NCBI GenBank assembly: GCA_016190925.1
Contig: JACPPQ010000109.1
Coordinates: 1,614 to 65,613 of the forward strand
DNA from: Chloroflexota bacterium
Lineage (GTDB): Bacteria > Chloroflexota > Dehalococcoidia > Dehalococcoidales > JACPPQ01
Direction of reading: 5' to 3'
Length of the DNA stretch: 64,000 nt
In this document: positions 1 through 64,000 of the stretch, in pieces
How the letters are laid out: every line of letters begins with the position of its first letter
Position numbering within the stretch: position 1 is the stretch's first letter
The notes under the pieces: model-generated
What the model saw: the letters and a program-made list of their open reading frames with translations, nothing else
What the model was told of the DNA's origin: nothing
The model's database searches: none
Made by a program: the position numbers and the translations under genes

Positions 1-1076
1 CCCGGAAACATTTGTTTAACTGAAACCACCGGTATATTCACACCCCTGGCATCTTCCAATACCCAGACTGCTTCTATGCCGGGAACCATGCTTTCTAACT
101 CATTCCATAACAAGGCCACATGCCTGATGCATCCACCTGCTTGTGCGGAATCATTCATAACAGGCGGGCACCCTAGAATTATAGGGTCGTCCCTGTGAAG
201 CACGGTTTTTACCTTCAAAGCCGCTTCCATGCTGGAACCGCTGGCGTAATAACCTATCCATTCCGCAAATGGGCCTTCTTTTCTTGTTTCCACATCTGGC
301 GGCACAATCTCACCTTCCAGGGCTATTTCTGCAGTAGCCGGGATGGGGATGCCAGTAGAAGGTCCCCTGGTTACTTTGACAGGGTTTTGTCTTAACCATC
401 CGACATACTCGTATTCAGAACTTCCCCAGGGGATTTTAACCGAAGCGATTAAGAAAAGAAGAGGGTCCTGGCCGCAGGTAACAACCACCGGACAACTCTG
501 CCCCCGGTCCCAGTACTTCTGCCGTATTAACGCTCCGTGCTGGCCGGGTGCTATCCAGACCGTTGCGGTATCTTTATCATGGATTTGCACCCTGTACGTG
601 CCGAGGTTCACCCATCCATCATCGGGGTCTCTCATGATTACCGTGTCACCGGTGCCGATATATCTACCTCCATCGAGTGCATGCCACCTCGGGACGGGAA
701 ACTTGAATAAATCGATTTTGCTACCGGTAATAACATTCTCTTTAACCGGGGCATTGTCAACTTCAACCGGTGCAACTGGTACTACCCCATCTTTTAATTT
801 TTGGCGATAGTAGCTGACTACCTCCCGTTTGTTCTTCATCTCCGGGAAGCCCAACGCCAGAACGAGACGGCTGAGTTTGGGGAAGACGTTAGTGAGAACT
901 CTGTATCCTTTAGGATAGCCCTTGATGGAGTCAAACAGAAGCATGGGTGAATCCGGGACTGTGCCCATCACTTCGGCTATCGAGCCGATTTCCAACTCCC
1001 AGTCCGCGCCTTCAACAAGTTTGCACTCACCGAGTTCCTCAGTTTTTTTTATGAAGCTCCTCAAATCATCAATCAT
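1..1076 (-). CDS. UbiD-family (prFMN-type) decarboxylase/carboxylase, paralog 1; C-terminus runs off the left edge
   Basis: This ORF is absent from the ORF track because the window edge truncates it. My reverse-strand translation from the ATG at 1076..1074 gives MIDDLRSFIKKTEELGECKLVEGADWELEIGS... It contains DDGWVNLGTYR and EGPFAEWIGYYASG, motifs shared with the other UbiD-like ORFs here. Confidence 0.85.
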   Translation of the reverse strand, partial: MIDDLRSFIKKTEELGECKLVEGADWELEIGSIAEVMGTVPDSPMLLFDSIKGYPKGYRVLTNVFPKLSRLVLALGFPEMKNKREVVSYYRQKLKDGVVPVAPVEVDNAPVKENVITGSKIDLFKFPVPRWHALDGGRYIGTGDTVIMRDPDDGWVNLGTYRVQIHDKDTATVWIAPGQHGALIRQKYWDRGQSCPVVVTCGQDPLLFLIASVKIPWGSSEYEYVGWLRQNPVKVTRGPSTGIPIPATAEIALEGEIVPPDVETRKEGPFAEWIGYYASGSSMEAALKVKTVLHRDDPIILGCPPVMNDSAQAGGCIRHVALLWNELESMVPGIEAVWVLEDARGVNIPVVSVKQMFP

Positions 1077-1148
1077 AGTTGTGCTCTCCTGGTCTAAATT
1101 TTTTCGCTCATTTTGAGACTCTCAATGAAAAAGATGCTCTGTGCGCAG

Positions 1149-1270
1149 GTTGACATAACTCAATACAAAAATCAATAAAATCAAATCGAACACGGAGGCT
1201 AACAGCAAACCAAAACAAATCAAATCAAATAAATACGGGAGCTAAAAATACTCGTTAGTTGACATAACTC
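1149..1270. promoter_or_regulatory. Two copies of the 13-mer GTTGACATAACTC (1149..1161 and 1258..1270) in the region upstream of UbiD paralog 1
   Basis: An exact 13-nt direct repeat, 109 nt apart, lies in the 247-nt gap between the dctM stop and the UbiD-1 start. The intervening DNA is A-rich, low-complexity CAAAT/CAAAA sequence. Any operator or promoter role is inferred only. Confidence 0.3.
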
Positions 1271-1323
1271 TAAAAATAAATCCCAAAGCCAACCATTCAC
1301 GAATTGTTTCCCGAATTTTTTGT

Positions 1324-2643
1324 TTAACTCCCTTTGAACATGAGACTGGGAAGCCACAATGATAATTGGGGAAAAGCGAACATGAAAGCCATCGCTATCA
1401 AGTCGACATAGACAAACGGCAGGCCAGCTCGATAGACGTCCTGCATTGAATACTGCGGGGCTACACCCTTCATTACGAACAGGTTCAGGCCGAATGGGGG
1501 AGTAATTCCCGCTATTTCCAGATTAAGCAACGTTATCGCCCCGAACCATATCGGGTCGAAGCCCAGATTGCGAACAATAGGCATAAACATGGGTATGGTA
1601 ATCATCATTATGGGGACCTGGGACATGAACATGCCCATCACCAGTATAATGAGCTGCGTGATGATTATGATACCGATGGGGGATAGTGATAAATCAGAGA
1701 TGAATCCAGAAAGTCCCTTGCTGATGCCGGTAAAAACCAGGATTTGAGAGAAGACCTGTGCGCTGGTTAAAATAATAAGTACCATCGAGGTCATTTCAAT
1801 GGTTGTGAATAGCGCTCTTTTAATTTTCCCCCAATCAAGCTGCCTGTATAAGGCGGCTAAAAGCAGACTTCCAAGAGCACCCATGGCCGCTGCTTCGGTC
1901 GGTGTGGCAATGCCCAGGAATATAATTCCCAGAACCAAGAATACAATCAGTCCCAGCGGAAGGATGTAACGCACAGCGGCCATCAGTTTTTCTGAAAGTG
2001 GCAGGTCTGTCACCCGATAAGATGGCGCAATTTGTGGTTGGAGTTTGCATCTGGCGATAACATAAATTGCCATAAGAGCCGCTACCAGTAAGCCGGGTAC
2101 AACGATAGCCATGAAAAATTGCCCGATAGACATTTGTGCAAGAATCGCCAGGATAACTCCGAGACTGGTAGGTGGAATCAACATAGCCAGACCGCCGCTG
2201 CCTAAAATTGGTCCTAAGCACATTGGCTTTTGATAACCCCTTTTTTCCATCTCCGGAATAAGCGATGACCCCAGTAATGCCGTGCCACCCATGCTGGAGC
2301 CGCTCAAACAGGCGAACACAGTCCCACCGGCAATGGCAAGCAGCCCCAGTCTGCCTGGAAGACGCCCTATCCACATGTCCAGGGTATCTATCATGTTCCG
2401 CGCTACGCCGCTTACAAAAATCACCTCACCCATGAAGATGAAGAAAGCTACGGTTAAATAGGAAAAGTCACTTATAGAATCACGCAGGCTAAGAATAAGT
2501 TGGTTTAAACCCCTTTCGCCACCCCACAAAAGTAATGCGCCTATAATGCCAATAAGCATAAAACAAAAAACGGTCTCCAGCCCCAGCGCCATCAGGGCAA
2601 CCAGACCGCCAATCACAATCAAAGCGGCAAACTGCCATTCCAT
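1324..2643 (-). CDS. dctM: TRAP transporter large permease (DctM family)
   Basis: This is a 439-aa polytopic hydrophobic ORF. The motifs WIGRLPGRLGLLAIAGG and EKRGYQKPMCLGPILGSGGLAMLIPPS align by eye with the second DctM at 52170..53477. It starts 10 nt after dctQ. Confidence 0.9.
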   Translation of the reverse strand: MEWQFAALIVIGGLVALMALGLETVFCFMLIGIIGALLLWGGERGLNQLILSLRDSISDFSYLTVAFFIFMGEVIFVSGVARNMIDTLDMWIGRLPGRLGLLAIAGGTVFACLSGSSMGGTALLGSSLIPEMEKRGYQKPMCLGPILGSGGLAMLIPPTSLGVILAILAQMSIGQFFMAIVVPGLLVAALMAIYVIARCKLQPQIAPSYRVTDLPLSEKLMAAVRYILPLGLIVFLVLGIIFLGIATPTEAAAMGALGSLLLAALYRQLDWGKIKRALFTTIEMTSMVLIILTSAQVFSQILVFTGISKGLSGFISDLSLSPIGIIIITQLIILVMGMFMSQVPIMMITIPMFMPIVRNLGFDPIWFGAITLLNLEIAGITPPFGLNLFVMKGVAPQYSMQDVYRAGLPFVYVDLIAMAFMFAFPQLSLWLPSLMFKGS

Positions 2644-2653
2644 GAGTTCACCT

Positions 2654-3169
2654 CTACCGCTGACTAAGGGGGACGCTCTTCAGGGTTGTTATACTTTGAT
2701 GTATTTTTCTCAGGCATTGTATCAATAGAAGGAGGTAGGCTACAGGAATAATCCAGAGGACGGTTGCGTTGGGAATATTGAGAAACGAGGGTTGGTAAAT
2801 ACCTCCACGCCAATGGTTCCAGGTGGTCTGGACGCCGTACCAGAAAATAATGCCGCAGATTACGACTCCGAGAAATGCATTAAAGATACCGAGCAGGAGC
2901 TGATAGTTTGGTTTTAAACGGAGAGGTAGCAGGTCCATCCTGACATGCTTTCCTTCCCTCATCAGCTTTGCTGCAGGTAACATCACCATGAAAAACAGTA
3001 GAATCTGGTTGATTTCTATTTGCCATCTTATTGGCCAGCCGAACATTCTGAGGATGACATCAATTCCGACAGTTAACATCGCAAAGGCAAGCAAAGCACT
3101 TGCGATAGTTACTGCGGTATTAAGTACCCGGTCGAAATTGGCTCTGATTTTGCTGGCTATCTCTGTCAT
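2654..3169 (-). CDS. dctQ: TRAP transporter small permease (DctQ family)
   Basis: This 171-aa ORF has about four hydrophobic segments and lies directly upstream of dctM. It is paralogous in size and position to 53483..54004. Confidence 0.8.
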   Translation of the reverse strand: MTEIASKIRANFDRVLNTAVTIASALLAFAMLTVGIDVILRMFGWPIRWQIEINQILLFFMVMLPAAKLMREGKHVRMDLLPLRLKPNYQLLLGIFNAFLGVVICGIIFWYGVQTTWNHWRGGIYQPSFLNIPNATVLWIIPVAYLLLLIQCLRKIHQSITTLKSVPLSQR

Positions 3170-3357
3170 ACCTTCCCTTGGGAAAAAGCTTTAGCGAATA
3201 GCGCGAGCTGCAGGGGATAGTCATTTGCCGTTATTAAGCTCCGAATGTCTGATAATGGACATCCCGGGGCTTATTGCGAATTGATAAACTGGTGGCGTTC
3301 CTGCGTATACCGGTTATCGGTTTACTCAGAAAAATGGTATTGATTAACCCTATCTCC

Positions 3358-3542
3358 TTTACGTTAAGTAAACGCTCTGCGCTCTTGGCGCAGGGTAAAA
3401 AAATACAGTTTTCCAAAAGGACGTCCGCCTCAGGTGGATGGCCGCACGTAGAGCTTGCCTGAGCCTGCCCTGAGAGAAGCCGAAGGGTACCTGATACGGG
3501 GGTCAATGCCCTGCCCGCCTCTGGCGGGCGGAATTGCTTTAC
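3358..3542 (+). repeat. Composite hairpin-mosaic repeat, copy 1 (ends in GGAATTGCTTTAC)
   Basis: This copy aligns by eye with 4904..5111, 33307..33484 and, for the 3' half only, 61244..61347. It contains the hairpins CTGCGC-n5-GCGCAG, CGTCCGCC-TCA-GGTGGATG and CCCGCC-TCT-GGCGGG. Confidence 0.85.
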
Positions 3543-3625
3543 GAGCTGTTTGAAAAGTAAAAAGATTTGTGACTTGCCCTCTTTATTTCCCTCTCTCGAA
3601 AACAGGAAGGGAGAGCATTTTTTCT

Positions 3626-3748
3626 GAAGAGGGGCGTAATCCCCTCTTCAACACCCCATATTCGGACAACCTCAAGAATTTTAGAAGAGGGTTTGCACCC
3701 CTCTGGACGCCTCGACTTTTCATTGTTCGTGTGTGCGCCTCAGGCGCA
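3626..3748. repeat. Further hairpin modules in the dctP-dctQ spacer
   Basis: GAAGAGGGG-cgtaat-CCCCTCTTC lies at 3626..3649. AGAGGG-n7-CCCTCT follows near 3686. TGCGCC-TCA-GGCGCA lies at 3734..3748, and its 20-mer GTGCGCCTCAGGCGCATGGA recurs at 54245..54264. Confidence 0.8.
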
Positions 3749-3755
3749 TGGATAA

Positions 3756-4799
3756 TTACTTTACAAAGAGTTGTCTTAGTTTGTCGTAAGTTTGCTGATT
3801 GACATTCTTCTTCAAGACCGCCCACCTTGATTCGTAGGCAAGATTAAGATACGATTTTGTATCTTCAGGGGAGAAGGTGATAGGCTGCATGCCTTTTTCC
3901 ACTATTGTTTTCTTCGCGGCTTTGGCCAGATTGTCCGGCCGTGAAGGGTCTGCCTCCAATTTTGCTGCCTCATTCACCAGTATGTCTTGCAAGTTCTTTG
4001 GGAGCTTATTGAATCGGTCCATGTTTATATAGGTCGATGTATTAGTGTAGTAGAATGGGTAGTCAATCCAGTATTTGACCACTTCATACCATTTGTTCTG
4101 CACTGTCAGGTCGTAGGTCATAACATAGCCGTCAATCAGTTTGGTTTGCAGGCTGGTGTAAATGTCACCAAAACCTACATTGAGGGGGGTGACGCTCAGG
4201 GCATTTAAGAACGGGGTATAAGTCGGCGTGGTGCGCATCTTTAGCCCGGCTAACTCTTTGGGAGTCTTTACCTGGGGATTCAGGAATATGGAGAACATGG
4301 CCTCGGTGTTAGTGGCAATCATCCCCAGCAAGTATACCTTTGCCCTCTCCTTGAAAAGGTCGCGGATATAGGCATACCCGCCGGCCTGCCGATTTTCCCA
4401 CGATTTATACGAGGAGATAGAAATGGCCAAAGTCTCCGGCACAACATATTCCCATTCATCGGTGAAGCTGAAGAGCATATCGATTGTACCGGAACGCACT
4501 GCCTCAGTCTGGTTTGCTCTGGGGATAGCCTCCGGCCCGCCGACGATGTCAATAACAAGCTGCCCGTTAGACGCTTTCTTGACATTATCAACAAAATCAT
4601 CGGCGCTGAGCATCGTCGCTGTATGGGCGGGCAAAACGGTTACCGCTTTCAGCACTATCGGAGCCGCGGTTGGCGCGGGCGCAGGTGCTGGTTTTGGCGT
4701 GGCCGTGGGTGCCGGAGCCGGGGTTCGTGTACAGCCTGCCAGAACAAGCACCGCTGCCAGCGCTAAGGTCAGAATCAGGATTACAGTTTTCATTTTCAT
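3756..4799 (-). CDS. dctP: TRAP substrate-binding lipoprotein (DctP family) with a Pro/Ala/Thr linker
   Basis: The track ORF is 3756..4811. I prefer the ATG at 4799 (M5) because GGAGGGG lies 5 nt upstream of it. The protein has a signal peptide with lipobox VLAGC followed by TPAPAPTATPKPAPAPAPTAAP. The mature domain is DctP-like. Confidence 0.85.
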   Translation of the reverse strand: MKMKTVILILTLALAAVLVLAGCTRTPAPAPTATPKPAPAPAPTAAPIVLKAVTVLPAHTATMLSADDFVDNVKKASNGQLVIDIVGGPEAIPRANQTEAVRSGTIDMLFSFTDEWEYVVPETLAISISSYKSWENRQAGGYAYIRDLFKERAKVYLLGMIATNTEAMFSIFLNPQVKTPKELAGLKMRTTPTYTPFLNALSVTPLNVGFGDIYTSLQTKLIDGYVMTYDLTVQNKWYEVVKYWIDYPFYYTNTSTYINMDRFNKLPKNLQDILVNEAAKLEADPSRPDNLAKAAKKTIVEKGMQPITFSPEDTKSYLNLAYESRWAVLKKNVNQQTYDKLRQLFVK

Positions 4800-4903
4800 T
4801 TTCCCCTCCATGGTAATGAATTACTATTTCAAGTTGGCGTTTGCTATTGATTTCCGAATATCCCACCTCCTCCGAACAAATCTAACTTTTTCCAAGGTTA
4901 TTG

Positions 4904-5111
4904 TTTACGAAGTAAACGCCCTGCGGTCTCTGCCGCAGGGTTAAAATATATAGGGTTTCCAAAGGGACGTCCGCCTCAGGCGGATGGCTTGCCTCCGCTG
5001 AAGCTTTAGCGCAAGCAGGCCGCACGCAGAGCTTGCCCCGTTCACAGTTTGCCCCGTACCTGATACGGGGGTCAACGCCCTGCCCGCCTCTGGCGGGCGG
5101 AATTGCTTTAC
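4904..5111 (+). repeat. Composite hairpin-mosaic repeat, copy 2
   Basis: Its hairpins are CCCTGCGG-n6-CCGCAGGG, CGTCCGCC-TCA-GGCGGATG, CCCCGTA-cctga-TACGGGG and CCCGCC-TCT-GGCGGG. It ends in GGAATTGCTTTAC, and its last bases overlap the stop codon of the minus-strand gene 5108..5380. Confidence 0.85.
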
Positions 5112-5380
5112 AGGTACTTCTCTACGGGATTGGGAAGTTTTTCCAGAATCTTGATTCTCATGGGTTCAGGTATGATAGATTCGTCATAATCCTTCACCCA
5201 TAAAACATCACCTTCAGGTAGTTTGGCCGGGTCCCTGGAGAATTGAGCTTTAACATATATCCGCTCCAGGGTTTTGTGGTCTTTTATTTCGACGTTATTA
5301 ATCTGGAATATCTGCCTGTTCTCAAAGTCTGCCGCCTTTCCGCTATCACGGATGTCTATCATAGTGGCTTCCCATTCCAT
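5108..5380 (-). CDS. Small Cys-free protein (90 aa), paralog of 6953..7216; candidate UbiD accessory subunit
   Basis: It lies immediately downstream of UbiD-2 on the same strand. It shares the block VKAQFSRDPAKLPEGDVLWVK with VKAILSSKPGELPGGDTLWIR in the other small ORF. I recognise no known family. Confidence 0.6.
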   Translation of the reverse strand: MEWEATMIDIRDSGKAADFENRQIFQINNVEIKDHKTLERIYVKAQFSRDPAKLPEGDVLWVKDYDESIIPEPMRIKILEKLPNPVEKYL

Positions 5381-5450
5381 TCCTTATTACCTCTCCCTGG
5401 TGTTGTAATTACCATTAGCCTCAAAGCAAATAGCTGCCCCGATTGAAGAC

Positions 5451-6917
5451 TTATTTCAAACCGTACGAAGTCCAATTTTTCACTACTTTGTCCTGTAACT
5501 CTTTAGAATACATGGCTGCAAAGGTCACTTTGGGCGGTGCCGTAATTTCAAGCGGCCAGTCCAGAGGCCAGGTGGCGTCATAGACTATTTGTGGGCCTGT
5601 CTGGTCCATTCTTTCCTTCAAATCGGCGGAAGGTTGAAGCGGGCTGCCCTGCTGGTGATACACCCATATTCCCCGCTCCGGATGTACTTTTTCGACAAGG
5701 CTATTAATAACGTCATCTGTGTTAAAAACATCGGTATCTTCGTCACACACTAGAATTGCGTAGGAGTACAGGCCACCGGCAGCAGAGTATATAGCCGCTG
5801 CTACCCCCTGAGCCACCCTGGGTCTCCCTCTCTTGACGGACACTATGACCAGGTCAGCGACACCCGGATAGCAATGCACCTCTTTTACCGGCCAGCCAGC
5901 GTCAGTCAAAAGCTTTCGATAGAAAGCTGATTTTACAACAGGTGCGATTATGCCACCTTCGTCCCTGCCTCGGCCTACGCTGGCCATGGATAATATCGGG
6001 TTATTTCGCCAGGTTATGCACTTCACGACAAAAACGGGGCGCAGGTCTCTCGGCGAAGCCCTGAAGCCTGTATACTCGCCAAAGGGACCTTCGTACGCCC
6101 GCACATGCGGCGGAACTATACCTTCGATGACTATCTCGGAGGATGCGGGCACGTAAATGTCATTGGTTTCACATTTGACCAGTTCGAGAGGTTTCTTCCT
6201 CCAGCCTCCTACGGCATCAACCTCAGACATCTTTGCGGGAATGGGACTGGCCGCAGCAATGGCAGATAAGGGGTCGGGATTTATGGCAATGGCGCAGGGC
6301 ATTGGCTCGTTAGCATCCTCGTACTGTTGATAGAACATGTTGGGCCCGTGCTGTCCATAAACAAAAAGGCAACCCAGGCTTCTTCTATCGTGAATCATGT
6401 GCCGGTACATACCCCAGTTTACCCAATCACTATTCTTGTCCTTGGTAATGGTAGCGTGATAAGTGCACATATATCGGCCGCCATCGCCTTCATGTATCAT
6501 CGGCGCGGGAAAGGTATACAGGTTGCAATCATTTCCAAACGTTTTATTCTCTTTACAAGGGGCCTTCTTGACTACTACCGGTTTTATCGGATGTTCCAGC
6601 CCGGCAATATACAGGTCCTGTAGCTCCCGCCAGGTTGCCTTGTCAGGGTTCGGATGTCCAAAGATAATGGCCATGCGCTTCAGGTTACAGATGCTGGAGC
6701 TTATAATCGAATGACCGGGGTAGCCTTTAATGTTTTCAAAGAGCATAGCGGGTTGTCCACCGTGGTTGACGTTCTTTCCCTCACCGATTTCCAGGGCTCT
6801 GCGCGCAATGGCGCCAGCTTCCAGATTCCAGTCTACCTCTTTTTTTATCCTGGCAAGCTCTCCAGCCGCCTCCCAGTCAACTATCGCATCCCTGACGCTA
6901 TCGTGTGGGAATGGCAT
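5451..6917 (-). CDS. UbiD-family decarboxylase/carboxylase, paralog 2
   Basis: This 488-aa ORF has an AAGGAGAA ribosome-binding site. It carries the motifs DWVNWGMYRHM and EGPFGEYTGFRA, plus the typical N-terminal segment that contains GELARIKKEVDW. Confidence 0.9.
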   Translation of the reverse strand: MPFPHDSVRDAIVDWEAAGELARIKKEVDWNLEAGAIARRALEIGEGKNVNHGGQPAMLFENIKGYPGHSIISSSICNLKRMAIIFGHPNPDKATWRELQDLYIAGLEHPIKPVVVKKAPCKENKTFGNDCNLYTFPAPMIHEGDGGRYMCTYHATITKDKNSDWVNWGMYRHMIHDRRSLGCLFVYGQHGPNMFYQQYEDANEPMPCAIAINPDPLSAIAAASPIPAKMSEVDAVGGWRKKPLELVKCETNDIYVPASSEIVIEGIVPPHVRAYEGPFGEYTGFRASPRDLRPVFVVKCITWRNNPILSMASVGRGRDEGGIIAPVVKSAFYRKLLTDAGWPVKEVHCYPGVADLVIVSVKRGRPRVAQGVAAAIYSAAGGLYSYAILVCDEDTDVFNTDDVINSLVEKVHPERGIWVYHQQGSPLQPSADLKERMDQTGPQIVYDATWPLDWPLEITAPPKVTFAAMYSKELQDKVVKNWTSYGLK

Positions 6918-6952
6918 TTCTTCTCCTTTGTTGATTTACTTATTTTAGAAAC

Positions 6953-7216
6953 CTAATAATATTCTTTGCCTACCGCTTCTCCGAGTGAGCTGATGTCCTG
7001 GATTATTTTTATCGCCCAGGGTTGTGGATGTTTCTGACCTCTCTGCCACCGTATCCATAGCGTATCTCCGCCGGGCAATTCCCCAGGTTTGCTGCTCAGG
7101 ATTGCCTTAACCTGCCTGGTTTCTACAGTGGCCAGGTCACGTACGTTGACGATGGTTTCTACTCCCTCTTTCAATTCGCTGAAGTCCTTTATCAGGAAAA
7201 GTTCGTATTCCGGCAT
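6953..7216 (-). CDS. Small Cys-free protein (87 aa from M13), paralog of 5108..5380
   Basis: The track ORF is 6953..7252. The internal ATG at 7216 is preceded by AGGAAGGA with 7-nt spacing, so I prefer it. The gene lies 35 nt upstream of UbiD-2. Confidence 0.6.
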   Translation of the reverse strand: MPEYELFLIKDFSELKEGVETIVNVRDLATVETRQVKAILSSKPGELPGGDTLWIRWQRGQKHPQPWAIKIIQDISSLGEAVGKEYY

Positions 7217-7280
7217 GATGCATTCCTTCCTAAAAGTGGACAGGCAGTCCAAGATGACACTCTGACTTTCGGATATGAAT

Positions 7281-7382
7281 GTATAGATGCTAACTTGTTT
7301 GACTATCGATTATCTGCCAGACATAAGCGTAAATTATTGTAAGACTAATACCATATCCCCCTACCTTACTTTGCCTACACTG
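7281..7382 (-). promoter_or_regulatory. Conserved TGTAGG-box upstream element, copy a (read on the minus strand)
   Basis: The reverse complement reads TGTAGGCAAAGTAAGGTAGGGGGATATGGTATTAGTCTTACAATAATTTACGCTTATGTCTGGCAGATAATCGATAGTCAAACAAG. It closely matches copies b and c and sits upstream of the small-protein/UbiD-2 operon. Confidence 0.7.
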
Positions 7383-7564
7383 TTTTCCAAGCGTCGATAC
7401 CAAAATTACGCGGACTAACGGAAAGGGGTAACTAGGAAGGGGTCGCTGGTCATAGACATGTTCAGACGTCGGTCATACCGCTACTATCTTTGAGAATTGT
7501 TGGGGTCTTTGGATTCTGGGGAAGTCTAATAGTGGAAAAGAATAAATTTTAATTTTGGCATTAG

Positions 7565-8770
7565 TTATCGGGCGCGCATTTTGCTCTGCTTCCACCTGAG
7601 GACAATCATTGCCACCGCAACGAAGAACATAAAACCTGCCATTAGTGCATAGCTTTGTTGGTAAGAACCGCTGATGTCCCTGACAAAGCCTGCCGAAGCC
7701 GGTCCGAGCAGTATTCCAAGGTTGAGACAGGTAGAGATAATGCCAAAGCCGAGGCCGAGCCTTTCCGGGCTGGTCGCTTCCGGTGGCAGTGCGAGAATCG
7801 GAGCGGGAACAAGGGTTTGTGCGGCCCCTATCAGGAGCATCAACCCGAGTATCCATCCTGTTGCCGAAGGAACAAATGGTATCAAAATTGCCAGCGTAAT
7901 GCCTCCCGAGGCGATTATTGCCTGCTTCTGGCCTATTCTGTCCATCAAATAACCTACCAACGGACTTAAGACCAGGGCCGGCCACATGACTGCGCTGGTA
8001 ATGAAACCGGCTTGGCTGGGGCTAATCCCGGCAGAGGTCAGCAGGTCTGGTGTGAATGTGAACAGGGAAATAACAGCGGCGTTGAACAAAAGCCAGGCAA
8101 TGCCGATAATCCAGATTGGCGCTCCGGTGCGCCTCAGACTCAAGAAAATGGTTTCTCGCGGAGGTGTGGCTTTCTGTATTTTTCGCGGCGCCGGTGCAAA
8201 GAGCAAGAGGAATATCAATACCGAAGCGGCCGGCAGGATGATGCTGACCCAAATGCTGGCTCGCCAGCCCAGGTTTGCTCCAAGTTGGGACAGGAAATTC
8301 AGCGACAGGATGGTTCCCAGGGGCATTCCGGTGCTGTACACGCCCATTGCAATGCCTATCTCGCGTCCGGCGAACCACTGCGCCAGCAGTTGGGGAGAAA
8401 TTATCATCAATGTTATAGCGCCTGCGCCGGATATTATTCTACCAAGTGCCAGTGTAGGAAATGAATTGCCAGTAGCCACGATTGCTATGCCTGTAATGAC
8501 CAGGATAAAAGAGGCCAGGCCTATTAACTTCTGTCCATAGCGGTCAGCAAGCATTCCTGCCGGAATGGAGATGGCTATCCCGGGCAACGCAAAAAGGCTC
8601 ATCAGCAGGCCGCCTTGTGCGTGGGACAGCTTAAGCTCCCGTATGATGAGGGTGAGAACAGGCGGCACCGCTTGCAGGGTGATGGCGAAGCTTAAGATGC
8701 AGAGATAAACGACACCCAGAATGGTCCATCTACGCTTTAGCTGGATGCCTGACAGTTCATTAGTAGTCAT
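7565..8770 (-). CDS. MFS transporter
   Basis: This 401-aa ORF has about 12 hydrophobic segments. The MFS loop motif GMLADRYGQK follows the second or third transmembrane segment. Confidence 0.85.
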   Translation of the reverse strand: MTTNELSGIQLKRRWTILGVVYLCILSFAITLQAVPPVLTLIIRELKLSHAQGGLLMSLFALPGIAISIPAGMLADRYGQKLIGLASFILVITGIAIVATGNSFPTLALGRIISGAGAITLMIISPQLLAQWFAGREIGIAMGVYSTGMPLGTILSLNFLSQLGANLGWRASIWVSIILPAASVLIFLLLFAPAPRKIQKATPPRETIFLSLRRTGAPIWIIGIAWLLFNAAVISLFTFTPDLLTSAGISPSQAGFITSAVMWPALVLSPLVGYLMDRIGQKQAIIASGGITLAILIPFVPSATGWILGLMLLIGAAQTLVPAPILALPPEATSPERLGLGFGIISTCLNLGILLGPASAGFVRDISGSYQQSYALMAGFMFFVAVAMIVLRWKQSKMRAR

Positions 8771-8909
8771 AAATTTGCCTTCGAGGTATATTACATCGAC
8801 TTTCTACTGCACGGCAAGCATTATTGTCTCAAAACCGGCATTTCGTTTAATAAAGCGATTCCAGGTGAAATCATTCATGACAGGCACACTTCATCTGATG
8901 TGAAAGTGG

Positions 8910-9017
8910 TGTAGGCAAAGTAAGGTGGGGAACAATGGTATTAACCCTACAATAATTTACGCCGATGTCTGGCAGATAATCAGTGGTCAAAGAGGTTACT
9001 TTAAGGTACTAAGCATT
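8910..9017 (+). promoter_or_regulatory. Conserved TGTAGG-box upstream element, copy b
   Basis: The sequence is TGTAGGCAAAGTAAGGTGGGGAACAATGGTATTAACCCTACAATAATTTACGCCGATGTCTGGCAGATAATCAGTGGTCAAAGAGGTTACTTTAAGGTACTAAGCATT. TGTAGG at 8910..8915 can pair with CCTACA at 8946..8951. Confidence 0.7.
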
Positions 9018-9094
9018 GGGAATATGAGATATTCTGGTCGGAATACCAGGCTGGATTATTATCCCAGGCAGAACAAAGGAAGGAGAATCGAGTT

Positions 9095-10279
9095 ATGAGA
9101 ACGAGAATAAGGACAATCCTCATCGCGTGTTTGGGACTGGTTGTAACGGGAGTGCTTCTGGCAGGGTGTGCCGCGCCAGCCCCAACTCCAACTCCCGCAC
9201 CCGCGCCCAAACCTGCGCCTACGACTGCACCGGCGCCAGCAACTACACCCAAACCTCCGGCACCTGCACCTCCGGCCACACCAAAACCCACTCCACCGCC
9301 AGCCCCGGCACCGGTAAGCGCAGCAGAGTTTTACCGGAATAATCCTGCAACTATTTATGTTGGCTATGGGGCTGGTGGTGGGGCCGACTATGCTACCCGC
9401 ACGTTCGCTTCTTTCTGGAAAGAGGTCACCGGCGGTACCATGGTGGCCAAGAATATGGAAGGTGCATCTGGGATGGCATTGGCCAATTGGATGTACAAAA
9501 CGGCCAAACCGGATGGTCTTACCATAGGGCTACTATATAGCGGCGCCTCTTTGACAGGCCCGGTGCTTTTCGCAAAGTCCGGTGTCGAGTTCGACCTGCA
9601 GAAATTCATATATATCGGCTCGTTTTATCAGGATATGCCCGGGCTTGCCATCAGCACTAAGCTGCCATATACCTCCCTGGATGAGTTGCGGAAAGTTAAA
9701 GGTCTGAAAATCGGGACTGTGGCGTTAAGAGACATAAACGCGCTGGCGGCAGCCCTGGCCATTGAGTTTCTTGGTCTGCAGGATGCCAGGATTGTTGCCG
9801 GCTACTCCGGTACGCCGGAGATGTTTCTGGCTGTGGGCAGGGGTGAGATAGATGCCGTTTCATATACCGCCGCTACAATTCTGCGTGAGCGTGGAGCCGG
9901 GACGGGATATTTTAAGCCAATATGGGTCGTGATGGCTGAGCAAAGGTCTCCGGCTTTCCCCGATGCACCAACGCTTGGCGAGTTAGTAAAGATCTCCCCA
10001 TCGGACGCACCATTGTTAGAACTCCTGTCAGCTATGGCATCGTATCCGGTAATCTTTGCCCCGCCAGGGGTACCCCAGGACCGGGTTGAATTTCTACGCG
10101 CTACTTTTGACAAAATGTTTTCCAATGAAACCTTTGTGCAACAGATGAAGAAGAATTTTCCGGTGTGGACTAAGCCTGTTAGCGGGGTAAACGAGACTAA
10201 AAACATTGAGCGTGTACTAAAGGTATCCAAGGTTGACATAGACAGAGGAAACGCTTTGATAGACAAATACTCACGCTGA
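9095..10279 (+). CDS. tctC: Tripartite tricarboxylate transporter substrate-binding lipoprotein (TctC/Bug family)
   Basis: This 394-aa ORF has lipobox LLAGC followed by a ~50-aa Pro/Ala/Thr linker. The mature part contains GYGAGGGADYATR...NMEGASGMALANW...KPDGLTIG, which is typical of Bug/TctC proteins. Confidence 0.85.
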   Translation: MRTRIRTILIACLGLVVTGVLLAGCAAPAPTPTPAPAPKPAPTTAPAPATTPKPPAPAPPATPKPTPPPAPAPVSAAEFYRNNPATIYVGYGAGGGADYATRTFASFWKEVTGGTMVAKNMEGASGMALANWMYKTAKPDGLTIGLLYSGASLTGPVLFAKSGVEFDLQKFIYIGSFYQDMPGLAISTKLPYTSLDELRKVKGLKIGTVALRDINALAAALAIEFLGLQDARIVAGYSGTPEMFLAVGRGEIDAVSYTAATILRERGAGTGYFKPIWVVMAEQRSPAFPDAPTLGELVKISPSDAPLLELLSAMASYPVIFAPPGVPQDRVEFLRATFDKMFSNETFVQQMKKNFPVWTKPVSGVNETKNIERVLKVSKVDIDRGNALIDKYSR

Positions 10280-10384
10280 CAACTAAGGCGTCTACTCCCG
10301 GCCGAAAGCATATCTTCTGAGTAAGGGGATGCCCTCGGTAAGATTGTCCAGGGCATCCCCTGGAGCAGGGTGAGGTAAGAGCGG

Positions 10385-11899
10385 ATGGCAGTAGAGGCTT
10401 TTCTTCAAGCCTTACAAAATTTCAGGGATTTAGACCTCCTTCTTTTCATGTTCGTCGGGTCAATTATCGGAATCGTATTTGGCCTTATTCCGGCTATTGG
10501 CAGTCTGACGGCGATGGCTCTCATTATACCCTTCACCTTCATGATGCCGCCGATGAATGCCATCCCCCTTTTGCTTGCGTTAACCAGCGGCGCCATTACT
10601 GCCGGCTCAATAACCTCTATTTTGCTCAATATCCCCGGAACGGGTGTCAATGTGGCAACTCTTATCGATGGTTTTCCGATGAACCAGAAAGGTCAAGCTG
10701 GACGTGCCTTAGGAGCAGCTCTGGTGAGTTCTGGAATGGGCGGGGTTTTTTCCGTATTTCTGGCCTTTGCCATAATACCGCTCGTATTGCCTATGGTGAT
10801 GGCGCTCCGTTCAGCAGATATGGTCTTCGTGATACTCTTGGGAATAACCTTTATCGGTGTTCTTGGGACAGGCTCCACACTCAAAGGTCTAATCAGCGGA
10901 GGAATCGGGCTGCTAATTTCTTTCATTGGATATCAAGCGTCAACAGGAGCGTCACGCTTCACCTTCGGAGCTAACTATCTGTATGATGGTATCCCCTTGC
11001 TCCCTGTGATTTTAGGCATATTCGGCTTGCCGGAAATGATTACTCTGGCAGCAAAAGGTGGCGCCATCGCTAAAGCAGGAGCCAACGTTAAAGGAGTGCG
11101 AGATATATTTGAAGGAGGGAAGGACGTATTTCGCCACTTTTTCTTGTGGATGCGTAGCACTATTTTAGGTTACATTATCGGCATCGTTCCGGGTGTGGGA
11201 GCGTCGGTAGCCCAGTTCGTAGCTTATGGGCAAGCACGGCAGACTTCAAGACATCCTCAGAAGTTCGGTACTGGCACTGTCGAAGGTGTTATTGCTCCGG
11301 AAAGCGCCAATAATGCGGTTCAGGGCGGGGCATTATTAACCATGCTGGCATTGGGTATACCGGGAAGCCCTGATACGGCGATTCTATTGGGCGCGTTACT
11401 ATTGATGAATGTTATACCCGGTCCACAAATGATGACCGCTCAGCTTGACCTATCGCTTACGCTTTTGTTAATCGTTATCGGCGCTAACATTATAGCTGCG
11501 AGCGTTTGTCTGATACTGGCACCAAATCTGGCTAAAGTAGCGTATATTCCTGGTCGTATTCTCGTTCCTTTGGTGATAGCAATAATATTCATCGGGGCTT
11601 ATGTTCATCGGGAGTCACTTAATGATGTGGTTGTAACCATCGCTTTCGGCATAGTTGGATTAGCGATGAGGAATTTTGGTTTTAGCAGACCCTCACTGTT
11701 ATTGGGCCTTATCCTGGGAACTCTGTTCGAGCACTATCTTTTCCTTGCGCTTGCAGCATCTGGCCCGCTATTCTTCGTGAGACCTATCAGCCTGGTTCTA
11801 ATTGTTATTAGTATAGCTGCTATTTTCCAGGGACAAATAAGAGGCCTGTTCGGAAATCGATTTAGAAGGCAAGCTAAGACGTATGAAACTAAAGGGTAG
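10385..11899 (+). CDS. tctA: Tripartite tricarboxylate transporter large permease (TctA family)
   Basis: This is a 504-aa polytopic ORF placed between tctC and a small four-helix ORF. Length and hydrophobic pattern fit TctA. Confidence 0.85.
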   Translation: MAVEAFLQALQNFRDLDLLLFMFVGSIIGIVFGLIPAIGSLTAMALIIPFTFMMPPMNAIPLLLALTSGAITAGSITSILLNIPGTGVNVATLIDGFPMNQKGQAGRALGAALVSSGMGGVFSVFLAFAIIPLVLPMVMALRSADMVFVILLGITFIGVLGTGSTLKGLISGGIGLLISFIGYQASTGASRFTFGANYLYDGIPLLPVILGIFGLPEMITLAAKGGAIAKAGANVKGVRDIFEGGKDVFRHFFLWMRSTILGYIIGIVPGVGASVAQFVAYGQARQTSRHPQKFGTGTVEGVIAPESANNAVQGGALLTMLALGIPGSPDTAILLGALLLMNVIPGPQMMTAQLDLSLTLLLIVIGANIIAASVCLILAPNLAKVAYIPGRILVPLVIAIIFIGAYVHRESLNDVVVTIAFGIVGLAMRNFGFSRPSLLLGLILGTLFEHYLFLALAASGPLFFVRPISLVLIVISIAAIFQGQIRGLFGNRFRRQAKTYETKG

Positions 11900-12347
11900 C
11901 TCATATTGCTATATCGGGGTTATGGGCATTGCTGCGGCAGTCATAATTCTGGCGTTGCCTATGGAATCCTTGAAGCCCAAATTGCTTCCTTTAATTTTAG
12001 GAGGCATCGTTTTTGTTCTATCGGCAGCAGGTCTCTGGCGGGACCTTTTTGTGCAAAACAATAAACCCGATGGTGAGACAAAAAAGGATGTCGATTCGGA
12101 AGTCGCCGATGCAAGATTGGGCGGCTATTTAGCCATCGGAGTATGGATAGCGGGCTTTTTCCTGGCCATTTATTTGGTCGGTTTTACCATAGCTACTCTA
12201 TTGTTCGTCCTGGCCTATATTAAAGCGCACGGCGCGAAATGGCTAACCGCTATTATCTTTACCATTATTACTTTAGCTGTTGTATATGGTGTATTCGAGG
12301 TAGTTTTGAAAATGAGCTTATATAAAGGACTATTTTTTGCTTTTTAG
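11883..12347 (+). CDS. tctB: Tripartite tricarboxylate transporter small subunit (TctB family)
   Basis: This 154-aa ORF has about four hydrophobic helices and overlaps the tctA end by 17 nt. The C-A-B gene order differs from the usual C-B-A. Confidence 0.7.
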   Translation: MKLKGSSYCYIGVMGIAAAVIILALPMESLKPKLLPLILGGIVFVLSAAGLWRDLFVQNNKPDGETKKDVDSEVADARLGGYLAIGVWIAGFFLAIYLVGFTIATLLFVLAYIKAHGAKWLTAIIFTIITLAVVYGVFEVVLKMSLYKGLFFAF

Positions 12348-12426
12348 TTATGGTACTGGATGAGTCTGCTGAAAACCTTGAGCTTCGGGTAAAAACATAA
12401 ATTTATTGTAATAAGGAGAACAAACG

Positions 12427-14037
12427 ATGGCATACTACAGGGACTTGAGAGAATACCTTAAAGTCCTGGAATCCAAAGGAAAGCTTGTCAGGATAAACCG
12501 GGAGATAAACAAGGATACCGAGCTTATGCCATTGGTCAGATGGCAATTTCGTGGGCTTCCAGAGGAGCAAAGGAAAGCCTTCATCTTCGATAATGTGAAA
12601 GATGCAAAGGGGAAAAAGTACGATATGCCGGTAGTGGTGGCCGCTCATGCTCCATCCAGAGAGGTCTACGCACTGGCCATGATGTGCGCGCCTGACAAGA
12701 TTATTGAGCGCTGGACGGAGGGCCAGCTTCATCCCATAGAACCTGTAGTGATAGAGAGCGGGCCAGTCCATGAGAATATTCATCAGGGTGACGAGCTTAT
12801 TACATGGGGTGGTCTGGGACACCTCCCGGTACCCATTTCAACGCCAGGATTCGATAACGCTCCTTATTTGACTTGCTCCAACTGGGTAAGCAAAGACCCG
12901 GACACTGGCATAAGGAACATGGGCATTTACCGGGGTATGTTGAAAAGCGCTACCAGGCTGGGGATACAGTGCGACCAGGGTAAGCATCTGCGCATACACT
13001 GGGAAAAGTGCCGGAACAAAGGGATTCCATTGCAGGTTGCGGTAGTTGTCGGGGCGAGCCCTAACCTGGGATTTGTTGGAGCGGCACATATACCGTACGG
13101 TGTGGATGAATTCGCAATCGCCGGTGGCCTCAGCGGAGAACCGATTAAGCTGGTAAAGTGCAAGACGGTGAACATCGAGGTCCCCGCTACGGCAGAGATA
13201 GTCATAGAGGGTGAAATGCCTACGGATTCTATGGAGAAAGAGGGACCCTTCGGAGAGTTCACCGGCTATATGGGAGCCGAGGGGGTCTACCCCTATTTCA
13301 ACGTCAAGTGCATTACGCATCGTAACGATGCAATTTACACGGCCTTTATCAGCCAATTTGCACCGAGCGAGAGCAGCAAGCTGAGGCAAATTTCCCAGGA
13401 AGGTGTCTGGTATAAGCTCCTGAAGCATGACTTGAATAATCCGGGCGTACTGAGATGTGCCTTTCACGAGAACGCCAGCGGGAGTTCCGCTGCCCTCCTT
13501 GTGATACAGCTCAAGAAAGCGCATCCCTTCGATGCATGGCATGCCCTGGACGGGGCGGCTGCCTTCACCCAGAGCTGGCCCAGGATAATAATAGCGGTTG
13601 ACGAAGACATCGACCCGGAGGATGCTGATTCGGTGAACTGGGCGCTCAGCTTCAGGATGGAACCACATAGAGATTTGCGCGTGGTTCAGGGGAAAGCCTA
13701 TAACCTGGACCAGGCGAGCAATCCGCCATGGACACCCCAGGCAGAAAGGTTTTACCCATCGCCGAACGGAAGCTCGGTCTTGTTGATAGATGCCACCAGA
13801 AAGTGGCCGTACCGGCCGGTTTCACTGCCCGCCAGGAAATTCATGGAAAGGGCAAAGCAAATCTGGGAAGAAGAAAAGCTTCCCAGGCTAATCCCACGGT
13901 CTCCCTGGTTTGGCTACTCACTGGGACAGTGGACTGATGAGAACAAGGAAGAGGCCGAGCTGGCCCTTAATGAAGAACACTACCAGACAGGCGAAAAGAT
14001 AGCCAGGCAAAGGACTCAGCTTGGCAACTCTGAATAA
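12427..14037 (+). CDS. UbiD-family decarboxylase/carboxylase, paralog 3 (long C-terminal tail)
   Basis: This 536-aa ORF has an AAGGAG ribosome-binding site. The N-terminus reads MAYYRDLREYLKVLESKGKL, and the motifs GIRNMGIYRGM and EGPFGEFTGYMG are present. Confidence 0.9.
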   Translation: MAYYRDLREYLKVLESKGKLVRINREINKDTELMPLVRWQFRGLPEEQRKAFIFDNVKDAKGKKYDMPVVVAAHAPSREVYALAMMCAPDKIIERWTEGQLHPIEPVVIESGPVHENIHQGDELITWGGLGHLPVPISTPGFDNAPYLTCSNWVSKDPDTGIRNMGIYRGMLKSATRLGIQCDQGKHLRIHWEKCRNKGIPLQVAVVVGASPNLGFVGAAHIPYGVDEFAIAGGLSGEPIKLVKCKTVNIEVPATAEIVIEGEMPTDSMEKEGPFGEFTGYMGAEGVYPYFNVKCITHRNDAIYTAFISQFAPSESSKLRQISQEGVWYKLLKHDLNNPGVLRCAFHENASGSSAALLVIQLKKAHPFDAWHALDGAAAFTQSWPRIIIAVDEDIDPEDADSVNWALSFRMEPHRDLRVVQGKAYNLDQASNPPWTPQAERFYPSPNGSSVLLIDATRKWPYRPVSLPARKFMERAKQIWEEEKLPRLIPRSPWFGYSLGQWTDENKEEAELALNEEHYQTGEKIARQRTQLGNSE

Positions 14038-14076
14038 CCAATAACCTGGACCCGACATTGTAATCCTTAAAATTGA

Positions 14077-14184
14077 TGTAGGCAAAGCAAGGTAGAAAAT
14101 AATAGTATTAGTCTTACATCAACTTACGCCGATGTCTGGTAGATAACGATAGTCAAAGAGATTAGTTTTAAGGTACTAAGCATT
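14077..14184 (+). promoter_or_regulatory. Conserved TGTAGG-box upstream element, copy c
   Basis: The sequence is TGTAGGCAAAGCAAGGTAGAAAATAATAGTATTAGTCTTACATCAACTTACGCCGATGTCTGGTAGATAACGATAGTCAAAGAGATTAGTTTTAAGGTACTAAGCATT. It is collinear with copy b up to the start codon of the next gene. Confidence 0.7.
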
Positions 14185-14256
14185 ATGGACATATCTCATT
14201 CGGATATAACCTGGAGAATATGAGACCCAGGTGCAGACACAGAAAGGAGAAATCGT

Positions 14257-15378
14257 ATGAAAAATGGAATAAAGACAATCTTCATCGTGTGTTTAGGTTT
14301 AATCACCACAGTAGCACTTCTTGCTGGATGTGCCGCACCAGCAACCACCCCTGCTCCCGCGCCTAAACCAGCACCTGCTCCGGCAACAACGGCTGCTCCA
14401 GCGCCGAAGCCTTCGCCCAGTCCGGCTCCCGGGCCAGCAACAGTTTGGACGTTTGCCATCCATAGAGGCACTAATTCTATGGAGCTGGCTTATACGCCAA
14501 ATCCACGCTTCCAGGACATGATAGCAAAAGCAACCGGTGGCCGGCTGAAACTCGATACCAAAGTGGAAATATTTCCGCCCAATGAGGTCATAAACGCGGT
14601 AATTGATGGGCGAATAGACATGGGATTGCAGAGACTGGATTATGTCTCCGGGACCTTCCCTCTTTGGGGTTTTGGCTCTCTTCCATTCTTCTTTTCAAAC
14701 TATCATTACGAATATGAAGCAGCACTAAACGACCCCCGCATGATTCAACTACTGCAGAAAAGCTATGGAGAATCCGGCCTGTTTTATCTATTTGACACTT
14801 CTGGCACCGGAATCGAATCCATTTGGTCCAAAAAGCCTATCGCTACGCTCGACGATCTCAAGGGCGTTAAAGTAAGGGCCTCCGGCTTGCTTACCACAAG
14901 GGCGTTACAGCTTCTGGGTGCGGCACCCTTAACCACAGCCCCGGGAGAAATAGTCGATGCAATGCAAAAGGGACTGGTTGATGCTGTAGCTTCGGGCATG
15001 GGATTCGGTCTCTTCCTGGGGCTGGCCGATGTTTCCAAGTATGTTAATTCCTGGCCGATAACCGAAGTGTTTCCGGGTTCTGTGGTAGTCAACATGAAAA
15101 AATGGAATGCCTTACCCGATGACCTGAAGCAGATAGTAATCAATGTGGCGAAAGAGGTACAGGGGCAGGTAGTTCTTGCTGTTGATGTTGAATGGAGGAA
15201 GACCCTCGCTAGCCTTCAGGCTGCGAAAATGCAGGTCATAATACCTGACAAAGCCCACATACAAAAAGCGAGAGAGCTTACTAAACCTGCAATTGATGAG
15301 TGGGTTAAGTTGGCTGGTCCTTACGCCCCAGAGCTCCTAAGCATTGCTTCGCAATATGCCAGTGGGGCGAAAAAATAG
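14257..15378 (+). CDS. Orphan TRAP-type (DctP-like) substrate-binding lipoprotein
   Basis: This 373-aa ORF has lipobox LLAGC and a Pro/Ala linker. The mature domain contains GGRLKLDTKVEIFPPNE...GRIDMG...GSLPFFF, which is DctP-like. No dctQM genes are adjacent. Confidence 0.75.
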   Translation: MKNGIKTIFIVCLGLITTVALLAGCAAPATTPAPAPKPAPAPATTAAPAPKPSPSPAPGPATVWTFAIHRGTNSMELAYTPNPRFQDMIAKATGGRLKLDTKVEIFPPNEVINAVIDGRIDMGLQRLDYVSGTFPLWGFGSLPFFFSNYHYEYEAALNDPRMIQLLQKSYGESGLFYLFDTSGTGIESIWSKKPIATLDDLKGVKVRASGLLTTRALQLLGAAPLTTAPGEIVDAMQKGLVDAVASGMGFGLFLGLADVSKYVNSWPITEVFPGSVVVNMKKWNALPDDLKQIVINVAKEVQGQVVLAVDVEWRKTLASLQAAKMQVIIPDKAHIQKARELTKPAIDEWVKLAGPYAPELLSIASQYASGAKK

Positions 15379-15391
15379 TGAAAAAGGAAAC

Positions 15392-15457
15392 ACATCAGGC
15401 CGCATCTCGATACCTTGTAAAAAGCAACTTTTCAGGGTGGTTGGTGCGGCCTGATGT
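15392..15457 (+). terminator. 13-bp perfect inverted repeat downstream of the binding-protein gene (possible terminator or processing structure)
   Basis: ACATCAGGCCGCA at 15392..15404 pairs with TGCGGCCTGATGT at 15445..15457, followed by CCATCTTTCC. The 40-nt loop is long for a classical intrinsic terminator. Confidence 0.35.
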
Positions 15458-15742
15458 CCATCTTTCCAAGTTGTCCGGGATAAGTCAAATTAAGCAGGGC
15501 AAATACTGAGAGAGCGGCAGAATTCAATTATGTTTGCTCTCGGCGTTTCTTACCGCTTACCCGCTTCTTCCAAAGGTGTTTAGCTAGAAAAGCTCTCCGG
15601 ATTGATAGCTGTTGGGAGAAATGAGGTTTGAAAAAGAGAAATTCTGGACACGTCCCTGGATTGTTCCCCGTAGAAATCTCCATACTTAAAAGCAAGGGAT
15701 AACTATGAAAAGGATGATGCACCGGCACACGAGGGAGGTACA

Positions 15743-17842
15743 GTGGCATATATAATAGGAATTGATACCGGAGGGACTTTCACGGATATAGTGGTCTTGA
15801 GTGAAGATGATGGAAAAGTCACAACTGACAAAGCTCCATCAACACCAAGGGATTTTTCTATCGGGGTGATAGATGCGGTCGAAAACGCAGCCCGGCAGCT
15901 CGGTATGTCCGGATTCCAACTTCTGAATAATACGGCTATCTTTGCTATTGGCACGACAGTAGCAACTAATATGTTGTTGACACACACGGGTACAAAAACC
16001 GGTCACATCACCACTAAAGGGTTTGAAGATACATTACTCATCGGCAGGGTAAATCAGAAGATAGCCGGGCTGAGTGGTATCGATGTCCTGGACCTGGCCC
16101 GTTTAGACAAAGCAAGGCCTGTTATTCCCAGAAATCTGATTAAAGGGGTGACCGAACGAATTGATTATAAGGGGGAGGTTATTGTCCCGCTGGTTTACCA
16201 GGAGACTGCACAGGTTGTCAGGGACCTGGTCGAAAAAGAACATGTGGAGGCGATTGCCGTTGTTCTCCTGTGGTCATTTATGAATCCAGAGCACGAGCAG
16301 GAAATCAAAAAGATTATCAATCAAATGTACCCGCAAATCTATGTCACCATATCAAGCGAACTGGTGCCCAAAATAAAGGAATATGAAAGAGCCGCTACAA
16401 CGTCAATCAATGCTTACGTAGGGAAAGGCACATCAAGGTATATCTCATCATTGGGAACGAGACTAAAGGAGAATGGCCTCAAGTTGCCTCCTATGATAAT
16501 GCAGAATATGGGCGGCTTTACAACCGCTGACGAAGCATGCAGGAAACCCGTTCTTACCTGCAATTCAGGACCAGCAGGTGGCGTGGTCGGCGCTCAGGCT
16601 CTGGCAAATCTCTTGGGCTATAAAAACATCATAACTACCGATATGGGTGGTACCAGTTTTGACGTAGGACTGGTGGTTAACGGAGTTTCCCAGTTTGCCA
16701 GTCAATTAATACTTGATAAATACGTCACTTTAAATCCAACCATCGATGTAACCTCCATTGGTGCTGGCTCGGGAAGTATTGCCTGGATAGAGCCGGATAC
16801 CGGCCTGTTAAAAGTCGGTCCGCAAAGCGCCGCAGCTGACCCGGGCCCTGTTTGTTATGAAAAAGGGGGGACAGAACCAACGGTAACAGACGCCAATATT
16901 GTGTTAGGCAGGTATCCCGGCCACCTCCTTGGGGGAAAAATCAAACTTAATAAAGAGAAATCATTCTCAGCTATTAAAACAAAGATTGCCGACCCATTAA
17001 AAATGGACGTTGCAACGGCGGCCATCAGCATCATCGATATAGTGGACTCGCACATGGCGGACTTGATAAGAAAGGTCACTGTAGCGAAAGGCTATGACCC
17101 TGGCGATTTTGTCATTTTTTCCTTTGGAGGAGCTGGAGCCGCCCATGTTGGCTCATATGGGTATGTGGGTTCGAAGACAGCAATCATACCTAACTTCGCG
17201 TCAGAATTCTCCGCATTTGGGATATGTTCATCTGATGTTATTCACATTAATGAGCTATCGGAGCCTATGCGATACCCGTTCGGCACGGAACGAATTACTG
17301 CAATTTATCAAGACCTGGAGAACAAGGCGCTTAAAGACTTTCAAGCAGAAGGGTTTAGCCGAGAGAACATACTTTTGACTCGTTTGGTTGATTTAAGGTA
17401 CATCGGCCAAATACAAGAGATGGCAACACGTGTTCCCGCCGGCGATTTGAATCATCAAGACATGGAAAGGGTCATCGATGAATTTGAAGCAGCATATGAA
17501 CTGAAATACGGGAAAGGCTCGGCCTATAAGATAGCGGGAATCGAGGCGACAACGTACCGAGTCCACGGAGTAGGCAAAATAATCAAGCCATCTCCGAAAA
17601 AACGCAGACGAGGTCCCGCTAATTCATCAGCGGCTATAAAAGAGAAACGGGACGTTTATTTCAGAGAATGCGACGGTTTTCGTCTTATCAATGTATATGA
17701 CCGGGGGAAACTACAACCTGGCAATATTGTGGAAGGGCCTGCCATTATAGAGGCGGTTGATACCACAGTGGTCGTTCATCCCGGGCAGACCGTTAAGTTA
17801 GATGGATATTCCAACATGATAATGCAACTGAGTCAGGGGTGA
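15743..17842 (+). CDS. Hydantoinase/oxoprolinase A family subunit (HyuA; acetone/acetophenone carboxylase beta-like)
   Basis: This 699-aa ORF starts with GTG after GAGGGAGG. The N-terminus IGIDTGGTFTD is the hallmark of the HyuA ATPase fold. Confidence 0.9.
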   Translation: MAYIIGIDTGGTFTDIVVLSEDDGKVTTDKAPSTPRDFSIGVIDAVENAARQLGMSGFQLLNNTAIFAIGTTVATNMLLTHTGTKTGHITTKGFEDTLLIGRVNQKIAGLSGIDVLDLARLDKARPVIPRNLIKGVTERIDYKGEVIVPLVYQETAQVVRDLVEKEHVEAIAVVLLWSFMNPEHEQEIKKIINQMYPQIYVTISSELVPKIKEYERAATTSINAYVGKGTSRYISSLGTRLKENGLKLPPMIMQNMGGFTTADEACRKPVLTCNSGPAGGVVGAQALANLLGYKNIITTDMGGTSFDVGLVVNGVSQFASQLILDKYVTLNPTIDVTSIGAGSGSIAWIEPDTGLLKVGPQSAAADPGPVCYEKGGTEPTVTDANIVLGRYPGHLLGGKIKLNKEKSFSAIKTKIADPLKMDVATAAISIIDIVDSHMADLIRKVTVAKGYDPGDFVIFSFGGAGAAHVGSYGYVGSKTAIIPNFASEFSAFGICSSDVIHINELSEPMRYPFGTERITAIYQDLENKALKDFQAEGFSRENILLTRLVDLRYIGQIQEMATRVPAGDLNHQDMERVIDEFEAAYELKYGKGSAYKIAGIEATTYRVHGVGKIIKPSPKKRRRGPANSSAAIKEKRDVYFRECDGFRLINVYDRGKLQPGNIVEGPAIIEAVDTTVVVHPGQTVKLDGYSNMIMQLSQG

Positions 17843-17845
17843 GAA

Positions 17846-19699
17846 ATGCGTACGAAAAACAAAATCGACCCGGTAACCTTCGAGATTCTGAGACATAGGG
17901 TTGGCGCCATTAATGATGAGGGTGCTTCCAGCTTAATGTTAGTTTCGGGGTCACCGGTGGCCAGTGAGGTTCTCGACTTTAATACCGCCTTACTTAATGC
18001 CAAAGGAGAGGTAATCGTCATCGGCCCGTACATTCTGGAGCACGGTATCTCTCTGGAGCAAATTGTAAAGTACATTATCGCTAATTATCAGGATAACCCG
18101 GGAATTAATGAAGGCGACATGTTCTTGTGCAACGACCCGTATGTGGGAGCTCTCCATCAGAATGATGTCGCCCTGGTGGCGCCGATTTACTGGGAGGGGG
18201 AGCTAGTAGGTTGGACGGGGGTTGCGGTGCATCAGCAGGATGTTGGAGGGCCTGGCAAAGGACAGGTAAGCATAGGCGCAACTTCTATTTTTGAAGAGGC
18301 ACCTGTATTCCCACCCATTAAGCTTATAGAGAGAGGAATTATCCGAAAAGACCTTGAAGGAGAGTACTTCAAACGAAGCAGATTACCAGAGCGCCTCGGG
18401 CTGGACTTGAGGGCTATGACTGCTTCAAACAACGTTACGAGCAGACGTATTAGAGAACTTATTAAAGACCGAGGAATAGAAACCGTAAAATCGACATTCG
18501 ATGCCATCATAGATTATGTTGAAGTCAAGTTAAGAAGCAGATTAATGGAACTCCCTGATGGGACCTGGCGCCATACCGCTTACCTGGATTACGGAGACAA
18601 GATTTACCCCTGTAAGTTAACCATGACCAAGAAGAAAGACAAGCTAGTTTTTGACTTTACTGGGACAGCCGCCCAGGCGCCCGCCGTTATTAATTGCACT
18701 TATCCTGTCTTGCAGGCTATTGTCACGGGAGTTTTTATGATGTACCTGGGATACGGCATATTCCCGCCGAGTTCTGGAGCAGCAGGCAGGTGTCTTGAGG
18801 TAGTTTCTGAACCCGGTACGTTTGTCCATGCGATATGGCCAGCAGGTGTGAGTAAGGCGACCACTGGTGCAAGGTATTCCGTAATCGATGCCGGAAGTGT
18901 TTGTTTAGCTAAAATGCTGGCTGCCAGTGACAAGTACCGGGACCGCGTAATGGCTCCGTGGAGGAGCTCATCTATAATAGCGGACTTATTTGGTATCGAC
19001 CAGAGGGGTGCTTACTTTGGGGCCTCAATCCTGGACTTTATGGCGGGTGGCGCCGGTGCAAGGAGCTATAAAGATGGCATCGACACCGGAGGTCAACTGG
19101 GTGCTCCGGCAATCGCCATCGCTAACGTAGAAACGCACGAGTTCCGCTACCCGATGCTTTTTTTGTACCGGAAACAAGAAAGGGATACAGGCGGGCCTGG
19201 CAAATTCAGGGGAGGAGTGGCACTGGGGTATATGTGGATGCCCCATGACGTAGAGGAAATCTCCAATGCGGTTATTCACGCCATCGGTCTGCAATCGCCC
19301 AATGGTGTAGGTATTTATGGAGGTTATCCCAGCAGTACCCATGTAGTCTCCCTCAAAAGAAATACCAATATACTGGATATCTTCAGGGATGGGAAGCTAC
19401 CGGCAAGCCTGGATGAAATTGACGGCAAATTTGAGATACCTCCTCAACTTGTAGAAACATCTCTTAAGAAGAACGACATAATTGTGGGCCTGGGACAGGG
19501 GGGAGGTGGCTATGGAGACCCAATCGAGCGCGATGCCAGGTTAGTTGCCAACGATGTAACGAATGAGTTAGTTTCCAGAGAATGTGCCAGGGATATTTAT
19601 GGGGTAGTGCTCGACCCTCAAACACTCCAGCCAGACATAAAACAGACTGAGGAACGGAGGCTTGAAATAAAGAGGGAAAGGGCGGGGTGGCAAAAGTAG
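17846..19699 (+). CDS. Hydantoinase B/oxoprolinase family subunit (HyuB; carboxylase alpha-like)
   Basis: This 617-aa ORF starts 3 nt after HyuA. The N-terminus DPVTFEILRHRVGAINDEG is typical of HyuB. Confidence 0.9.
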   Translation: MRTKNKIDPVTFEILRHRVGAINDEGASSLMLVSGSPVASEVLDFNTALLNAKGEVIVIGPYILEHGISLEQIVKYIIANYQDNPGINEGDMFLCNDPYVGALHQNDVALVAPIYWEGELVGWTGVAVHQQDVGGPGKGQVSIGATSIFEEAPVFPPIKLIERGIIRKDLEGEYFKRSRLPERLGLDLRAMTASNNVTSRRIRELIKDRGIETVKSTFDAIIDYVEVKLRSRLMELPDGTWRHTAYLDYGDKIYPCKLTMTKKKDKLVFDFTGTAAQAPAVINCTYPVLQAIVTGVFMMYLGYGIFPPSSGAAGRCLEVVSEPGTFVHAIWPAGVSKATTGARYSVIDAGSVCLAKMLAASDKYRDRVMAPWRSSSIIADLFGIDQRGAYFGASILDFMAGGAGARSYKDGIDTGGQLGAPAIAIANVETHEFRYPMLFLYRKQERDTGGPGKFRGGVALGYMWMPHDVEEISNAVIHAIGLQSPNGVGIYGGYPSSTHVVSLKRNTNILDIFRDGKLPASLDEIDGKFEIPPQLVETSLKKNDIIVGLGQGGGGYGDPIERDARLVANDVTNELVSRECARDIYGVVLDPQTLQPDIKQTEERRLEIKRERAGWQK

Positions 19700-19723
19700 C
19701 TGAATTGTTCAGGAGGCATAAAA

Positions 19724-20005
19724 ATGCAGAGGGTCAATGAATACCTGGAAATTGTTGAAGAAGCTGGGGAAAAAGCCTTCCGCTGCAAATGTGGCTATAT
19801 ACTCGGTCCAGCGACTGATAACTACAAAACGTACGCTCTTAAATGCGAGTCCCCGCTTAAAAAAGCCGGCCCTAATGTGAATCCGTATAAAGTGGGTGGA
19901 GAAAAGTTTGTTTTCAGGGAGTTTTGCTGCCCCGGTTGTTATACTTTGCTTGGTACCGATATTGCATTAAGGGGAGAACCTCTTTTGCGGGATGTGGAAT
20001 TGTAA
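19724..20005 (+). CDS. Small Zn-ribbon protein resembling the acetone carboxylase gamma subunit
   Basis: This 93-aa ORF carries the Cys pairs CKCG and CCPGC. Its position directly after HyuA/HyuB matches the three-subunit carboxylase layout. It is shorter than a canonical gamma subunit. Confidence 0.55.
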   Translation: MQRVNEYLEIVEEAGEKAFRCKCGYILGPATDNYKTYALKCESPLKKAGPNVNPYKVGGEKFVFREFCCPGCYTLLGTDIALRGEPLLRDVEL

Positions 20006-20062
20006 GTCGTCCCTGACTGAGTGTTTTGGTTTGTTTACCTTGAGGGTTAAGGAGGCGTGTTA

Positions 20063-20707
20063 ATGGTAGATTACGCAATACGCCCTGAAAAGACTGCCTT
20101 GATTCTATTTGACATGGTAAACGAGTTTATAAAGCCGGGCGCGCCGCGTGAGAATCCTGAAATCAGGGAAAAATTAGTCCCAAAACTAAGGAAACTGATA
20201 ACGGTATGCCGTACCAGTGATATTCCGGTCATTTATACTAACCATTGCCACCGCGCGGACGGAAGCGACCTGGGAGTTTTGGAAGACATTTATAAATGGT
20301 GGCGGAAAGTAAGGCCCGGGAAAGTGGCGCCGCTCATAGAAGGAACACCGGGAACAGAGGTCTATCATGAAATCGCGCCTCAAAAAGGCGATATCATAGT
20401 CAAAAAGCACAGGTTCAGCGCTTTCTGCGGCACAGACCTGGATATGATTTTGAGACATAAGGGCATAGACACAATCATACTTACCGGAGCTACGACCAAT
20501 ATCGGCCCGGAAACCACGGTGCGCGATGCCACCGTGAGAGATTACAAGGTAATTTTTCCCAGCGATGGTAATCTTTCAAGAGACCTGCCTGACATGGGAT
20601 GGGGGCCGGTGACCAAAGAGGAAATCGATAAAGTGGCATTGAGCACCATGCAGTACTGTTTTGCTCGGGTATTGACAATCGAAGAGTTGATTTCGGAGCT
20701 GTCATAG
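20063..20707 (+). CDS. Isochorismatase-fold protein lacking the nucleophilic Cys (Gly at that position)
   Basis: The track ORF starts at GTG 20057, but the ATG at 20063 has better spacing from AGGAGG. The D and K of the fold are present (ILFDM, VKKHRFSAF). The segment GATTNIGPETTVRDA aligns with G-x-x-T-x-x-C-V and places G where the Cys should be. Confidence 0.7.
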   Translation: MVDYAIRPEKTALILFDMVNEFIKPGAPRENPEIREKLVPKLRKLITVCRTSDIPVIYTNHCHRADGSDLGVLEDIYKWWRKVRPGKVAPLIEGTPGTEVYHEIAPQKGDIIVKKHRFSAFCGTDLDMILRHKGIDTIILTGATTNIGPETTVRDATVRDYKVIFPSDGNLSRDLPDMGWGPVTKEEIDKVALSTMQYCFARVLTIEELISELS

Positions 20708-20709
20708 AC

Positions 20710-22146
20710 GTGGGCACGGAATACAGGGACTTGAGGGAATGGCTCTCGAAAGTCGAGGAAATTGGAGAGCTCAGGCGGGGCAAATCCCTTACCGTAGAAG
20801 AAGACGCCGGCAGGGTAGCGGAGATATTGCCCGCCCTGGAAAACGGACCGGCGGTTATTCTGGATGAGTTAGTAGGGTACGAGCCCGGTTACCGAATCCT
20901 GCTTAATCTCTTCGGCAGCACTCGCAGGATAGCCCTGTCATTTGGATTTCCTATTGACTCGGATAGAAAATCGCTGCTTCAGCACTTTGAAAAGAAACTC
21001 GAAAAGATCGAGCTTATAAAACCAGCCTATGTCGAAACAGGCCCCATATTAGAAAACCGGCTGGTAGGGGATGATGTGAATCTTGACCGGTTTCCTGTTC
21101 CTCTGTGGCATAAGCACGATGGAGGTCCCTACATTGGAACAGGATGCGCGGTGGTTACGCAAGACCCTGACGACGGTTGGGTTAATTTGGGGACCTACAG
21201 AAACCAGCTCTTCGATAAGAAAACGGTGGGATTCTATATCACTTCGGCGGGGCAGGGAAGGGTTCATCGGGAAAAGTACTTCAGTCGCGGAAAACCATGC
21301 CCGGTGGCCGTTGTTTTCGGGATGGACCCTTTGCTATTTACCGGGGGTATGACTGACATTCCTCCAGGCATCTGTGAATATGATTGGGTCGGAGGTTGGC
21401 AAGGCAGGCCGGTGCAGGTTATCAAGGGACCTGTAACCGGTCTTCCGGTTCCTGCTAATGCTGAAATTGTAATCGAAGGTTTCTCTTATCCGGGAAAAAA
21501 CCGGCTCGAAGGCCCTTTCGGTGAGTCGAGGGGATATTATGCATCAGGCGCAAGCGAAGCACCTTACATCGAAGCTCAGGCCCTTTACTTCAGGAATGAA
21601 CCTATTCTTCTGGGAATGCCGTCCCAAAAACCGCCCTACGATGCAGACAAAGCTAGGCAGTATATGAAATCTGCGCTACTGAAACAACAGTTGAAGCAGT
21701 TCGGTATCCCGGGAATAACGGATGTATGGTGCTATGGAGAAGGTAGCTGCAGGCTTTTTGTGGTAGTCGCTATAAAGCAGCAGTATCCCGGACATTCCCG
21801 ACAGGCAGGTCATGCGGTTTATGCCAGCCGCGTAATCACTTACGGGCGCTATGTAATAGTGGTCGATGACGATATCGATGTTGCCGATATCAAAGATGTG
21901 CTGTGGGCTATTACAACCCGTTCTAGCCCGGCAACCTCGGTAGACATCATACACAAAGCGAGGTCATTTCAGTTAGACCCGCTAATCTCGCCTGAGGACC
22001 GGGCGGCAGGCCGATATTATGATTCTCGCGCCATCATCGATGCCACAAAGCCATTCGAATGGAAAGACCAGTTTCCTTTACCCGTACAGACAGACCAGGA
22101 GTACAGGCGGGAAACCAGAAAAAAGTTTGATTATCTTTTTAAATAG
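20710..22146 (+). CDS. UbiD-family decarboxylase/carboxylase, paralog 4
   Basis: This 478-aa ORF has a GTG start 2 nt after the previous stop. The motifs DDGWVNLGTYRNQ and EGPFGESRGYYASG are present. It is a close paralog of 59000..60439. Confidence 0.9.
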   Translation: MGTEYRDLREWLSKVEEIGELRRGKSLTVEEDAGRVAEILPALENGPAVILDELVGYEPGYRILLNLFGSTRRIALSFGFPIDSDRKSLLQHFEKKLEKIELIKPAYVETGPILENRLVGDDVNLDRFPVPLWHKHDGGPYIGTGCAVVTQDPDDGWVNLGTYRNQLFDKKTVGFYITSAGQGRVHREKYFSRGKPCPVAVVFGMDPLLFTGGMTDIPPGICEYDWVGGWQGRPVQVIKGPVTGLPVPANAEIVIEGFSYPGKNRLEGPFGESRGYYASGASEAPYIEAQALYFRNEPILLGMPSQKPPYDADKARQYMKSALLKQQLKQFGIPGITDVWCYGEGSCRLFVVVAIKQQYPGHSRQAGHAVYASRVITYGRYVIVVDDDIDVADIKDVLWAITTRSSPATSVDIIHKARSFQLDPLISPEDRAAGRYYDSRAIIDATKPFEWKDQFPLPVQTDQEYRRETRKKFDYLFK

Positions 22147-22167
22147 AAGAAGGAGGAAACATAGAAA

Positions 22168-22950
22168 ATGGTTAATGTGAAGATATTGGGGATTTCGACC
22201 AGTGTCCGGCATGCTAATACCGAGATTGCCGTCAAGTGGGCAATGGAATCGGCGGCTGAATTGCCGGGAGTGGAGACTGAATTCGTATCGTTGGCAGGAA
22301 AGACCATATATCCCTGTAACAACTGCTATCGGTGTCTGAATTCCGAGGCGGATAACCCCTGCCCTGCCTATGACGATGATTTTAGGGAAATATGTCTCAA
22401 GATGATAGAACCAGATGGGATTATTGTAGGAGCTAATGTTGATTTTCAGACGGCTGGCGTGCTCTTTCACATTTTTAAGTCAAGGCTGATGTCTCTGGAA
22501 ATGAACAGAAAAGTTGGGCCTGAGGCTCTCCGGAACAAGGTATTTGGCTGTATTGCCGTGGGTGGCTCCCCTTATAACGGTATCAACACCGCACAACAAT
22601 ATATGATAATGTGGGCAATACAGAATGATATGCACGTGGTTGGCTGCGGCCCTGATAAAGGCATTACCTGTGGAGGCTTCCTTGGAGCGGGTGGGGCAAC
22701 TTTCCTCGTTAAAGGTTGTGCCAGAATATTCCGGGGGCGCGGGCCGCTCCTGCCCAACACGCCAGCAGAAAAGGAGGCCATAAAAGAGGATGAGGCGTGC
22801 TTCCTCCAGTGCCAGGCCCTGGGTAAAAGGGTCGCAGAAACAGCCAAGGTGATAAAGGCAGGCTTTGATACGGTACCGCCAGAGGAGATGCACTGGCAGA
22901 AGGGTCCGGTTAAGATTGGAGGATACGACTTCGGGCAGAAACAACGCTAA
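22168..22950 (+). CDS. Isf-like iron-sulfur flavoprotein (NADPH-dependent FMN reductase fold), paralog 1
   Basis: This 260-aa ORF begins KILGISTSVRHANTE, a flavodoxin-like start. It carries the Cys motif CNNCYRC-x8-C. The C-terminal block GKRVAETAKVIKAGF is shared with 30116..30913 and 48721..49506. Confidence 0.6.
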   Translation: MVNVKILGISTSVRHANTEIAVKWAMESAAELPGVETEFVSLAGKTIYPCNNCYRCLNSEADNPCPAYDDDFREICLKMIEPDGIIVGANVDFQTAGVLFHIFKSRLMSLEMNRKVGPEALRNKVFGCIAVGGSPYNGINTAQQYMIMWAIQNDMHVVGCGPDKGITCGGFLGAGGATFLVKGCARIFRGRGPLLPNTPAEKEAIKEDEACFLQCQALGKRVAETAKVIKAGFDTVPPEEMHWQKGPVKIGGYDFGQKQR

Positions 22951-22991
22951 TGGGCAGACTATTAAACCACTAAAAGAGGAGGCCTAGTAAA

Positions 22992-23669
22992 TTGCCTGTA
23001 TGGGACGATGTCATCACTGAACGAGATAAACTGGTCTACAATGCCGCAGGCTTCGGCCAGAAAAGAATTGGGTTCGGCCAGAAACCTGCGCTCATTATAA
23101 TCGACGTCACATATGCGTTCGTTGGAGATAAACCGGAGCCTATCATGGAATCAATCAAACGCTTTCCCAACAGTTGTGGAGAAGAAGGTTGGGCAGCGGT
23201 CCGCCAGATTGCTTCTCTGCTGCCGGTAGTAAGAGAGAAAAACATACCCGTAATCTATACTGCCTCGGATACCGTGCAAAAGCCCTCGGCTTGGACAAGC
23301 TGGAAGAGCTCCCGTATGAAAGAGGAAAACAGGGTTGCGACGAATCAGATTGTGCGGGAGATATCGCCCTCCGCCAATGATATTTTAGTTTACAAATCTC
23401 GTGCCAGCATTTTTTATGGCACGCCGTTGCTGAGCATACTCATCTCTCTCCGTGCGGACACATTGCTTGTGTGTGGTTGCACCACCAGTGGCTGCGTCCG
23501 GGCCAGTGCTATCGATGCCTGGTCCAGTAACTTTAAGGTAGCAGTCATTGAAGAATGTGTTTTTGACCGGGCACAAACGAGCCACAAGATAAACCTCTTT
23601 GACATGAATGCCAAGTACGCTGATGTTGTCTCCGTTTCTGATATAAAGGAATATATCGCCAAGTTGTAA
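22992..23669 (+). CDS. Isochorismatase-family cysteine hydrolase (amidase-type)
   Basis: This 225-aa ORF has a TTG start 9 nt after GAGGAGG. The full D-K-C set is present (IIIDVT, VYKSRAS, VCGCTTSGCVRASAIDA). Confidence 0.75.
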   Translation: MPVWDDVITERDKLVYNAAGFGQKRIGFGQKPALIIIDVTYAFVGDKPEPIMESIKRFPNSCGEEGWAAVRQIASLLPVVREKNIPVIYTASDTVQKPSAWTSWKSSRMKEENRVATNQIVREISPSANDILVYKSRASIFYGTPLLSILISLRADTLLVCGCTTSGCVRASAIDAWSSNFKVAVIEECVFDRAQTSHKINLFDMNAKYADVVSVSDIKEYIAKL

Positions 23670-23719
23670 CAAATGAGGCTGGCAGTAACCGGTCGGAAGC
23701 CCTGAAGGAGAAATGAGAA

Positions 23720-24469
23720 ATGAAATATGATGAATTTCTCGGGCTTTTGAAGTATAGGCGAAGCATAAGAGTATTCAAACCGGAGCCGATTCCCGATGAA
23801 TATGTCATGAAAATACTGGACGCGGCCCATTATGCGATGTCCGGAGCTAACTCTCAACCCTGGGAGTTTCTGGTGGTCGAAGACCGACGGAACAGAGAAA
23901 AGCTCTATCAAGCCTATCTCAAGGACTTCGATATGATTTACCATCTGGAACAGCAGCGCACGCCGAAGTACAAACACCCAGCGTTCAAAATGCGGGTTGA
24001 CGATAGAGATGAGGCCATAGGGAAGTTTGCGAACTGGAAAGATGCGCCGGTGTATATATGCGTGCTTGAAGACCCGAGAAAAATGTTCGGCTCGGTGCTT
24101 GCCGCTCGGTCTGATTTTTGCGCCGCCAGTCATAGCATCCTGGCTACCACTATGGGTCACCTGTCAATGACCATACAACTGGCTGTGGCCTCGCTTGGAC
24201 TGGGTTCACAGCGCGTTGACGTTTTTGTCCAGGAACCATACAGGCAAATCCTCGGGTATCCCGAGCCCTTGCGTCTGAATATCATAGTCCCGGTTGGTTA
24301 CAGAACACTTGAGCCGGGGCCTCCGCACCGCCTGCCGTTGGAGGCGCTGGTACATTTTGAAAGATACGATATGAAAAAATATGTGCGCAGCGAGGACTTC
24401 CTGAAATATCTCGGTAAGATAAGAAAACGCGGAAAACGGCACGGAAGTCCTCCCGCTTCCAACAAGTAG
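23720..24469 (+). CDS. Nitroreductase-family flavoprotein
   Basis: This 249-aa ORF contains RRSIRVFKPEPIPDE and SGANSQPWEFLVV, which are hallmark nitroreductase motifs. Confidence 0.8.
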   Translation: MKYDEFLGLLKYRRSIRVFKPEPIPDEYVMKILDAAHYAMSGANSQPWEFLVVEDRRNREKLYQAYLKDFDMIYHLEQQRTPKYKHPAFKMRVDDRDEAIGKFANWKDAPVYICVLEDPRKMFGSVLAARSDFCAASHSILATTMGHLSMTIQLAVASLGLGSQRVDVFVQEPYRQILGYPEPLRLNIIVPVGYRTLEPGPPHRLPLEALVHFERYDMKKYVRSEDFLKYLGKIRKRGKRHGSPPASNK

Positions 24470-24489
24470 ACAGCTTTAAGAGATGGCTC

Positions 24490-25677
24490 CTATTCCCTGC
24501 GACCAAAGATGCCGATTGCGGAAGTAAATGCCCCCGGCCAGCCGCCGATATTATGGACCAGCCCCACTTTGGCATTTTTAACCTGCCTGGGCCCGGCCTT
24601 GCCGCGAAGCTGCTGGCAAATCTCGAAGACCATTCTCAGGCCGCTAGCGCCGATGGGGTGGCCGAAAGATTTGAGTCCGCCATCGGGATTAGCGGGCAGG
24701 CCACCACTCAATTCAAAGAAACCGGAGTTTATGTCCTCGATGGCCTTGCCCCTGGCGCTGAATCCCAGGTCTTCATAGGTCAGCAGCTCGTTTATGGTAA
24801 AGCAATCGTGCAATTCAGCAACGTCTATCTGCTCGCGCGGAGCGGTTATCCCGGCCTCCGCATATGCCAGTTTAGCAGCGGCCAGGTTCTCTTTCCAATG
24901 CGTCCAATTGTAATCAGGGGAAATCTGGGCGTATTCATCGCCGCATGCTACACCCAGTCCTTTAATCAGTATGTAATCGTCGCGGTATTTCTCGGCTATT
25001 TCCGGACGTGTAATGACAGCCGCAGCGGCACCATCGCTCACACCACAACAATCGAAAACCCCCAGGGGCTTGGCAATGATTGGAGAATTAAGTACCACCT
25101 CCAGAGTGACCTCCTGGCGAATGTGCGCTCTAGAGTTTAGAGTCCCGTTATGATGGTTCTTAACTGCAATTTTTGCCATCGCCCTCTTGCCTTCCATGGG
25201 GTCTATTCCGTAGTGATAGAAGTACCTGTTAGCCATTAAGGCAAACTGGGACGGCATCGGCGTAGCCGGCCTCGTGTGGCTCAGTGCCACATCGGGATAT
25301 GAAGGCGGAGAGACCGGGAGGCCGGAAAAACCGTAGTCCTTCAGCTTCTCAACCCCAACGGCCAGGGCTACATCGTACGCTCCTGAAGCTACCGCGTAGG
25401 CGGCATTGCGCAAGGCGTCCGTTCCGGTGGCGCAGGCATTTTCCAGCCGGCTGATTGGAATATCTGGAATATGTAATGGAATCAGTCCTGTCCCCCGATG
25501 ATAGCCATAGCCTGTCCCAATCCACGCTGCCTGGATTTTATCGGGTGATATCTTCGCATCCTCGAACGCTTCATAACAGGAATCGACCACTAGGTCGTAG
25601 AAGCTTTTCTCCCACAGCTCACCAAACCTGGTGCAGCCCGCTCCGATGACGGCAACTTTATCTTTAATACCTTCCAT
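24490..25677 (-). CDS. SCP-x / DUF35-associated type thiolase
   Basis: This 395-aa ORF contains NACATG (nucleophilic Cys) and GHPIGASG. Its start is coupled to the stop of the upstream DUF35 fusion gene (TAG-A-ATG). Confidence 0.85.
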   Translation of the reverse strand: MEGIKDKVAVIGAGCTRFGELWEKSFYDLVVDSCYEAFEDAKISPDKIQAAWIGTGYGYHRGTGLIPLHIPDIPISRLENACATGTDALRNAAYAVASGAYDVALAVGVEKLKDYGFSGLPVSPPSYPDVALSHTRPATPMPSQFALMANRYFYHYGIDPMEGKRAMAKIAVKNHHNGTLNSRAHIRQEVTLEVVLNSPIIAKPLGVFDCCGVSDGAAAAVITRPEIAEKYRDDYILIKGLGVACGDEYAQISPDYNWTHWKENLAAAKLAYAEAGITAPREQIDVAELHDCFTINELLTYEDLGFSARGKAIEDINSGFFELSGGLPANPDGGLKSFGHPIGASGLRMVFEICQQLRGKAGPRQVKNAKVGLVHNIGGWPGAFTSAIGIFGRRE

Positions 25678-25678
25678 T

Positions 25679-27088
25679 CTAGCTTACCTCCGAGAACCTG
25701 ACAGGCATGCATTTCCAGGCGTAATTGTGGATACCTTCAGATGTAAACAGTTTTCTAAAAGTCATCTCTACGGGCATTCCGATTTCCACCTGCTTGTCGC
25801 CCCTATCGGTCATATAGGCCCACATCCTTCCGCCGCCTTCGAAGTCAATCACAGCCAGAACCATCGGTGGGTCAGGATTGGGTGTAGCGTAGTCTTCGGT
25901 GTAGGTAGTCAAAGTCGCCCTCCTGCCGCCGAAACGGTAAGTCTCGTTCTGGTCTTTGGCGTGGCAATTGTAGCATATCCGTTGGGCCGGGTACTGCACC
26001 ATGCCGCAGCTTTTGCATCTGCCACCGTGGAGACGGAGAGTCTCTTCTCTCTCTCGCCAGAGGCAGGTAACGGAAGGACTCGGCGTTGGCGGGCGGCGGC
26101 GACCGGTCACCATCTCCACCAGCCCTCTCCAGTTGAGATATTTGAGATAGTCTTTTGATACCATTTTCGATGAGACGCAGGCTGAAAATGGCGGGCTGAC
26201 GTTAACCGCCTTCGCCGACTCGAGAAGGAACACATCGGCTCCATTGCCGTAAGCACCGAGGAGGAGCTTATCCCCGGGTCTGGCTTTTTCAACAGCCGCC
26301 GTTAGCATCATCAGACTGGAAGCTGTTCCTGTATCGCCGACTGTGCCAAACATGGGGGCTTGCACCTGCTCGGCAGCGAGTCCTAGCCTCTTCCCCATCT
26401 CGCTATGGCGCCTGGCATTGGGCCCATTAAAAACAGACCTGGAGAAATCTTTGACGGACAGTCCATTGCGCTCCGCCAGGCGCGAGATAGCCCTGGGCAG
26501 CACCCTGAAATAGCCTTCGTCAAGGTTAAATCTCTCCTCCCACGAGCGTATGTATTTATCCTCGTCGCTCCGCCAGATATCATGTATTTCGTCCGCAAGG
26601 GAGAAGCTATCCCTGATTGCCACGCTAATATCCGTAGAACTGACCAGGAGAGCGGCAGCGCCATCGCCAAACTCCCTTTCGAAGTCAGAACCAGGCATGG
26701 GCAGACGCATATCGGAGGCAACTACCAGTACCTGTTTTGCCGCCCCAGCCTTAACGGCGTTCGCCGCCGCGGTCAGAGCCGTTGTACCAGCCCTCAAAGA
26801 AGTGGAAAAATCGGCGGTTAGAATATCGTCGCGAAGGTCGAGCGCGGTGGCGGCCGTCACCGATACCTGTTTCTCGCGGTAGGGGAAGGTAGTGGAGGCA
26901 AAGAAGAGTCCGTCCACCGTGTTGCGGTCTATGCCTCTCAGGCAATTCGTACCGGCAGCCACGCCCATGGTCAGGCTGTCTTCGTCGAAGTTGGCGATTG
27001 CCTTCTCACCACGCAGGCCGGCCTTGATACTACCCAGGTCGAGTCGCCATTGTGGTACATAGACACCGCAGGCCCTGATGCCCACCAT
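25679..27088 (-). CDS. HMG-CoA synthase/KAS-III-like domain fused to a DUF35 Zn-ribbon/OB-fold domain; catalytic residues apparently absent
   Basis: This 469-aa ORF has an N-terminal part that aligns by eye with archaeal HMGCS. It reads ASTTFPY where I expect GSESHPY, TSLRAGT where I expect FACKAGT, and VFNGPN where I expect VFHQPN. The C-terminus has CKSCG...CYNCH plus an OB-fold-like tail (DUF35). Confidence 0.7.
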   Translation of the reverse strand: MVGIRACGVYVPQWRLDLGSIKAGLRGEKAIANFDEDSLTMGVAAGTNCLRGIDRNTVDGLFFASTTFPYREKQVSVTAATALDLRDDILTADFSTSLRAGTTALTAAANAVKAGAAKQVLVVASDMRLPMPGSDFEREFGDGAAALLVSSTDISVAIRDSFSLADEIHDIWRSDEDKYIRSWEERFNLDEGYFRVLPRAISRLAERNGLSVKDFSRSVFNGPNARRHSEMGKRLGLAAEQVQAPMFGTVGDTGTASSLMMLTAAVEKARPGDKLLLGAYGNGADVFLLESAKAVNVSPPFSACVSSKMVSKDYLKYLNWRGLVEMVTGRRRPPTPSPSVTCLWREREETLRLHGGRCKSCGMVQYPAQRICYNCHAKDQNETYRFGGRRATLTTYTEDYATPNPDPPMVLAVIDFEGGGRMWAYMTDRGDKQVEIGMPVEMTFRKLFTSEGIHNYAWKCMPVRFSEVS

Positions 27089-27262
27089 CTATATAGTTAC
27101 CTCCTTTTTATAGTCGATGTAGTTTATCCCCTTCGGGCTACAGGAGTTTCGTGACTTGTGGTATAAATCAAGCAGCATTGTACTTCGTTATGCATGGTAT
27201 CAGTTGGATGTCCCGTTGTCAATAATTAGAATCAGTCATAATAGGCTTTTTCATGACCTTGA

Positions 27263-27292
27263 CATGTATGTTATAATCATGTATGTTATAAG
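27263..27292. promoter_or_regulatory. Tandem 15-bp direct repeat CATGTATGTTATAAT / CATGTATGTTATAAG in the divergent promoter region
   Basis: The two units are adjacent, differ only in the last base, and overlap a TTGACA hexamer at 27259..27264. They lie between the thiolase operon (start 27088, minus strand) and the kinase gene (27420, plus strand). Confidence 0.5.
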
Positions 27293-27419
27293 TAACTTAT
27301 CGGATACGATGATGTGTGTCCTCATGCGAGCAGAGAAGAGGGGTGGGGTACGTCAGAACGGTCTTCAGTAGTTGAGTACCCTAAAACAGTTTCCCTTGTA
27401 GAAAGCAGAACAGGAGTGC

Positions 27420-29096
27420 GTGGTGGTATCAGAAACTTTGACGAGATGCATGCTACCTATGAATGGCATTCTAAATCCTCACGTCTGCCTGTTTTACCGG
27501 GCTCGACAGCAAGCGGATGACTTCTTATTGCCTTTCCTGGAAGAGGGACTGGAGAATAACGAAGTCTGCCTTTGGGTGAGCGATAGATGTCAGGAAGCCG
27601 AAGAAGCAGCGAGAAAGCGTATCCGCAATTTTGATATTCAACTGTCTCAAGGCCGGATAGATATTATCCCGCACACGTTGTTCTGCCTTGAGAATGAAGG
27701 CTTCAACCCGCGTATAGCACTTGCATGGTGGGTTGATAGAGTTAACCAATTATCGGATGAAGGATGCGGAAGCATCCGGATTATTTGCGATGCGGGCAGT
27801 ATCAATAAGAGACTTTGCTACATGCTGAGTGACCTTCAGGATACAATGAACCGCGATAGACAAATAAGTTCAATAGCCATTCTTTGTGTTCATTCTCTAC
27901 ACAACTGCACCACATCTCAATCGATGGAAATCGCAATGAGGCATGACCTGGCACTGGTTAAACGTGGACCTAAATGGAGCTTTATCAAGAGACGCCAGAG
28001 CAAACGTGTAGATGAAGTGGTCCAGCTCCAAAGTGAGATATTATCGAAAGCTCCTGCTGGAGCACTTATTGTGCAGAGGAGCGATAATACCATAATCTAC
28101 TGTAATGCGGAACTTGAGAAAATGTTTGGCTATGAACGAGGTGAATTGCTCGGTAAGAATGTAGCCATACTAAATGCGCCGTCTGGTGGAAAATCAGCCG
28201 AAGCTATTAGGGACGAAATTGTCGATGCGCTGGAAAAATGTGGTGATTGGAGCGGGGAGCTCAAGAACATAAAGAAGGATGGCACAATCTTTTACTGTCG
28301 CTCACGGGTCTCGACATCGCAGTCGTCGCGCTATGGAAAGGTTTCCATTGCATTCCACGCAGATATTACTGAGCGTAAGCGAGTAGCCGAGGAATTACAA
28401 AGGTCGCGTGATGAACTGCGCAATCTTTCCTTGCATTTGCAGTGCGTGAGGGAGGAAGAGAGGAAACTTGTGGCGCGTCGCATTCATGACGACCTGGGGC
28501 AGTCGCTGGCGGCTCTGCGAATGGAGCTGGCAGGGATAAGAGGAAGGCTACCGCCGGGTATCGATTCACTACACGAAAGGCTGGAAGAGGCCATAAGAGG
28601 TGTCGATGGTACTATCCAACAGGCAAGAGAAATTTCGACACAGTTGAGGCCGGGGATACTGGATGATTTTGGCCTTCTGGCTGCGATGGAATGGGAGGCA
28701 AGCGAGTTCCAGAGGCGCACCGGGACTCAGTGCGCAGTCAAGGGCAATCCCGGCATTGCCATCGGAAAGAACTGCGCTGCATCTATTTTTGAGATATTTC
28801 GTGAAGCTCTGACTAATATTGCTCAGCACGCCAACGCTACCAGGGTTACAACCTGTATCAAAGTTGAGGAGGGCAAATTGGTTCTTCAGGTCAGGGACAA
28901 CGGAAGAGGAATTACAGCCGAGCAGGTATCTTCTCCAAAATCGTTTGGCCTGCTGGGAGTGAAGGAGCGCGTACGTTTCTGGGGAGGAGAGACAAAGATA
29001 AAAGGTATCACAGGTAAAGGTACTAACTTGAAGGTAATAATCCCGGTAGGGAGCATTCAGGAGGACCACCATGATAAAGATGCTTGTTGCCGATGA
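27420..29096 (+). CDS. Sensor histidine kinase: MEDS-like N-terminal domain, PAS, HisKA_3, HATPase_c
   Basis: This 558-aa ORF starts with GTG after AGGAG; starts at 27423 or 27450 are also possible. The N-terminus HVCLFYRARQQADDFLLPFLEEGLENNEVCLWV resembles a MEDS domain. A PAS region follows, with an H-box at RRIHDDLGQSL and an ATPase domain at the C-terminus. Confidence 0.8.
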   Translation: MVVSETLTRCMLPMNGILNPHVCLFYRARQQADDFLLPFLEEGLENNEVCLWVSDRCQEAEEAARKRIRNFDIQLSQGRIDIIPHTLFCLENEGFNPRIALAWWVDRVNQLSDEGCGSIRIICDAGSINKRLCYMLSDLQDTMNRDRQISSIAILCVHSLHNCTTSQSMEIAMRHDLALVKRGPKWSFIKRRQSKRVDEVVQLQSEILSKAPAGALIVQRSDNTIIYCNAELEKMFGYERGELLGKNVAILNAPSGGKSAEAIRDEIVDALEKCGDWSGELKNIKKDGTIFYCRSRVSTSQSSRYGKVSIAFHADITERKRVAEELQRSRDELRNLSLHLQCVREEERKLVARRIHDDLGQSLAALRMELAGIRGRLPPGIDSLHERLEEAIRGVDGTIQQAREISTQLRPGILDDFGLLAAMEWEASEFQRRTGTQCAVKGNPGIAIGKNCAASIFEIFREALTNIAQHANATRVTTCIKVEEGKLVLQVRDNGRGITAEQVSSPKSFGLLGVKERVRFWGGETKIKGITGKGTNLKVIIPVGSIQEDHHDKDACCR

Positions 29097-29697
29097 CCAT
29101 GCGGTTGTCCGGAAGGGGCTGAAGGAGATAGTGGGAAATATCCCCCAATTAGTCGTAGCTGACGAAGCGTGCAACGGCGACGAGGTTATGCGAAAGGTGT
29201 GGCAAAACGATTATGACCTCCTCTTGCTGGATATTACCATGCCTGGTAGAAGTGGGCTTGAAGTACTGAAGGAAGTCAAGAACTTGAAACCGCAACTACC
29301 CATTCTGATACTCAGTATTCATCCTGAAGAGCATTATGCCGTGCGCGTCCTGAGAGCGGGAGCAAGCGGATATTTAAACAAGGAAAGCGCTCCGGACGAG
29401 TTGCGCTCTGCTATTGAGAAAGTAGCGGCTGGCGGGAAATATGTCAGCCCGATTGTGGCGGAAATTCTTGCCTCCGAACTGGTAGACAGCGAAAAAGCAG
29501 CTCATGAATCTTTATCCGACCGTGAATATGAAATTATGTGCATGGTAGCTACGGGCAAAACGGTAAAGCAGGCTGCGACAGAGCTCAAATTAAGTCCTAA
29601 GACTGTGAGCAGTTATATTCACCGTATTCTGGTCAAGATGAGAATGCGAAACAAGAGCCAGCTTACAAGATATGCTATCGAACATCTTCTAATATAA
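29071..29697 (+). CDS. NarL/FixJ-type response regulator (REC + LuxR HTH)
   Basis: This 208-aa ORF contains MLVADDH...LLLLDITMPG (receiver domain) and LSDREYEIMCMVATGKTVKQAATELKLSPKTVSSY (LuxR-type HTH). It overlaps the kinase gene by 26 nt. Confidence 0.9.
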   Translation: MIKMLVADDHAVVRKGLKEIVGNIPQLVVADEACNGDEVMRKVWQNDYDLLLLDITMPGRSGLEVLKEVKNLKPQLPILILSIHPEEHYAVRVLRAGASGYLNKESAPDELRSAIEKVAAGGKYVSPIVAEILASELVDSEKAAHESLSDREYEIMCMVATGKTVKQAATELKLSPKTVSSYIHRILVKMRMRNKSQLTRYAIEHLLI

Positions 29698-29879
29698 AAT
29701 TACCAATCGATGCCCTTATTAGTTTGATTAACCAACCTTCTTATCAGTGCGTCGCAGTTCACCGTGTTTCTCTGCTATTTCTGTTTGCAAGCATGCCCGT
29801 ATCTTTCCAGAAATGGCCGAAATACCAACCTCGCTTTTTGGTCTTGGGTTCTTGCATCGTGACACACTCTCTCTACCTG

Positions 29880-29982
29880 TGTAGGACAAGGGCTACATCT
29901 GGATATGGCAAACGTCCTACGGAATCAAGGGGTCACATCTTACAGACTTGCCGCAACACTAATTGATAGTATCAAAGGCAGA
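29880..29982 (+). promoter_or_regulatory. TGTAGG-box upstream element, divergent copy d
   Basis: The sequence is TGTAGGACAAGGGCTACATCTGGATATGGCAAACGTCCTACGG...CTAATTGATAGTATCAAAGGCAG. It keeps the closing helix (GTAGGAC/GTCCTAC) and the TAAT-GATAGT-CAAAG block. It lies upstream of the Isf-like/amidohydrolase pair. Confidence 0.5.
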
Positions 29983-30115
29983 TTCCCAAACATTTTCCTC
30001 AGCGAGTAGAGCATGCCCGAAATACCAATTGCTAATGTAAGTGGCAGAGAGGGCGGATAAACCGAAATTTAAGTATGGTTGTAACAAAATTAATTAACCT
30101 GGAGGGTAGGCAAGT

Positions 30116-30913
30116 ATGGTGAAGGTCAAGCTGCTGGGTGTTGCTACCAGTGCACGGCATGGTAATACGGAGATAGCAGTAAACTGGGCGCTTGAATCGG
30201 CACGCGAACTACCGGGAGTGGAAACAGAGTTCGTCTCACTCTCAGGGAAAGTGATTCGTTCTTGCCTCGATTGCACCGGGCGAGGAGGTCATCTGTGCAC
30301 TGGTGCTCCCAAGGATAATCCCTGTCCAAGGATACCGGATGACGACTTCAGAGAGATATGCCTCAAGATGGTGCAGCCTGACATAGATGGGTATATCATG
30401 GGTGCCACGGTTGATTTTCAGCAGGCAGGGGCAGCCTGGCATTGTCTTAAATCCCGTCTTGTATGTCTGGAGCACAATCAGTGGGGACCCGAGGCGTTAA
30501 GATGCAGGGTTTTTGGTGCAATTGCCATAGGAGCGGTACCCTACGGCGGCCAGAGCACTGCGTTAGAGCAGATGGTAATCTGGGCACACCAGACCGATAT
30601 GTACGTGGTAGGTTGTGGCCCGGAGCCCGGTGCGGCCTGTGGTGGTTACATCGGGGCCAGTGGAGCAACATGCCGGAGCGCTGCAACCGGTCGGATTTTC
30701 CGTAACCGCGAGCCGCTAAAGCTCGGTAGCAGGGAGGAGAAGCAAGCCATTCTGGAAGATAAGGCATGCCTGAAGCAATGCCAGAACCTGGGCAAGAGGG
30801 TTGCTGAAACTGCCAAGGTCATAAAGAATGGCTATAGTACGCTATCGCCGGAAGAGCTGCGCTGGCCCAAGGGTCCCATCCCAACCGGCGGATATGAGTT
30901 TGCCCATGAGTAA
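30116..30913 (+). CDS. Isf-like iron-sulfur flavoprotein, paralog 2
   Basis: This 265-aa ORF is collinear with 22168..22950 (MVKVKLLGVATSARHGNTEIAVNWALESARELPGVETEFVSL..., GKRVAETAKVIKNGY). Its Cys motif is the variant CLDC-x7-C-x8-C. Confidence 0.6.
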   Translation: MVKVKLLGVATSARHGNTEIAVNWALESARELPGVETEFVSLSGKVIRSCLDCTGRGGHLCTGAPKDNPCPRIPDDDFREICLKMVQPDIDGYIMGATVDFQQAGAAWHCLKSRLVCLEHNQWGPEALRCRVFGAIAIGAVPYGGQSTALEQMVIWAHQTDMYVVGCGPEPGAACGGYIGASGATCRSAATGRIFRNREPLKLGSREEKQAILEDKACLKQCQNLGKRVAETAKVIKNGYSTLSPEELRWPKGPIPTGGYEFAHE

Positions 30914-30938
30914 CCGTCAAAATAAAGAAAGGAGAGAA

Positions 30939-32471
30939 ATGAGCGGAACGCAAGAAGGAAAGGTTGACCTGGTAATCAAAGGTGGTAAGGTTGTCACTGA
31001 TAGAGGTACGAGGGCGCAGTGGATTGCGGTAAATGCCGGCAAAATCGTCGGCCTGGGTTCTGGCGAAGAATGCGCGCCACCTGCTGCAAAAAAGACGCTT
31101 GATGTTACCGGCAAACATGTTTTGCCCGGAGTCATCGACCCTGAACATCACCTGGTTCCTCCTATTACGGAGAGCTTCCTCACCGAGACAAGGGCGGCCA
31201 TAGCTACCGGAGTAACTACTCAGGGCATGATAACTACTGCAAGCTGGATGAAGCCTTTGCCTAAAGAGATGAAAGATAGCTGGGAGATGAGGGTCAAAGA
31301 AAAGACCTCGCTCAATGCGGAGGCTCTCCCCTTTTTCAAAGAAGTGGGTGATGAGAATTCCATGGTCGACTGGTTCTACACTCCCTGGATTGTGACAGCC
31401 CCGCAGTGCCACGAAGTTGAAGAACTGAGCTCCAAATGGGGAGTCACTTCCTATAAACTCACACTGCATACCATGAACGGTGAGGATGCCTATAACATGT
31501 GGCCGCACCTGATGCGCGTCGGTGCTTCGCGGTATGACGATGGTGATATCTATTCTCTAATGAGAGACATTGTCAAACTGGGGCCGCCCGGAATTTTGGT
31601 CATACATCCCGAAAACTGGGAAATCTCTCGAATCCTCAAGGAGGACTTGATAAAAGAGGGACGGGACAGGATGGACCCTGGATTATGGTGCGAGAAATCA
31701 CCGGACTGGGTGGAGGCCGGACATGTCCATGACTATTCATTCTATGCCAAAGTCACAGGTTGTCCCCTCTATGTTATCCATGCTACCACCCCGCTGACCT
31801 TCGAAGAGATACGTAAAGCCCGGGCCGAGGGGGTGAAACTCTGGGCCCAGTGTGCTGTGCATTATTTAACTCTGGACAAATGTCAGTGGCCAATAAACAT
31901 CCCGCTCAGGGGTAAGGAAGACCGGGAAGCCTGCTGGAAGGCCATACAGGACAGGACAATCAATTGCATCGGTAGTGACCATGTGGGTTGGGGCAGGACT
32001 GCCAAGCAGATAGAAGAGAGAGGGACCGGACTTGAGTACAAGGCCGATGTTTGGGCTGTCTGGGAAGGATTTGCCTCAAGAGTAGAAGCCCTGTTGCCCA
32101 TGCTGTTGAGTGAGGGAGTAAACAAGGGAAGAATCACTATAGAGCGAGTAGCTGAGATATCCTCCACGAACGTCGCTAAGGCATTCGGTTTGTATCCCAA
32201 GAAAGGCGTAATTGCAGTCGGCGCCGACGCCGATTTTGCCATTGTCGACCTCGAAAGAGAGAAGACCATAACACGGGACATGATATTCAGTCGCCAGGGC
32301 TGGTCTCTGTGGGAAGGCTGGGATGTCAAGGGATGGCCGGTCATGACCATCCTGAGAGGGAACGTAATGATGGAATGGCCGGAAGGAGAGCCTCGAGCCA
32401 GGATTGTCGGCAAGCCGGATGGCAAGTATCTCCCGCGTTATCCCGGGCACGAGCTTTATCCTATTGAGTAG
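30939..32471 (+). CDS. Cyclic amidohydrolase (dihydropyrimidinase/hydantoinase-like)
   Basis: The track ORF starts at 30828, but the ATG at 30939 follows AAGGAGAGAA and gives the typical start MSGTQEGKVDLVIKGGKVVTD. Motifs VIHPEN, VIHATT and GSDH are present. The first metal motif reads DPEHH rather than DPHxH. Confidence 0.75.
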   Translation: MSGTQEGKVDLVIKGGKVVTDRGTRAQWIAVNAGKIVGLGSGEECAPPAAKKTLDVTGKHVLPGVIDPEHHLVPPITESFLTETRAAIATGVTTQGMITTASWMKPLPKEMKDSWEMRVKEKTSLNAEALPFFKEVGDENSMVDWFYTPWIVTAPQCHEVEELSSKWGVTSYKLTLHTMNGEDAYNMWPHLMRVGASRYDDGDIYSLMRDIVKLGPPGILVIHPENWEISRILKEDLIKEGRDRMDPGLWCEKSPDWVEAGHVHDYSFYAKVTGCPLYVIHATTPLTFEEIRKARAEGVKLWAQCAVHYLTLDKCQWPINIPLRGKEDREACWKAIQDRTINCIGSDHVGWGRTAKQIEERGTGLEYKADVWAVWEGFASRVEALLPMLLSEGVNKGRITIERVAEISSTNVAKAFGLYPKKGVIAVGADADFAIVDLEREKTITRDMIFSRQGWSLWEGWDVKGWPVMTILRGNVMMEWPEGEPRARIVGKPDGKYLPRYPGHELYPIE

Positions 32472-32821
32472 CTTAAGATAGACTCGCGGTAGGGCACGTT
32501 CGCGGTTGCGCAGGCAAGGCTACTTCCAGGAATGTGTCCTATCTTTGCCTTTCAATCAAGAATTAGAAATCGAGGAGGCAGGATCCAATCCATCTCAGAT
32601 TGAAATTATGCGGATTGTCTCAATCCGCTCGACCGATTCCGCAATGACGGATTATGTGATGGTCTTGCAACTCGGAACATTACTCGAGGAAGTGGGTGGC
32701 TAAGGGTTCACCCTGCGTGCCCCCGGCTTCTTAAGTCCCTTGAGATTGCACCGGTTCTATTGAAATGAGCGTGCCAGACTAGGAGGTGATTTAAGGGCTG
32801 AAATGCGCTGACAAATTCGTT

Positions 32822-33286
32822 CTATATCTCTATATGCAGGCCTTTGCCTATCTTCATGCAAACGAAAGCTTCGGTATCTCTCAATCCCTTGATTTTCACT
32901 GTCTCTCTATGCAAAAAGTCAGCAAGTTCATCAGCTGAACGAAATGCAGCAAATACCATGATATCAAAGCGTCCTGTGGTGCTTGAAATCCAGGCTACCT
33001 GCTGGTAGCTGGCCAGTTGTCTGACTGCTGCTTCAACCTTGTCCTGTTCTACGTCAAAAGCCAGCATAGTCAGAAAAGGAAATCCCGCTTTATAAGGGTC
33101 GACCAGGGCGGCTATCCGCAGTATTTGGCTTTCGGTTAATCTCTTCATCCGGCGTCTGACTGTAGACGGACTAATGCTGAGTTGCTTTGCCAGTGTTTCA
33201 CTTGACTGTTGGGGGTCGGTTCTTAATAGAGAGATAATCTGCCGGTCAACGGAATCCAACGGCTCTTCGTCGTTTCTCTTTCTCAT
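32822..33286 (-). CDS. Lrp/AsnC-family transcriptional regulator
   Basis: This 154-aa ORF has an N-terminal HTH (LDSVDRQIISLLRTDPQQSSETLAKQLSISPSTVRRRMKRL) followed by an AsnC-type ligand-binding domain. It is divergent from the 33876 operon. Confidence 0.85.
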   Translation of the reverse strand: MRKRNDEEPLDSVDRQIISLLRTDPQQSSETLAKQLSISPSTVRRRMKRLTESQILRIAALVDPYKAGFPFLTMLAFDVEQDKVEAAVRQLASYQQVAWISSTTGRFDIMVFAAFRSADELADFLHRETVKIKGLRDTEAFVCMKIGKGLHIEI

Positions 33287-33306
33287 GTTCCATTACCTTT
33301 CGCACT

Positions 33307-33484
33307 TTTACGTTAAGTAAACGCCCTGCGCCAAGAGCGCAGGGTAAAAAATATACAGGGTTTCCAAAGGGACGTCCGCCTCAGGCGGATGGCCGCACGC
33401 AGAGCTTGCCCCGTTCACAGCCTGCCCCGTACCTGATACGGGGGTCAATGCCCTGCCCGCCTCTGGCGGGCGGAATTGCTTTAC
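33307..33484 (+). repeat. Composite hairpin-mosaic repeat, copy 3
   Basis: Its hairpins are CCCTGCGC-caaga-GCGCAGGG, CGTCCGCC-TCA-GGCGGATG, CCCCGTA-cctga-TACGGGG and CCCGCC-TCT-GGCGGG, ending in GGAATTGCTTTAC. By eye it is almost identical to copy 2 over the 3' part. Confidence 0.85.
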
Positions 33485-33815
33485 AACAGTTGTTGGTTAG
33501 AACTATTCACTTATAGTCAACAACAGGGGATTTCTCCCCGTCAGGTATCAAACGTTCTAAAAATAGCATACCTGGATAAGAAATATCAAATTTTACTGTT
33601 ATTGCAGTTTCAATTGCTCCAAATCGAAATCATGGTCGAAGTAGTTAAGAAAATGGTGATACTATATAGCATTTCCTTCTTTTACACGATAGAACTATAA
33701 GAGGACTTAATCGTTTAAGAATCATCGAGGTGAGATTTATTCAAAAATTTAACAATAAATGCTCGTAATTGGTCAATAATACTACAAAAAATGTGAAAAA
33801 CAATCATATTTTATA

Positions 33816-33845
33816 TTGACATGCCTTAAAACGCCATGCTATAAT
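33816..33845 (+). promoter_or_regulatory. Near-consensus sigma-70-type promoter for the 33876 operon
   Basis: TTGACA at 33816..33821 is followed by an 18-nt spacer and TATAAT at 33840..33845. It lies 30 nt upstream of the ATG at 33876, in an AT-rich stretch. Confidence 0.6.
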
Positions 33846-33875
33846 GAGCTACCTCTAAATGAATTGAGCTTGTGA

Positions 33876-35471
33876 ATGGAAAAAATATTTCAGACTGACT
33901 CAGCAATAGAGGTGAAACCTCTCTATACTCCCGAAGACATGGTAGAAGCGGGCTTTGACCATAGTCGCGACCTGGGCTCTCCGGGGAGATATCCTTTCAC
34001 TCGTGGGAAGGATTCTACCGGTTACAGGAAGAATCCCTGGATAATGTACCAGTATGCTGGATTTGGCAGTGCCGAAGAAACTAACAAGCGCTATCACTTT
34101 CTCCTCGACCACGGCGAGACAGGTCTCTCTGTAGCCATTGACCTCCCCACACAGATTGGGTATGACTCGGACAATCCCCTGGCATCGGGTGAAGTCGGGA
34201 AAGTCGGTGTTCCCATAAGCTCATTGCAGGATGCTGAAGTCCTTTTCAAAGGTATTCCGCTCGATAGACCGCGCCAGATAAGTGCTACTTTCAACTCCAA
34301 TGCGCCCATCTGGCTGGCAATGATGATTGTGCTTGCTGAAAAGCAGGGGATATCTCCTCAAAAGATAGGGGTCCGGATTCAGAACGACATTCTGAAAGAA
34401 TACATCGCCAGGGGCACTTACATTTTCCCTTCAGCCCCTTCTGTCAGTATGGCTACGGACGTCATCGCCTACTGCGCGGAACACCATCCCAACTGGTTTC
34501 CGTTGACTGCCTGCGGCTATCACATCCGGGAGGCCGGAGCTAACGCAGCGCAGGAGATTGCTTTTACCCTGGCCAACGCTATTGCCTATATCGATGACAC
34601 TGTCCGCAAGGGGGTTAAACCCGAGAAGTTCATTTCCAAAATTCCCGTTTTCTTCTCCTGTGGAATGGATTTTTTCGAGGAGATAGCCAAATTCAGGACC
34701 ATGCGCCGATTGTGGTCGCGGACCATGAAAGAACGCTATCATATTGATGACCCCAATTTGCTGAGCCTTAACCTGGTTGTGTTCACTGCCGGAAGCGCCC
34801 TCACCGCTCAACAACCGATGAACAACATCGTGCGGGTGGCAGTCCAGACCCTCGCCAGTGCTATCGGCGGATGCCAGAACCTGCATACCTGCTCAATGGA
34901 TGAGGCCTATTGTACTCCTACCGAAGAAGCGGTCAAGCTGGCGTTGCGCACCCAGCAGATAATCGCCCATGAAACAGGGATAGTCAGGACTATAGACCCC
35001 TTGGGCGGCTCATATTTTATAGAATCTCTGAGCAACAAGCTTGAAGAAATTGCGAAAAACTACCTGCGGGAAATTGATGAAACTGGTGGGGCGGTTAAGG
35101 CCACTGAAAGCGGCTATTTTCAGCGGCAAATTTCCAAATCAGCATACGAATTAAATCGACAGATTGAAGAGAAGGAACGTATCGTGGTCGGTGTTAATGA
35201 GTACGTGGACGATACAGGACTGCCTATCGAGATACTCAAAGTCGACCCTGGTTTGGAAAGAAAGCAGATAGACAGTGTCCGGGCGCTGAAAAAAGAGCGA
35301 GATAATGTCAAGGTGAAGCAAGCTCTGAGAGAGCTGAAACGGGTGGCAGAGATTCGGGAGAACATAGTTCCGCCGTGCATTGAAGCTGTCAGAGCCTATG
35401 CTACGGTAGGTGAAATCTGCGATGTTCTCAGGGAAGTCTACGGTGAGTATACCGGAGCGAGTCACTTTTAG
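33876..35471 (+). CDS. Methylmalonyl-CoA-mutase-family catalytic (large) subunit
   Basis: This 531-aa ORF contains YPFTRG...GYRKNPWIMYQYAGFGSAEETN and IQNDILKEYIARGTYIFP, both typical of acyl-CoA mutases. It is the TIM-barrel part only, with no B12-binding domain. Confidence 0.85.
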   Translation: MEKIFQTDSAIEVKPLYTPEDMVEAGFDHSRDLGSPGRYPFTRGKDSTGYRKNPWIMYQYAGFGSAEETNKRYHFLLDHGETGLSVAIDLPTQIGYDSDNPLASGEVGKVGVPISSLQDAEVLFKGIPLDRPRQISATFNSNAPIWLAMMIVLAEKQGISPQKIGVRIQNDILKEYIARGTYIFPSAPSVSMATDVIAYCAEHHPNWFPLTACGYHIREAGANAAQEIAFTLANAIAYIDDTVRKGVKPEKFISKIPVFFSCGMDFFEEIAKFRTMRRLWSRTMKERYHIDDPNLLSLNLVVFTAGSALTAQQPMNNIVRVAVQTLASAIGGCQNLHTCSMDEAYCTPTEEAVKLALRTQQIIAHETGIVRTIDPLGGSYFIESLSNKLEEIAKNYLREIDETGGAVKATESGYFQRQISKSAYELNRQIEEKERIVVGVNEYVDDTGLPIEILKVDPGLERKQIDSVRALKKERDNVKVKQALRELKRVAEIRENIVPPCIEAVRAYATVGEICDVLREVYGEYTGASHF

Positions 35472-35480
35472 GTTAAGCAT

Positions 35481-36308
35481 ATGGTTACAAAGCCAATCAG
35501 GGTCTTGATTGCCAAAGTAGGGCTGGATGGGCACGACCGTGGAGCCAAAATCATAGCCAAGGCATTGGCGGACACAGGTATGGAGGTTATTTACACTGGA
35601 ATACGCCAGACACCGGAGCAGGTGGTAAGCACGGCGATTCAGGAAGACGTGGACATTATCGGCCTGAGCAGCCTCTCCGGGGGGCATGAGGCCCTTTTCC
35701 CCAGAGTGGTCGAGCTCCTGAAGGCAAGGGGGAGCAATATCAGAGTAATCGGTGGCGGCATTATTCCTCCCGAAGACGCTTCGAAGCTGAAAAAACAGGG
35801 TATCGCCGAGATTTTCGGGCCGGGCACTCCTACCAAGGAAATTGTGCGCTTTATTAAAGGCGCTTGCCAGGAACCGGTTCGAGACGAGGAGAGTAAAATG
35901 CTCAAGCAAATTGACCATATCGGCATAGCCGTTCGTGATTTAGAGAAGTCTCTGGATAAGTATGCGGAGTTGTATGGGGCAAAGGCCACCCACACTGAGG
36001 TCATGGAGAGCCTGTCAATCAGTATTGCGTTTATACCGGTTGGTGAGGTACTGCTGGAGCTGCTTCAACCTCTTGCTCCGGGCAAAGGACGCATCGGTGA
36101 GTTTCTTGAAAAATACGGCGAGGGATTTCACCACATTGCCTACCGCGTGGATAACCTTGACCGGGTGCTGGCAAAGATGAAAGAAAATGGAATTAAATTG
36201 AGAGATGATAAGCCTCGCCCCGGCGCGGATAACACACGGATTGCATTCATAAGCCCTGAAGAGACCGGCAATGTGCTCACTGAACTGGTAGAAAGTAAGA
36301 AACTATGA
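35481..36308 (+). CDS. Fusion protein: B12-binding domain of acyl-CoA mutase + methylmalonyl-CoA epimerase (VOC fold)
   Basis: This is a 275-aa ORF. Residues 1-130 contain [20 protein letters not shown] (the DxHxxG cobalamin motif). Residues ~150-275 contain [15 protein letters not shown]...[13 protein letters not shown], which is epimerase/glyoxalase-like. Confidence 0.8.
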
Positions 36309-37870
36309 ACATACGGCAGCTCATAGAAGATAGAGTAGCTCGCAATCCGGCAAAGGTCTACCTCTATTTTGAAGACCAGCAGGTTACCTATGCCGATTTC
36401 AATGCGCAGATTAACAGAGTGGCGAACAGCCTGTGGAACGCGGGCATTCGCAAGGGCGACCGCTTTGCCATCATGTTGCCCAACTGCCCTGAGTTTCTGT
36501 ATGTCTGGTTCGGACTGAATAAGATTGGCGCTCTTGAAGTACCCATCAATAACAGCCTGAAGGGCGAGGAGGTCAAGTATATCCTGAAACACTCCGAGGC
36601 CAAAGGCATCGTAATTCATTCGGATTACCTGGCCCTGCTGGAAGGTATACGAGCGGAACTCCCGCAGTTGAAGCATGTGGTTGTATTTGGAAAAACTGCT
36701 GGGCTAGTCGGGGTAGTTCCCTATGAGTCATGGTTGAATTCCTCGTCCTCGGAGCCGCCGGTAGTGGAAATTGCAGAAGACGACCCCGCCGGTATCATCT
36801 ATACATCAGGGACCACCGGACTGCCAAAGGGTGTGCTTCTCTCTCACCGTGGCTGGGTGATGACGGGGGAATCCTATGCCTTTACAGTCGGTATCAAGGC
36901 CGATGACCGGGTTATGACACCCAACCCCCTCTTTCACGCCAATGCGCAATGTTACTCCACTATGGGAAGCCTGGCAGCCGGAGCAAGTCTCATCGTGATT
37001 AAGCGCTTCAGCCAGTCGGAGATACTGGAGCAGACCCGTCGGTATGGAGCTACTGTGCTGGTACTGGTGCAAGCGGTAACACCCTGGGTCTGGAGCCGGC
37101 CTGTTAAGCCTGATGATAAGGATAATCCGGTGAGGACGGTAGTTGCTGGGAACTGGCCTCCGGACATTTACAAAAAATTCGAGGAACGTTTCGGAGTAAA
37201 AAACCAGACTATCTACAGCCAGACCGAAGCCACGATGGCTATCATGGGACCCCGGGAGGGTACTCAACCGCGGAAGGCGGGGGGCATCGGGGTTCCTATG
37301 GAGCATCCCGACCCCTCGGTCAAAAACGAAGTGAAGATAGCCGACGAAAAGGGAGAAGAAGTCCCGTCCGGGCAGACAGGGGAGATATTAATCAAAAACC
37401 CGGCAGTGATGCTCGAATATTATAAAGACCCTGAAAAAACGGCTGAGACTAAACGGAATGGCTGGATTTACACCGGCGACACCGGTTACCGCGACGAAAC
37501 GGGCTACATTTTCTTTGTCGGAAGAAAAAAGCAACTCATTCGCCGGAGGGGTGAGCTTATATCTCCGGTGGAAATCGAAGAGGTGATTAATAAACATCCC
37601 AAAGTACAGGAATCAGCGGTTATTGGGATTCCTTCCGGGCTGGGAGTAGGAGAGGAAGAGATAAAGGTTTACGTTATGGCAAAGCCGGGCGAAACGGTGA
37701 CTCCCGAGGAGATTTGCAGTTGGTGCGGCGAAAAGCTGGCCGCGTTTAAGGTGCCCAAATATATTGAGTTTCGCACTGAGTTTCCACGGAGCTCTATCGG
37801 CAGGATTCAGAAAGAAGCACTCAAAGCGGAGAAGAAAGACCCACGAGAGGGCTGTTATGAGCGTAAGTAA
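36305..37870 (+). CDS. AMP-forming acyl-CoA synthetase/ligase
   Basis: This 521-aa ORF contains the AMP-binding motif [14 protein letters not shown] and the late motifs [21 protein letters not shown]. It overlaps the previous gene by 4 nt. Confidence 0.9.
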
Positions 37871-39224
37871 GACTTTGGCGGAAACGCAAAAACTGGTAAT
37901 AGAAGCGTACAAGCAAAAGACTGGCAAGTCCAGAGAACTGCACAAACGAGCTTGCGAGAGCCTCCAGGCGGGCGTATCGGCCAGCACCAGGTTTTATCCG
38001 CCATATCCCATATACATGACCCACGCAAAAGGCAGCAAGACCTATGACGTCGATGGCAACGAATATATAGATTGTTTTCTCTGTGCCGGACCTTTGATTC
38101 TGGGACACAACCGCCCGGAGGTTGTGGAAGCCATCAAGCGGGAAATCGACCGCGGCCTGCTTTTTTCAAATCCTGAGATGGTTATTGAATGCGCTGAACT
38201 GCTTAGGGAACTGGTCCCCTGTGCAGAGAAGATAAGACTTTGCAATACGGGCACCGAGGCAATACTCGCTGCCGTAAGAGCGGTCCGGGCCTTTACTGGC
38301 AAGGACAAGATTATCAAATTCTACGGCCATTACCACGGGCTGGAAGACCAGTTCCTGGTAGGCACCACAACTATAACCAACGCTCCCACCTCCGGGGGCA
38401 TCCCGAAGTCACATGTAGCGAATACCGTCCTGCTGAGATATGGCGATATCGAAGCAATAAAGCGAAAGTTTGACGAAGAGAATGATATTGCCGCTGTGAT
38501 TCTGGACCCTCAGATGAGCTACGAAGGTATCTGGCCTGCGAGCGTCGATTACCTGCGGGAACTGAGACGTCTAACTAAAGAACGGGGAATCGTCCTGATA
38601 TTCGACGAGGTAATAACCGGTTTCAGACTGGCCGCAGGAGGAGCGCAGGAATATTTCGGCATTATCCCCGATTTAGCCACTTTTGCCAAGGGCATGGCCG
38701 CTGGAGAAAAACTGGGGGCGGTAGTTGGCAGAGAGGATATCATGGACACCTTTTCCCCCACGGGATTCGTTCCCCCTTCAGGGGTAAAAGCGAGGGCTAT
38801 ACACGGAGGGACTTTTGCGGACTGCACGGCGGCCGTAGCCGCAGGGATAGCTTCTTTGAAGGTCTATAAACAATTGAAAAAAACGGGAGAATACCAGAAG
38901 CTCTTTCAGTTAACCGAAAAATTGAAAGCAGGCATAGAAGAGGCTTTCAAACAAAGGGGAGTACCCTGTCATGTAAACCAACTTGGCCCTTCAATCAAAA
39001 TTTTCATCACCGATTTGGAACCAGCCACCTTCGAGACTTATTGGAAGCTCGATAAAACTGCCATCTCGTTATTCTACCTGAGCATGATTCCTGAAGGTGT
39101 CTGGTTAGCCAATCCGAGCATGCGCTCGGTGTTCCTGTCCTTTGCTCACACCGAGCAAGATGTGGAGCAAATAGTTGCCGCGGTTAATACCGTTCTGGAT
39201 AAATACAGATTTGAACCTAGCTAA
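37857..39224 (+). CDS. Class-III PLP aminotransferase / glutamate-1-semialdehyde aminomutase-like
   Basis: The track ORF starts at 37764, inside the ligase gene. The ATG at 37857 gives [13 protein letters not shown]... Motifs IDCFLCAGPLILGHNRPEV and ATFAKGMAAGEKLGAV (PLP lysine region) are present. Confidence 0.8.
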   Translation: MSVSKTLAETQKLVIEAYKQKTGKSRELHKRACESLQAGVSASTRFYPPYPIYMTHAKGSKTYDVDGNEYIDCFLCAGPLILGHNRPEVVEAIKREIDRGLLFSNPEMVIECAELLRELVPCAEKIRLCNTGTEAILAAVRAVRAFTGKDKIIKFYGHYHGLEDQFLVGTTTITNAPTSGGIPKSHVANTVLLRYGDIEAIKRKFDEENDIAAVILDPQMSYEGIWPASVDYLRELRRLTKERGIVLIFDEVITGFRLAAGGAQEYFGIIPDLATFAKGMAAGEKLGAVVGREDIMDTFSPTGFVPPSGVKARAIHGGTFADCTAAVAAGIASLKVYKQLKKTGEYQKLFQLTEKLKAGIEEAFKQRGVPCHVNQLGPSIKIFITDLEPATFETYWKLDKTAISLFYLSMIPEGVWLANPSMRSVFLSFAHTEQDVEQIVAAVNTVLDKYRFEPS

Positions 39225-39256
39225 TTGGTTGCCTGAACACACAAAGAGAGGTGACT

Positions 39257-40267
39257 ATGAAAGTCATACAGTATGGTGTGGGTGACCTGGGTCAAACGGC
39301 AATTCGCCTGATGGCGAAGAAAGGGTACGAGGTAGTAGCCGCCATCGGCCGGAAGCGGTTTCTTAATGAAGACATCGGTGACATATCCGGCCTCGGCAGA
39401 AAGCTGGGCGTAAAAGTCACCGGCGATGCTGAAAGTGTGCTTGGGAAGGTAGAAGCCGATGTGGTCTGTCATATGACGGTAACGGATTTTGAAGAGGTCT
39501 ACCGGGAGATAATGCCCTGCGTGGAAGCCGGGCTAAACGTGGTTTCCATATCAGAGGAATTGAGCTATCCCTGGGACACTCATACCAGACTGGCCAGGGA
39601 GATGGACAAAAAGGCGAAATCGCGCCGTGTGACTGTGGTTGGAACGGGCATGAGTCCTGGCTGGGAGCATGACCTGCTCCCTTTAACTGTAGCCAGTGCT
39701 TGCGCCAGGGTCGATAGCATGAAAGTAATGAGAGTAAGTGACTGGAGCCACCAGGCCCGGAGCCGGGGCGATGTCCGGTTCGGGCGAAGCTTACCTGACT
39801 TCGAAGCCGGTGTCAGAAACGGGCAAATCCCGCTACATGCTGGTTTCCCGGAGGGATTGCATATGGTGGCTACTGCCCTGGGGTGGAAGCTGGACAGCAT
39901 TATAGACTGGTGGGAGCCGCTAGTATCGAAAAGCCTCCGCCAAGGCCCGGTGTATACCATTAAGGCTGGACAGACCTGCGGCTTCAAGCATGTTTCCATC
40001 GGATTAATCGACGGCGAAGCCAAACTGACTTTCGGGCTGACAGGAGTGGCAAACCCCGTCCCGGAAGAAGATGGAGAGATGGGCACATTTATCGAAATTG
40101 CAGGGGAACCGAACATAACCGTAAAAGAAGCAGGCTCGGACGTTCCCCTGGGGACAGTGGCGCGGGCGGTAAATTCCTTAAAGGCAGGGGTCGAGGCTCG
40201 GCCTGGTTTGCTTTCGGTGCTGGATTTACCGGTCGCGCCGCCGCTGCCGGACAGAAGTCATGTCTGA
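39257..40267 (+). CDS. DapB-fold NAD(P) dehydrogenase resembling 2,4-diaminopentanoate dehydrogenase / native amine dehydrogenases, paralog 1
   Basis: This ORF is 336 aa from the ATG at 39257 (GAGAGGTG ribosome-binding site). The N-terminal Rossmann segment reads KVIQYGVGDLGQ, followed by VVGTGMSPGW and ATALGWKLD. It is a paralog of 45311..46345. Confidence 0.6.
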   Translation: MKVIQYGVGDLGQTAIRLMAKKGYEVVAAIGRKRFLNEDIGDISGLGRKLGVKVTGDAESVLGKVEADVVCHMTVTDFEEVYREIMPCVEAGLNVVSISEELSYPWDTHTRLAREMDKKAKSRRVTVVGTGMSPGWEHDLLPLTVASACARVDSMKVMRVSDWSHQARSRGDVRFGRSLPDFEAGVRNGQIPLHAGFPEGLHMVATALGWKLDSIIDWWEPLVSKSLRQGPVYTIKAGQTCGFKHVSIGLIDGEAKLTFGLTGVANPVPEEDGEMGTFIEIAGEPNITVKEAGSDVPLGTVARAVNSLKAGVEARPGLLSVLDLPVAPPLPDRSHV

Positions 40268-40288
40268 GAAGCGAGTGGGGTTTGAAGT

Positions 40289-40561
40289 ATGGGGGTAAGA
40301 ATAAGGATACCGTATTCTCTGGTTCACTTGACCGGAGGCCAGTCGGCTGTGGAAGTGTTTGGTGACAATGTCGGAGAGTGCTTGGATTCTTTGCAGGCCA
40401 GGTTTCCGGAACTGAAAGCGACACTCTTCAATGAGGAAGGGAAGTTACGCGCGCTCTTCGATGTTTATGTGAATCACCAAAGCACTTATCCCGAGGGGTT
40501 GCTTCACCCGGTAAAAGGTGGTGATGAGCTTCTTCTCATCATGATAATCGGCGGTGGATAG
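40289..40561 (+). CDS. MoaD/ThiS-like ubiquitin-fold sulfur-carrier protein
   Basis: This 90-aa ORF ends in ...LLIMIIGGG, the C-terminal Gly-Gly typical of MoaD/ThiS. It sits inside the AOR-containing operon. Confidence 0.7.
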   Translation: MGVRIRIPYSLVHLTGGQSAVEVFGDNVGECLDSLQARFPELKATLFNEEGKLRALFDVYVNHQSTYPEGLLHPVKGGDELLLIMIIGGG

Positions 40562-40591
40562 CCTAATCCGATATGAATCGAGGAACCGTTT

Positions 40592-40900
40592 ATGGACAGA
40601 AGAATACAAAACGGGTTTGAGAGAGGCAAGAGTTTTGAAATAGAGGTGGATGGAACGAAGGTTAAAGCCTTCGAAGGTGAAACCATTGCTGCCGCTCTTC
40701 TTGCAGCGGGCAAGCGGACCACCTGCAAGAGTAACGCCAAAAAAGAAGCGAGGGGGCTCTATTGTGGCATGGGCGTCTGCATGGGATGCCGCATGATTGT
40801 CGATGGCAAGCCGAATACACTGGTATGCCAGACTCTGGCCACGCCGGATTGTAAGGTTAAAACACAGAATGCGCTTGAGAACTGGTGGGCTTCAAAATGA
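40592..40900 (+). CDS. Small [2Fe-2S] subunit (HcnA / opine-oxidase / proline-dehydrogenase gamma-like)
   Basis: This 102-aa ORF contains the Cys pattern CGMGVCMGCRMIVDGKPNTLVC. It is followed by HcnB-like and HcnC-like genes. Confidence 0.7.
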   Translation: MDRRIQNGFERGKSFEIEVDGTKVKAFEGETIAAALLAAGKRTTCKSNAKKEARGLYCGMGVCMGCRMIVDGKPNTLVCQTLATPDCKVKTQNALENWWASK

Positions 40901-42294
40901 AAGAAGTAGAAATTGCCATCATAGGAGGGGGACCGGGTGGTATCTGTGCCGCCGCTGAAGCGGCTAAATGCGGCGCGCATGTTGTCCTGCTTGATGAAAA
41001 TCCAGGCTTGGGCGGGCAAATTTACCGAAGGCTTCCCGGCGGTTTTGCTGTCAGGGATGAAGGCCGGCTGGGTAAGGACTACGTTGAGGGAACAAAACTC
41101 ATCAGAGAGCTGGAACAGCATAAGGAAAAGGTCGAAGTAATATCTGGCGCGGTAGTGTGGGGAGTTTTCCCTGGAAATGAAATTGCCTTCCTTAGCGGGG
41201 ACAGGAATGAGCGCCTGAAAGCGAATAGAGTCATTCTGGCCGAAGGTGCCTATGACAGACCTGTGCCCTTCCCCGGCTGGACGCTTCCGGGTGTTATCAC
41301 CGGCGGCGCAGCATTGAGAATGGTTAAGGCAGAGAGAATTTTGCCGGGCGAAAGGCTCCTGCTGGCGGGCACAGGGCCGTTGCAGCTTGCCCTCGGCGCA
41401 CATCTGGTGCAGGCTGGTGCTAAAGTGGTAGCCATCCTTGAAGCGAGCTCACGGGGCGCTTTTTGGAAGCATCTGCCCAAACTCCTGGGAGAGCGGGGAC
41501 TGCTCAAAGAAGGGTTCAATTATATCAGGGAGCTACAAAGAGCGAAAGTGCCGGTTCTCACGGGCCATGCCGTCGTTGCTGTGCAGGGCGATGGAGAAGT
41601 ACAACGAGCGGTTTATGCCAGGGTGGACAATAATTGGAAGACCATCTCTGGCACCGAGAAGACGGTAGAAGTGGACACCATTTGCAGTGGTTACGGTCTT
41701 GTGCCCTCTACCAGGCTGTCCAGGCTGTTCGGGTGCAAGCATAGCTGGGACCGCTCCCTCGGTGGCTGGGTCTCTGAGCACGACAGTTATGCGGAGACTA
41801 CTATCCAGGGTGTCTTTACGGTTGGCGAATGTGCTGGCGTAAGAGGCGCTCTGGTGGCAGCAGAGGAGGGACGTCTTGCTGCTATCAGAGCCTGCCAGCA
41901 ATTGGGGCGACTCTCAGAGGACGAGGCTCGGCGGAAAAGCGTTTCGGTAGTCAAGAGGTTGAAGAAGTTGACAGGCTTTGAATCCGCCCTCGGCAAGATG
42001 TTTGCCATGAGAAGCGGGCTATTCGCTCAAATACCGGACGAAACAGTGATTTGCCGGTGCGAGGAAATTACGGCGGGAGAAATCCGCAGTGCCATCGCTG
42101 AGGGGCTGACCAGTATTGATGAAATCAAGGCAGTAACTCATGCGGGGATGGGGCCTTGCCAGGGGCGGATATGCGAAACCATTGTCTCCGAGATGGTATC
42201 CATTCAAACCGGACGGCCACCGGAAGAGGTAAGGCCTCATACTCCACGTCCACCGGTTAAGCCCCTGGTCCTGGGAAGCTTTGCTCAAGAATAG
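40897..42294 (+). CDS. FAD/NAD(P) pyridine-nucleotide-disulfide-type oxidoreductase with BFD-like [2Fe-2S] domain (HcnB/OoxA-like)
   Basis: I prefer the ATG at 40897, which forms an ATGA overlap with the upstream stop. The dinucleotide-binding motif is IAIIGGGPGG, and the BFD-like motif is CRCEEITAGEIRSAI...GMGPCQGRIC. Confidence 0.75.
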   Translation: MKEVEIAIIGGGPGGICAAAEAAKCGAHVVLLDENPGLGGQIYRRLPGGFAVRDEGRLGKDYVEGTKLIRELEQHKEKVEVISGAVVWGVFPGNEIAFLSGDRNERLKANRVILAEGAYDRPVPFPGWTLPGVITGGAALRMVKAERILPGERLLLAGTGPLQLALGAHLVQAGAKVVAILEASSRGAFWKHLPKLLGERGLLKEGFNYIRELQRAKVPVLTGHAVVAVQGDGEVQRAVYARVDNNWKTISGTEKTVEVDTICSGYGLVPSTRLSRLFGCKHSWDRSLGGWVSEHDSYAETTIQGVFTVGECAGVRGALVAAEEGRLAAIRACQQLGRLSEDEARRKSVSVVKRLKKLTGFESALGKMFAMRSGLFAQIPDETVICRCEEITAGEIRSAIAEGLTSIDEIKAVTHAGMGPCQGRICETIVSEMVSIQTGRPPEEVRPHTPRPPVKPLVLGSFAQE

Positions 42295-42303
42295 CAGTGA
42301 GGA

Positions 42304-43461
42304 ATGTCAACAATGAAGCAGGAAACGGAAATAGTGGTGGCGGGTGGGGGTATAACCGGTACGGCAACCGCATACTACCTGGCAAAAGCGGGCAAAGACG
42401 TTGTCCTGGTCGAGAGGGGAGACCTGACCCGGGGCTCCTCGGCGGCCAATGCCGGGTTTGTTTGGATAACCTACCGCGCCCCTGGTCCCGCTTTGCGGTT
42501 GGGTTTGGCCACTCTTGATAGCTACGATGAAATGAGCAAGAACCATGACATGGAGTATGAGAAGTGCGGGGGCTTGACCCTTTTTGAAACCGAGAACCTG
42601 TTTAAGGACATGGCTCCCTTTGTTGATGTGCGGAAAAACGCAGGGCTGTCTGGGCTCAAGTTCCTGGATAGAAATGGGCTTTTGCAACTGGAACCGCATT
42701 TAGCTCCTTTTGTGTTAGGAGCATTGTTAAATCCACTGGACGGCCACATCAATCCGATGCGCGCAGTATATGCTTACGCCGCCGAAGCCAGGAAGCATGG
42801 CGCGCAACTCCACACCGGCGTAGAAATAACCGGCATCAACATCGAAAAAGGACATGTGAAGTCGGTTATCACTAACAAAGGTGAGATAAAAACAAAATAT
42901 ATCGTCAATGCCTGTGGTGCTCATGCGCCGGTCTTGGGCAAGATGGTAGGCTTGAAGGTCCCCATCGGCTTTCAGAGGGAGCAGATACTGGTCAGTGAAG
43001 AAGTCCCCGGGATTGTAGGCAGACCGATGTTCACCGCCAGCTACAAAAAAACGGTGCAGCAGGGTGGGGTTGGAGGGTTTACCACGGCCTTCTTCGCCAA
43101 TCAGACTAAAAAAGGCAATTTGATATTGGGGGGCGTCAACGATTTCCCGGGCGAAGTCACCAGCACCACCTTCGAAGCCTTTGAGGCTATCAGCCGGGAG
43201 GCGATAAGGTATTTGCCTATCCTGAAGACCCTGTCAGTACGCGCCATCAGGAGCTTCGCTAAATTTTACATCCACACACCGGATGCGCTGCCTGTCCTGG
43301 GGAAGGTCAAAGGGATAGAGGGATTCATTATGGCAAGCGGGCTCAATGATTTTGGCATGGGCGTTGGGCCGGGAGCGGGCAAGGTTATCTCTGAACTCAT
43401 CTGTCTTGGAGAGCCTTCTATCCCGCTCGATGGATTCAGTCTATCCAGATTTGAGAATTAG
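42304..43461 (+). CDS. FAD-dependent amine/amino-acid oxidoreductase (DAO family; HcnC/OoxB-like)
   Basis: This 385-aa ORF contains IVVAGGGITGTATAYYLAKAGKDVVLVERG. Length and position match the third subunit of HcnABC-type complexes. Confidence 0.75.
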   Translation: MSTMKQETEIVVAGGGITGTATAYYLAKAGKDVVLVERGDLTRGSSAANAGFVWITYRAPGPALRLGLATLDSYDEMSKNHDMEYEKCGGLTLFETENLFKDMAPFVDVRKNAGLSGLKFLDRNGLLQLEPHLAPFVLGALLNPLDGHINPMRAVYAYAAEARKHGAQLHTGVEITGINIEKGHVKSVITNKGEIKTKYIVNACGAHAPVLGKMVGLKVPIGFQREQILVSEEVPGIVGRPMFTASYKKTVQQGGVGGFTTAFFANQTKKGNLILGGVNDFPGEVTSTTFEAFEAISREAIRYLPILKTLSVRAIRSFAKFYIHTPDALPVLGKVKGIEGFIMASGLNDFGMGVGPGAGKVISELICLGEPSIPLDGFSLSRFEN

Positions 43462-43476
43462 GGAGGTCGAATAGAA

Positions 43477-45288
43477 GTGTACGGTTGGACGGGAAAGATA
43501 TTGAGGGTTGATTTATCCAGGGGAAAGACTTCTATCGAAGAGCTGGACCCAAAGGTGGCCAGGACTTACTTCGGGGGACGCGGACTGGGAGCGCGATACT
43601 TGTTGGACGAGGTTGACCCCGGGATAGAGCCGCTGAGCGAAGGAAACAAGCTCATGTTTGCCGCCGGGCCGGCAACAGGTGCTCCGATAGTGAGTGGAAA
43701 TCGATACAATGTTGTCACCAAGTCTCCGTTGACCGGGACCATTGCTGGACCGAGCTCCGCGGGATTCTGGGCGCCGGAATTGAAATTTGCCGGGTACGAT
43801 ATGGTTATCGTGGAAGGAAAGGCTAAGAATCCGGTATACGTCTGGATAGAAGATGACAAAGTTGAAATCAGGCCTGCGTCTCATCTCTGGGGGAAATCCA
43901 CCAACGAAACCCAGAAGGAAATCCGCAATGAGACCCGGCCGGAAACCAAAGTCGCCAGTATCGGCCCGGCAGGTGAGAGACTGGTCAGGTTTGCCTGCGT
44001 CATAAACGATGAAGGACGGGCGGCAGGGCGCGGAGGTGTTGGGGCTGTTGCCGGCTCAAAGAATTTGAAGGCAATTGCGGTAAGAGGTACTAAAAAAGTT
44101 CCCATAGCTGATACTGTTGAACTGAAGAGAATTGTGACCAGAATCCTGGGAAAGATGCCCAAGCCGTCAGGCCTCTCGCTGGGTGGAACACCATATGTAT
44201 TTGCCAGCGTCCAGGAGATTGGTATATTACCCACCAGGAATTTCCAGACCGGGGTTTTCGAGGGCTGGGAAAAAATAAGCGGTCAAGCGGTCAATAAAGA
44301 AGTGGTCTACAAGCACAGCGCCTGCTACCGCTGCCCGATTGGCTGCGGAAGATTAAGCCGGGTGACCAAGGCCCCCTTTGAAGGCGAAGGGGCAGGACCG
44401 GAATATGAGGGACTGTATGCCCTGGGTTCCAACTGTGGCGTGGATGATTTGTCTGCGGTGGTGAAAGCCTTTTTCCTCTGCAATGAGCTTGGGATGGATG
44501 TCATGAGTTGTGGTGCCACCATTGCTTGCGCCATGGAACTGTCCCAGAAGGGTTTTCTGCCGGAGAAAGACGTTGGAATGAAACTGAATTTCGGCGATGG
44601 CAGGACGCTGGTAGAGATGGTCAGGAAAACGGGGATGAGAGAGGGGTTTGGCGACCTCATCGCCGAGGGTTCCTACCGGCTGGCGGAAAGGTATGGTCAC
44701 CCTGAGCTTTCCATGAGCGTCAAAAAACAGGAACTGGCCGGCTATGACCCGCGTGGCGTGCAGGGACTTGGACTGGGATATGCCGTCTCGACAAGGGGTG
44801 CCTGCCATGTGCGCGGCGAAATCAACAACGCCGAGATTTGGGGAGCGCCTGTGAAACTGGACCGTCTAGCCACGAAGGGCAAGGCCAGCTACCTGATAAC
44901 CATTCAGGATGAGATTGCTGCCAGCGACTCGATGGGGATATGCCAGTTCTGCGGTGGTTACAAGATTGGCGTAGACGCCGTTATCGAAGAGATGGAACTG
45001 GTGAGCGGAGTTGACCTCTGGGCTGAAGGATTCTATCAAATGGGCGAAAGAATATGGAATATGGAAAAGATTTTCAACATGATGGCGGGCTTTACCGCCG
45101 CAGATGATACCCTCCCTAGGAGATTTCTTGAAGAACCCATGCCGGAGGGACCTACCAAAGGGCATGTTTGCAGACTTTGGGAGATGCTGCCCGAATATTA
45201 CCATCTGAGGGGCTGGGATAAAGAGGGAAGGCCAACCAGGGACAAGCTGAAAGAGCTTGGCCTCCTTGAATTTGCCAGGAAAATTTAA
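43477..45288 (+). CDS. aor: Aldehyde:ferredoxin oxidoreductase family (tungstopterin type), paralog 1
   Basis: This 603-aa ORF starts with GTG. The N-terminus reads MYGWTGKILRVDLSRGK. The cluster motif CYRCPIGC and the pterin-region motif GLGYAVSTRGACHVRG are present. Confidence 0.9.
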   Translation: MYGWTGKILRVDLSRGKTSIEELDPKVARTYFGGRGLGARYLLDEVDPGIEPLSEGNKLMFAAGPATGAPIVSGNRYNVVTKSPLTGTIAGPSSAGFWAPELKFAGYDMVIVEGKAKNPVYVWIEDDKVEIRPASHLWGKSTNETQKEIRNETRPETKVASIGPAGERLVRFACVINDEGRAAGRGGVGAVAGSKNLKAIAVRGTKKVPIADTVELKRIVTRILGKMPKPSGLSLGGTPYVFASVQEIGILPTRNFQTGVFEGWEKISGQAVNKEVVYKHSACYRCPIGCGRLSRVTKAPFEGEGAGPEYEGLYALGSNCGVDDLSAVVKAFFLCNELGMDVMSCGATIACAMELSQKGFLPEKDVGMKLNFGDGRTLVEMVRKTGMREGFGDLIAEGSYRLAERYGHPELSMSVKKQELAGYDPRGVQGLGLGYAVSTRGACHVRGEINNAEIWGAPVKLDRLATKGKASYLITIQDEIAASDSMGICQFCGGYKIGVDAVIEEMELVSGVDLWAEGFYQMGERIWNMEKIFNMMAGFTAADDTLPRRFLEEPMPEGPTKGHVCRLWEMLPEYYHLRGWDKEGRPTRDKLKELGLLEFARKI

Positions 45289-45310
45289 TAGTCAACCGAG
45301 GAGTGCAGAA

Positions 45311-46345
45311 ATGCAGAAAGCTAAAGTAATCCAGTGTGGTCTGGGAGCTATAGGTGTAGAGGTAAGCAAATTAATTCTGGAAAAGAAAGATATCGAGCTC
45401 GTGGCCGCAACCGATATCGCAAAACAACTGATAGACAAGGACCTGGGTCAGGTTCTGGGTCTGGAGCGCAAGCTCGGTATAAAAGTGAGGGATGATGCCG
45501 GGGAAGTGTTCAGGAAGACTGATGCCGATGTGGTAGTGGTTACAACCAGCAGCCATTTCGAGCGGATATTCGGCACCGTCAGGGAAGCGCTTTCGGCTGG
45601 CAAGAATGTAATCACCACCTGCGAAGATGCGTGCTTCCCGTGGACCAGAAATCCGGACTTGTCGCGCCAGATTGATGAATTAGCCAAAAGCAAGGGAGTT
45701 ACTTTCCTGGGCACCGGAATAAACCCGGGTTTTATGATGGACTACTTGCCCATAGCCCTCACCGGCATTATGAAAAGGGTGGACAAGGTTCGCATTCGCC
45801 GGGTGGCTAACATGGCTACCTGCGGCCTCACCGATTGGGAACTTTTCGGGTACGGAAAAAAGCTCGAGGCCTTTAACGAAGGGCTGGCTAAAGGGCAAAT
45901 CGGGGGGTTCATCGCCTTCAGGCAGATTATGGAGATGATAGCCCGGGCGCTTCAATGGGGAAAGATAGATTATGAGGAAGAAAAAGAAGGCTTGATTACC
46001 AGGTCCAGGCGGGTGGCCAAGGCCGGTGTGGTGGAGCCGGGCACCGTATACTCGGTCAAACAGACTGCGCGTGGCCTGAAGCAAGGCAAGGAAGTTATTG
46101 CCTTTGAGGAGTTTTTTGTCATCAATCCCAGCCTCGAAGAAGATGATTTGGAAGTTGGAAATTTCGCCACCATCGAGGGAGAGCCATCGGTAGTGGTCAA
46201 TGCCACCGGGCAGCAGGCTTCCCAGATGGCTGCCACGACCGCCGCTCATGTGGTGAACTCGATACCTGCCGTGATTGAGGGGCCGCCGGGATTGCTCACA
46301 GTATATGAGTTACCGCCATCACCTTGCTTGCCGGGGAAGGAATAA
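45311..46345 (+). CDS. DapB-fold dehydrogenase (2,4-diaminopentanoate dehydrogenase / amine dehydrogenase-like), paralog 2
   Basis: The track ORF starts at 45257, but the ATG at 45311 follows GAGGAG. The sequence contains KVIQCGLGAIGVEVSK, FLGTGINPGFMMDYLP and ARALQW. Confidence 0.6.
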   Translation: MQKAKVIQCGLGAIGVEVSKLILEKKDIELVAATDIAKQLIDKDLGQVLGLERKLGIKVRDDAGEVFRKTDADVVVVTTSSHFERIFGTVREALSAGKNVITTCEDACFPWTRNPDLSRQIDELAKSKGVTFLGTGINPGFMMDYLPIALTGIMKRVDKVRIRRVANMATCGLTDWELFGYGKKLEAFNEGLAKGQIGGFIAFRQIMEMIARALQWGKIDYEEEKEGLITRSRRVAKAGVVEPGTVYSVKQTARGLKQGKEVIAFEEFFVINPSLEEDDLEVGNFATIEGEPSVVVNATGQQASQMAATTAAHVVNSIPAVIEGPPGLLTVYELPPSPCLPGKE

Positions 46346-46347
46346 AC

Positions 46348-48228
46348 ATGTCTTTTGATGCGTGCGGATATACGGGAAAGCTATTGAGGGTCGACCTATC
46401 AAGCGGGAAAATTTCAGTCGAGCCGCTGAATATGGCCTGGGCCAGGCAATATATTGGCTGCCAGGGACTGGGCGTGAGATACCTGTTCGAAGAGCTGGCT
46501 CCCGGAATCGACCCTCTGGGACCGGAAAGTAAGATAGTCCTTCTCACAGGACCGCTTACAGGGACTATTGCCCCGTGCTCTCCTAAATACACGCTGATTT
46601 TTAAGTCGCCGCTGACCAATATACTCTACGATAGCACGTCGGGCGGGTATTTCGGTGCCGAGCTTAAATATGCCGGCTACGATGGCCTCATAATAGAAGG
46701 AAAATCGCCAAAACCGGTCTATCTTTTAATCAGAGACCAGAGGGTTGAGCTTCAGGATGCTGCCCGGATTTGGGGTAAAGATACCTTTACCGCCACTGAT
46801 ATGCTCAAACAGTGGTGGGGAGACGACCTGAGAGTTACGGTCATTGGCCTGGCGGGGGAAAACCAGGTCAGATTTGCCAGCGTTCTGACGGAATATGCTA
46901 AAGCCAACGGCAGGGCTGGTGGCGGGGCAGTCTTTGGCGCCAAGAACCTTAAGGCCATAGCGGTCAAAGGCTCCGGCTCGGTAAGTGTGGCCAATCCGGA
47001 GGCACTGGTTGAACTCTCACTGAAATTGATGGCGGAAACCCTGGTTGAAAACCCGGAGCAGCTGGTGTTCACCGGTTGGAAGGGTGGAGAAGGCACTATA
47101 AGCATAATGGACTGGGCTAATGATTATGGCTGCCTGCCCACCAGGAATTTCCAGGCTGGCAGCTTCGACAGAAAAAGCAAGATAGATGCCAGGGAAGTCA
47201 AGAAAATCACCAAGAAGGAGAAAGCCTGCTTCTCCTGTCCTATGGGTTGTGCGCATCAGGTTAAGATAGAGCAAGGCCAGCACAAGGGGACTGGAGTAGG
47301 TAGCTTCGAATACGAGAGCATAGCCATGCTTGGCTCGAACTGCGATATCAGTGACCTGGCTGTCGTTGCCAAACTGAACGAGCTATGCAATAAACATGGC
47401 ATGGATACTATCACCGCAGGAAACGTAATCGGCTGGGCAATGGACTGTTTTGAGAGAGGTCTCCTTACCGAGAAGGATACGAACGGTCTGCCCTTGCGCT
47501 TCGGCAACAATGAGGCCGCCATCGAGTTACTGGAAAAAATTGCTAGGAGAGAGGGAATCGGAGCCCTCCTGGCTGAGGGAGTAGCCAGGGCTTCAGCCAG
47601 AGTCGGGAAAGGCTCGGAAGAATTCGCCATGCATGTCAAAGGGCTGGAAATCCCCGCTTATGACCCCAGGGTAGCCATCGGAATGGGGCTTGCCTATGCC
47701 ACCGCTCCTCCGGGTGCGGCGCATACCCGCGCGTTCCCCATCAGCGGCGCCCTCTTTGGCGGATGGTGGGTTGGTGCCGACCCGGTCAAGCTGGACCCCA
47801 GAAAGCCGGAAAATTTTGCGCAGGTATGCATCCAGCAAAACCACTGGCAGGCTTACCGGTTCAGCACCGGCCACTGCGATTTCGGCCTGCTGGAGCCGGG
47901 ATGGAAACTCCCTGAACTGCTGGAAAACTGTACCGGGTGGCCGGAGATAAAGGACTGGAGAAAAATCGGCGAAAGGATTATCAACACCTACCGGCTATTC
48001 AGCATCAGGGAAGGAATCAGTCGGAAAGATGATACTCTACCTGCAGCATTCTTCAAGAAACCTCTTCCGGCTCCGGCGGAAGGCGCGGTCATCTCTCCGG
48101 AAGATTTCGAATTCATGTTGAACGAGTATTACGAACTCAGAGGCTGGGACCACGAGGGCAGGCCCACTCAGGAAAAGCTGAGAGAGCTTGGTATCCAAGA
48201 ACTTGGACTTAAGATTGGAGTTAGATAG
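46348..48228 (+). CDS. aor: Aldehyde:ferredoxin oxidoreductase family, paralog 2
   Basis: The track ORF starts at 46324. The ATG at 46348 follows GGGGAAGGA and lies 2 nt after the previous stop. The sequence contains YTGKLLRVDLSSGK and CFSCPMGC. Confidence 0.9.
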   Translation: MSFDACGYTGKLLRVDLSSGKISVEPLNMAWARQYIGCQGLGVRYLFEELAPGIDPLGPESKIVLLTGPLTGTIAPCSPKYTLIFKSPLTNILYDSTSGGYFGAELKYAGYDGLIIEGKSPKPVYLLIRDQRVELQDAARIWGKDTFTATDMLKQWWGDDLRVTVIGLAGENQVRFASVLTEYAKANGRAGGGAVFGAKNLKAIAVKGSGSVSVANPEALVELSLKLMAETLVENPEQLVFTGWKGGEGTISIMDWANDYGCLPTRNFQAGSFDRKSKIDAREVKKITKKEKACFSCPMGCAHQVKIEQGQHKGTGVGSFEYESIAMLGSNCDISDLAVVAKLNELCNKHGMDTITAGNVIGWAMDCFERGLLTEKDTNGLPLRFGNNEAAIELLEKIARREGIGALLAEGVARASARVGKGSEEFAMHVKGLEIPAYDPRVAIGMGLAYATAPPGAAHTRAFPISGALFGGWWVGADPVKLDPRKPENFAQVCIQQNHWQAYRFSTGHCDFGLLEPGWKLPELLENCTGWPEIKDWRKIGERIINTYRLFSIREGISRKDDTLPAAFFKKPLPAPAEGAVISPEDFEFMLNEYYELRGWDHEGRPTQEKLRELGIQELGLKIGVR

Positions 48229-48231
48229 AAC

Positions 48232-48690
48232 GTGGCTAAAGTGTTTTCCATAGATGCGAAAAAGTGTACGGGGTGCAAGCTTTGTGAGCTGATTTGCTCC
48301 TTTCACCACAACGGCGTCTTCAAGCCTTCGGTTTCACGGATAAGAGTCAAGCTGAACACCAGGGAAGGCACCGCTCAACCGTTGATATGCCGCCAGTGTA
48401 AAAAATGCACGTGTATAGAGGTATGCAGGCCAGGGGCAATTAGCCAGGATGAGAAAACCGGAGTGATAACCATCGACCATGCTAAATGCACCGGGTGCAA
48501 AGAATGTATATTTACCTGTCCTTTCCAGGCCGTTGGTTTTGAGGAGGAACCGAAAGGAGTTGCAATAGTTTGCGACCACTGTGGAGGCAAGCCAGAATGT
48601 GTAAAAGTCTGCTTTCCCGGAGCACTAAAATATATTGACAAAGAAACATCCTGGGCACCTACCAGGCAAGATACAACGAGTCGAGCTTAA
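48232..48690 (+). CDS. Polyferredoxin with four [4Fe-4S]-type Cys motifs (AorA-like electron-transfer subunit)
   Basis: This 152-aa ORF starts with GTG 3 nt after AOR-2. Its Cys motifs are CTGCKLCELIC, CRQCKKCTCIEVC, CTGCKECIFTC and CDHCGGKPECVKVC. Confidence 0.8.
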   Translation: MAKVFSIDAKKCTGCKLCELICSFHHNGVFKPSVSRIRVKLNTREGTAQPLICRQCKKCTCIEVCRPGAISQDEKTGVITIDHAKCTGCKECIFTCPFQAVGFEEEPKGVAIVCDHCGGKPECVKVCFPGALKYIDKETSWAPTRQDTTSRA

Positions 48691-48720
48691 CGTAAATCAT
48701 AGTAAAATAGGAGGGGTCAT

Positions 48721-49506
48721 ATGACAGTCAGAATTCTTGGTATTTCGGGAAGTCCTCGGCATGGGAACACTGAAATCGCTCTCAAAGAGGCCTTGGCTGG
48801 CGCCGCCGAAGTAAAGGACGTAGAAACGGAGCTGTATAGCATTGTCGGTAAAACGCTAAACCCGTGTACCGGGTGCTTTAAGTGCGGGACTGAAGAAGCT
48901 ACTCCGGAAATTCCCTGTCCGCAGTGGGGAGATGATGACATCACCAAACTGGTCAGAAGAATGAGGGACGATTTTGATGGGTTCGTGATTGGCAACCCGG
49001 TGTATATCGGTACCATCTCTGCCCAGATTAAAATGATTTTCGACAGGGCAATCATGATGACCGAGGGCGGCAGGCTGGGTCCCGTAACTCTAAGAAACAA
49101 GGTCTGCGGTGTTGTGATTAGCTCCTGGGACAGGAACGGAGGACATGATTTAGCCGCAATCGATACCTGGAGATGGGCTATTCTCCACGACATGATAGTG
49201 GTCGGTGTAGGACCGGAGAGAATAGATTGTAACAACTATTGGGCAGGATGTGTGGTTCAGGCCTATACTCCCAATCATCCCGACGGTGGCAAAGGAATCT
49301 GGTGGGCCAAGGCTAATTCGTTAGAGGAGCGGACCGCGGTCAAGTTTGATACACTGGGGCTCGCTCAATGCCGGAACACCGGCCGGCGAGTGGCAGAGTT
49401 GGCCAAAGTAATCAAGGCTGGCTTCGACAGTCTTAGCCGGGAGGATACCTACTGGCCGCGCGGCGGATGCGGAGGTTTTGAAGGGACAGCCTGGGGCAGC
49501 AAATAG
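48721..49506 (+). CDS. Isf-like iron-sulfur flavoprotein, paralog 3
   Basis: This 261-aa ORF begins RILGISGSPRHGNTE. It carries CTGCFKC-x10-C and GNPVYIGTISAQIKMIFDR, plus the shared C-terminal block GRRVAELAKVIKAGF. Confidence 0.65.
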   Translation: MTVRILGISGSPRHGNTEIALKEALAGAAEVKDVETELYSIVGKTLNPCTGCFKCGTEEATPEIPCPQWGDDDITKLVRRMRDDFDGFVIGNPVYIGTISAQIKMIFDRAIMMTEGGRLGPVTLRNKVCGVVISSWDRNGGHDLAAIDTWRWAILHDMIVVGVGPERIDCNNYWAGCVVQAYTPNHPDGGKGIWWAKANSLEERTAVKFDTLGLAQCRNTGRRVAELAKVIKAGFDSLSREDTYWPRGGCGGFEGTAWGSK

Positions 49507-49584
49507 GATACGAATATAAACTTGATAATTAATACAAACGACTTACTAACCGTCTCATATTAAGATAGAATCATGGAAATAGCT

Positions 49585-49672
49585 TCTCCCTTTCGCAAAG
49601 GGAGATTGTGAGGGATTTTCCACGGGTAGGTTGAGGGATTTCAAGTTCCCTACATCCTCTATTCGGAAAGGG
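49585..49672. repeat. Hairpin module TCTCCCTTT-cgc-AAAGGGAGA followed by a duplicated GAGGGATTT motif
   Basis: The 9-bp stem spans 49585..49605. TGTGAGGGATTTTC and TTGAGGGATTTC follow it. The same module type (CCCCCTTT-cgc-AAAGGGGG + GGGGATT x2) occurs at 61035..61068. Confidence 0.75.
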
Positions 49673-49745
49673 GTTACGTCCAGATTATTATGAAACGATT
49701 AGTAAGTGGAATCATTAACTATGTTGCATCATCGAGGAGCTAGCA

Positions 49746-50210
49746 GTGTTGCAGATTGATAAAGAAAAATGTACAGGGTGCAGATTATGTGAGATGATGT
49801 GCTCCTTTCGCCACGAAGGGGAATGCAGCACTGCAAAATCACGTATCAAAATCCTGAAAGATGAAGAATTCGGGAACTGCCTGGTGCTGGTATGCATGAA
49901 CTGTGAAGATGCTCCCTGTGTAGCCAGTTGTCCGACGGAAGCATTCAAAAAAGATGACAATAGCGGAATAGTAGCGCTTGATGAGTCTCTCTGTATCGGG
50001 TGCGAGGCCTGCATTGGCGTCTGCCCGATGGAAACTATAGTTCTGGATAAAGATAAAAACACCGTTTTCAAGTGCGACCTGTGCGGCGGCGACCCTGAAT
50101 GTGTGAAGTGGTGTACCAGGGGAGCGATAAAGGAAAACGACATCGGCTGGCAAGCCAGGCAAGCCTACATCGAGCAGGCAAATAAAATGCGAAGTCCAAA
50201 CAGCGCTTAA
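49746..50210 (+). CDS. Polyferredoxin (AorA-like), paralog 2
   Basis: This 154-aa ORF starts with GTG. Its Cys motifs are CTGCRLCEMMC, CMNCEDAPCVASC, CIGCEACIGVC and CDLCGGDPECVKWC. It is collinear with 48232..48690. Confidence 0.8.
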   Translation: MLQIDKEKCTGCRLCEMMCSFRHEGECSTAKSRIKILKDEEFGNCLVLVCMNCEDAPCVASCPTEAFKKDDNSGIVALDESLCIGCEACIGVCPMETIVLDKDKNTVFKCDLCGGDPECVKWCTRGAIKENDIGWQARQAYIEQANKMRSPNSA

Positions 50211-50235
50211 AACCTCGATAGTTAAGGGAGCAAAA

Positions 50236-52116
50236 ATGCACGGGTGGGCGGGGAAACGACTCAAGGTATACCTGACCGAAGGAAAGCTGGTCGAGGAGGA
50301 GCTAACCGAGGAATTCAGACAGGAGTACCTGGGCGGAAGAGGGTTTAATGTCAGAACCGTATTTGACGAGATAGCTCCGGGAATTGACCCCTTAAGCCCC
50401 GAAAACGTCTTGACAGTATCGACAGGTCCCCTGGCCGGCACTGCGGCACCGGGCATGACCAGGTGGACCGTAACCGCCAAATCTCCATTGACCGGAATAA
50501 TCGGCGACGGCAACGGGGGCAGCGACTTTGCCGCCGAACTCAAATTCGCGGGCTACGACCAGATTGTTGTATACGGGCGGGCTGCCTCGCCGGTCTACTT
50601 GTTTATCAAAGACAGTCGAGTCGAGCTGAGAGACGCATCCAGGCTATGGGGCAAGACGACTTGGGATACCCACAAGTTAATCGTCAAAGAGCTGCATGAC
50701 AGCCAAATCCGCGACTTGATTATCGGGCCGGCAGGGGAAAACCTGGTCCGTTTTGCTAAGATTATCACCAACATGACCAGGGCAGGTGGCAAGTGCGGGA
50801 TGGGGGCGGTCATGGGGTCGAAGAATCTCAAAGCAATAGTAGTGCGCGGGTCTGGCTCGGTCAAAATAGCCAGCCCCGATGCTTTTTATCAAGCCGCCCA
50901 GCAGGCCAACGCTAAGTTGCTGGCTTCGCGTTTTCATCGCCAGGTCCTGGGAGAAGAAGGCACTCCCTATCTTATAAAGTTTCTAACCTCGGAGCGTTCG
51001 TTAACTACAAGAAACTCCCAGGCAGGCTATTTCGAAGGTTGGGAGAAGTTAACTTCGGAGGCATTTGAATCCAGCTACGCAGTTAAACATGGAGCTTGTT
51101 TCTCCTGTCCCATCGCTTGCAGTCATTATTACCGCGTAAAGGATGGGCCATACGCTACTCACGGCGGCTCCAACCAGTTTGGCACGCTCTACCCCTTTAC
51201 TTCCAGGTGCGGAAGTGACAATCTGGCTGCCTCGTTGCACCTGACTACCCTTTGTGACCAGATGGGGATAGATACACATTCCTGTGGGGCGACGATATCA
51301 TTTGCCATGGAGGCCTGGGAAAAGGGATTGATTACTTTTAAGGATACCGATGGGCTTGACCTTTCCTGGGGGAATGCCGACTCAATGATAAAATTGGTAC
51401 AGAAGATAGCATACCGCCAGGGTTTTGGCGATATCCTGGCTGAGGGTTCACTGAGGGCCTCCGCGCAGATTCCTGGTTCAGCTTCCTGCCTGACCGTTGT
51501 CAAGGGACTGGAATGCAGTTCGTACTACCCCGGCGAAGGTGAGCACAAGATAATCGGGCTTGCCTTTGCGACATCGCCGATAGGTGGAAGCCACCATCGG
51601 GGAGGATTCATGGGACTGCACAGCCACCCCAAAGTGAGACAGGCCCTGGGCGAAGAGCTCGCTCGCCACCTTCGTGACCACACCACCTACAAAGGACAGG
51701 GCGTGCTCCTCGTCGTAGAAAACGACTTTGTGGCCGCTCTTAACTCAATGGAAACCTGCCTTCTGCTTTGCCAGTATGGCCTCACCGCGGATGACCTGGC
51801 CGGGCTGGTGTCGGCAGCTACCGGCTTTGACATCGACGGTGATGCGCTGTTGAAGATAGGCGAAAGAGTTTTCAATGTAGAGAGGGCGTTTAATGTGCGT
51901 GAGGGAATCCGGCGTAAAGACGATACCCTGCCTGAGCGTTTCTTTGTTGAAAAGGAAACGCCTTATGGAAAGACCGGCATAAACAAGGCGAAATTCCAGG
52001 AAATGCTGGATGAGTTTTACAGCTTCCGAGGCTGGGATAAAGAAGGTGTCCCAACTAGAAAAAAGCTTGAGGAACTCAATCTCGGATATATCGCGGAGCA
52101 GATTCCGGCTTCCTGA
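50236..52116 (+). CDS. aor: Aldehyde:ferredoxin oxidoreductase family, paralog 3
   Basis: This 626-aa ORF begins MHGWAGKRLKVYLTEGK. It contains CFSCPIAC and GLAFATSPIGGSHHRGG. Confidence 0.9.
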   Translation: MHGWAGKRLKVYLTEGKLVEEELTEEFRQEYLGGRGFNVRTVFDEIAPGIDPLSPENVLTVSTGPLAGTAAPGMTRWTVTAKSPLTGIIGDGNGGSDFAAELKFAGYDQIVVYGRAASPVYLFIKDSRVELRDASRLWGKTTWDTHKLIVKELHDSQIRDLIIGPAGENLVRFAKIITNMTRAGGKCGMGAVMGSKNLKAIVVRGSGSVKIASPDAFYQAAQQANAKLLASRFHRQVLGEEGTPYLIKFLTSERSLTTRNSQAGYFEGWEKLTSEAFESSYAVKHGACFSCPIACSHYYRVKDGPYATHGGSNQFGTLYPFTSRCGSDNLAASLHLTTLCDQMGIDTHSCGATISFAMEAWEKGLITFKDTDGLDLSWGNADSMIKLVQKIAYRQGFGDILAEGSLRASAQIPGSASCLTVVKGLECSSYYPGEGEHKIIGLAFATSPIGGSHHRGGFMGLHSHPKVRQALGEELARHLRDHTTYKGQGVLLVVENDFVAALNSMETCLLLCQYGLTADDLAGLVSAATGFDIDGDALLKIGERVFNVERAFNVREGIRRKDDTLPERFFVEKETPYGKTGINKAKFQEMLDEFYSFRGWDKEGVPTRKKLEELNLGYIAEQIPAS

Positions 52117-52169
52117 AGACCCGGCTTATATGGCGCACTTGAACCGAAGGCTTAATCCCATAGCCTTGA

Positions 52170-53477
52170 TTAGCCCATCCGGCCGGGAAGCCAGAGGGCT
52201 ATTGCGGGAAAAACAATAACAATTGCCATTATTATTACATTGAGCACGATGAATGGGAGCCCGGCCTTGTAGATATCTCCCATAGTGGTCCCGGGTGGAG
52301 CAACCCCTTTCATTACAAACAGATTCAAACCGAAGGGTGGGGATATCGCCGCTATCTCTGCATTAATGAGATAAATGACGGCGAACCAGACTGGATTAAA
52401 CCCCAGACCGTTAACAACGGGCATAAAGACGGGAAGGGTTATCATCATGATGGGCAGCACGTTCATGAACATGCCCAGAATCCCTACGATAAGCTGCATG
52501 GCGATAAATATCAATATTGGAGTGACAGGAAGACCCGTGGCAAGTTCAGTCAGATTTCGACTGACCCCGCCAAAGGCCAATATCTGGCTGAAGGCCCCCG
52601 ATGAGGCTATGATAAAAAGTATCATGCCGGTAACGTGAAGAGTGCTGGCCAGGGATTTTTTCATGACAGCCCAGCTCAGGCGCTTGTGTGAGGCGACCAG
52701 CAAGAGTGTACCCAATACGCCGGAGACCGCGGCTTCGGTCGGGGTTGCGATACCCAGTACGATAAGCCCGATGACCAGGAAGACTATAATACTTATCGGC
52801 AGGATATGCTTTGCGAGTGCTGCAAGCTTTTCCGAAAGGGGTACCCTGGTTATTTCATAGGGGGGTGCCAGAGTGGGGTCCAGCCGGCACCGGGTGACGA
52901 TGTATGTAGTAAAAATGACAGCGGATAAGAGTCCTGGAAGAATAATAGCTAACAGAATCTGGCCTATGGAGATTTCACCCAGTGCCCCCAGGAGAACCGC
53001 CAGGCCGCTTGGAGGAATCATCGTAGCCAGACCTCCGCTCCCCAGAATAGGCCCCAGGCTCATCGGCTTTTTATAGCCCCGTTTCTCCATTTCAGGTATC
53101 AAAGTTGACCCGAGCATGGCCACGCTGGCCATGCTGGCCCCTGTGAGGGTGGCAAGCAAAGTCCCGGCTCCTACGGCAAGCAGGCTCATCCTGCCCGGCA
53201 GACGCCCCATCCACTTATCCACGCTATCGATAATAATGCTGCCCATTCCAGACTGAAATAAAACGTCCCCCATCAATATGAACATGGGGATGGGTAAGAG
53301 GGTAAAGCTGGTCACGGAACCGAAAATGCTACGTACCAGTAAGTCCATATCGCCGTGCCGTACCACCAATAGTCCCACCATGTTTATGGCTAGAAAACTG
53401 AAAGCTACGGGCATTCCGGCTGCCATCATGACTATCAGCCCGCCGAACATTATGAGGAGTACCAGTTGCCAGTCCAC
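52170..53477 (-). CDS. dctM: TRAP transporter large permease (DctM family), second system
   Basis: This 435-aa polytopic ORF contains WMGRLPGRMSLLAVGAG and EKRGYKKPMSLGPILGSGGLATMIPPS. It is a paralog of 1324..2643. Confidence 0.9.
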   Translation of the reverse strand: MDWQLVLLIMFGGLIVMMAAGMPVAFSFLAINMVGLLVVRHGDMDLLVRSIFGSVTSFTLLPIPMFILMGDVLFQSGMGSIIIDSVDKWMGRLPGRMSLLAVGAGTLLATLTGASMASVAMLGSTLIPEMEKRGYKKPMSLGPILGSGGLATMIPPSGLAVLLGALGEISIGQILLAIILPGLLSAVIFTTYIVTRCRLDPTLAPPYEITRVPLSEKLAALAKHILPISIIVFLVIGLIVLGIATPTEAAVSGVLGTLLLVASHKRLSWAVMKKSLASTLHVTGMILFIIASSGAFSQILAFGGVSRNLTELATGLPVTPILIFIAMQLIVGILGMFMNVLPIMMITLPVFMPVVNGLGFNPVWFAVIYLINAEIAAISPPFGLNLFVMKGVAPPGTTMGDIYKAGLPFIVLNVIIMAIVIVFPAIALWLPGRMG

Positions 53478-53482
53478 TTACG

Positions 53483-54004
53483 TCAATCCATCCTCGCCTG
53501 ATTATTAGGTGCTTTCCACTTTTGAACATAACCCTGGATTTTTTTTGCGAGCTGGGAAAACAGCAGCAAAAATCCCAGGGGAATAATGATTTCCAGCACT
53601 CCGGCAGGAGGTCGCAATGGCGTTGGGTAGAGATAGCCGCTTTCGAAGAAATAGATGACGCTTTTTGTCCCAAACCAGACCAAAACCAGGCAAATAACAC
53701 TGCTGGCGATGGAGGTAACAAGGTTCACCAAGAGCCTTGTTCTTGGCTTCAATCGATTCAGGAGCAGGTCCACCGCTACGTGGCCGTCTCTTTTTAGTAC
53801 CCAGGCCGCCGCCAGAAAGGTAATAAACAATAAGCTGTACTCGCTGAGCTCGGTTATACCCTTTATCGGTCGCCGGAAGAAAAACCTCATGATAATCTCT
53901 GCGAGAATTCCCAGCCCGGTAATAACAATCAGCAAGGCTGCCAGAAACGCCGAGCTGTTGATAAGGGTGTCGACAAGGCCGGATATCTTCGCTATGAACT
54001 TCAT
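53483..54004 (-). CDS. dctQ: TRAP transporter small permease (DctQ family), second system
   Basis: This 173-aa ORF has about four hydrophobic helices and ends 5 nt upstream of dctM. Confidence 0.8.
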   Translation of the reverse strand: MKFIAKISGLVDTLINSSAFLAALLIVITGLGILAEIIMRFFFRRPIKGITELSEYSLLFITFLAAAWVLKRDGHVAVDLLLNRLKPRTRLLVNLVTSIASSVICLVLVWFGTKSVIYFFESGYLYPTPLRPPAGVLEIIIPLGFLLLFSQLAKKIQGYVQKWKAPNNQARMD

Positions 54005-54187
54005 AGAAATTCAAAACCCCATGAATGCACCACTGAATATGAGAGGCATTTCATCGTAAACAACCGCAGGCACAGCCCGCGACACCTTTGCCCTTCGGGC
54101 ACGGCCTGAGCTCCACAATATGGCCGGTTCACCCTGCTGTTACCGTAACGTTCAAGACTTACGTTTTCTCACGAAAATACATTTAGT

Positions 54188-54425
54188 GGTGGCACTCGCC
54201 TCAGGCGAGTGCCTGCCTGTGCAAGAAACATTTTCATACTTCGTGGTGCGCCTCAGGCGCATGGAGGATTACCAAGAAAATAGCCTTTGTCACCCCTGCG
54301 AAGGCAGGGGTCTACCGCCGCCGTCGAGGCGGCATCCCGATGTCCATCGGGACTAATTAACCTGTCCTTCCTAAGGGAAGGAATTGCCTCGACGGCAATG
54401 GATAGATTCCCGCTTTCGCGGGAAT
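54188..54425. repeat. Array of eight consecutive, non-identical GC-rich hairpins in the dctP-dctQ spacer
   Basis: The stems lie at 54191..54213 (10 bp, TCA loop), 54247..54261, 54293..54310, 54317..54333, 54335..54352, 54365..54382, 54383..54399 and 54406..54425. I checked each base by base. Confidence 0.85.
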
Positions 54426-54485
54426 GACAGTTATTTGTTGTTGCTATTTTCATCCTTCGTGGGTGGTGTAACGCGCTATGGGTAA

Positions 54486-55619
54486 TTACTTGTTATATAA
54501 GTCCATTAGTGTTTTGATGGCGTCCGGTTGCTGCTTAGCGAGCTCCTGCCATTGTGATGAGTAGGCCAGGTCAAGGTAGCGTTTGGCCTCCTCCGGCGGC
54601 AGTTTGATGAACTTTACGCCGGCATTTTTCATATTCTGTACGTACCTGTCATAAAAGCCGGTCATCAACTTGGCAGTCTCCGGTTCCATCTCGATGCGCG
54701 CCTGCTCCATCAGGTCCTGAATGTTCTTGGGAAGACTTTTCCACTTGTCTAAATTCATCAGGCTCAGTGGCGCCCCTATATAATAGGGATGGTCAACTAC
54801 TACTAAACCCTTGATTTGATGCAGGCCAAGGGCCACCAGCGTGTCCGCGGCGTTAATGTAAACGTCAATAACGCCGGTCTCCATGGCAGTGTATGTCTCT
54901 GCATAAGGCATTGGCTTGTAGCTCATACCGACTGAGGCGGCGGAAGCGTTACCAATTGTGCCCAATCCGCCGGCCCTCAAACCCTTCAGGTCGTCCAGCT
55001 TGGCAACCGGTTTCCTGCTGGCTGCATAGAAAATGGGGTCCTTTGAGGCATCATCCAGGCCCAGAAAATAGAATCCCGCTTCTGCGGCGTATTTGCGCAA
55101 AGCGGTTACTGCCCCGCGTTTTCGCTCTTCATCCGCTGTTAGCCGTGAGAGCCCGGGAGTATTGAGCGCCGGCATCATTGTCTCCACCATTGTGCCGAAG
55201 GTTGAAACGAGGTCTACCTGCCCCTTCTTCACTGCCAGTGGTTGCTGGCCTGCTGGTATGACTTCCGGACCTCCGCGGATTTTGATGGAAAACTGTCCGG
55301 GATATTTTTCAGCGGCCAGCTTATTGATACGGTCAATGGTCATCAACCATATCTTCATCTTTTCCCGGTCCGTTGGCAATACGGTAACCATTTCAAGCAC
55401 TATCGGCTGTGTCTTTGGCGTCGGCGTGGCAACCGGCGTCGGCGTTGGCGTGGGCTTAGGCGCAGGTGCAGGCGCTGGCTTAGGCGTCGCTGTAGGTGCG
55501 GGTGATGGCGCAGGCGCAGGTTTTTCTTGCGTAGCGCAGGAGGCTGCCATGGATAATACTCCCGCGATTGCTAAAAGGCAAACGATGCTCAATATCCTGA
55601 TACTTTTACTATTTATCAT
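54486..55619 (-). CDS. dctP: TRAP substrate-binding lipoprotein (DctP family) with long Pro/Ala/Thr linker, second system
   Basis: This 377-aa ORF has an AAGGAGGGG ribosome-binding site. Its signal peptide ends in AASC, followed by KPAPAPSPAPTATPKPAPAPAPKPTPTPTPVATPTPK. The mature domain is DctP-like. Confidence 0.85.
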   Translation of the reverse strand: MINSKSIRILSIVCLLAIAGVLSMAASCATQEKPAPAPSPAPTATPKPAPAPAPKPTPTPTPVATPTPKTQPIVLEMVTVLPTDREKMKIWLMTIDRINKLAAEKYPGQFSIKIRGGPEVIPAGQQPLAVKKGQVDLVSTFGTMVETMMPALNTPGLSRLTADEERKRGAVTALRKYAAEAGFYFLGLDDASKDPIFYAASRKPVAKLDDLKGLRAGGLGTIGNASAASVGMSYKPMPYAETYTAMETGVIDVYINAADTLVALGLHQIKGLVVVDHPYYIGAPLSLMNLDKWKSLPKNIQDLMEQARIEMEPETAKLMTGFYDRYVQNMKNAGVKFIKLPPEEAKRYLDLAYSSQWQELAKQQPDAIKTLMDLYNK

Positions 55620-55623
55620 GTTT

Positions 55624-55953
55624 TCACCCCTCCTTTGAGGAATTCTCCGATTTACCAGACATTACCAGGCTTATCTCACCATTGCTCACCCCCGTAGATG
55701 AAGAGGTTCTATCGGAACCTCTTGCTGCTCTTACTTCCTTTTCTATCCACCTCATCGAGATGGCATTCCTCGGGCAGTCCTCTATACAGGCAAAACATTG
55801 CGAGCAATCGTCCTGGTACACAATGATTGCTTTTCCTGCTTTCATCCTGATTACATCGTTTAAGCAAGACTGCACGCAAACACCGCACCCTGTGCAACGG
55901 TAGCGGTCTATCTTCCCGATAACCAGCCTCCGCGTTAACCTTGCCTCTATCAT
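55624..55953 (-). CDS. 2x[4Fe-4S] ferredoxin partner of the upstream flavoprotein
   Basis: This 109-aa ORF contains the Cys motifs CTGCGVCVQSC and CSQCFACIEDCP. It overlaps the flavoprotein gene by 4 nt. Confidence 0.8.
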   Translation of the reverse strand: MIEARLTRRLVIGKIDRYRCTGCGVCVQSCLNDVIRMKAGKAIIVYQDDCSQCFACIEDCPRNAISMRWIEKEVRAARGSDRTSSSTGVSNGEISLVMSGKSENSSKEG

Positions 55954-57659
55954 CTTCCCTGACCCCCGTTCGGCCGCACTGGGTACTCACTCATCGGGAG
56001 CGGCTCTACCCATGTCTTTATTTGTCGGCCTTCTCTTTTGGCTATTACCCACTTGAGCCAGTTCTTATCATCCCTTGCTGGATAATCCTCTCGGTAATGC
56101 GAGCCCCTGCTTTCGGTTCGCAACAATGCTGTATGTGCCAGAAGTTCCAGAAACAAGAGGCCGTTTTCCACTCCTATGACCCCTACCAGGTCGTGATAAT
56201 CTCTGGCCACCATTCTGGGTATTTCCTCATGCTTTATTCCCTGCACTATCTTCATCGCCGCCTTTAGCTTCCCATCGCTCCTAATTGGTCCAAACATCCC
56301 CTGTTCCTGTACGCTAACACAGTGTTCTCGCACTTCTTCCCGGGTCAAGCCGATCTGCCTCCACAGCGGTGCGAATATTTTGTTTTGCAGGCTCTCCACC
56401 TGATGGGTATCCACGGCCTGCAAGTCAAGAGCGGCCAAACTCCGGGCGGCAGCCTCTCCAGCGCGATGTCCCCCGATGGCTGATGCCATGCCGATGCTGA
56501 TAACGTCTGTCACTCCGACTTCAGCGTGGTCTGTTGCCGCACCGGCTGCGAACAGCCCGGTTAGCGTGGTAGCACCGCTTCTATTGACTCTGATTCCACC
56601 GGGGCATATGTCGGTCAAAGTGACCACGTAAGGAACCAGGTCTTTTCTGATATCGAGACCGCCGGCGGCAAAGGAGCGCATAACAATCGGAATAGCCATA
56701 TCGATGCGGCGGTAAGCGGCGTCATCCAGGTGGGTAGCATCCAGGTAGACCGGTCCACGGTTTTCCAGCATCTCGACCACAATAGCTCTCCCGACCAGCG
56801 ACCTGGTTGACCTCTCCACGAGTTCCTGGTCCCATTTCTTCATGAACCTCTCACCCTGGGCATTAACCATGACGGCCCCTTCGCCAAACAGGATATTTGC
56901 CCCGGGGGCTGTGTTGAAGTCTTTTGGCCTGTAGCCGTAGTGCGCCAGCTCGATATTCCTCATCTCACATCCGGCCCGAAAAGCCATCGCCTTGCCATCG
57001 CCGCTCAGGTTGTATACCGGCATCCTGGAAAGTATTGCCAGTGTGGGGCCGGTAGCAATTACCACTGCTTTGGCTCTAAAAACATAAAATGTGCCATTTC
57101 TGATGTTAAAGCCGGCTGCGCCAATTACCTGGCCGGTGGTCGGGAAATCGCCATCCGAGGTAAGCAGGTCGGTGGCCATAACTCGCTCTAATACGCGTGA
57201 GCCAAGGCGCAACACCTCCCCCCTCAGCACGGACATCATCTGAAGGCCGCCGTTGGTCAGAACTACGTTCCGGATATGGCGCTGGCCCACACACGCTTTT
57301 CGAAGACGTTTGCCGTTATCTCTCTGGAATGTAACTCCCCAACGCTCTAGGTCGTTTATTCTTTCGGCTGTTTCGGTCACCATTCCCTCCAGCCGGTGCT
57401 GGTCGCACAGCCATTCGCCGGCTTCAACACACTCCCGATACCACTGCTCGCGGTCATCGGTATCCGGGTCAAAACAGGTCAGCACCCCAGACATCTGGTG
57501 ACTCAAACCGCTTCTTCCTAGATTTCCTTTATCGACCATGACAACGTCGGCGCCAAGCTCTCTTGCCCTTATAGCCGCAAAACAGCCGGCAATTCCCCCG
57601 CCCAGCACCAGTACATCAGTTTCCAGAGTCTCGCTCTTTATTTGCTGTGAAACAGCCAT
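55950..57659 (-). CDS. FAD flavoprotein of the succinate dehydrogenase/fumarate reductase/AprA superfamily
   Basis: This 569-aa ORF contains DVLVLGGGIAGCFAAIRA, GLFAAGAA and ESRGSHYREDYPARDDKNWLKW, the last being a typical C-terminal motif of this superfamily. Confidence 0.75.
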   Translation of the reverse strand: MAVSQQIKSETLETDVLVLGGGIAGCFAAIRARELGADVVMVDKGNLGRSGLSHQMSGVLTCFDPDTDDREQWYRECVEAGEWLCDQHRLEGMVTETAERINDLERWGVTFQRDNGKRLRKACVGQRHIRNVVLTNGGLQMMSVLRGEVLRLGSRVLERVMATDLLTSDGDFPTTGQVIGAAGFNIRNGTFYVFRAKAVVIATGPTLAILSRMPVYNLSGDGKAMAFRAGCEMRNIELAHYGYRPKDFNTAPGANILFGEGAVMVNAQGERFMKKWDQELVERSTRSLVGRAIVVEMLENRGPVYLDATHLDDAAYRRIDMAIPIVMRSFAAGGLDIRKDLVPYVVTLTDICPGGIRVNRSGATTLTGLFAAGAATDHAEVGVTDVISIGMASAIGGHRAGEAAARSLAALDLQAVDTHQVESLQNKIFAPLWRQIGLTREEVREHCVSVQEQGMFGPIRSDGKLKAAMKIVQGIKHEEIPRMVARDYHDLVGVIGVENGLLFLELLAHTALLRTESRGSHYREDYPARDDKNWLKWVIAKREGRQIKTWVEPLPMSEYPVRPNGGQGR

Positions 57660-57677
57660 TCAGTATCACCCCGCGTA

Positions 57678-58970
57678 TTATTTGCCCCTGCCCCGTGGCC
57701 TTCTCTCACGGCTACATATATCGAGCGCAACCATGGCATATATTTCGGCAGCCTTGTACAGGTCGTCGATGAGAATGGAATAGTTTCTCCCGCCGGTCCC
57801 TGCCGCGGGGCCGTAGGTTAGAGAAGGGATGCCGACTTCGTTAAATATGTTGTTGTCTCTCCACATGCTGCACACCGGGCCGATAGCAGGCTCAGGCTTT
57901 TTCCCGAAAATGGCTTTATGAGCGTTGTCTACTGCTTCAACCAGTGGACCGATACCGGTAGCGTTAGCCTCGTAGCCCGGCTCCGATGCGAAGATGTCCA
58001 CTTCGCCATCCAGCTCCAGAGACCGGACTTTGTTTTCAAGCTCGGCCTTGATATCAAGAAAGTTCTGCCCCGGTGCTGTTCTGATGTCGATGTAAATTGA
58101 GCATACTTCAGACGTTCCATCGAGTGCAAAGGGCTCTCCCCCTCGTATAGCACCTATCGCGACTTTGGGAATCAGCGTACCGCCTGGGCATACGTACGTG
58201 TGCTCCCTCTCATAAACCGCCGCCCACGCTTCAATCTCGTTTATCAACCGGGACATCCGCACAATGGCATTTGGGTTCTTTTCAGGTGAATAGGAGCCTT
58301 TAAGGTACGGAGTGTACAAACGCGGTTCCCCGAACACTGTTATTTTGACGTACAGCTTTCCCGCCTCGACCCACGCCGACTGAAAATTGGTAGCTTCAGC
58401 TACAAGAGCATAGTCGGCAATTCCGCCGTGAGTAGCTATAAAGCGGGTGCCGATCTCGGTCCCCGGGCATTTAGGTGGCTGGAACTCATCGATTGGTTCC
58501 CAGGCAACCTCGCCGCTGACAGCGGTAAGTATGATATCACCTTTCAAAGCGATGCCTGCTTGCTTGATTGCCCTGGCAGCAATTAGAAAACATGCCATCG
58601 GCCCTTTGTCATTTACTATGCCGTTGCCGAAAAGCCTATCCCCCTCCCGCCATGCCTGGTGATAGATAGGGTCCTCGCTATCACGACGTGATAAGACTGC
58701 GTCACGGGATACCACCGTATCCATATGGCTATTGAAGAGAAGGCTTAATCCGCCCCCACTCCCCTTCAACGCGCCTATCACATTTGGACGGCTTTCCAGA
58801 AGACTGAGGACCTTCGTTTTGAATCCCTCCTGCTTGAGCCATGCCTCAACAGCTTGCGCCATTCCTCTTTCCTGGCCCGGAGGGCTATCGATGTTTCCAA
58901 GTTTCAAAGCAAGGTCGACCAGTTCTTCCCTGTCTATTTTTTCCAGGACTCGGTCAGTAACTGAAGCCAT
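57678..58970 (-). CDS. M20-family metallopeptidase/deacylase (ArgE/DapE/ACY1/hippuricase type)
   Basis: The track ORF starts at GTG 58985, but the ATG at 58970 follows GGGAG with 8-nt spacing. The sequence contains LLFNSHMDTV, the metal-binding H-x-D motif. Confidence 0.75.
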   Translation of the reverse strand: MASVTDRVLEKIDREELVDLALKLGNIDSPPGQERGMAQAVEAWLKQEGFKTKVLSLLESRPNVIGALKGSGGGLSLLFNSHMDTVVSRDAVLSRRDSEDPIYHQAWREGDRLFGNGIVNDKGPMACFLIAARAIKQAGIALKGDIILTAVSGEVAWEPIDEFQPPKCPGTEIGTRFIATHGGIADYALVAEATNFQSAWVEAGKLYVKITVFGEPRLYTPYLKGSYSPEKNPNAIVRMSRLINEIEAWAAVYEREHTYVCPGGTLIPKVAIGAIRGGEPFALDGTSEVCSIYIDIRTAPGQNFLDIKAELENKVRSLELDGEVDIFASEPGYEANATGIGPLVEAVDNAHKAIFGKKPEPAIGPVCSMWRDNNIFNEVGIPSLTYGPAAGTGGRNYSILIDDLYKAAEIYAMVALDICSRERRPRGRGK

Positions 58971-58999
58971 TAATTTAACTCCCACAAGTTATTTAGCCT

Positions 59000-60439
59000 C
59001 TATGTCTTAAACAGGTGCGCAAATCTTTTCCAGCTTTCTCTTCTATACTCCTGGTCTGATTGAACAGGCATGGGGAATTTATCTTTCCACTCGAAGGGCA
59101 TGGTAGCATCGATAATAGCGCGGGAATTCATGTACCGTCCTGCCGTGCGGTCTTCGGGAGAGACCAGGGCATCCAGGGCGCTTGTCCTCGCCCTGCGAAT
59201 GATGTCGACAGAAGTGGCCGGGTCACACCGGGTTAATACCGCCCACAGTACATCCTTCAGGTCCGTGACATCAATGTCTTCATCGACCACTACCACTAAT
59301 TTGCCGACGTTCGACCCTGTGATAGCGTACACCGCGTGTCCCACCTGCCTCGAATGGCCGCCGAACTGCTGTTTGATGGCTACCGCGGTCAGGAGTTTGC
59401 AGGCCCCCTCTCCGTAGCACCAGATATTGCTTATCCCTTGAATGCCGGTCTGCTTCAACTCGTTGAAAACGAGCGCGGATTCGATATATTGCCGCGCCTT
59501 ATCCGCATCATACGGTGGTTTTTCAGATGGCACTCCCAGCAGGATAGGGTCATTGCGGAAATAGACCGCCTCTACATCCACATAAGGAGCTTCACCGCTA
59601 CCGGAGGCATAATACCCCATCCACTCGCCAAACGGACCTTCCAGCCTGGTCTTTCCCGGATAAGAGAAGCCTTCTATCGCTATCTCGGCGGCTGCTGGTA
59701 TTGGAAGTCCGGTCACAGGCCCCTTTATCACTTTCACAGGACTGCCGCGCCATCCTCCGACCCAGTCCAGTTCGCTCACACCCCACGGCAGGTCGGTCAT
59801 TCCTCCTGCGAACAGAAGCGGGTCGCTTCCAAACACGATAGCTACTGGACACGGCTTTCCTTTGGCAATATACTTCTGCCGATGTGCGTAACCATGCGGC
59901 ACACGGGAGCTGAAGAAACCCACAGTCTTCTTGTCCAGAAGTTGGTTCCTGTAAGTGCCTACGTTGACCCATCCTTCATCCGGGTCTCGTGTTATTACCA
60001 TGCATCCCGTGCCGATGTAAGGCCCTCCATCCTGGCGGTGCCACATGGGGACAGGAAAGCGGTTCAAGTCTACTTGGTTTCCGGTGAGCTGGTTCTCAAA
60101 TATGGGGCCGGTATCAACGTATTCTGGGGGAATTAATTTCAGCCCCGCTAGCTTCTTCTTGAAATGCTCCAGCAAGGACTTCCGGTCTGAAACTAGGGGA
60201 AAGCCGAACGTGATAGCTATCTGGCGGATACTGCCATACGGGTTAATCAGAATGCGGTAGCCGGGCTCGAAACCGGGGAATTCGTCCAGGACAATAGACG
60301 GTGCGGTTTCCATGCTGGCGGCAATTTCAGCAATTCTGCCTGTATCTTCTTTCAGGTCTATCGATTTGGCTATCTTTAGTTCGCCGATTTCTTCAACCTT
60401 TGCTAACCACTGCCGCAAGTCTTCATAGTCTACTCCCAT
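59000..60439 (-). CDS. UbiD-family decarboxylase/carboxylase, paralog 5
   Basis: This 479-aa ORF contains DEGWVNVGTYRNQ and EGPFGEWMGYYASG. It is collinear with paralog 4 from the first residue (MGVDYEDLRQWLAKVEEIGEL versus MGTEYRDLREWLSKVEEIGEL). Confidence 0.9.
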   Translation of the reverse strand: MGVDYEDLRQWLAKVEEIGELKIAKSIDLKEDTGRIAEIAASMETAPSIVLDEFPGFEPGYRILINPYGSIRQIAITFGFPLVSDRKSLLEHFKKKLAGLKLIPPEYVDTGPIFENQLTGNQVDLNRFPVPMWHRQDGGPYIGTGCMVITRDPDEGWVNVGTYRNQLLDKKTVGFFSSRVPHGYAHRQKYIAKGKPCPVAIVFGSDPLLFAGGMTDLPWGVSELDWVGGWRGSPVKVIKGPVTGLPIPAAAEIAIEGFSYPGKTRLEGPFGEWMGYYASGSGEAPYVDVEAVYFRNDPILLGVPSEKPPYDADKARQYIESALVFNELKQTGIQGISNIWCYGEGACKLLTAVAIKQQFGGHSRQVGHAVYAITGSNVGKLVVVVDEDIDVTDLKDVLWAVLTRCDPATSVDIIRRARTSALDALVSPEDRTAGRYMNSRAIIDATMPFEWKDKFPMPVQSDQEYRRESWKRFAHLFKT

Positions 60440-60530
60440 TGGTCTCCTTCCTAAATAACGGCGAATCGCAAACCCTATCGGATAAGACTATCCGCTGACA
60501 AGCCTCAGTGTTACGGCTTCTCGTCCAGTT

Positions 60531-60640
60531 GTTATAGTGTATACTATTCTCAAGTCAATTGTTAATGGATGTCTGACGGATTTTTGCGTCAGTTTTTGTA
60601 AGGCTAATACTATGCTTACTCTCCAGTCTTTTCCTACACG
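60531..60640 (-). promoter_or_regulatory. TGTAGG-box upstream element, divergent copy e (read on the minus strand)
   Basis: The reverse complement reads TGTAGGAAAAGACTGGAGAGTAAGCATAGTATTAGCCTTACAAAAACTGACGCAAAAATCCGTCAGACATCC... The first ~45 nt are collinear with copies a-c. The GATGTCTG(A/G)C motif is present in the inverted orientation. It lies upstream of the UbiD-5 operon. Confidence 0.5.
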
Positions 60641-60886
60641 GTTGGCTTATGGAAAGGGGAGTTGCAACAGGCACAAATTAAATTTTGCTAGAAAACACTC
60701 AGCATGACAGCGTTGGTGACTGATTACAACCTCGATTATGAAGTTATTGACAATTACCAAGCAAACATGGTTATATAACTTACACTGCCCGGCAAATTTC
60801 CTGCGGACAAGGATAAAAGGACCTGCACCGTGTTAGTACTTAGTTGCAATATTGAGCGTAATGATGTTTTGGTGTTTCGTACATCT

Positions 60887-61347
60887 GGTGGCACTCGCCT
60901 CAGGCGAGTCCCTTTAGGGAGAACCCTTCAGGGTGAACCCTGCCTGTGCACCTTGACTAACAATTACGCTGATTCATGCAACTTAGCACTAGTGTGCCGT
61001 ATCAGAAATACGTTGACTAAATATTTTGTCATTTCCCCCTTTCGCAAAGGGGGATTAAGGGGGATTCTGAACCTGTCCGACAGAAAATTCCTCTCAGTCT
61101 CCCTTTCGTAGAGGGAGAGAACTTATTCAAGTTACTTGCGAGACAGGATACTAGGATGGTGAATCGCAAATAACGTTAGCCCGGCATTCACCCATTACTT
61201 CGAAAATACCCAAATTTCCTCTCCCTTGAGAAGGAGAGGATTAAAGCTTGCCCAAGCCTGCCCGCCGTAGCCTTGTGCGTTGGCAGGAGCGAAGCCGAAG
61301 GGTACTTGTTACGGGGGGCAATGCCCTGTGGTGCGGAATTGCTTTAC
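60887..61347. repeat. Mosaic of hairpin modules filling the divergent UbiD-5 / UbiD-6 intergenic region
   Basis: GGTGGCACTCGCCTCAGGCGAGT at 60887 is the same 23-mer as at 54188. Other modules are CCCCCTTT-cgc-AAAGGGGG (61035..61053), TCTCCCT-n7-AGGGAGA (61098..61118) and CCTCTCC-n8-GGAGAGG (61218..61239). The 3' half of the composite repeat spans 61244..61347. Confidence 0.8.
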
Positions 61348-61410
61348 TTTTCGGACAGCTTCCTGGATGACAGCAAATTCCTAACCTACCAAAATCTGAA
61401 GGAGTGAACG

Positions 61411-62844
61411 TTGGCATATAAAGACTTGCGGGAATTCATGGCTTTACTGGAAAAGAGGAGACTTCTGGTTAGAGTTAAGTCAGAAGTGGACCCTTCCTGG
61501 GAAATCAACGGCGTTACCAGGAGGCTTCAAGAGGTAGGCGGACCGGCAGTGCTTTTTGAAAATGTAGGAGGGCACCAGGTCCCTGTTCTTTCCGAGCTTG
61601 TTGGAACGCCGGAGCGCCTGGCTTTAGCCCTGGGGATGGACTCTTCCACAACTGAAAAGCAAATCACAGAGGAGTGGGTCCGGCGGATTGAACATCCTGT
61701 TCCACCAAGGTTGGTAAGCACTGGTCCATGTAAAGAGAACATCCTGAAAGGTATTAAAGCTGACCTGAATGCGGTATTCCCGCCTGTAATCTGGCACAAA
61801 GGAGATGGCGGACCGTTTATCGGTGTTCTTGGCCTGCAAGTCACCAGGGACCCGGAGACCGGGGTACAGAACACAGGTATTTACCGCCAGATGGTCAGGA
61901 GCAAGAATGAGACCGGCCTTTATATGCCGGCCTACCAGCACGGCGGCCAGCACTTGCAAAAATGGGCGCGATTATATCCCGGCAAGCCCATGCCTCTAGC
62001 CGTTGTCCTTGGGCCGGAACCTTGTTACCTGCTTGCCGCCGGTGCCAAATTTCATCATCCGCCTGGAGAGGATGTCTATACGGGTGCTCTGAGACAGGAG
62101 CCATTGGAGCTGGTCAGGTGCGAGACCTGCGACATCGAGGTGCCTGCCACGGCTGAAATCATTCTGGAAGGTGAGGTCTATCCCGAAGAGTTCAAGACGG
62201 ATGGCCCATTTGGAGAGTACACCGGTTTCCTCGGCGGAGAACAAGAATTCAACGTCTTCCATTTGAAAGCTATAACCCATCGCAATAATCCTATCTTCCA
62301 GGGTACCCGGGAAGGCGCTCCACGCGGCAAGGGCTGGGTAGAAAGCGGCCTCCTGTGGATTAAGGGAGAAGAATACCAGTTATATAAGGAGCTTAAGAAG
62401 ATTAACGGGGTGATAGATGTTTGTGTGCCACTGTGGTGCAGCGGTTTCCACGCGGTGGTCTCAATCAGGAAGTTGAGGGCCGGACAACCTTTTCAAATTA
62501 TCCAGAGAATTTTCGGAGATGAAGAATTCGGCTCGCTCATAAAACATGTAATAGTGGTCGATGAAAACATCGATGTCCGCAATCCAAAAGAAGTTGAATG
62601 GGCCGTAGCCAACCTCGTCCAGGGTGACAGGGATATATTGGTAGTTCCCAGGTGTCCCGGCGAAGGACTGGATACCTCTCAACCTTATTCTAAACGTTTC
62701 TGGACGTCAAAGGTTGGCATTGATGCAACCGTACCGACTTACGAATATCAGGCTGAAGGACGGACGCCGCCACCCACATGTCTTGACCCGGACATCGTGG
62801 CCAGGGTAATCGCGCAGTGGGATAAATACGGGATAAATATATAG
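61411..62844 (+). CDS. UbiD-family decarboxylase/carboxylase, paralog 6
   Basis: This 477-aa ORF has a TTG start after AAGGAG, supported by alignment with paralog 7 (MAYKDLREF...). The motifs GVQNTGIYRQM and DGPFGEYTGFLG are present. Confidence 0.9.
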   Translation: MAYKDLREFMALLEKRRLLVRVKSEVDPSWEINGVTRRLQEVGGPAVLFENVGGHQVPVLSELVGTPERLALALGMDSSTTEKQITEEWVRRIEHPVPPRLVSTGPCKENILKGIKADLNAVFPPVIWHKGDGGPFIGVLGLQVTRDPETGVQNTGIYRQMVRSKNETGLYMPAYQHGGQHLQKWARLYPGKPMPLAVVLGPEPCYLLAAGAKFHHPPGEDVYTGALRQEPLELVRCETCDIEVPATAEIILEGEVYPEEFKTDGPFGEYTGFLGGEQEFNVFHLKAITHRNNPIFQGTREGAPRGKGWVESGLLWIKGEEYQLYKELKKINGVIDVCVPLWCSGFHAVVSIRKLRAGQPFQIIQRIFGDEEFGSLIKHVIVVDENIDVRNPKEVEWAVANLVQGDRDILVVPRCPGEGLDTSQPYSKRFWTSKVGIDATVPTYEYQAEGRTPPPTCLDPDIVARVIAQWDKYGINI

Positions 62845-62904
62845 TGGCCTGAGTCTGAATGTCTTTACAAAAATAGTACCACCTTATTCAACAACAATGG
62901 AAAG

Positions 62905-63150
62905 TCGGGGTGTCTAAGAGGAATGCCGACCCCTCTTCTAATATCCTATGGGGGTGGGGTTCCCATCCAGGGGTTTTGGCGAGTGGTGCGAGCCAAAACC
63001 CCCTAAAAGCATCTGAGGCTGTCCAAAAATGGCCTGTCACTCTGAACGAAGTGAAGAATCTGGGGGATGTAAGGGGAAGTGAATTCCCCTCCCCGAGAAT
63101 CTTCAGTCGTCCGCCTCGGCGGACACTCTCAGAATGACATTTCGGACAGC
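62905..63150. repeat. Hairpin modules in the spacer between the tandem UbiD-6 and UbiD-7 genes
   Basis: An 11-bp stem GGGGTTTTGGC-n11-GCCAAAACCCC spans 62970..63002. GGGGAA-n5-TTCCCC lies near 63073. GTCCGCC-tc-GGCGGAC spans 63109..63124. TTCGGACAGC at 63141 is also seen at 3661 and 61350. Confidence 0.75.
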
Positions 63151-63314
63151 CTCTTAGGGTGAGGGTAATATTCTTCCAAATTAGTGCCACAAAAAGACAT
63201 CTATTTTGGACAAGCGTAATTTGGAGATTCGGAATTTATTTTGATTTTCAAAGAGCTATTCAAAGCTTTGTCCAGGCGATAAATATACACCATTCTTAAA
63301 GATGGGGAAAAACT

Positions 63315-64000
63315 ATGGCATATAAAGATTTAAGAGAATTCATAGCTCTGCTGGAACAGAAAGGCCACCTGGTCAGGGTGAAGGCTGAGGTGAACCCGTC
63401 ATGGGAGATAAATGGCATCACCAATAAACTTACCAGGGAAAACGGCCCGGCAGTGCTTTTTGAAAATGCAGGAGGGCACAAAGTCCCCGTTCTTTCCGAG
63501 CTGCTGGGAAGGTCCCAGAGACGATATGCACTGGCGTTGGGTCTTGATACGGATGATGTGAGAGTAATAAGAGACGAATGGCTGAAGAGGATTAACCATC
63601 CCATAACCCCGAGATTAGTAAAGACCGGCCCGTGCAAGGAGAATATCCTCACAGGTGACAGGGCTGACCTGAACGCTATCTTCCCTCCGGTGCTCTGGCA
63701 CAAAGGCGATGGCGCACCGTTTGTTGGTACACAGGGCCTTCAGGTGACCAGGGACCCGGAAACGGGAGTCCAGAACACCGGTGTTTACCGGCAAATGGTG
63801 TTCTCTAAGAACGAGACCAGCCTCATGATGCAGCCCTTCCAGCACGGAGCGCAGCATCTTCAGAAATGGGTGCGCCTGTACCCCGGCAAGCCGATGCCTG
63901 TGGCGGTTGTCATCGGCCCTGAACCATGCTACCTTATAACGGCTGGTGGAAAGTTCTCACACCCGCCGAGCGAAGACGCCTACGCGGGAGGGCTGAGGCA
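63315..64000 (+). CDS. UbiD-family decarboxylase/carboxylase, paralog 7; runs off the right edge
   Basis: This ORF is absent from the ORF track because the window edge truncates it. My translation from the ATG at 63315 gives MAYKDLREFIALLEQKGHLVRVKAEVNPSWEINGITNKL...GVQNTGVYRQM... About two-thirds of residues match paralog 6 by eye. Confidence 0.85.
   Translation, partial: MAYKDLREFIALLEQKGHLVRVKAEVNPSWEINGITNKLTRENGPAVLFENAGGHKVPVLSELLGRSQRRYALALGLDTDDVRVIRDEWLKRINHPITPRLVKTGPCKENILTGDRADLNAIFPPVLWHKGDGAPFVGTQGLQVTRDPETGVQNTGVYRQMVFSKNETSLMMQPFQHGAQHLQKWVRLYPGKPMPVAVVIGPEPCYLITAGGKFSHPPSEDAYAGGLR

Follow-up and report, generated by a model that had tools for sequence, protein, structure and literature searches.

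In the archaeal thiolase/HMGCS/DUF35 complex (PDB 6esq), the HMG-CoA synthase (HMGCS) carries a catalytic Glu82/Cys114/His238/Asn270 tetrad (M. thermolithotrophicus numbering), and a quadruple mutant of the tetrad makes no HMG-CoA (Liao et al, Nat Commun 2026, PMC12960953). The same three-module architecture is found in the Friedel-Crafts acyltransferases PhlACB of Pseudomonas protegens (PDB 5M3K/5MG5) and MucABC of Streptococcus macacae (9VBO/9VBT). Here the HMGS-like subunit plays a structural part and lacks the catalytic Glu and Cys (PhlA, in which the loss of the tetrad residues was reported in 2018, has Cys83 and Gly115). PhlC is the sole catalytic subunit of PhlACB; a functional complex requires PhlA and PhlB, and the residues of PhlA make no contact with the substrate. 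Alone, the MucB thiolase is either inactive or insoluble; complexes that contain a dead HMGS still have the CoA chamber at the subunit interface.

Liao et al also described a Pseudomonas fluorescens complex in which a fused HMGS-DUF35 protein without the tetrad is paired with an ACAT that keeps its Cys, HDxF and GHx motifs. This complex cleaves acetoacetyl-CoA, and it makes neither HMG-CoA nor acetoacetyl-CoA from acetyl-CoA; the ACAT mutation H294Y, in the HDxF motif, nearly abolishes cleavage. The authors mined ~ 1,000 "minimal" bacterial HMGS-ACAT-DUF35 loci and proposed that the tetrad-less fusion is an "evolutionary intermediate" (PMC12960953). Acetoacetyl-CoA is the only substrate that has been tested for complexes of a tetrad-less HMGS-DUF35 with an ACAT. 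A DUF35 zinc ribbon/OB domain also accompanies an SCP2-type thiolase-fold enzyme in the benzoylsuccinyl-CoA thiolase BbsAB and the steroid side-chain aldolases Ltp2/Sal-ChsH2(DUF35), as it does in the pair considered here, but an HMGS-like domain is missing from both systems: BbsA consists solely of DUF35, and in ChsH2/Shy DUF35 is joined to a MaoC hydratase.

The window, which is the whole 64,000-nucleotide stretch of DNA analysed, comes from an uncultured Chloroflexota bacterium and contains two adjacent genes on the reverse strand. ORF A (25679..27088, 469 aa) encodes an apparently inactive HMGS-like domain fused to DUF35, and ORF B (24490..25677, 395 aa) encodes an SCP2-type thiolase; both ORFs match the initial annotation to the nucleotide. 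ORF B starts 1 nt past the ORF A stop. At this junction (25675..25691, reverse strand), the stop codon TAG (25681-25679) and the ATG of ORF B (25677-25675) are separated by a single base, and a GGAGG (25691-25687) lies 9 nt before the ATG, an arrangement that would be compatible with translational coupling. A sigma-70-like promoter match (TTGACA-17-TACCAT with an upstream TG; 27194..27222, reverse strand) sits ~ 105 nt upstream of ORF A in a 331-bp divergent intergenic region; it is a consensus match only, of a kind not enriched relative to shuffled sequence. We consider it quite probable that this bicistronic operon encodes a two-protein thiolase complex with the architecture of the archaeal thiolase/HMGCS/DUF35 complex, and that the thiolase alone is catalytic in it.

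The initial annotation had described ORF A as an HMGCS/KAS-III-like N-terminal domain followed by a C-terminal zinc ribbon/OB (DUF35) domain, and Pfam, PDB matches and a structure model all agree with that description. Four Pfam domains score above their cut-offs: ACP_syn_III (aa 93-153), ACP_syn_III_C (aa 206-284), zf-ChsH2 (aa 351-378) and OB_ChsH2_C (aa 388-445). The HMGS/FabH-like thiolase-fold domain spans aa 1-325 (26114..27088, reverse strand), and its PDB sequence matches include the PhlA-like chain 9skh_A (5.6e-32), archaeal HMGCS 6esq_I (4e-30) and PhlA 5m3k_A (2.7e-27). The DUF35 domain (aa 346-469; 25682..26053, reverse strand) consists of a rubredoxin-like zinc ribbon and then an OB fold, and matches archaeal DUF35 over its full length (6esq_E, 1e-17). 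Its zinc ribbon cysteines Cys358, Cys361, Cys372 and Cys375 (25964-26017) are invariant in a 50-sequence alignment and present in at least 128 of 131 broader representatives. AlphaFold gave a single confident model spanning both parts (pLDDT 88.3, pTM 0.91), which superimposes on 6esq_I with a target-normalised TM score of 0.87 and an rmsd of 2.3 Å (Foldseek). The linker between the two domains (aa 326-345, MVTGRRRPPTPSPSVTCLWR; 26054..26113, reverse strand) is modelled with a low pLDDT of about 68, and despite this R331, R332, P333, P338 and S339 are nearly invariant. By analogy, the linker probably corresponds to the N-terminal tail of the free DUF35/PhlB protein, which contacts both partner subunits.

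At the positions of the archaeal Glu82, Cys114, His238 and Asn270, ORF A has Thr66 (codon 26891-26893), Leu98 (26795-26797), Asn221 (26426-26428) and Asp252 (26333-26335; all reverse strand), and phmmer and MAFFT place them in identical register. In these alignments PhlA has Cys83 opposite the Glu and Gly115 opposite the Cys, in agreement with the publication of the PhlA crystal structure, and the HMGCS numbering agrees with the published E82/C114/H238/N270 quadruple mutant; we take the register to be validated because the published PhlA and HMGCS numbering is reproduced. In the model, Leu98 sits at the nucleophilic elbow, between strand 90-95 and helix 100-113. The motifs quoted in the initial annotation (FFASTTFPY, FSTSLRAGT, VFNGPNA and VGDTGTA) are all present, and the loss of catalytic residues deduced from them extends to the whole tetrad and beyond this one protein. 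Neither Glu nor Cys occurs at positions 82/114 in any of 271 aligned homologues, made up of 120 close homologues and 151 distant ones representing 50%-identity clusters (33-57% identical to ORF A). Nearly all of the 271 are full-length fusions, and the replacement residues are themselves conserved (Thr in 123/151, Leu in 105/151); proteobacterial fused homologues with 30-36% identity lack the tetrad too. A shift of the catalytic residues to nearby positions, which could have undone the initial annotation, did not emerge: the N-terminal domain has only three cysteines (Cys7, Cys49 and Cys304), and no Cys or His that might stand in for the lost ones is conserved among 131 representatives (Cys49 in 87, His228 in 43). 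ORF A also scores below the cut-offs of the NCBIfam archaeal HMGCS models NF003274 (198.4 versus 244 bits) and TIGR00748 (141.5 versus 353.35 bits).

ORF B fits an SCP2-type thiolase in its fold and motifs, with a nucleophilic Cys82 (25432-25434), an HDCF loop (aa 290-293; 24799-24810) and a GHP motif (aa 339-341; 24655-24663; all reverse strand). Pfam recognises Thiolase_N and Thiolase_C_1, the score against NCBIfam PRK06157 is above the cut-off (519 versus 403 bits), and PDB matches include archaeal thiolase 6esq_A (6e-61) and the SCP2-thiolase 6hsj (3.8e-51). The nucleophile (NACATG, aa 80-85) and GHPIGASG (aa 339-346), already noted as intact in the initial annotation, belong to a conserved set: Cys82, His290-Asp-Cys292-Phe and Gly-His340-Pro are invariant in 81/81 thiolases of related loci, ORF B included. 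Both proteins fall far below the cut-offs of the NCBIfam BbsA and BbsB models (24.2 versus 250 and 171.7 versus 750, respectively), and Ltp2 weakly matches ORF B (77 bits).

All three modules of the archaeal complex have homologues in the pair, including a thiolase with Cys, HDCF and GH, but ORF A is without the HMGS tetrad, its DUF35 is part of a fusion, and the window ORFs of at least 180 aa revealed no mevalonate-pathway gene; therefore the pair would not channel acetoacetyl-CoA into HMG-CoA. The arrangement of ORF A and ORF B is one that has already been described, and biochemically tested elsewhere, in 2026 (PMC12960953): as in P. fluorescens, HMGS and DUF35 form a single polypeptide, the E-C-H-N tetrad is gone, the adjacent ACAT has Cys, HDxF and GHx, and no PKS or NRPS lies nearby. 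This likeness is one of architecture and motif pattern. Apart from the source organism, the gene order may also differ, with the fusion first in the window whereas the paper writes ACAT-HMGS-DUF35.

ORF A is most likely a non-catalytic partner of the adjacent intact thiolase. From the described complexes, we infer that the two proteins would associate physically and that the pair would have thiolase activity. ORF B Cys82 would be the acyl-accepting nucleophile, acting together with two residues of the HDCF loop, His290 and Cys292, and with the GHP histidine His340, and would support the reversible thiolysis of a 3-oxoacyl-CoA to acetyl-CoA and a shortened acyl-CoA. ORF A, having lost the Glu/Cys/His/Asn tetrad, would not synthesise HMG-CoA; its HMGS-like dimer and covalently attached DUF35 would keep the thiolase in a soluble, competent assembly, and they probably form the other wall of a shared CoA-binding chamber. 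As a default guess, the substrate would be acetoacetyl-CoA or short-to-medium beta-oxidation intermediates. The initial annotation had likewise proposed a scaffold and no mevalonate enzyme, for which the loss of the tetrad, the intact motifs of the thiolase, the sub-cut-off HMGCS scores, the lack of mevalonate genes among the window ORFs scanned and the tested P. fluorescens pair all speak. Its suggestion of bulky 3-oxoacyl-CoAs as substrates drew no direct support. Its concept of a dead scaffold is not a new one, PhlA (2018) and the fused HMGS-DUF35 with a live ACAT (2026) having been published already, and the questions raised here are those that the two papers posed.

The pairing is conserved and widespread. 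Of the 74 loci with enough flanking sequence, 67, including 5/5 look-up loci, have a thiolase gene immediately after the fusion and in the same orientation, and at least 582 fused tetrad-less loci occur among species-representative genomes. The pair abounds in Dehalococcoidia and is also found in Proteobacteria, Actinobacteria and haloarchaea. Across 71 loci, the thiolase is the most similar to its window counterpart, with a median identity of 56.3%, followed by DUF35 (48.7%) and the dead domain (45.8%); the dead domain is under strong constraint, nearly equal to that of the thiolase. Several MAG assemblies have two or more loci on different contigs or at different positions, and one locus has two tandem pairs. 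The homologues lie in variable beta-oxidation-type clusters with genes for 3-hydroxyacyl-CoA dehydrogenase, acyl-CoA dehydrogenases, SDR plus MaoC, and CoA ligases, and some distant members have SDR and SCP2 domains fused onto them. A cluster on a Rhodococcus plasmid suggested a possible link to the ibuprofen ipfDE genes. That the tetrad-less fusion is so common and so constrained modestly strengthens the case for a dead condensing-enzyme domain as a stable, required partner of a thiolase.

The HMGS-like domain could also be more than a scaffold. Pocket residues near the former active site (Thr66/Thr67, Glu72, Lys73, Asp93, Ser97, Arg99 and Arg128) are strongly conserved among the 131 representatives, a pattern that suits a CoA-chamber role but would also suit a ligand site or an activity so far unrecognised. 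The pocket (Thr66/67, Glu72, Lys73, Arg99, Arg128) might then bind acyl groups or CoA and set the specificity of the pair, or carry a Cys-independent activity or a regulatory ligand site. Conservation of these residues in 107-127 of 131 diverse representatives without the tetrad points in this direction, as does the interfacial chamber of dead-HMGS complexes, and multiple loci per MAG and tandem pairs suggest specialisation. However, conservation around the elbow may simply maintain the fold, the dimer or the thiolase interface, and the PhlACB substrate is touched by no residue of PhlA; we regard this reading as unlikely. A broader proposal, which we put forward tentatively as a possibility, is that the tetrad-less fusion is no transitional relic of the kind proposed by Liao et al but an old subunit, kept by selection, that a major class of beta-oxidation thiolases cannot do without. 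The class would extend across Proteobacteria, Actinobacteria, haloarchaea and, with several copies in each genome, Chloroflexota, and the pocket (Thr66, Glu72, Lys73, Arg99, Arg128) would help to bind substrate and to tune the specificity of each paralogous pair.

Another reading is a Friedel-Crafts C-acyltransferase of the PhlACB/MucABC type, acting on a phenolic or tetramic-acid-like molecule and perhaps tied to the nearby aromatic-acid (UbiD) genes. PhlA-like chains (9skh, 5m3k/5mg5) are among the best PDB sequence and fold matches of ORF A, the tetrad-less state and a GDTG motif are common to ORF A and PhlA, and UbiD-family and other aromatic-type catabolic genes are abundant in the window. 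Yet those acylases, whose thiolase subunits transfer acetyl groups to small-molecule acceptors, have lost HDxF (PMC12960953), whereas ORF B keeps its HDCF, and it is nearer to archaeal thiolase than to PhlC (210 versus 104 bits). Their DUF35 is a separate protein rather than part of a fusion, and their genes lie in PKS or NRPS-PKS clusters; the scanned window ORFs contain no PKS or NRPS domain. With UbiD adjoining the homologues in 0/85 loci as well, an acyltransferase is quite improbable. The window neighbours of the pair in general (UbiD, isochorismatase, nitroreductase and MEDS kinase) are not conserved beside homologues, and the window offers no context that would place the pair in a pathway.

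That ORF A is instead an active Claisen-condensing enzyme, HMG-CoA synthase or another, with shifted catalytic residues, and the pair an archaeal-type mevalonate entry module, is hardly credible: archaeal HMGCS PRK04262 is its best NCBIfam match (1.6e-58), 6esq_I is its closest fold and many members are named HMG-CoA synthase by NCBI and JGI, but ORF A falls under both curated cut-offs, both alignments put Thr/Leu/Asn/Asp at the tetrad, Cys49 is present in just 87/131 representatives with no conserved His, the archaeal quadruple mutant and the P. fluorescens complex yield no HMG-CoA (PMC12960953), and a scan of the window ORFs of 180 aa or longer revealed no gene of the mevalonate pathway. ORF A itself has a 100% identical counterpart at NCBI under the name [quoted passage not shown]. 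The main value of the analysis is for annotation: the HMG-CoA synthase label carried by ORF A and many relatives in NCBI and JGI would falsely point to a mevalonate pathway in Chloroflexota/Dehalococcoidia MAGs.

Several other candidates were rejected. The hydantoinase/acetone-carboxylase-like genes (15743-20005) and UbiD were considered as suppliers of beta-keto acids, and 0/85 loci had either family within 6-10 kb of the pair. The divergent MEDS-PAS kinase and the LuxR regulator were dropped as candidate controllers of the pair: they occur beside homologues in just 1-2 of 85 loci. A supposed second copy of the pair at 40885-43461 (ORFs of 469 and 385 aa) encodes FAD oxidoreductases, and tblastn found no second copy in the window. 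P0174 (723 aa) was left out; it has unrelated ATP-grasp and molybdopterin-binding domains and is probably a chimeric gene call. A UbiD gene adjoins the pair on one haloarchaeal plasmid.

ORF A (469 aa; 25679–27088, minus strand) and ORF B (395 aa; 24490–25677, minus strand) lie head to tail. The TAG stop codon of ORF A (25681–25679) is separated by one base from the ATG of ORF B (25677–25675), and a GGAGG lies inside the 3′ end of ORF A, 9 nt 5′ of that ATG. Pfam assigned the first ~ 300 aa of ORF A to ACP_syn_III and ACP_syn_III_C, and aa 351–445 to a ChsH2-type zinc ribbon with OB fold (DUF35). When PDB sequences were searched with phmmer, the N-terminal domain matched the PhlA-like chain 9skh_A (5.6e-32), the archaeal HMG-CoA synthase (HMGCS) of the M. 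thermolithotrophicus complex (6esq_I, 4e-30) and PhlA (5m3k_A, 2.7e-27), and the C-terminal domain matched the full length of the archaeal DUF35 subunit 6esq_E (1e-17). The best Foldseek matches of an AlphaFold model built from a 50-homologue alignment (pLDDT 88.3, pTM 0.91) were PhlA-like 9skh, 6esq_I (target-normalised TM 0.87, rmsd 2.3 Å), PhlA and MucA.

The catalytic tetrad of archaeal HMGCS, Glu82/Cys114/His238/Asn270 (M. thermolithotrophicus numbering), corresponds to Thr66/Leu98/Asn221/Asp252 in ORF A. The model puts Leu98 at the nucleophilic elbow of the thiolase fold, between strand 90–95 and helix 100–113. The register was the same by phmmer and in three MAFFT alignments, and we regard it as valid because Cys83 and Gly115 of PhlA fall at the Glu and Cys positions, matching the PhlACB crystal structure report, and because the HMGCS numbering agrees with the published E82C/C114G/H238Q/N270D mutant. 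We found Cys7, Cys49 and Cys304 in the N-terminal domain, and no substitute catalytic Cys or His was conserved among 131 diverse representatives (Cys49 in 87/131, His228 in 43/131). The initial annotation had described ORF A as apparently catalytically dead and outside the mevalonate pathway. The first claim is borne out by the residues at the tetrad positions, with no rescue by catalytic residues at shifted sites. An NCBI protein with 100% identity to ORF A carries the name “hydroxymethylglutaryl-CoA synthase family protein”; that ORF A is a working HMG-CoA synthase is very unlikely, given the lost tetrad, the sub-threshold family scores and published loss-of-function data. The second claim is supported, and no mevalonate-pathway gene was seen among the window ORFs scanned (at least 180 aa). 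In practical terms, “HMG-CoA synthase” labels on the ORF A family are wrong.

In the alignments, tetrad loss is a trait of the family. Glu and Cys were absent at the two key positions in all of the 120 closest database clusters (120/120; 50–73% identity) and likewise in 151/151 aligned sequences, ORF A included, from a search of 50%-identity cluster representatives (33–57% identical to ORF A). The replacements are conserved, with Thr at the Glu position in 123/151 and Leu at the Cys position in 105/151, and the former His and Asn positions vary. Zinc-ribbon residues Cys358/361/372/375 are near invariant. Across 71 loci, median identity to the window proteins was 45.8% for the tetrad-less domain, 48.7% for DUF35 and 56.3% for the thiolase, so that the tetrad-less domain is strongly constrained and not decaying.

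ORF B belongs to the SCP2-type thiolases: it has Pfam Thiolase_N and Thiolase_C_1 domains and scores 519 bits with the NCBIfam model PRK06157 (cut-off 403). Its top PDB match was the archaeal complex thiolase 6esq_A (6e-61), followed by SCP2-thiolase 6hsj, BbsB 7pxp_C and PhlC. Cys82, His290-Asp-Cys292-Phe and Gly-His340-Pro were invariant in 81/81 thiolases of related loci (ORF B counted), in agreement with the initial annotation, in which the partner keeps its nucleophile and GHPIGASG. In 67 of the 74 loci with enough flank, the next gene downstream was a thiolase gene in the same orientation, a count that takes in every one of the five metagenome or MAG contigs inspected.

In the archaeal complex, thiolase and HMGCS dimers are joined by DUF35 around a fused CoA-binding site. 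The bacterial Friedel–Crafts acyltransferases PhlACB and MucABC retain this architecture with an inactive HMGS-like subunit, a concept that dates from the PhlACB structure of 2018. An acylase of this type is an unlikely identity for the window pair, since ORF B keeps the HDCF motif, is far nearer to the archaeal thiolase than to PhlC (210 versus 104 bits) and has no PKS/NRPS context among the window ORFs scanned, and since DUF35 is fused in ORF A.

Biochemistry on a tetrad-less HMGS-DUF35 fusion beside a fully equipped thiolase (ACAT) already appeared in January 2026, in a study that mined 1,030 bacterial loci in which HMGS, ACAT and DUF35 genes are co-located, 1,001 of them without secondary-metabolism genes (Liao et al, Nat Commun 2026; PMC12960953). 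The P. fluorescens representative combines a fused HMGS-DUF35 lacking the tetrad with an ACAT carrying Cys, HDxF and GHx; given acetyl-CoA, its complex yielded no HMG-CoA and no acetoacetyl-CoA, but it did cleave acetoacetyl-CoA, and cleavage was almost gone in the HDxF mutant H294Y (PMC12960953). The window pair shares these defining features and is a new Chloroflexota member of the published type. At the level of architecture, it is thus quite likely that catalysis rests with ORF B alone, as a reversible 3-oxoacyl-CoA thiolase, and that ORF A is its non-catalytic partner. From the homologues, we infer a physical complex of ORF A and ORF B with thiolase activity, in which ORF A would provide assembly, solubility or conformational support for ORF B and probably forms part of the CoA chamber. 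The initial annotation went further, to a scaffold for a thiolase acting on bulky 3-oxoacyl-CoAs; such a substrate is neither supported nor excluded at this locus. There is a residual possibility that ORF A is more than a scaffold and that its pocket residues contribute to specificity or ligand binding, as Thr66/67, Glu72, Lys73, Arg99 and Arg128 are conserved.

We detected at least 582 homologous loci in species-representative genomes. Among those listed, the majority belong to Dehalococcoidia and other Chloroflexota, with further hosts in Armatimonadota, Nitrospinae, Desulfobacterales, Myxococcales, Actinomycetes, Binatia and one Bathyarchaeales MAG; several MAG assemblies hold two or more loci on separate contigs or positions. 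Full-length fused homologues also occur on megaplasmids, in hosts including Sphingomonas, Azoarcus sp. KH32C, Rhodococcus, Mycobacterium avium, Variovorax and many haloarchaea, and were tetrad-less in 5/5 checked. This analysis adds that the tetrad-less fused group is large and uniform, that it is abundant and multiple in Dehalococcoidia, and that haloarchaea carry it too, all of which argues against a short-lived evolutionary intermediate.

The genes adjoining the pair in homologous loci are variable and mostly of β-oxidation type: 3-hydroxyacyl-CoA dehydrogenase, acyl-CoA dehydrogenases, SDR plus MaoC dehydratase, and CoA ligases or transferases. Three distant proteins extend the tetrad-less HMGS-DUF35 at the C-terminus, P0181 (911 aa) with SDR and SCP2, P0190 (722 aa) with two SCP2 domains and P0265 (800 aa) with SDR. 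Their domain logic is similar to that of peroxisomal MFE-2/SCPx, and the added SDR and SCP2 lipid-carrier domains link the module, in those lineages, to β-oxidation of lipophilic acyl-CoAs. Individual loci differ in layout. On a Dehalococcoidales MAG contig (L004, 4258–9640), two pairs stand in tandem downstream of an acyl-CoA dehydrogenase gene. On two haloarchaeal plasmids (L088, L089), the thiolase comes first with a 4-nt overlap, within β-oxidation clusters, and one of these pairs adjoins a UbiD gene. The Bathyarchaeales locus (L058) encodes a tetrad-less fused form that shares 44% identity with ORF A; gene transfer or an error of binning could account for it. On Rhodococcus qingshengii plasmid pdjl-6-4 (L090, 3103–9558), an AMP-binding ligase and ring-hydroxylating dioxygenase α and β genes precede the fused gene and thiolase, a layout we take to resemble the ibuprofen ipfABDEF cluster (CoA ligase, dioxygenase, IpfD thiolase, IpfE).

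The window neighbours UbiD, isochorismatase, FMN reductase and nitroreductase were not conserved next to homologues. The nitroreductase gene is convergent with the pair and ends at 24469. Divergent from the operon, on the plus strand (27420–29697), are two overlapping genes, one for a histidine kinase that has a MEDS sensory domain at its N-terminus and also PAS, the other for a LuxR-type response regulator; this pairing was seen in 1–2/85 homologous loci and is not conserved. A sigma-70-like match lies 5′ of ORF A (27222–27194); such matches were no commoner than in shuffled sequence. Three consecutive plus-strand genes (15743–20005) encode hydantoinase A (699 aa), hydantoinase B (617 aa) and a small acetone carboxylase γ-like protein (93 aa), arranged as in an acetone/acetophenone-carboxylase-type ATP-dependent carboxylase; a conserved association of these genes with the thiolase pair was seen in 0/85 loci.

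The window holds four UbiD-family (de)carboxylase paralogues (5451–6917, minus; 12427–14037, plus; 20710–22146, plus; 59000–60439, minus). The third is in a same-strand run with two isochorismatase-like hydrolases (20057–20707 and 22992–23669) and an FMN_red-type flavoprotein (22168–22950), which by eye looks like a close paralogue of that at 30116–30913; another is encoded at 48721–49506. Genes for a methylmalonyl-CoA-mutase-like large subunit, a B12-binding/glyoxalase fusion and an AMP-binding CoA ligase (33876–37870, plus strand) represent the families found directly upstream of a homologous pair in another locus (L003, 2331–6932), and the two sets may belong to a common acyl-CoA rearrangement pathway. 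Three aldehyde:ferredoxin oxidoreductase (AOR-family) paralogues (43477–45288, 46324–48228 and 50236–52116, plus strand) are accompanied by a class-III aminotransferase gene (37764–39224) and two genes whose products have a 2,4-diaminopentanoate-dehydrogenase-like domain at the C-terminus (39251–40267 and 45257–46345).

Follow-up and report, generated by a model that had tools for sequence, protein, structure and literature searches.

A putative composite catabolic operon joining amine dehydrogenases, tungsten-type aldehyde:ferredoxin oxidoreductases and a methylmalonyl-CoA mutase cassette in a Chloroflexota bacterium

Sixteen co-directional genes occupy positions 33876-52116 on the plus strand of the window (the whole stretch of 64,000 nt that was analysed), according to the open reading frame list and a check of the junctions. 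The first 14 genes overlap or are separated by 32 nt or less; a structured spacer of 239 nt, a ferredoxin gene and the gene of a third aldehyde:ferredoxin oxidoreductase (AOR3) follow. From 5' to 3' the gaps are 9, -4, -14, 32, 21, 30, -4 (ATGA), 9, 15, 22, -22, 3, 30, 239 and 25 nt, and the gap of -22 nt before AOR2 becomes +2 if translation starts at ATG 46348. GAGG/GGAGG-like sites are located upstream of most starts. The coordinates of this layout, including the overlaps and the hairpin spacer, reproduced the original prediction exactly. A divergent gene for an Lrp/AsnC-family protein (32822-33286, minus strand; Pfam HTH_AsnC-type and AsnC_trans_reg domains), which may regulate the block, lies 589 nt from the first block gene. 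The sole 12/12 promoter match within 32400-52300 is a sigma-70-type site (33816-33845, plus strand; TTGACA-18-TATAAT with a TG extension), identified by consensus match only and situated 31 nt 5' of ATG 33876. The AT-rich spacer (49507-49745, plus strand), recognized by sequence and folding, contains the hairpin CTCCCTTTCGCAAAGGGAG and folds with -62.8 kcal/mol (z = -2.6 versus shuffles). A consensus scan of its plus strand revealed no promoter-like match, no Rfam family matched in 32400-52300 including the spacer, and terminator-like sites were not enriched in the block (19 versus 20.4 in shuffles). We see an even chance that these genes make up a composite catabolic operon, putatively read as a single transcript. 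The surrounding window is dense in catabolic genes, among them five UbiD paralogues, at least three carboxylate transporters and hydantoinase-like genes. The neighbouring M20 hydrolase is ArgE/DapE-like and not a ureidopropionase, which leaves a connection with pyrimidine breakdown unsupported. Profile searches detected no methyltransferase genes in the whole window.

All gene-family assignments were reproduced by Pfam and NCBIfam profile searches, with two nuances. The first gene (33876-35471, plus strand, as are all genes of the block) encodes the large, catalytic subunit of an acyl-CoA mutase of the methylmalonyl-CoA type (PF01642, 645 bits; TIGR00641, 644.6 with a cutoff of 303.8). Its motifs comprise RQ-Y-AGF and QNDILKEYIA-R, holding the equivalents of Tyr89 and Arg207 of P. 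shermanii, plus a YH pair. In HCM, Ile and Gln occupy the first two signature positions, where the block mutase keeps Tyr and Arg; the protein has the predicted carboxylate-binding Tyr/Arg signature of a true MCM, not that of ICM or HCM. The second gene (35481-36308) is a fusion of a B12-binding small mutase subunit (TIGR00640, 167 bits at residues 6-128, with a DGHDRG motif of the DxHxxG type) and a methylmalonyl-CoA epimerase (TIGR03081, 112.1 bits at residues 143-271; cutoff 114.95). A mutase with a fused epimerase had been proposed; the fusion is present, but the partner is the small B12-binding subunit and not the catalytic mutase. In the related loci L106, L021 and L104 the two parts are separate genes.

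The third protein is an AMP-forming acyl-CoA ligase (36305-37870; PF00501 and PF13193) that remains under every equivalog cutoff, with PRK06187 (426 versus 476) and CaiC (395 versus 651) as top matches. A specific affiliation with MatB/ACSF3 was rejected, since the malonyl-CoA synthase model scored only 273 versus 558 bits and the top matches were generic. Its orthologues (52-65% identity) adjoin MCM and epimerase genes in L021, L104 and L106. The class III aminotransferase AT3 (37857-39224; PF00202) belongs to the HemL-like branch (NF000818, 374.7 versus 398; TIGR00713, 369.8 versus 527). Its closest solved relatives are GSA aminomutases, followed by D-phenylglycine and beta-transaminases, and orthologues with 55-63% identity occur in L018, L021, L106, L107 and L108.

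Two DapB-fold proteins had been tied to amine oxidation, in agreement with their predicted membership of the 2,4-diaminopentanoate/native amine dehydrogenase family. DAPDH1 (39257-40267; PF19328; NF040740 229.9, cutoff 400) retains the equivalents of Glu102, Arg161 and His197 of AmDH4. DAPDH2 (45311-46345; NF040740 287 versus 400) has AmDH4 as its nearest solved relative (6G1M, 212 bits), and its P1-P21 signature, SCEGINFMRANCDFFIAEFMT, fits neither G1 nor G2. The catalytic Glu and the pocket Arg are present in both proteins, which are paralogues with 35% identity; the 'four unrelated' ways from C-N to C=O in the original prediction are hence really three enzyme types. In three orthologues of the DAP_DH-like proteins the pocket Arg is found at P18 instead of P9, a hint that the substrate carries an anionic group. 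AmDH4 oxidises 4-aminopentanoate and 2,4-diaminopentanoate, and native amine dehydrogenases are known as reductive aminases with the equilibrium on the amination side (PMC11164908).

The third enzyme type is a heteromeric flavoenzyme, preceded by a MoaD/ThiS-like beta-grasp protein (40289-40561; PF02597; TIGR01687 34 bits, under cutoff) with the C-terminus ...IIGGG. The AOR operon of A. aromaticum is also reported to contain MoaD-like genes, aorD and aorE (PMC6365974). The flavoenzyme comprises an HcnA-like small 2Fe-2S subunit (40592-40900; PF13510 Fer2_4), joined by the ATGA overlap to a flavoprotein with Pyr_redox_2 and BFD/SO_alpha_A3 domains (40897-42294; Pfam) resembling HcnB and proline dehydrogenase alpha, and a DAO-family flavoprotein (42304-43461; PF01266, 222 bits) resembling HcnC, proline dehydrogenase beta and SoxB, the putative catalytic amine-oxidising subunit. 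Both large subunits have their nearest solved relative, at modest similarity, in the L-proline dehydrogenase complex of P. horikoshii: 1Y56_A (75 bits), then sarcosine oxidase alpha, for the HcnB-like subunit, and 1Y56_B (140 bits), then dimethylglycine dehydrogenase and SoxB, for the HcnC-like subunit. These relatives uphold the proposed tie of the complex to amine oxidation. Orthologues of the HcnC-like subunit (45-54% identity) were found in L018, L102, L022 and L023.

AOR1 (43477-45288; PF02730 and PF01314) is a tungsten-type aldehyde:ferredoxin oxidoreductase with a CxxCxxxC motif and has orthologues with 58-61% identity in L018, L102, L103 and L106. AOR2 (46348-48228; PF02730 and PF01314) has a longest reading frame from TTG 46324; ATG 46348 is the likelier start, as it has a GGAAGG Shine-Dalgarno sequence and coincides with the start of AORs in the PDB. 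Its closest solved relatives are 9MQX_D and 1AOR, and orthologues share 58-73% identity in L001, L018, L020 and L102/103. The adjacent AorA/WorS-type polyferredoxin (48232-48690; Fer4_11; 17 Cys in four motifs) is closest to 9MQX_E (108 bits), 8C0Z_C (104 bits) and the WOR5 small subunit. The next gene (48721-49506; PF03358) encodes a flavodoxin-like FMN protein that has a Cys-rich loop. This protein had been called Isf-like; the flavoprotein family stands, but the predicted model (pLDDT 94) has WrbA/PnpB as top fold matches. Its residues Cys49, Cys55 and Cys66 are invariant across 45 homologues, and orthologues with 61-72% identity (L001, L018, L020, L028, L102) are kept alongside AOR2 and the polyferredoxin. 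The ferredoxin linkage of the original prediction was an inference, and the conserved partner of AOR2 is this pair of polyferredoxin and WrbA-fold FMN protein rather than a free ferredoxin. The second polyferredoxin (49746-50210; Fer4_11 and related models; 18 Cys in four motifs) shares 38% identity with the first, and AOR3 (50236-52116; PF02730 and PF01314) shares about 40% with AOR1 and AOR2. Both had been counted as block members; they are co-directional, but are set apart by the 239-nt spacer and lack close orthologues in the related loci, where matches reach 31-33% identity only. AORs are reported to be able to reduce non-activated acids using low-potential donors (PMC9295118).

Two cassettes of the block recur, with orthologues of 50-73% identity, in other Chloroflexi, Thermoleophilia, a Hodarchaeota archaeon and marine or sediment metagenomes. 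Cassette (a) consists of MCM, epimerase, ligase and the HemL-like aminotransferase. It is found in identical order in L106 (58, 54, 65 and 63% identity) together with an AOR1 orthologue (60%), and in L021, from the Hodarchaeota archaeon, with a DAPDH2 orthologue and MeaB. Beside a Mo-hydroxylase, L104 encodes MCM (60%), epimerase (51%), ligase (64%) and DAPDH2 (59%). The aminotransferase of this locus, with only 35% identity, was rejected as a clear AT3 orthologue. Cassette (b), composed of the flavoenzyme complex, AOR1, DAPDH2, AOR2, polyferredoxin and FMN protein, is found again in L018/19 and L102/103, and its core of AOR2, ferredoxin, FMN protein and DAPDH2 in L020 and in L001 (Thermoleophilia), where an Lrp gene with 30% identity to that of the block precedes this core. 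DAPDH2 is the hub gene common to both cassettes: its orthologues, with 49-70% identity across about a dozen distinct loci, bridge the cassettes in different lineages (L020, L021 and L104 versus L001, L018 and L102). Because the two cassettes recur and are linked by DAPDH2, the block appears not to be a chance juxtaposition, and the neighbourhood comparison suggested with the original prediction shows genes for amine dehydrogenase, AOR, ligase and mutase to be linked in different phyla. AT3 is embedded among flavoenzyme genes in L018, and the surroundings of its orthologue (60%) in L107, with BCKDH, ACAD, SDR, glyoxalase and AOR genes, are of a valine type. In L015 a DAPDH2 orthologue (55%) accompanies an SDR, two CoA-transferases, 4-hydroxybutyryl-CoA dehydratase (AbfD), ECH, 3HCDH and thiolase; no aminotransferase was among the called genes, AbfD is genuine (1U8V, 315 bits, cluster ligands retained) and the set reads as a complete GABA-fermentation set. 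L105 resembles L015, with a DAPDH2 orthologue of 45% in its AbfD cluster. Several orthologue loci contain corrinoid methyltransferase systems, and MttB/MtbB-type genes are likewise located near orthologues. Uptake systems (TRAP, SSF, LivJ-type, amino-acid permease) are present at orthologue loci too, together with thiolase, AbfD and BCKDH as catabolic partners. Neither a methylmalonyl-CoA decarboxylase nor a transcarboxylase nor a propionate CoA-transferase was seen at any locus with the mutase cassette.

From these gene families we infer a route, with its substrates, direction and electron path, by which non-alpha amino acids or small aliphatic amines would, without oxygen, enter central metabolism at succinyl-CoA; we consider it about evenly poised between right and wrong, and it sustains only in part the amine to aldehyde to acid to acyl-CoA sequence proposed earlier. 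C-N bonds would be converted to C=O by the aminotransferase, the two NAD(P)-dependent DAP_DH-family dehydrogenases and, for secondary or N-alkylated amines, the HcnABC/proline-dehydrogenase-like flavoenzyme. The AORs would then oxidise the semialdehydes irreversibly to carboxylates and so pull the thermodynamically unfavourable dehydrogenase step, with electrons of AOR2 passing to the polyferredoxin and FMN protein. The ligase would activate a dicarboxylate to its acyl-CoA, and epimerase and B12 mutase would convert methylmalonyl-CoA to succinyl-CoA. Succinate enters central metabolism without a mutase, and an AMP-forming ligase is too costly for a succinate-to-propionate fermentation; the mutase and epimerase fixed beside the ligase hence point to a branched (methylmalonyl) skeleton. 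A C4 skeleton is the most parsimonious, and the substrates are probably of the 3-aminoisobutyrate and/or GABA type. For cassette (a) we favour 3-aminoisobutyrate, which would proceed via methylmalonate semialdehyde, methylmalonate and methylmalonyl-CoA to succinyl-CoA; the half with flavoenzyme, AOR1, DAPDH2 and AOR2 likely handles GABA or 4-aminobutanal-type intermediates. Tight packing, the single strong promoter-like site, the confirmed families, the recurrence of both cassettes, the MCM signature, the valine-type context in L107 and the catalytic Glu and pocket Arg of the DAP_DH-like proteins argue for the composite operon and its route to succinyl-CoA. Against 3-aminoisobutyrate, AT3 is HemL-like and not a known 3-aminoisobutyrate or beta-alanine transaminase, the DAPDH2 orthologues in AbfD clusters point to GABA instead, and AmDH4, the closest characterised relative of DAPDH2, acts on gamma-amino acids. 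The generic best matches of the ligase, not MatB/ACSF3-like, also speak against the favoured reading, which leaves the corrinoid methyltransferase systems at several orthologue loci unexplained.

A GABA or polyamine route toward propionate is a possible but doubtful alternative. Pyrrolidine, putrescine or N-methylated GABA would yield 4-aminobutanal (flavoenzyme, AT3), GABA (AOR1), succinate semialdehyde (DAPDH2), succinate (AOR2), succinyl-CoA (ligase), (R)-/(S)-methylmalonyl-CoA (mutase, epimerase) and, via a decarboxylase or transcarboxylase encoded elsewhere, propionyl-CoA. This order matches the gene order flavoenzyme-AOR1-DAPDH2-AOR2 and suits the DAPDH2 orthologues in the sets of L015 and L105 as well as the substrates of AmDH4 (PMC11164908). 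Yet the mutase-cassette loci are devoid of the decarboxylase, transcarboxylase and propionate CoA-transferase, activating succinate with an AMP-forming ligase just for decarboxylation is energetically poor by established bioenergetics, and the mutase would be superfluous for succinate, already a central metabolite. It is unlikely that independent modules (a methylmalonyl-CoA cassette, a proline/sarcosine-type dehydrogenase and detoxifying AORs) merely adjoin without a common substrate, as the dense catabolic island of UbiD paralogues, carboxylate transporters and hydantoinase-like genes, the separate occurrence of the cassettes in several genomes and the lack of conserved linkage of AOR3 and its ferredoxin could suggest: orthologues of DAPDH2 connect the two cassettes, in L106 the mutase cassette is accompanied by an orthologue of AOR1, in L018 AT3 sits amid flavoenzyme genes, and the close spacing (32 nt at most) and overlapping of genes continue across the cassette boundary.

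Catabolism of proline, ornithine or betaines appears still less probable. This reading would cast the flavoenzyme as an L-proline (or N-methylproline) dehydrogenase and AT3 as an enzyme like ornithine delta-aminotransferase; glutamate 5-semialdehyde would be oxidised by AOR1 to glutamate, with carbon further down the route ending at succinyl-CoA. The 1Y56 relationship of both large subunits fits this, but is modest (140 and 75 bits); the MttB/MtbB-type and corrinoid methyltransferase genes near orthologues fit betaines, but the window holds no methyltransferase genes. Moreover, no block gene takes glutamate or 2-oxoglutarate further, and the reading would not account for a second and a third AOR or for the DAP_DH-like enzymes. 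A reductive direction, in which reduced ferredoxin drives the AORs from carboxylates to aldehydes, with amination to amines or omega-amino acids (e.g. to dispose of electrons or to make osmolytes or polyamines), is highly improbable. It would agree with the amination-side equilibrium of native amine dehydrogenases (PMC11164908) and with the acid reduction reported for AORs (PMC9295118), but leaves no role for ligase, epimerase and mutase, and both the uptake systems and catabolic partners at orthologue loci and the Lrp/GntR/IclR-type regulators, usual for catabolic operons, oppose it.

In the favoured reading, ending at succinyl-CoA, the part played by cassette (a) would be a variant of the end pathway of valine and thymine without decarboxylation. 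As originally proposed, no characterised operon or pathway of this composition was found in the literature; the exact route, as predicted here, is uncharacterised, although the kinds of its component enzymes are already known. Parts of the block recur in unrelated microbes, and the block may offer the first genomic clue to the natural role of one clade of 'native amine dehydrogenases'.

The 16 co-directional genes of the original prediction were borne out by the ORF list and a check of the junctions, all 16 ORFs lying on the plus strand at 33876-52116. Computed with the start codons of that prediction, the junctions measure, in gene order, 9, -4, -14, 32, 21, 30, -4, 9, 15, 22, -22, 3, 30, 239 and 25 nt. 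The -22 overlap is abolished if AOR2, the second of three AORs in the block, starts at ATG 46348, a codon preceded by the ribosome-binding site GGAAGG and equivalent to residue 3 of solved AORs; GAGG-type sites precede most starts of the block. The sole perfect sigma-70 consensus in 32400-52300 (TTGACA-18-TATAAT with TG, 33816-33845) lies 31 nt ahead of the first ATG, and an Lrp/AsnC gene is divergent from the block, 589 nt upstream. A split of the block by internal signals was rejected, since terminator-like hairpins were not commoner than in shuffled sequence and a scan of 32400-52300 yielded no internal promoter above background. The 239-nt spacer, which contains the hairpin CTCCCTTTCGCAAAGGGAG, has a somewhat more stable fold than its shuffles (z = -2.6); no Rfam family matched the spacers of the block. 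Co-transcription is plausible from this layout. An identical GC-rich palindrome, GCCCGCCTCTGGCGGGC, occurs in three intergenic copies (3513-3529, 5082-5098 and 33455-33471; 0.31 expected), one of them between regulator and operon, and looks like a REP-like element.

Profile searches with Pfam and NCBIfam, followed by solved-structure searches, reproduced each of the originally assigned families. The first gene encodes the catalytic subunit of an acyl-CoA mutase (TIGR00641, 644.6 bits against a cutoff of 303.8). In the alignment it carries Tyr in RQ-Y-AGF and Arg in QNDILKEYIA-R, the equivalents of Tyr89 and Arg207 of P. shermanii methylmalonyl-CoA mutase (MCM), which bind the substrate carboxylate; His244 also has its equivalent (Y, R and YH for the three residues). 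Hydroxyisobutyryl-CoA mutase (HCM) has Ile and Gln at the Tyr/Arg positions of the same alignment. Judged by this signature the mutase is therefore a methylmalonyl-type enzyme, despite HCM being its best PDB match. An isobutyryl-CoA or 2-hydroxyisobutyryl-CoA mutase was ruled out, as the specificity residues are Tyr/Arg and not Phe/Gln or Ile/Gln. A mutase with a fused epimerase had been predicted; the epimerase is indeed fused, but its partner is the B12-binding small subunit (35481-36308, 275 aa), in which the DxHxxG motif reads DGHDRG. Within this fusion protein the epimerase part scores 112.1 bits over the full TIGR03081 model (cutoff 114.95). The two are separate genes in three related loci from other genomes (L021, L104 and L106), the B12 gene of L106 being placed after the aminotransferase. 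A MeaB-type G-protein chaperone is absent among the window genes scanned; L021 has one.

The third gene encodes an AMP-forming ligase that resembles CaiC. Its identification as a malonyl/methylmalonyl-CoA synthetase (MatB/ACSF3 type) was rejected because the family cutoff was not reached (PRK07514, 272.9 against 558 bits); MatB structures stand in the middle of its PDB list, at 179 bits, and neither NCBIfam nor its PDB neighbours give a pointer to its specificity. AT3 (gene 4, 37857-39224) is a class III aminotransferase whose nearest models are those of HemL, yet it stays under both cutoffs (TIGR00713, 369.8 against 527.3; NF000818, 374.7 against 398). The scores and a context that is catabolic, not one of tetrapyrrole synthesis, led us to reject a glutamate-1-semialdehyde 2,1-aminomutase.

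DAPDH1 (gene 5, 39257-40267) and DAPDH2 (gene 11, 45311-46345) are DAP_DH-like dehydrogenases with the architecture of the native amine dehydrogenase (AmDH) superfamily, a DapB_N Rossmann domain with PF19328 (DAP_DH_C; 117.6 and 132.7 bits). Both retain the catalytic Glu (P3) aligned to E102 of AmDH4 from Petrotoga mobilis, the closest solved relative of the two. Architecture and catalytic residue thus uphold the view of the DapB-fold proteins as amine-dehydrogenase-like. At the pocket positions P1-P21 defined, in AmDH4 numbering, by the native-AmDH survey (Supplementary Data 5, PMC11164908), DAPDH2 reads SCEGINFMRANCDFFIAEFMT and DAPDH1 TSEGMSWERSDQR-HAGLG-T, with Arg at P9 retained in both. 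Neither copy fits the signature of survey group G1 or that of G2, the 2,4-diaminopentanoate dehydrogenases (Ord). The latter consists of N at P10, F/Y at P12, Q at P14, H at P15, H at P18 and Q at P19 (PMC11164908); at these positions DAPDH2 has A, C, F, F, E and F, and DAPDH1 has S, Q, a gap, H, L and G. Both copies also remain under the 400-bit cutoff of the Ord model NF040740 (229.9 bits at 39251-40267 and 287 bits at 45311-46345), and the Ord-type neighbours ornithine aminomutase, OrtAB thiolase and racemase were not found among the window genes scanned.

In three DAPDH2 orthologues (P0007, P0011 and P0012) the Arg at P9 is lost (Gly) and an Arg stands instead at P18; in the other members of the DAPDH2 clade P9 is Arg and P18 is Glu, Val or Tyr. 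The swap looks like the compensatory relocation of a substrate-binding residue, and suggests that the substrate of DAPDH2-clade enzymes carries an anionic group that is still bound. A further clade member, A0A661QLY4, shares the pocket signature of P0007 except at P20; it was included in the survey for "NetSyn analysis" and proved insoluble, and 2-amino-4-oxopentanoate and cyclohexanone were the sole compounds tried with it (PMC11164908). The survey reported no conserved context or physiological role outside G2, the sole native-AmDH group with a known physiological context, and no informative context for G1 (PMC11164908). Among our loci, G1-signature AmDHs (Arg at P9 and P12) have a HemL-like class III aminotransferase 36-70 nt behind them in 10 of the 46 with enough flank (L034, L036, L039, L041, L053, L058, L061, L062, L063 and L074).

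Gene 6 encodes a MoaD-like protein with the C-terminus GGG, and genes 7-9 encode Fer2_4, Pyr_redox_2 with BFD, and DAO proteins together, which reproduces the predicted HcnABC/opine-oxidase-like architecture of a three-subunit flavoenzyme. In the solved-structure search both large subunits are nearest to the two chains of 1Y56, the L-proline dehydrogenase complex of P. horikoshii, and then to sarcosine oxidase and dimethylglycine dehydrogenase. No curated model of a specific enzyme reached its cutoff with these subunits (soxB, 103.5 against 529; D-proline dehydrogenase, 42.5 against 600).

AOR1 (gene 10, 43477-45288), AOR2 (gene 12, 46348-48228) and AOR3 (50236-52116) all contain AFOR_N and AFOR_C domains and the CxxCxxxC cluster motif, and are assigned on these features to the tungsten-type AOR family. 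The best solved relatives of AOR2 are 9MQX_D and 1AOR. The four-cluster polyferredoxin that follows it (48232-48690), an AorA/WorS homologue, matches 9MQX_E and 8C0Z_C; 8C0Z is AorABC of Aromatoleum aromaticum, and 9MQX is apparently WorABCSL of Acetomicrobium mobile. A paralogue of this polyferredoxin (49746-50210) precedes AOR3, and this pair has no close counterparts in the related loci (31-33%). No gene for AorC or BfuABC was found in the block; the position is occupied by a WrbA-fold FMN protein of the FMN_red family (gene 14, 48721-49506, 261 aa) with three invariant Cys, kept behind the polyferredoxin in at least five lineages. An AorC-like Pyr_redox_2 protein is encoded in L030. By sequence the FMN protein gives only weak WrbA matches, and its predicted model (pLDDT 94) is matched best by WrbA/PnpB folds. 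Its cysteines are arranged as CxxCxxC-x10-C, three of them invariant among 45 homologues, whereas the compact motif by which Isf is recognized has four. Of the predicted Isf-like character, the flavodoxin-like fold and the loop with three invariant Cys were recovered; the sequence does not confirm Isf and the fold is WrbA/PnpB-like, so that "Isf-like" is a reasonable but tentative label for this protein.

More than 100 loci were fetched with DAPDH2 (45311-46345) as bait and then searched with all window proteins; the species representatives of the genome collection contained no orthologue above 49% identity. Two cassettes recur among these loci, so the neighbourhood is conserved. One comprises flavoenzyme, AOR1, DAPDH2, AOR2, polyferredoxin and FMN protein. 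It is found in the same order, opened by the flavoenzyme subunits and followed by further AORs, in another Chloroflexi MAG (L018/L019) and in L102/L103, which include a TARA scaffold; identities are 59-61% for AOR1, 52-54% for DAPDH2, 70-73% for AOR2, 55-57% for the polyferredoxin and 70-72% for the FMN protein. The core of AOR2, polyferredoxin, FMN protein and DAPDH2 is also present in a Thermoleophilia MAG (L001, behind an Lrp gene) and in L020, and L028 has the FMN protein and DAPDH2. The other cassette comprises MCM, epimerase, ligase and AT3. L106 has it in the order of the window (MCM 58%, epimerase 54%, ligase 65%, AT3 63%, B12 subunit 53%) with an AOR1 orthologue (60%) upstream. In a Hodarchaeota MAG (L021) DAPDH2 (53%) and AT3 (55%) occur with MCM (49%), epimerase (57%), ligase (52%), thiolase/DUF35 and MeaB. 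In L104, DAPDH2 (59%) adjoins ligase (64%), epimerase (51%) and MCM (60%), together with a molybdenum hydroxylase and a more distant aminotransferase (35%). Both cassettes are joined in L020. That orthologues of 50-73% identity keep their order across different phyla and in one archaeon is not a matter of chance, and by its linkages DAPDH2 is the hub tying the amine, aldehyde and mutase parts. A mere juxtaposition of independent modules is contradicted by these orthologues, which cross-link the cassettes.

The logic common to all contexts would be the conversion of an amine to a carbonyl, an acid and a CoA ester, a general scheme for and against which we see about equal grounds; any single substrate assignment is doubtful at best. 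Oxidative deamination with NAD(P) runs uphill in thermodynamic terms, and the acid/aldehyde couple is very negative. An adjacent AOR could pull the amine oxidation, which would rationalize the fixed pairing of DAPDH2 with AOR2; a tungsten AOR as downstream partner also implies an aldehyde, not a ketone, as the DAPDH product. The ligase, co-conserved with mutase and epimerase, most likely makes their substrate. Succinate enters central metabolism without a mutase, and a fermentation of succinate to propionate would be badly served by an AMP-forming ligase; for the 5' cassette a methylmalonate route is therefore favoured. Methylmalonate semialdehyde, derived from 3-aminoisobutyrate via AT3 or the DAPDH dehydrogenases, would be oxidized by an AOR to methylmalonate, activated by the ligase to methylmalonyl-CoA, converted by the epimerase to the (R)-epimer and rearranged by the mutase to succinyl-CoA. 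In L107 the genes around an AT3 orthologue are those of BCKDH, ACAD, SDR, glyoxalase and AOR, a setting that agrees with a valine-type origin of the semialdehyde. In the 3' half, GABA and succinate semialdehyde are suggested as intermediates by the gene order and by two loci (L015 and L105) in which a bona fide 4-hydroxybutyryl-CoA dehydratase (AbfD) is encoded alongside DAPDH2 relatives; the flavoenzyme could act on secondary or N-methylated amines and so provide primary amines or amino-aldehydes.

The strongest rival, a route from GABA to propionate, lacks methylmalonyl-CoA decarboxylase, transcarboxylase and CoA-transferase in every mutase locus. A reductive, amine-forming direction would leave ligase and mutase without a role, and a proline or betaine route, which the flavoenzyme fits, does not accommodate the remainder of the block. 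Returning to the oxidative scheme, we put forward a more specific proposal, tentatively and as rather less likely to hold than the general one. The DAPDH2-type AmDH clade would be an omega/beta-amino-acid dehydrogenase coupled to a new three-part tungsten AOR (AOR, polyferredoxin and Cys-loop FMN protein); with AMP-ligase, epimerase and B12 mutase it would form a route, not described before, by which C4 amino acids (3-aminoisobutyrate and/or GABA) reach succinyl-CoA without decarboxylation, common to Chloroflexi, Actinomycetota and Asgard archaea.

Several related loci carry further catabolic genes. L015 (JGI Ga0315544_1000136, 290-13658) contains a complete GABA/4-hydroxybutyrate fermentation set (SDR, two CoA-transferases, AbfD, ECH, 3HCDH and thiolase/DUF35). 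Two DAP_DH-like dehydrogenases accompany the set, and none of the called genes encodes an aminotransferase. Its AbfD matches 1U8V at 315 bits with the cluster ligands kept, and its amine dehydrogenase may replace the transaminase/GDH couple. Near DAPDH2/AT3 orthologues there are dimethylamine methyltransferases (MtbB) with pylSBCD in L028 (2300-11399), Pterin_bind methyltransferases in L030 (4711-5577) and L031 (2-805), an MttB-family (MTTB) protein in L023 (1550-2635) and a URO-D with a corrinoid protein in L107 (13327-16296). This repeated proximity to corrinoid methyltransferases hints at methylated amines as ultimate substrates of the related loci; the window has no such genes.

To judge by its gene content, the whole window resembles a catabolic island for organic acids or N-heterocycles. 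Five UbiD-family (de)carboxylase paralogues, two of them 68% identical, are located at 5451-6917(-), 12427-14037(+), 20710-22146(+), 59000-60439(-) and 61411-62844(+), beside two full TRAP systems, an extra DctP, a TTT transporter and an MFS protein. An operon-like run at 15743-24469 encodes HyuA/HyuB-type proteins (best model for the alpha subunit caprolactamase alpha, 558 bits, under cutoff), an acetone-carboxylase-gamma-like protein, two isochorismatase-family hydrolases, UbiD, a BluB-like nitroreductase and a 37% paralogue of the FMN protein. In L108 an AT3 orthologue (61%) adjoins HyuA/B, which recalls lactamase and omega-transaminase pairs. On the minus strand at 24490-27088 an archaeal-type thiolase (PRK06157, 519 against 403 bits) adjoins an HMG-CoA-synthase-like protein that carries a DUF35/OB-fold domain as a fusion; in L020 and L021, too, the mutase cassette is found with a thiolase and DUF35 pair. 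Between the two catabolic blocks, at 27420-29697, are the genes of a MEDS-PAS histidine kinase and a LuxR-type response regulator; the sensing of methylotrophy or small hydrocarbon derivatives is a role linked with MEDS domains. A link to pyrimidine degradation was rejected: the dihydropyrimidinase-like gene at 30828-32471 forms part of the upstream unit and scores only 218.7 against a cutoff of 393, the M20 hydrolase at 57678-58985 is ArgE/DapE-like, and the FAD protein beside it is TfrA/SdhA-like.

Native AmDHs are heavily mined biocatalysts. For their natural role beyond the ornithine-fermentation group, the largest survey was left without informative genomic context (PMC11164908). The block and its relatives place one native-AmDH clade in a reproducible context, from which a short list of substrates for testing follows; in a testable physiological role, and in a candidate new partner protein of AORs, lies their main value. 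In place of AorC or BfuABC, the FMN protein may give multi-subunit tungsten AORs a third kind of module for electron exit. The oxidation of an aldehyde, which is very exergonic, would draw the unfavourable NAD(P)-linked oxidation of the amine forward, and an anaerobic shortcut at methylmalonate semialdehyde would bypass the textbook decarboxylation and recarboxylation. The subsurface Chloroflexi, Thermoleophilia and Hodarchaeota concerned are uncultured, and such clusters are among the few handles on their recycling of nitrogenous small molecules. In agreement with the original prediction, literature searches gave no description of an operon with this combination, nor of a route through succinate or methylmalonate semialdehyde with an AOR, of a GABA dehydrogenase, or of such a cluster in Chloroflexi.

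Similar to the ornithine oxidative cluster orr-oraSE-ord-ortAB, the block has an NAD(P)-dependent amine dehydrogenase of the DapB fold in which the catalytic Glu is the same and the pocket contains an Arg; the enzyme is set inside an anaerobic catabolic cluster for amino compounds in which the carbonyl product would be used by the next enzyme. In contrast, it is devoid of aminomutase, OrtAB and racemase, and the active-site signature differs at P10, P12 and P14-P19. With AorABC and WorABCSL it shares an AOR catalytic subunit, an adjacent four-cluster polyferredoxin and a MoaD-like gene in the operon, but neither the FAD subunit AorC nor the bifurcating module BfuABC. The flavoenzyme has the three parts and the A-B-C order of HcnABC, the Thermococcales L-proline dehydrogenase (1Y56), opine and D-hydroxyproline dehydrogenases and heterotetrameric sarcosine oxidase, without the folate-binding (GCV_T) domain of SoxA; its relatives in L018 and L102 comprise five genes, with an extra 4Fe-4S protein, instead of three. 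The Tyr/Arg mutase, the DxHxxG B12 subunit and the epimerase recall the methylmalonyl-CoA pathway with a split archaeal-type MCM, epimerase and MeaB, from which the block departs in the fusion of epimerase and B12 subunit and the window in having no MeaB. As at the end of valine and thymine catabolism, the aminotransferase would interconvert amino acid and semialdehyde. In the canonical route methylmalonate semialdehyde is decarboxylated to propionyl-CoA, which is then recarboxylated; the block contains no CoA-acylating dehydrogenase or carboxylase, and its AOR and AMP-ligase would retain the carboxyl group. GABA fermentation by Clostridium aminobutyricum and aerobic putrescine/GABA catabolism by GabT-GabD likewise lead from the amine via succinate semialdehyde to a C4 acid, and L015 and L105 carry the AbfD branch. 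In these routes deamination is by a transaminase coupled to glutamate dehydrogenase and the aldehyde is oxidized by an NAD(P)-dependent SSADH, where the block would use an amine dehydrogenase and a tungsten AOR. Overall, the block is a genuine, conserved and uncharacterized catabolic cluster built from known kinds of enzymes, and may be likened to a hybrid of the Ord paradigm, AorAB/WorSL, the HcnABC/proline-dehydrogenase flavoenzymes and the methylmalonyl-CoA pathway.

Follow-up and report, generated by a model that had tools for sequence, protein, structure and literature searches.

A predicted three-subunit C-N dehydrogenase linked to a tungsten aldehyde oxidoreductase in a Chloroflexota operon

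The opine enzymes OdhABC and OoxAB, the latter with a (2Fe-2S) protein, are described from P. putida, B. japonicum and Ti plasmids (PMC4575208). In Aromatoleum, an aldehyde:ferredoxin oxidoreductase (AOR) oxidises aldehydes that arise from anaerobic amine degradation (PMC10413684). Genes resembling both systems stand side by side in the window, the whole 64-kb stretch of Chloroflexota DNA analysed here. They encode a MoaD-like protein, three dehydrogenase subunits (gamma, alpha and beta) and an AOR, termed AOR-1 (Table 1). The AOR linkage of this type of dehydrogenase is newly found here.

The ORF list and domain searches reproduce the five open reading frames of the earlier note, with their lengths, domains, gaps and ATGA overlap. 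Gaps of 30, 9 and 15 nt separate the first and second, third and fourth, and fourth and fifth genes; the second and third overlap by 4 nt, the ATG start of alpha producing the ATGA with the stop of the preceding gamma gene. The set is no separate unit, being part of a longer operon of 15-18 genes. This tightly packed plus-strand run starts at position 33876, reaches 49506 or beyond and probably ends at 52116, and the promoter-like site ahead of it is, by its sequence, the probable operon start. The other content comprises a transaminase, two amine dehydrogenases, two further AORs, a CoA ligase and methylmalonyl-CoA mutase and epimerase. Creatininase- and hydantoinase-family genes occur upstream in the window and near related loci. 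Since the same gene set is found again at other loci, the five-gene arrangement is beyond chance.

Table 1. Features of the operon and its upstream flank, in window coordinates
Feature	Position	Strand	Basis and remarks
AsnC/Lrp-type regulator, divergent from operon	32822..33286	-	HTH_AsnC-type + AsnC_trans_reg
Promoter-like site, TTGACA-18-TATAAT with TG	33816..33845	+	12/12 sigma-70 consensus, 30 nt 5' of first gene; match to consensus alone
Methylmalonyl-CoA mutase large (substrate) subunit	33876..35471	+	MM_CoA_mutase 8e-194; NCBIfam acid_CoA_mut_N
B12-binding mutase domain fused to methylmalonyl-CoA epimerase	35481..36308	+	B12-binding + Glyoxalase_4; TIGR03081 112 bits vs cutoff 115
AMP-forming acyl-CoA ligase	36305..37870	+	AMP-binding; 64% identical orthologue in L088
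Class-III aminotransferase (GSAM/beta-transaminase-like)	37854..39224	+	Aminotran_3; PDB GSAM 1e-80, beta-transaminases; orthologues in L008, L088: 56-57%
NAD(P)-dependent amine dehydrogenase 1 (2,4-diaminopentanoate-DH / nat-AmDH family)	39251..40267	+	DAP_DH_C; PDB 7xdu 9e-60, AmDH4 6g1h 1e-48; Ord model 230 bits, under 400 cutoff
MoaD/ThiS-family sulfur-carrier-like protein, 90 aa, ends ...IIGGG	40289..40561	+	ThiS PF02597 9.7e-7; moaD_arch/SAMP1
Gamma subunit, [2Fe-2S], 102 aa	40592..40900	+	Fer2_4 1.5e-22
Alpha subunit: FAD (GGGPGG), second nucleotide-binding fold, BFD-type [2Fe-2S], SO_alpha_A3	40897..42294	+	domains, motifs
Beta (catalytic) subunit, DAO-family FAD dehydrogenase, 385 aa	42304..43461	+	DAO 2.2e-65
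AOR-1, classical tungsten aldehyde:ferredoxin oxidoreductase, 603 aa, GTG start	43477..45288	+	AFOR_N + AFOR_C
Amine dehydrogenase 2, family as for amine dehydrogenase 1	45311..46345	+	DAP_DH_C, DapB_N; ORF start perhaps TTG 45257; orthologues 52% in L008, 70% in L092/L093
AOR-2	46348..48228	+	AFOR_N/C; ORF start perhaps TTG 46324; 70% orthologue in L008
AorA-like poly-[4Fe-4S] ferredoxin	48232..48690	+	Fer4 families; 36% identical to L175 AorA-like protein
FMN_red flavoprotein with CxxCxxC...C motif	48721..49506	+	FMN_red; 71-76% orthologues in L008, L088
Second AorA-like ferredoxin (49746-50210) + AOR-3 (50236-52116)	49746..52116	+	domain search

On sequence and a structural model, the genes at 40592-43461 are assigned to a heteromeric C-N dehydrogenase of the OdhABC/LhpBEF/HcnABC/PDH family, whose gamma, alpha and beta subunits they encode in that order. 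The earlier note had recognised this pattern, and the domains, Cys motifs, OoxA homology and beta fold bear it out. Gamma carries the motif C58-x4-C-x2-C-x12-C79 and shares 39% identity with the pTiA6 Oox (2Fe-2S) protein over nearly its full length. Alpha, of 465 aa from the ATG at 40897 or 469 aa from the GTG at 40885, has the domain order Pyr_redox_2, Fer2_BFD and SO_alpha_A3 and is 32% identical to OoxA of pTiA6 over 457 aa. The published family Cys motifs of gamma and alpha, as well as both GxGxxG motifs (PMC4575208), are found in the window proteins. Of the BFD motif first read as CxC...CxxxC, the CxC half stands (C390-x-C) and the CxxxC half does not, the actual spacing being x32 and then C-x4-C.

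Beta, whose start in the NCBI annotation lies 3 codons downstream (382 aa), has as its top PDB sequence match 1y56_B, the beta subunit of P. horikoshii PDH1 (9e-40; 7e-63 with a profile). Its AF2 model (pLDDT 89) matches the same chain in Foldseek with a TM of 0.91 and an rmsd of 1.7 Å, and dimethylglycine dehydrogenase (DMGDH) and SoxB are also among the best PDB matches. Best homologues with non-amine substrates, which had been named as evidence against an amine dehydrogenase, were not found for beta: its top neighbours, by sequence or structure, are all flavoenzymes that oxidise C-N bonds of amines or amino acids. In the NCBIfam search no equivalog model claims the window proteins. Beta lies in a small clade without a characterised member, the nearest being PDH1 beta at about 26% identity. 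The nearest characterised beta subunits are 24-26% identical, so the substrate class for the window enzyme is extrapolated.

AOR-1 is, judging from its sequence, a generic classical AOR. Its PDB matches are 9mqx_D (2e-198) and 1aor (4e-193), with FOR 1b25 weaker at 4e-103, and its CxxCxxxC motif lies at 283. Orthologues are found by themselves or in other settings as well (L173, L175, L176), so AOR-1 does not represent a dedicated partner lineage. The dehydrogenase genes, in turn, adjoin an AOR in five loci, the window and four others, in varying order. L174 is a stand-alone 4-gene operon (gamma-alpha-beta-AOR) and L090 a stand-alone 5-gene operon (AOR-ThiS-gamma-alpha-beta) with 39.5% GC and proteobacterium-like flanks. 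The longer arrangements are ThiS-BFD-beta-gamma-alpha-Fer4-AOR in L088 and BFD-beta-AT3-gamma-alpha-Fer4-AOR-AmDH-AOR2-Fer4-FMN_red in L008. In locus types L002 and L005 the AOR lies 5-6.5 kb from the dehydrogenase genes, and in L001, L009/L091 and L092 there is no AOR in the visible sequence; L009/L091 and L092 carry the beta gene without alpha or gamma. An AOR is present in 6 of 9 clade locus types versus none of 102 more distant loci (beta below 36% identity, at least 8 kb), 90 of which keep the alpha gene; the Fisher p-value of 3.7e-8 overstates independence because the loci are phylogenetically related. This conserved yet rearranged linkage, specific to the clade of the window beta, sustains the functional link between dehydrogenase and AOR proposed in the earlier note, and their coupling is well supported by comparative genomics. 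An amine theme also runs through the neighbours, as seen in MttB and corrinoid protein genes, saccharopine-DH-like genes, a PF01593 amine oxidase adjoining the AOR-1 orthologue in L172, and the AsnC regulator.

The isolated operons L174 and L090, which hold the complex and an AOR (plus ThiS in L090) without transaminase or amine dehydrogenase, argue against a reading in which the complex makes a 2-oxo acid from an alpha-amino or imino acid and AOR-1 serves other operon aldehydes or detoxification. The retention of the linkage across at least five gene orders, limited to the clade of the window beta, argues the same way. Such uncoupled activity would nevertheless be in keeping with the 2-oxo-acid and HCN chemistry known in the family (HcnABC, D-amino-acid and D-hydroxyproline dehydrogenases; PMC4575208), with glycine oxidase (ThiO) as the top NCBIfam match of beta, far under cutoff, with the further aldehyde-generating enzymes within the operon and with AOR-1-like genes found without the complex. 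We consider it unlikely. In HcnABC and D-amino-acid dehydrogenases, the fold shared with beta can also act on primary alpha-amines, with 2-oxo acids or HCN as products and no aldehyde.

From the locus comparison, the MoaD-like gene appears to associate with the AOR rather than with the dehydrogenase. A GG-ended ThiS gene adjoins the AOR in L090 and L175, the latter reading Fer4-AOR-ThiS-AorC-like plus ThiF (an Aromatoleum-type aorA-aorB-ThiS-aorC locus) without a DAO complex. The gene is absent from L001, L002, L005, L008 and L174, although all five have the dehydrogenase complex. That MoaD-like genes accompany bacterial AOR operons, as the earlier note states, agrees with aorD/aorE in Aromatoleum (PMC6365974) and with L175. 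The same distribution makes it very unlikely that the GG-ended protein, instead of being an AOR maturation factor, serves a ThiO-like glycine oxidase as ThiS-type partner in thiazole synthesis or is a structural dehydrogenase subunit. ThiG, ThiF and ThiH were searched for in the window and none was found, and beta is far nearer PDH beta than ThiO, even if ThiO tops its NCBIfam matches. The gene does lie directly 5' of gamma, a position reported likewise for its L088 orthologue (45-48%), and the best PDB relatives of its product are CysO-type carriers rather than MoaD proper.

As the best explanation, held with moderate confidence, we propose that the amine dehydrogenase is coupled to AOR-1, oxidation of a C-N bond giving an aldehyde and then an acid. 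Gamma would contribute a [2Fe-2S] cluster, alpha an FAD, the BFD-type [2Fe-2S] cluster and a second nucleotide-binding fold, and beta the catalytic FAD, with an FMN at the alpha/beta interface expected by family analogy; the three presumably form a complex. Beta would act on a secondary amine, a tertiary amine or a cyclic imino compound and oxidise its C-N bond to an imine, from which water would release an aldehyde and the freed amine, or a ring-opened amino-aldehyde. AOR-1, probably of broad range, would turn this aldehyde into the acid in an irreversible oxidation, with low-potential electrons passing to ferredoxin. This step would draw amine oxidation forward and clear the reactive aldehyde without O2 or an NAD-aldehyde dehydrogenase. 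The MoaD-like protein would act as GG-terminated sulfur carrier for tungstopterin synthesis of the AOR, not as a dehydrogenase subunit. The dehydrogenase and AOR-1 may be one of three amine-to-aldehyde-to-acid units in the operon; in the remaining ones, AOR-2/3 with their ferredoxins would work together with the transaminase and both NAD(P) amine dehydrogenases. After activation by the CoA ligase, the acids would enter the methylmalonyl-CoA epimerase/mutase steps.

A flavin amine dehydrogenase of a fermenter would require, on thermodynamic grounds, an acceptor, and dehydrogenase and AOR could instead be a single redox machine in which electron confurcation on alpha reduces NAD(P)+. Electrons from amine or imine oxidation would be high-potential and those from aldehyde/acid low-potential, and the extra Fer4 protein of the split-architecture loci would bridge the two enzymes. 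This is quite improbable. Its basis is architectural, namely the Pyr_redox_2 - Fer4 - AOR order in L002, L008 and L088, which resembles AorC-AorA-AorB, and the second nucleotide-binding fold of alpha. The bridging Fer4 is missing from the window form, and alpha has neither BLAST similarity to the L175 AorC-like protein nor a PDB match to the AorABC structure 8c0z. A reductive, biosynthetic direction appears extremely unlikely, as amine synthesis is not known for DAO-family dehydrogenases and the context is catabolic (transporters, CoA ligase, mutase/epimerase, regulators). Here, an AOR fed by reduced ferredoxin would turn a carboxylate into an aldehyde, and the flavoenzyme, transaminase or amine dehydrogenases would form the amine. 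Acid reduction by AORs does occur in some anaerobes (PMC10413684 and work cited there), and nat-AmDHs and transaminases are reversible.

Candidate substrates of the coupled dehydrogenase and AOR-1, all unproven, are polyamine-type or omega-amino secondary amines, N-methyl or N-alkyl amino acids remaining after MttB-type demethylation, and cyclic imino acids. Spermidine fits the count, with three primary and one secondary C-N oxidation. TRAP transporters in the vicinity suggest carboxylated substrates and fit free polyamines poorly. In a specific sub-case of the coupling model, the dehydrogenase would be an oxidative N-demethylase of sarcosine, dimethylglycine, dimethylamine or another N-methyl amine, and AOR-1 would convert formaldehyde to formate. 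Since alpha stops after the A3 domain (465-469 aa), with no GCV_T domain, and has no counterpart of the folate-binding domain found in SoxA and DMGDH, the formaldehyde would be released free. MttB and corrinoid proteins lie beside the complex in three locus types (L002, L005, L092), two of which contain an in-frame TAG, as pyrrolysine TMA methyltransferases would, and the DMGDH and SoxB matches of beta and the creatininase- and hydantoinase-family genes point in this direction. However, a search of the 64-kb window found no MttB or corrinoid methyltransferase, AOR-1 sides with classical AOR and not with FOR, and the partners conserved across the window, L008 and L088, namely a transaminase and amine dehydrogenases, imply longer carbon skeletons. 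We regard N-demethylation as doubtful. More broadly, the recurrence of the gene set in unrelated anaerobes suggests an undescribed O2-free route from secondary amines to carboxylic acids.

Among known systems, OdhABC/Oox shares with the window the three components, the cofactor motifs and the fused alpha (Pyr_redox_2, BFD and A3), and cleaves a secondary amine. In contrast, the window beta is just 24% identical to Oox beta, and the opine enzymes form a 2-oxo acid together with an amino acid, supply an aerobic chain and have no AOR or MoaD neighbour, pTiA6 carrying RidA and ornithine cyclodeaminase instead. Among solved structures, PDH1, the dye-linked L-proline dehydrogenase of P. horikoshii (PH1363/PH1364, PDB 1Y56), is the best match to both large subunits. 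Its source is an anaerobe, and its product P5C equilibrates with an aldehyde. Unlike the window enzyme, it has a gamma-like domain fused to alpha and no BFD/A3 tail of the window type, and a literature search returned no reported genetic link of PDH1 to an AOR. Heterotetrameric sarcosine oxidase SoxABGD and DMGDH have the beta fold, an A3 domain and N-alkyl cleavage to an aldehyde equivalent, but capture the C1 unit on tetrahydrofolate with the help of a GCV_T domain absent from the window enzyme, use O2 or ETF as acceptor and lack the Fe-S subunits. HcnABC (HCN synthase) and LhpBEF (D-hydroxyproline dehydrogenase) belong to the alpha4beta4gamma4-type family, likened by description in PMC4575208, yet their products are no aldehydes.

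Aromatoleum aromaticum AorABC with aorD/aorE (PMC6365974, PMC10413684) likewise combines a tungsten AOR with MoaD-like genes in an operon, and the Aromatoleum-type locus L175 lies in the neighbourhood of AOR-1 in sequence space. However, neither AorA nor AorC lies next to AOR-1, the window alpha shows no relation to AorC, and the Aromatoleum amine dehydrogenases are quinohemoproteins. Aerobic pairs of an amine oxidase or dehydrogenase with an NAD-aldehyde dehydrogenase, such as spermidine dehydrogenase with PauC (PMC12006823), follow the same logic of C-N oxidation to an (amino)aldehyde and then an acid, whereas the window would use a ferredoxin-linked tungsten enzyme and an Fe-S flavoprotein complex, a combination suited to anoxic life.

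The main new result is a conserved linkage between a three-subunit flavin/Fe-S dehydrogenase (gamma, alpha and beta) and an AFOR-family gene, here AOR-1. The open reading frames of this module, preceded by a MoaD-like gene, lie exactly where the earlier note had placed all five. The ATG start of alpha overlaps the stop of the preceding gene as ATGA, and the gaps elsewhere among the five genes measure 9-30 nt.

Genes of the dehydrogenase-AOR module, with window coordinates
Gene	Position	Strand	Length (aa)	Features
MoaD-like	40289-40561	+	90	C-terminus IIGGG; Pfam ThiS
gamma	40592-40900	+	102	Pfam Fer2_4
alpha	40885/40897-42294	+	469 (GTG) or 465 (ATG)	Pyr_redox_2 + Fer2_BFD + SO_alpha_A3
beta	42304-43461	+	385	Pfam DAO
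AOR-1	43477-45288	+	603	GTG start; AFOR_N + AFOR_C

The family delineated by Watanabe et al. comprises opine dehydrogenase OdhABC/Oox, D-hydroxyproline dehydrogenase, HCN synthase and archaeal L-proline dehydrogenase (PMC4575208). It is marked by alpha, beta and gamma subunits, two N-terminal ADP-binding motifs and an R-x-W site in beta proposed for FMN binding; its cysteine motifs are C-x4-C-x2-C-x11-12-C in gamma and C-x-C...C-x4-C, with an X15-20 spacer, in alpha (PMC4575208). In the window, Pfam identifies all three components in tandem: gamma as a small [2Fe-2S] protein, alpha as an FAD/Pyr_redox_2 protein and beta as a DAO-family member. The gamma cluster motif is present (C58-GMGV-C-MG-C-x12-C79), as is that of alpha (C390-R-C-x32-C-QGRI-C; Fer2_BFD 1e-12), although its spacer exceeds the published length. 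The earlier note had read the BFD motif as CxC...CxxxC; its last pair is in fact C-x4-C, giving C-x-C-x32-C-x4-C in full. N-terminal GxGxxG motifs occur at position 14 of both large subunits (GGGPGG in alpha, GGGITG in beta). The R-x-W site reads R316-S-F in the window beta and RSW, RSF or RGY among members of its clade, so that an aromatic residue is retained but tryptophan is not.

In comparisons with pTiA6 proteins, alpha shares 32% identity with OoxA over 457 residues (5e-58), and gamma shares 39% with the Oox [2Fe-2S] protein (2e-13). The best solved relative of both large subunits is P. horikoshii PDH1 (1y56_A, 3.5e-20, for alpha; 1y56_B, 9e-40, for beta, or 7e-63 when a clade profile is used). 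The AF2-predicted beta structure (pLDDT 89, pTM 0.90) superposes on 1y56_B with a TM score of 0.91 at 1.7 A, the next structural neighbours being sarcosine oxidase beta, glycine oxidase and DMGDH. No NCBIfam equivalog claims gamma, alpha or beta. Judged by these sequence and fold features, the three proteins belong to the OdhABC/Oox-LhpBEF-HcnABC-archaeal PDH family; predicted from this are an alpha-beta-gamma complex with 2 FAD, 1 FMN and Fe-S clusters, and dye-linked amine or imino-acid dehydrogenase activity.

Within this family, the clade that contains the window beta is small: 1.84 billion representatives, searched exhaustively with HMMER, gave one cluster at 50% identity or more and about seven at 40% or more. 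The earlier note had named HcnC, OoxB, LhpB and PDH beta as references for a beta phylogeny; of these, OoxB (24% identity) and PDH1 beta (26%) were compared, and a neighbour-joining tree separates the clade from both. A scan of GTDB genomes with the single beta protein gave no match; an 8-sequence alignment worked, while one of 17 sequences varied too much for a pattern to be designed. Two architectures occur among the clade loci. The fused form is found in the window and in loci L001, L005, L090 and L174 of other genomes. In the split form (L002, L008, L088), alpha is shorter, a small protein carries BFD/A3, and a 2x[4Fe-4S] protein is encoded in addition to beta and gamma.

Direct adjacency of an AOR gene to those of the dehydrogenase is seen in five loci, the window and four others. 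L174 carries gamma-alpha-beta-AOR between flanking gaps of 670 and 458 nt and is therefore a stand-alone operon. L090 (AOR-ThiS-gamma-alpha-beta) is a stand-alone five-gene operon of 39.5% GC among proteobacterial-looking genes, and L088 has the order ThiS-BFD-beta-gamma-alpha-Fer4-AOR. L008, from a second Chloroflexi MAG, also shares the transaminase, one amine dehydrogenase, AOR-2, ferredoxin and FMN_red genes of the window at 52-71% identity. In the L002 and L005 locus types the AOR lies 5-6.5 kb away. Tblastn of every fetched locus detected no AOR in any of 102 more distant loci (at least 8 kb, beta below 36% identity), 90 of which keep alpha. An AOR is present in 6 of 9 clade locus types versus 0 of 102 distant loci (Fisher p = 3.7e-8, to be read with caution because the loci are related), a count from which L174, found via its AOR, was left out. 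That the linkage persists through at least five gene orders points to selection.

AOR-1 carries the [4Fe-4S] cysteine motif CYRCPIGC at 283 and matches 9mqx_D (2e-198) and 1aor (3.7e-193) ahead of FOR (3.9e-103), WOR5 (1e-74) and BamB (1e-64). It is by these matches a classical AOR-subfamily enzyme, with tungsten as the predicted metal; a dedicated formaldehyde oxidoreductase was rejected, AOR-1 being nearer to classical AOR than to FOR. Its orthologues also occur alone (L173) and in an Aromatoleum-type locus (L175), so the dehydrogenase recruits a generic AOR rather than one of a private lineage. The closest orthologue (63%; L172 446-5194) has as its neighbours a saccharopine-dehydrogenase-like gene and a PF01593 flavin amine oxidase, with a TRAP transporter, a corrinoid protein and URO-D further along. 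In this locus an AOR of the AOR-1 type is paired with a second flavoenzyme that is unrelated to the dehydrogenase.

The 90-aa protein is assigned to the ThiS/MoaD/CysO family on its beta-grasp match (ThiS 9.7e-7; CysO-type 4n6e_B 2.5e-10; moaD_arch and SAMP1 below cutoff) and C-terminal Gly-Gly (it ends GGG), and a sulfur-carrier role is predicted. The gene occurs in the window, in L088 (45-48% identical by tblastn and alignment) and in L090, and is absent from L008 and L174. A homologue search with the protein itself gave only two matches, and its wider contexts were sampled via AOR homologues. In L175, which has no DAO complex, a 32%-identical GG-ended ThiS lies between the AOR and an AorC-like flavoprotein, with AorA-like and ThiF genes adjoining. 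The Aromatoleum genes aorD and aorE are likewise MoaD-like, their products lying outside the purified enzyme (PMC6365974). Because of this occurrence in L088, L090 and L175 and the Aromatoleum precedent, we infer that the MoaD-like protein serves tungsten-cofactor maturation for the AOR. Neither a MoaE nor an E1 (MoeB/ThiF) partner is encoded within the 64-kb window. A ThiS/ThiO thiazole reading was rejected, the window having no Thi genes.

The module is embedded in a longer forward-strand run (33876-49506) with gaps of at most 30 nt, which resumes after a 239-nt gap and extends to 52116. It opens with methylmalonyl-CoA mutase, a B12 domain-methylmalonyl-CoA epimerase fusion, an acyl-CoA ligase, a class-III aminotransferase and amine dehydrogenase 1, and continues through the MoaD-like gene, gamma, alpha, beta, AOR-1, amine dehydrogenase 2, AOR-2, ferredoxin, FMN_red, a further ferredoxin and AOR-3. 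A perfect extended sigma-70 consensus (TTGACA-18 nt-TATAAT with TG; 33816-33845, +) lies 30 nt 5' of the first gene, a scan found no convincing terminator inside the operon, and an AsnC/Lrp regulator diverges from the run. No Rfam riboswitch that might hint at a ligand was found within the window. The fusion at 35481-36308 (+), which joins a mutase B12-binding domain to a glyoxalase-fold epimerase domain (TIGR03081, 112 bits versus a cutoff of 115), is unusual. FMN_red flavoproteins occur twice, at 22168-22950 (+) and 48721-49506 (+). No gene of the cluster is better conserved than the latter (71-76% in L008 and L088), whose CxxCxxC-x10-C motif recalls iron-sulfur flavoproteins; it may be the electron outlet for the AORs.

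In the proposed chemistry, beta would oxidise a C-N bond, the resulting imine would hydrolyse to an aldehyde, and AOR-1 would oxidise the aldehyde to the acid with ferredoxin. This coupling of amine dehydrogenase to AOR, put forward in the earlier note, is supported by the conserved linkage and by neighbours that keep pointing to amines. Three locus types have MttB together with a corrinoid protein, and in two of them a conserved in-frame TAG points to pyrrolysine; saccharopine-dehydrogenase-like genes, RidA and, in the window operon, the transaminase and two nat-AmDH-family enzymes are further amine-linked neighbours. The single TAG of the MttB genes lies at ...AGG*ADSK... (L005 4495-6033 and 6355-7821; L092 1034-2635, -). 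These probably encode pyrrolysine-containing trimethylamine methyltransferases in bacteria; corrinoid proteins accompany them, and L005 adds a pterin-binding methyltransferase.

Two substrate types are candidates. A polyamine, which calls for one secondary and three primary C-N oxidations, would match the number of enzymes, including the several AORs, and yield succinate that would continue to methylmalonyl-CoA, but nearby TRAP transporters favour carboxylated amines. An N-methyl substrate, releasing formaldehyde, would agree with the MttB contexts and the missing folate domain, whereas the window has no methyltransferase. A methylamine pathway in the window itself was rejected, neither MttB nor a corrinoid methyltransferase being encoded within 64 kb. 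In a bolder and rather improbable version, gamma/alpha/beta and AOR, bridged by ferredoxin in split forms, would constitute a dedicated anaerobic four-electron machine converting secondary or tertiary amines directly to carboxylates, and they might form one physical complex. The tungsten site would contribute low-potential electrons, merged with high-potential flavin electrons to reduce NAD(P)+, and the machine would supply the missing oxygen-independent route for polyamines or for N-alkyl/N-methyl amines left by MttB-type demethylation.

Amine dehydrogenase 2, of the 2,4-diaminopentanoate-DH / nat-AmDH family, directly precedes AOR-2 (45257/45311 to 48228, +), a pair kept in L008 (7988-11399), and a 70%-identical AmDH adjoins a DAO gene in L092/L093 (L092 3520-6070). 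This suggests a second kind of amine-to-acid unit, NAD(P) amine dehydrogenase followed by AOR, and a possible physiological context for nat-AmDHs.

Elsewhere, the window encodes five UbiD-family (prFMN) decarboxylase paralogues in 64 kb (5451-6917, -; 12427-14037; 20710-22146; 59000-60439, -; 61411-62844), one adjoining a phenylphosphate-carboxylase-gamma-like ORF (6953-7252); the related loci L009/L091 likewise combine the DAO gene with a PreA-like DHO_dh/Fer4 protein and two UbiD genes. The cluster at 15743-24469 (+) combines hydantoinase A/B with an acetone-carboxylase-gamma-like ORF, two isochorismatase-family hydrolases, UbiD, an FMN_red paralogue and a nitroreductase, and bears a tentative resemblance to the enzyme set leading from N-methylhydantoin via N-carbamoylsarcosine to sarcosine. 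At 24490-27088 (-), an HMG-CoA-synthase-like protein (ACP_syn_III) fused to a DUF35/ChsH2 zinc-ribbon OB-fold domain adjoins an SCP-x-type thiolase, making up a gene-fused variant of the archaeal-style thiolase/HMGCS/DUF35 set; a thiolase and DUF35 pair also precedes the L088 module. At 27420-32471 (+), a MEDS-PAS-HisKA_3 sensor kinase and a LuxR-type response regulator precede a 547-aa dihydropyrimidinase/hydantoinase-like amidohydrolase; these genes may supply the amine operon with regulators and with a preceding ring-opening step.

The enzyme family, AOR and the amine-to-aldehyde-to-acid logic are already known. New are the conserved coupling to a tungsten enzyme, a beta clade none of whose members is characterised, and directly testable minimal operons, namely the four- and five-gene L174 and L090, suited to heterologous testing. 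Literature searches on AOR with sarcosine oxidase, on polyamines in Chloroflexi and on MttB with dimethylglycine turned up no account of the module. To our knowledge, most characterised family members are from aerobes or lack a known physiological partner, and for strict anaerobes the picture of secondary-amine oxidation, be it of polyamines, N-methyl amino acids, opine-like compounds or cyclic imines, is patchy. Genetic coupling to a ferredoxin-linked tungsten AOR offers a concrete, testable two-enzyme route that would remove toxic (amino)aldehydes, conserve low-potential electrons and could explain the fate of quaternary-amine demethylation products in sediments and aquifers. Nat-AmDHs and AORs, both of interest for biocatalysis, also gain a physiological context from it.

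The reading of alpha as an electron module of AorC type for the AOR was rejected, alpha having no BLAST match to the AorC-like protein of L175 and no match to the 8c0z chains. AOR-1 differs from Aromatoleum AorABC in having no adjoining Fer4 gene, while AOR-2 and AOR-3, unlike AOR-1, have AorA-like neighbours as in that system. In Aromatoleum, AOR acts on aldehydes from anaerobic amine degradation (PMC10413684). The aerobic analogue of the amine-to-acid route pairs an amine dehydrogenase with a PauC-type ALDH (PMC12006823).
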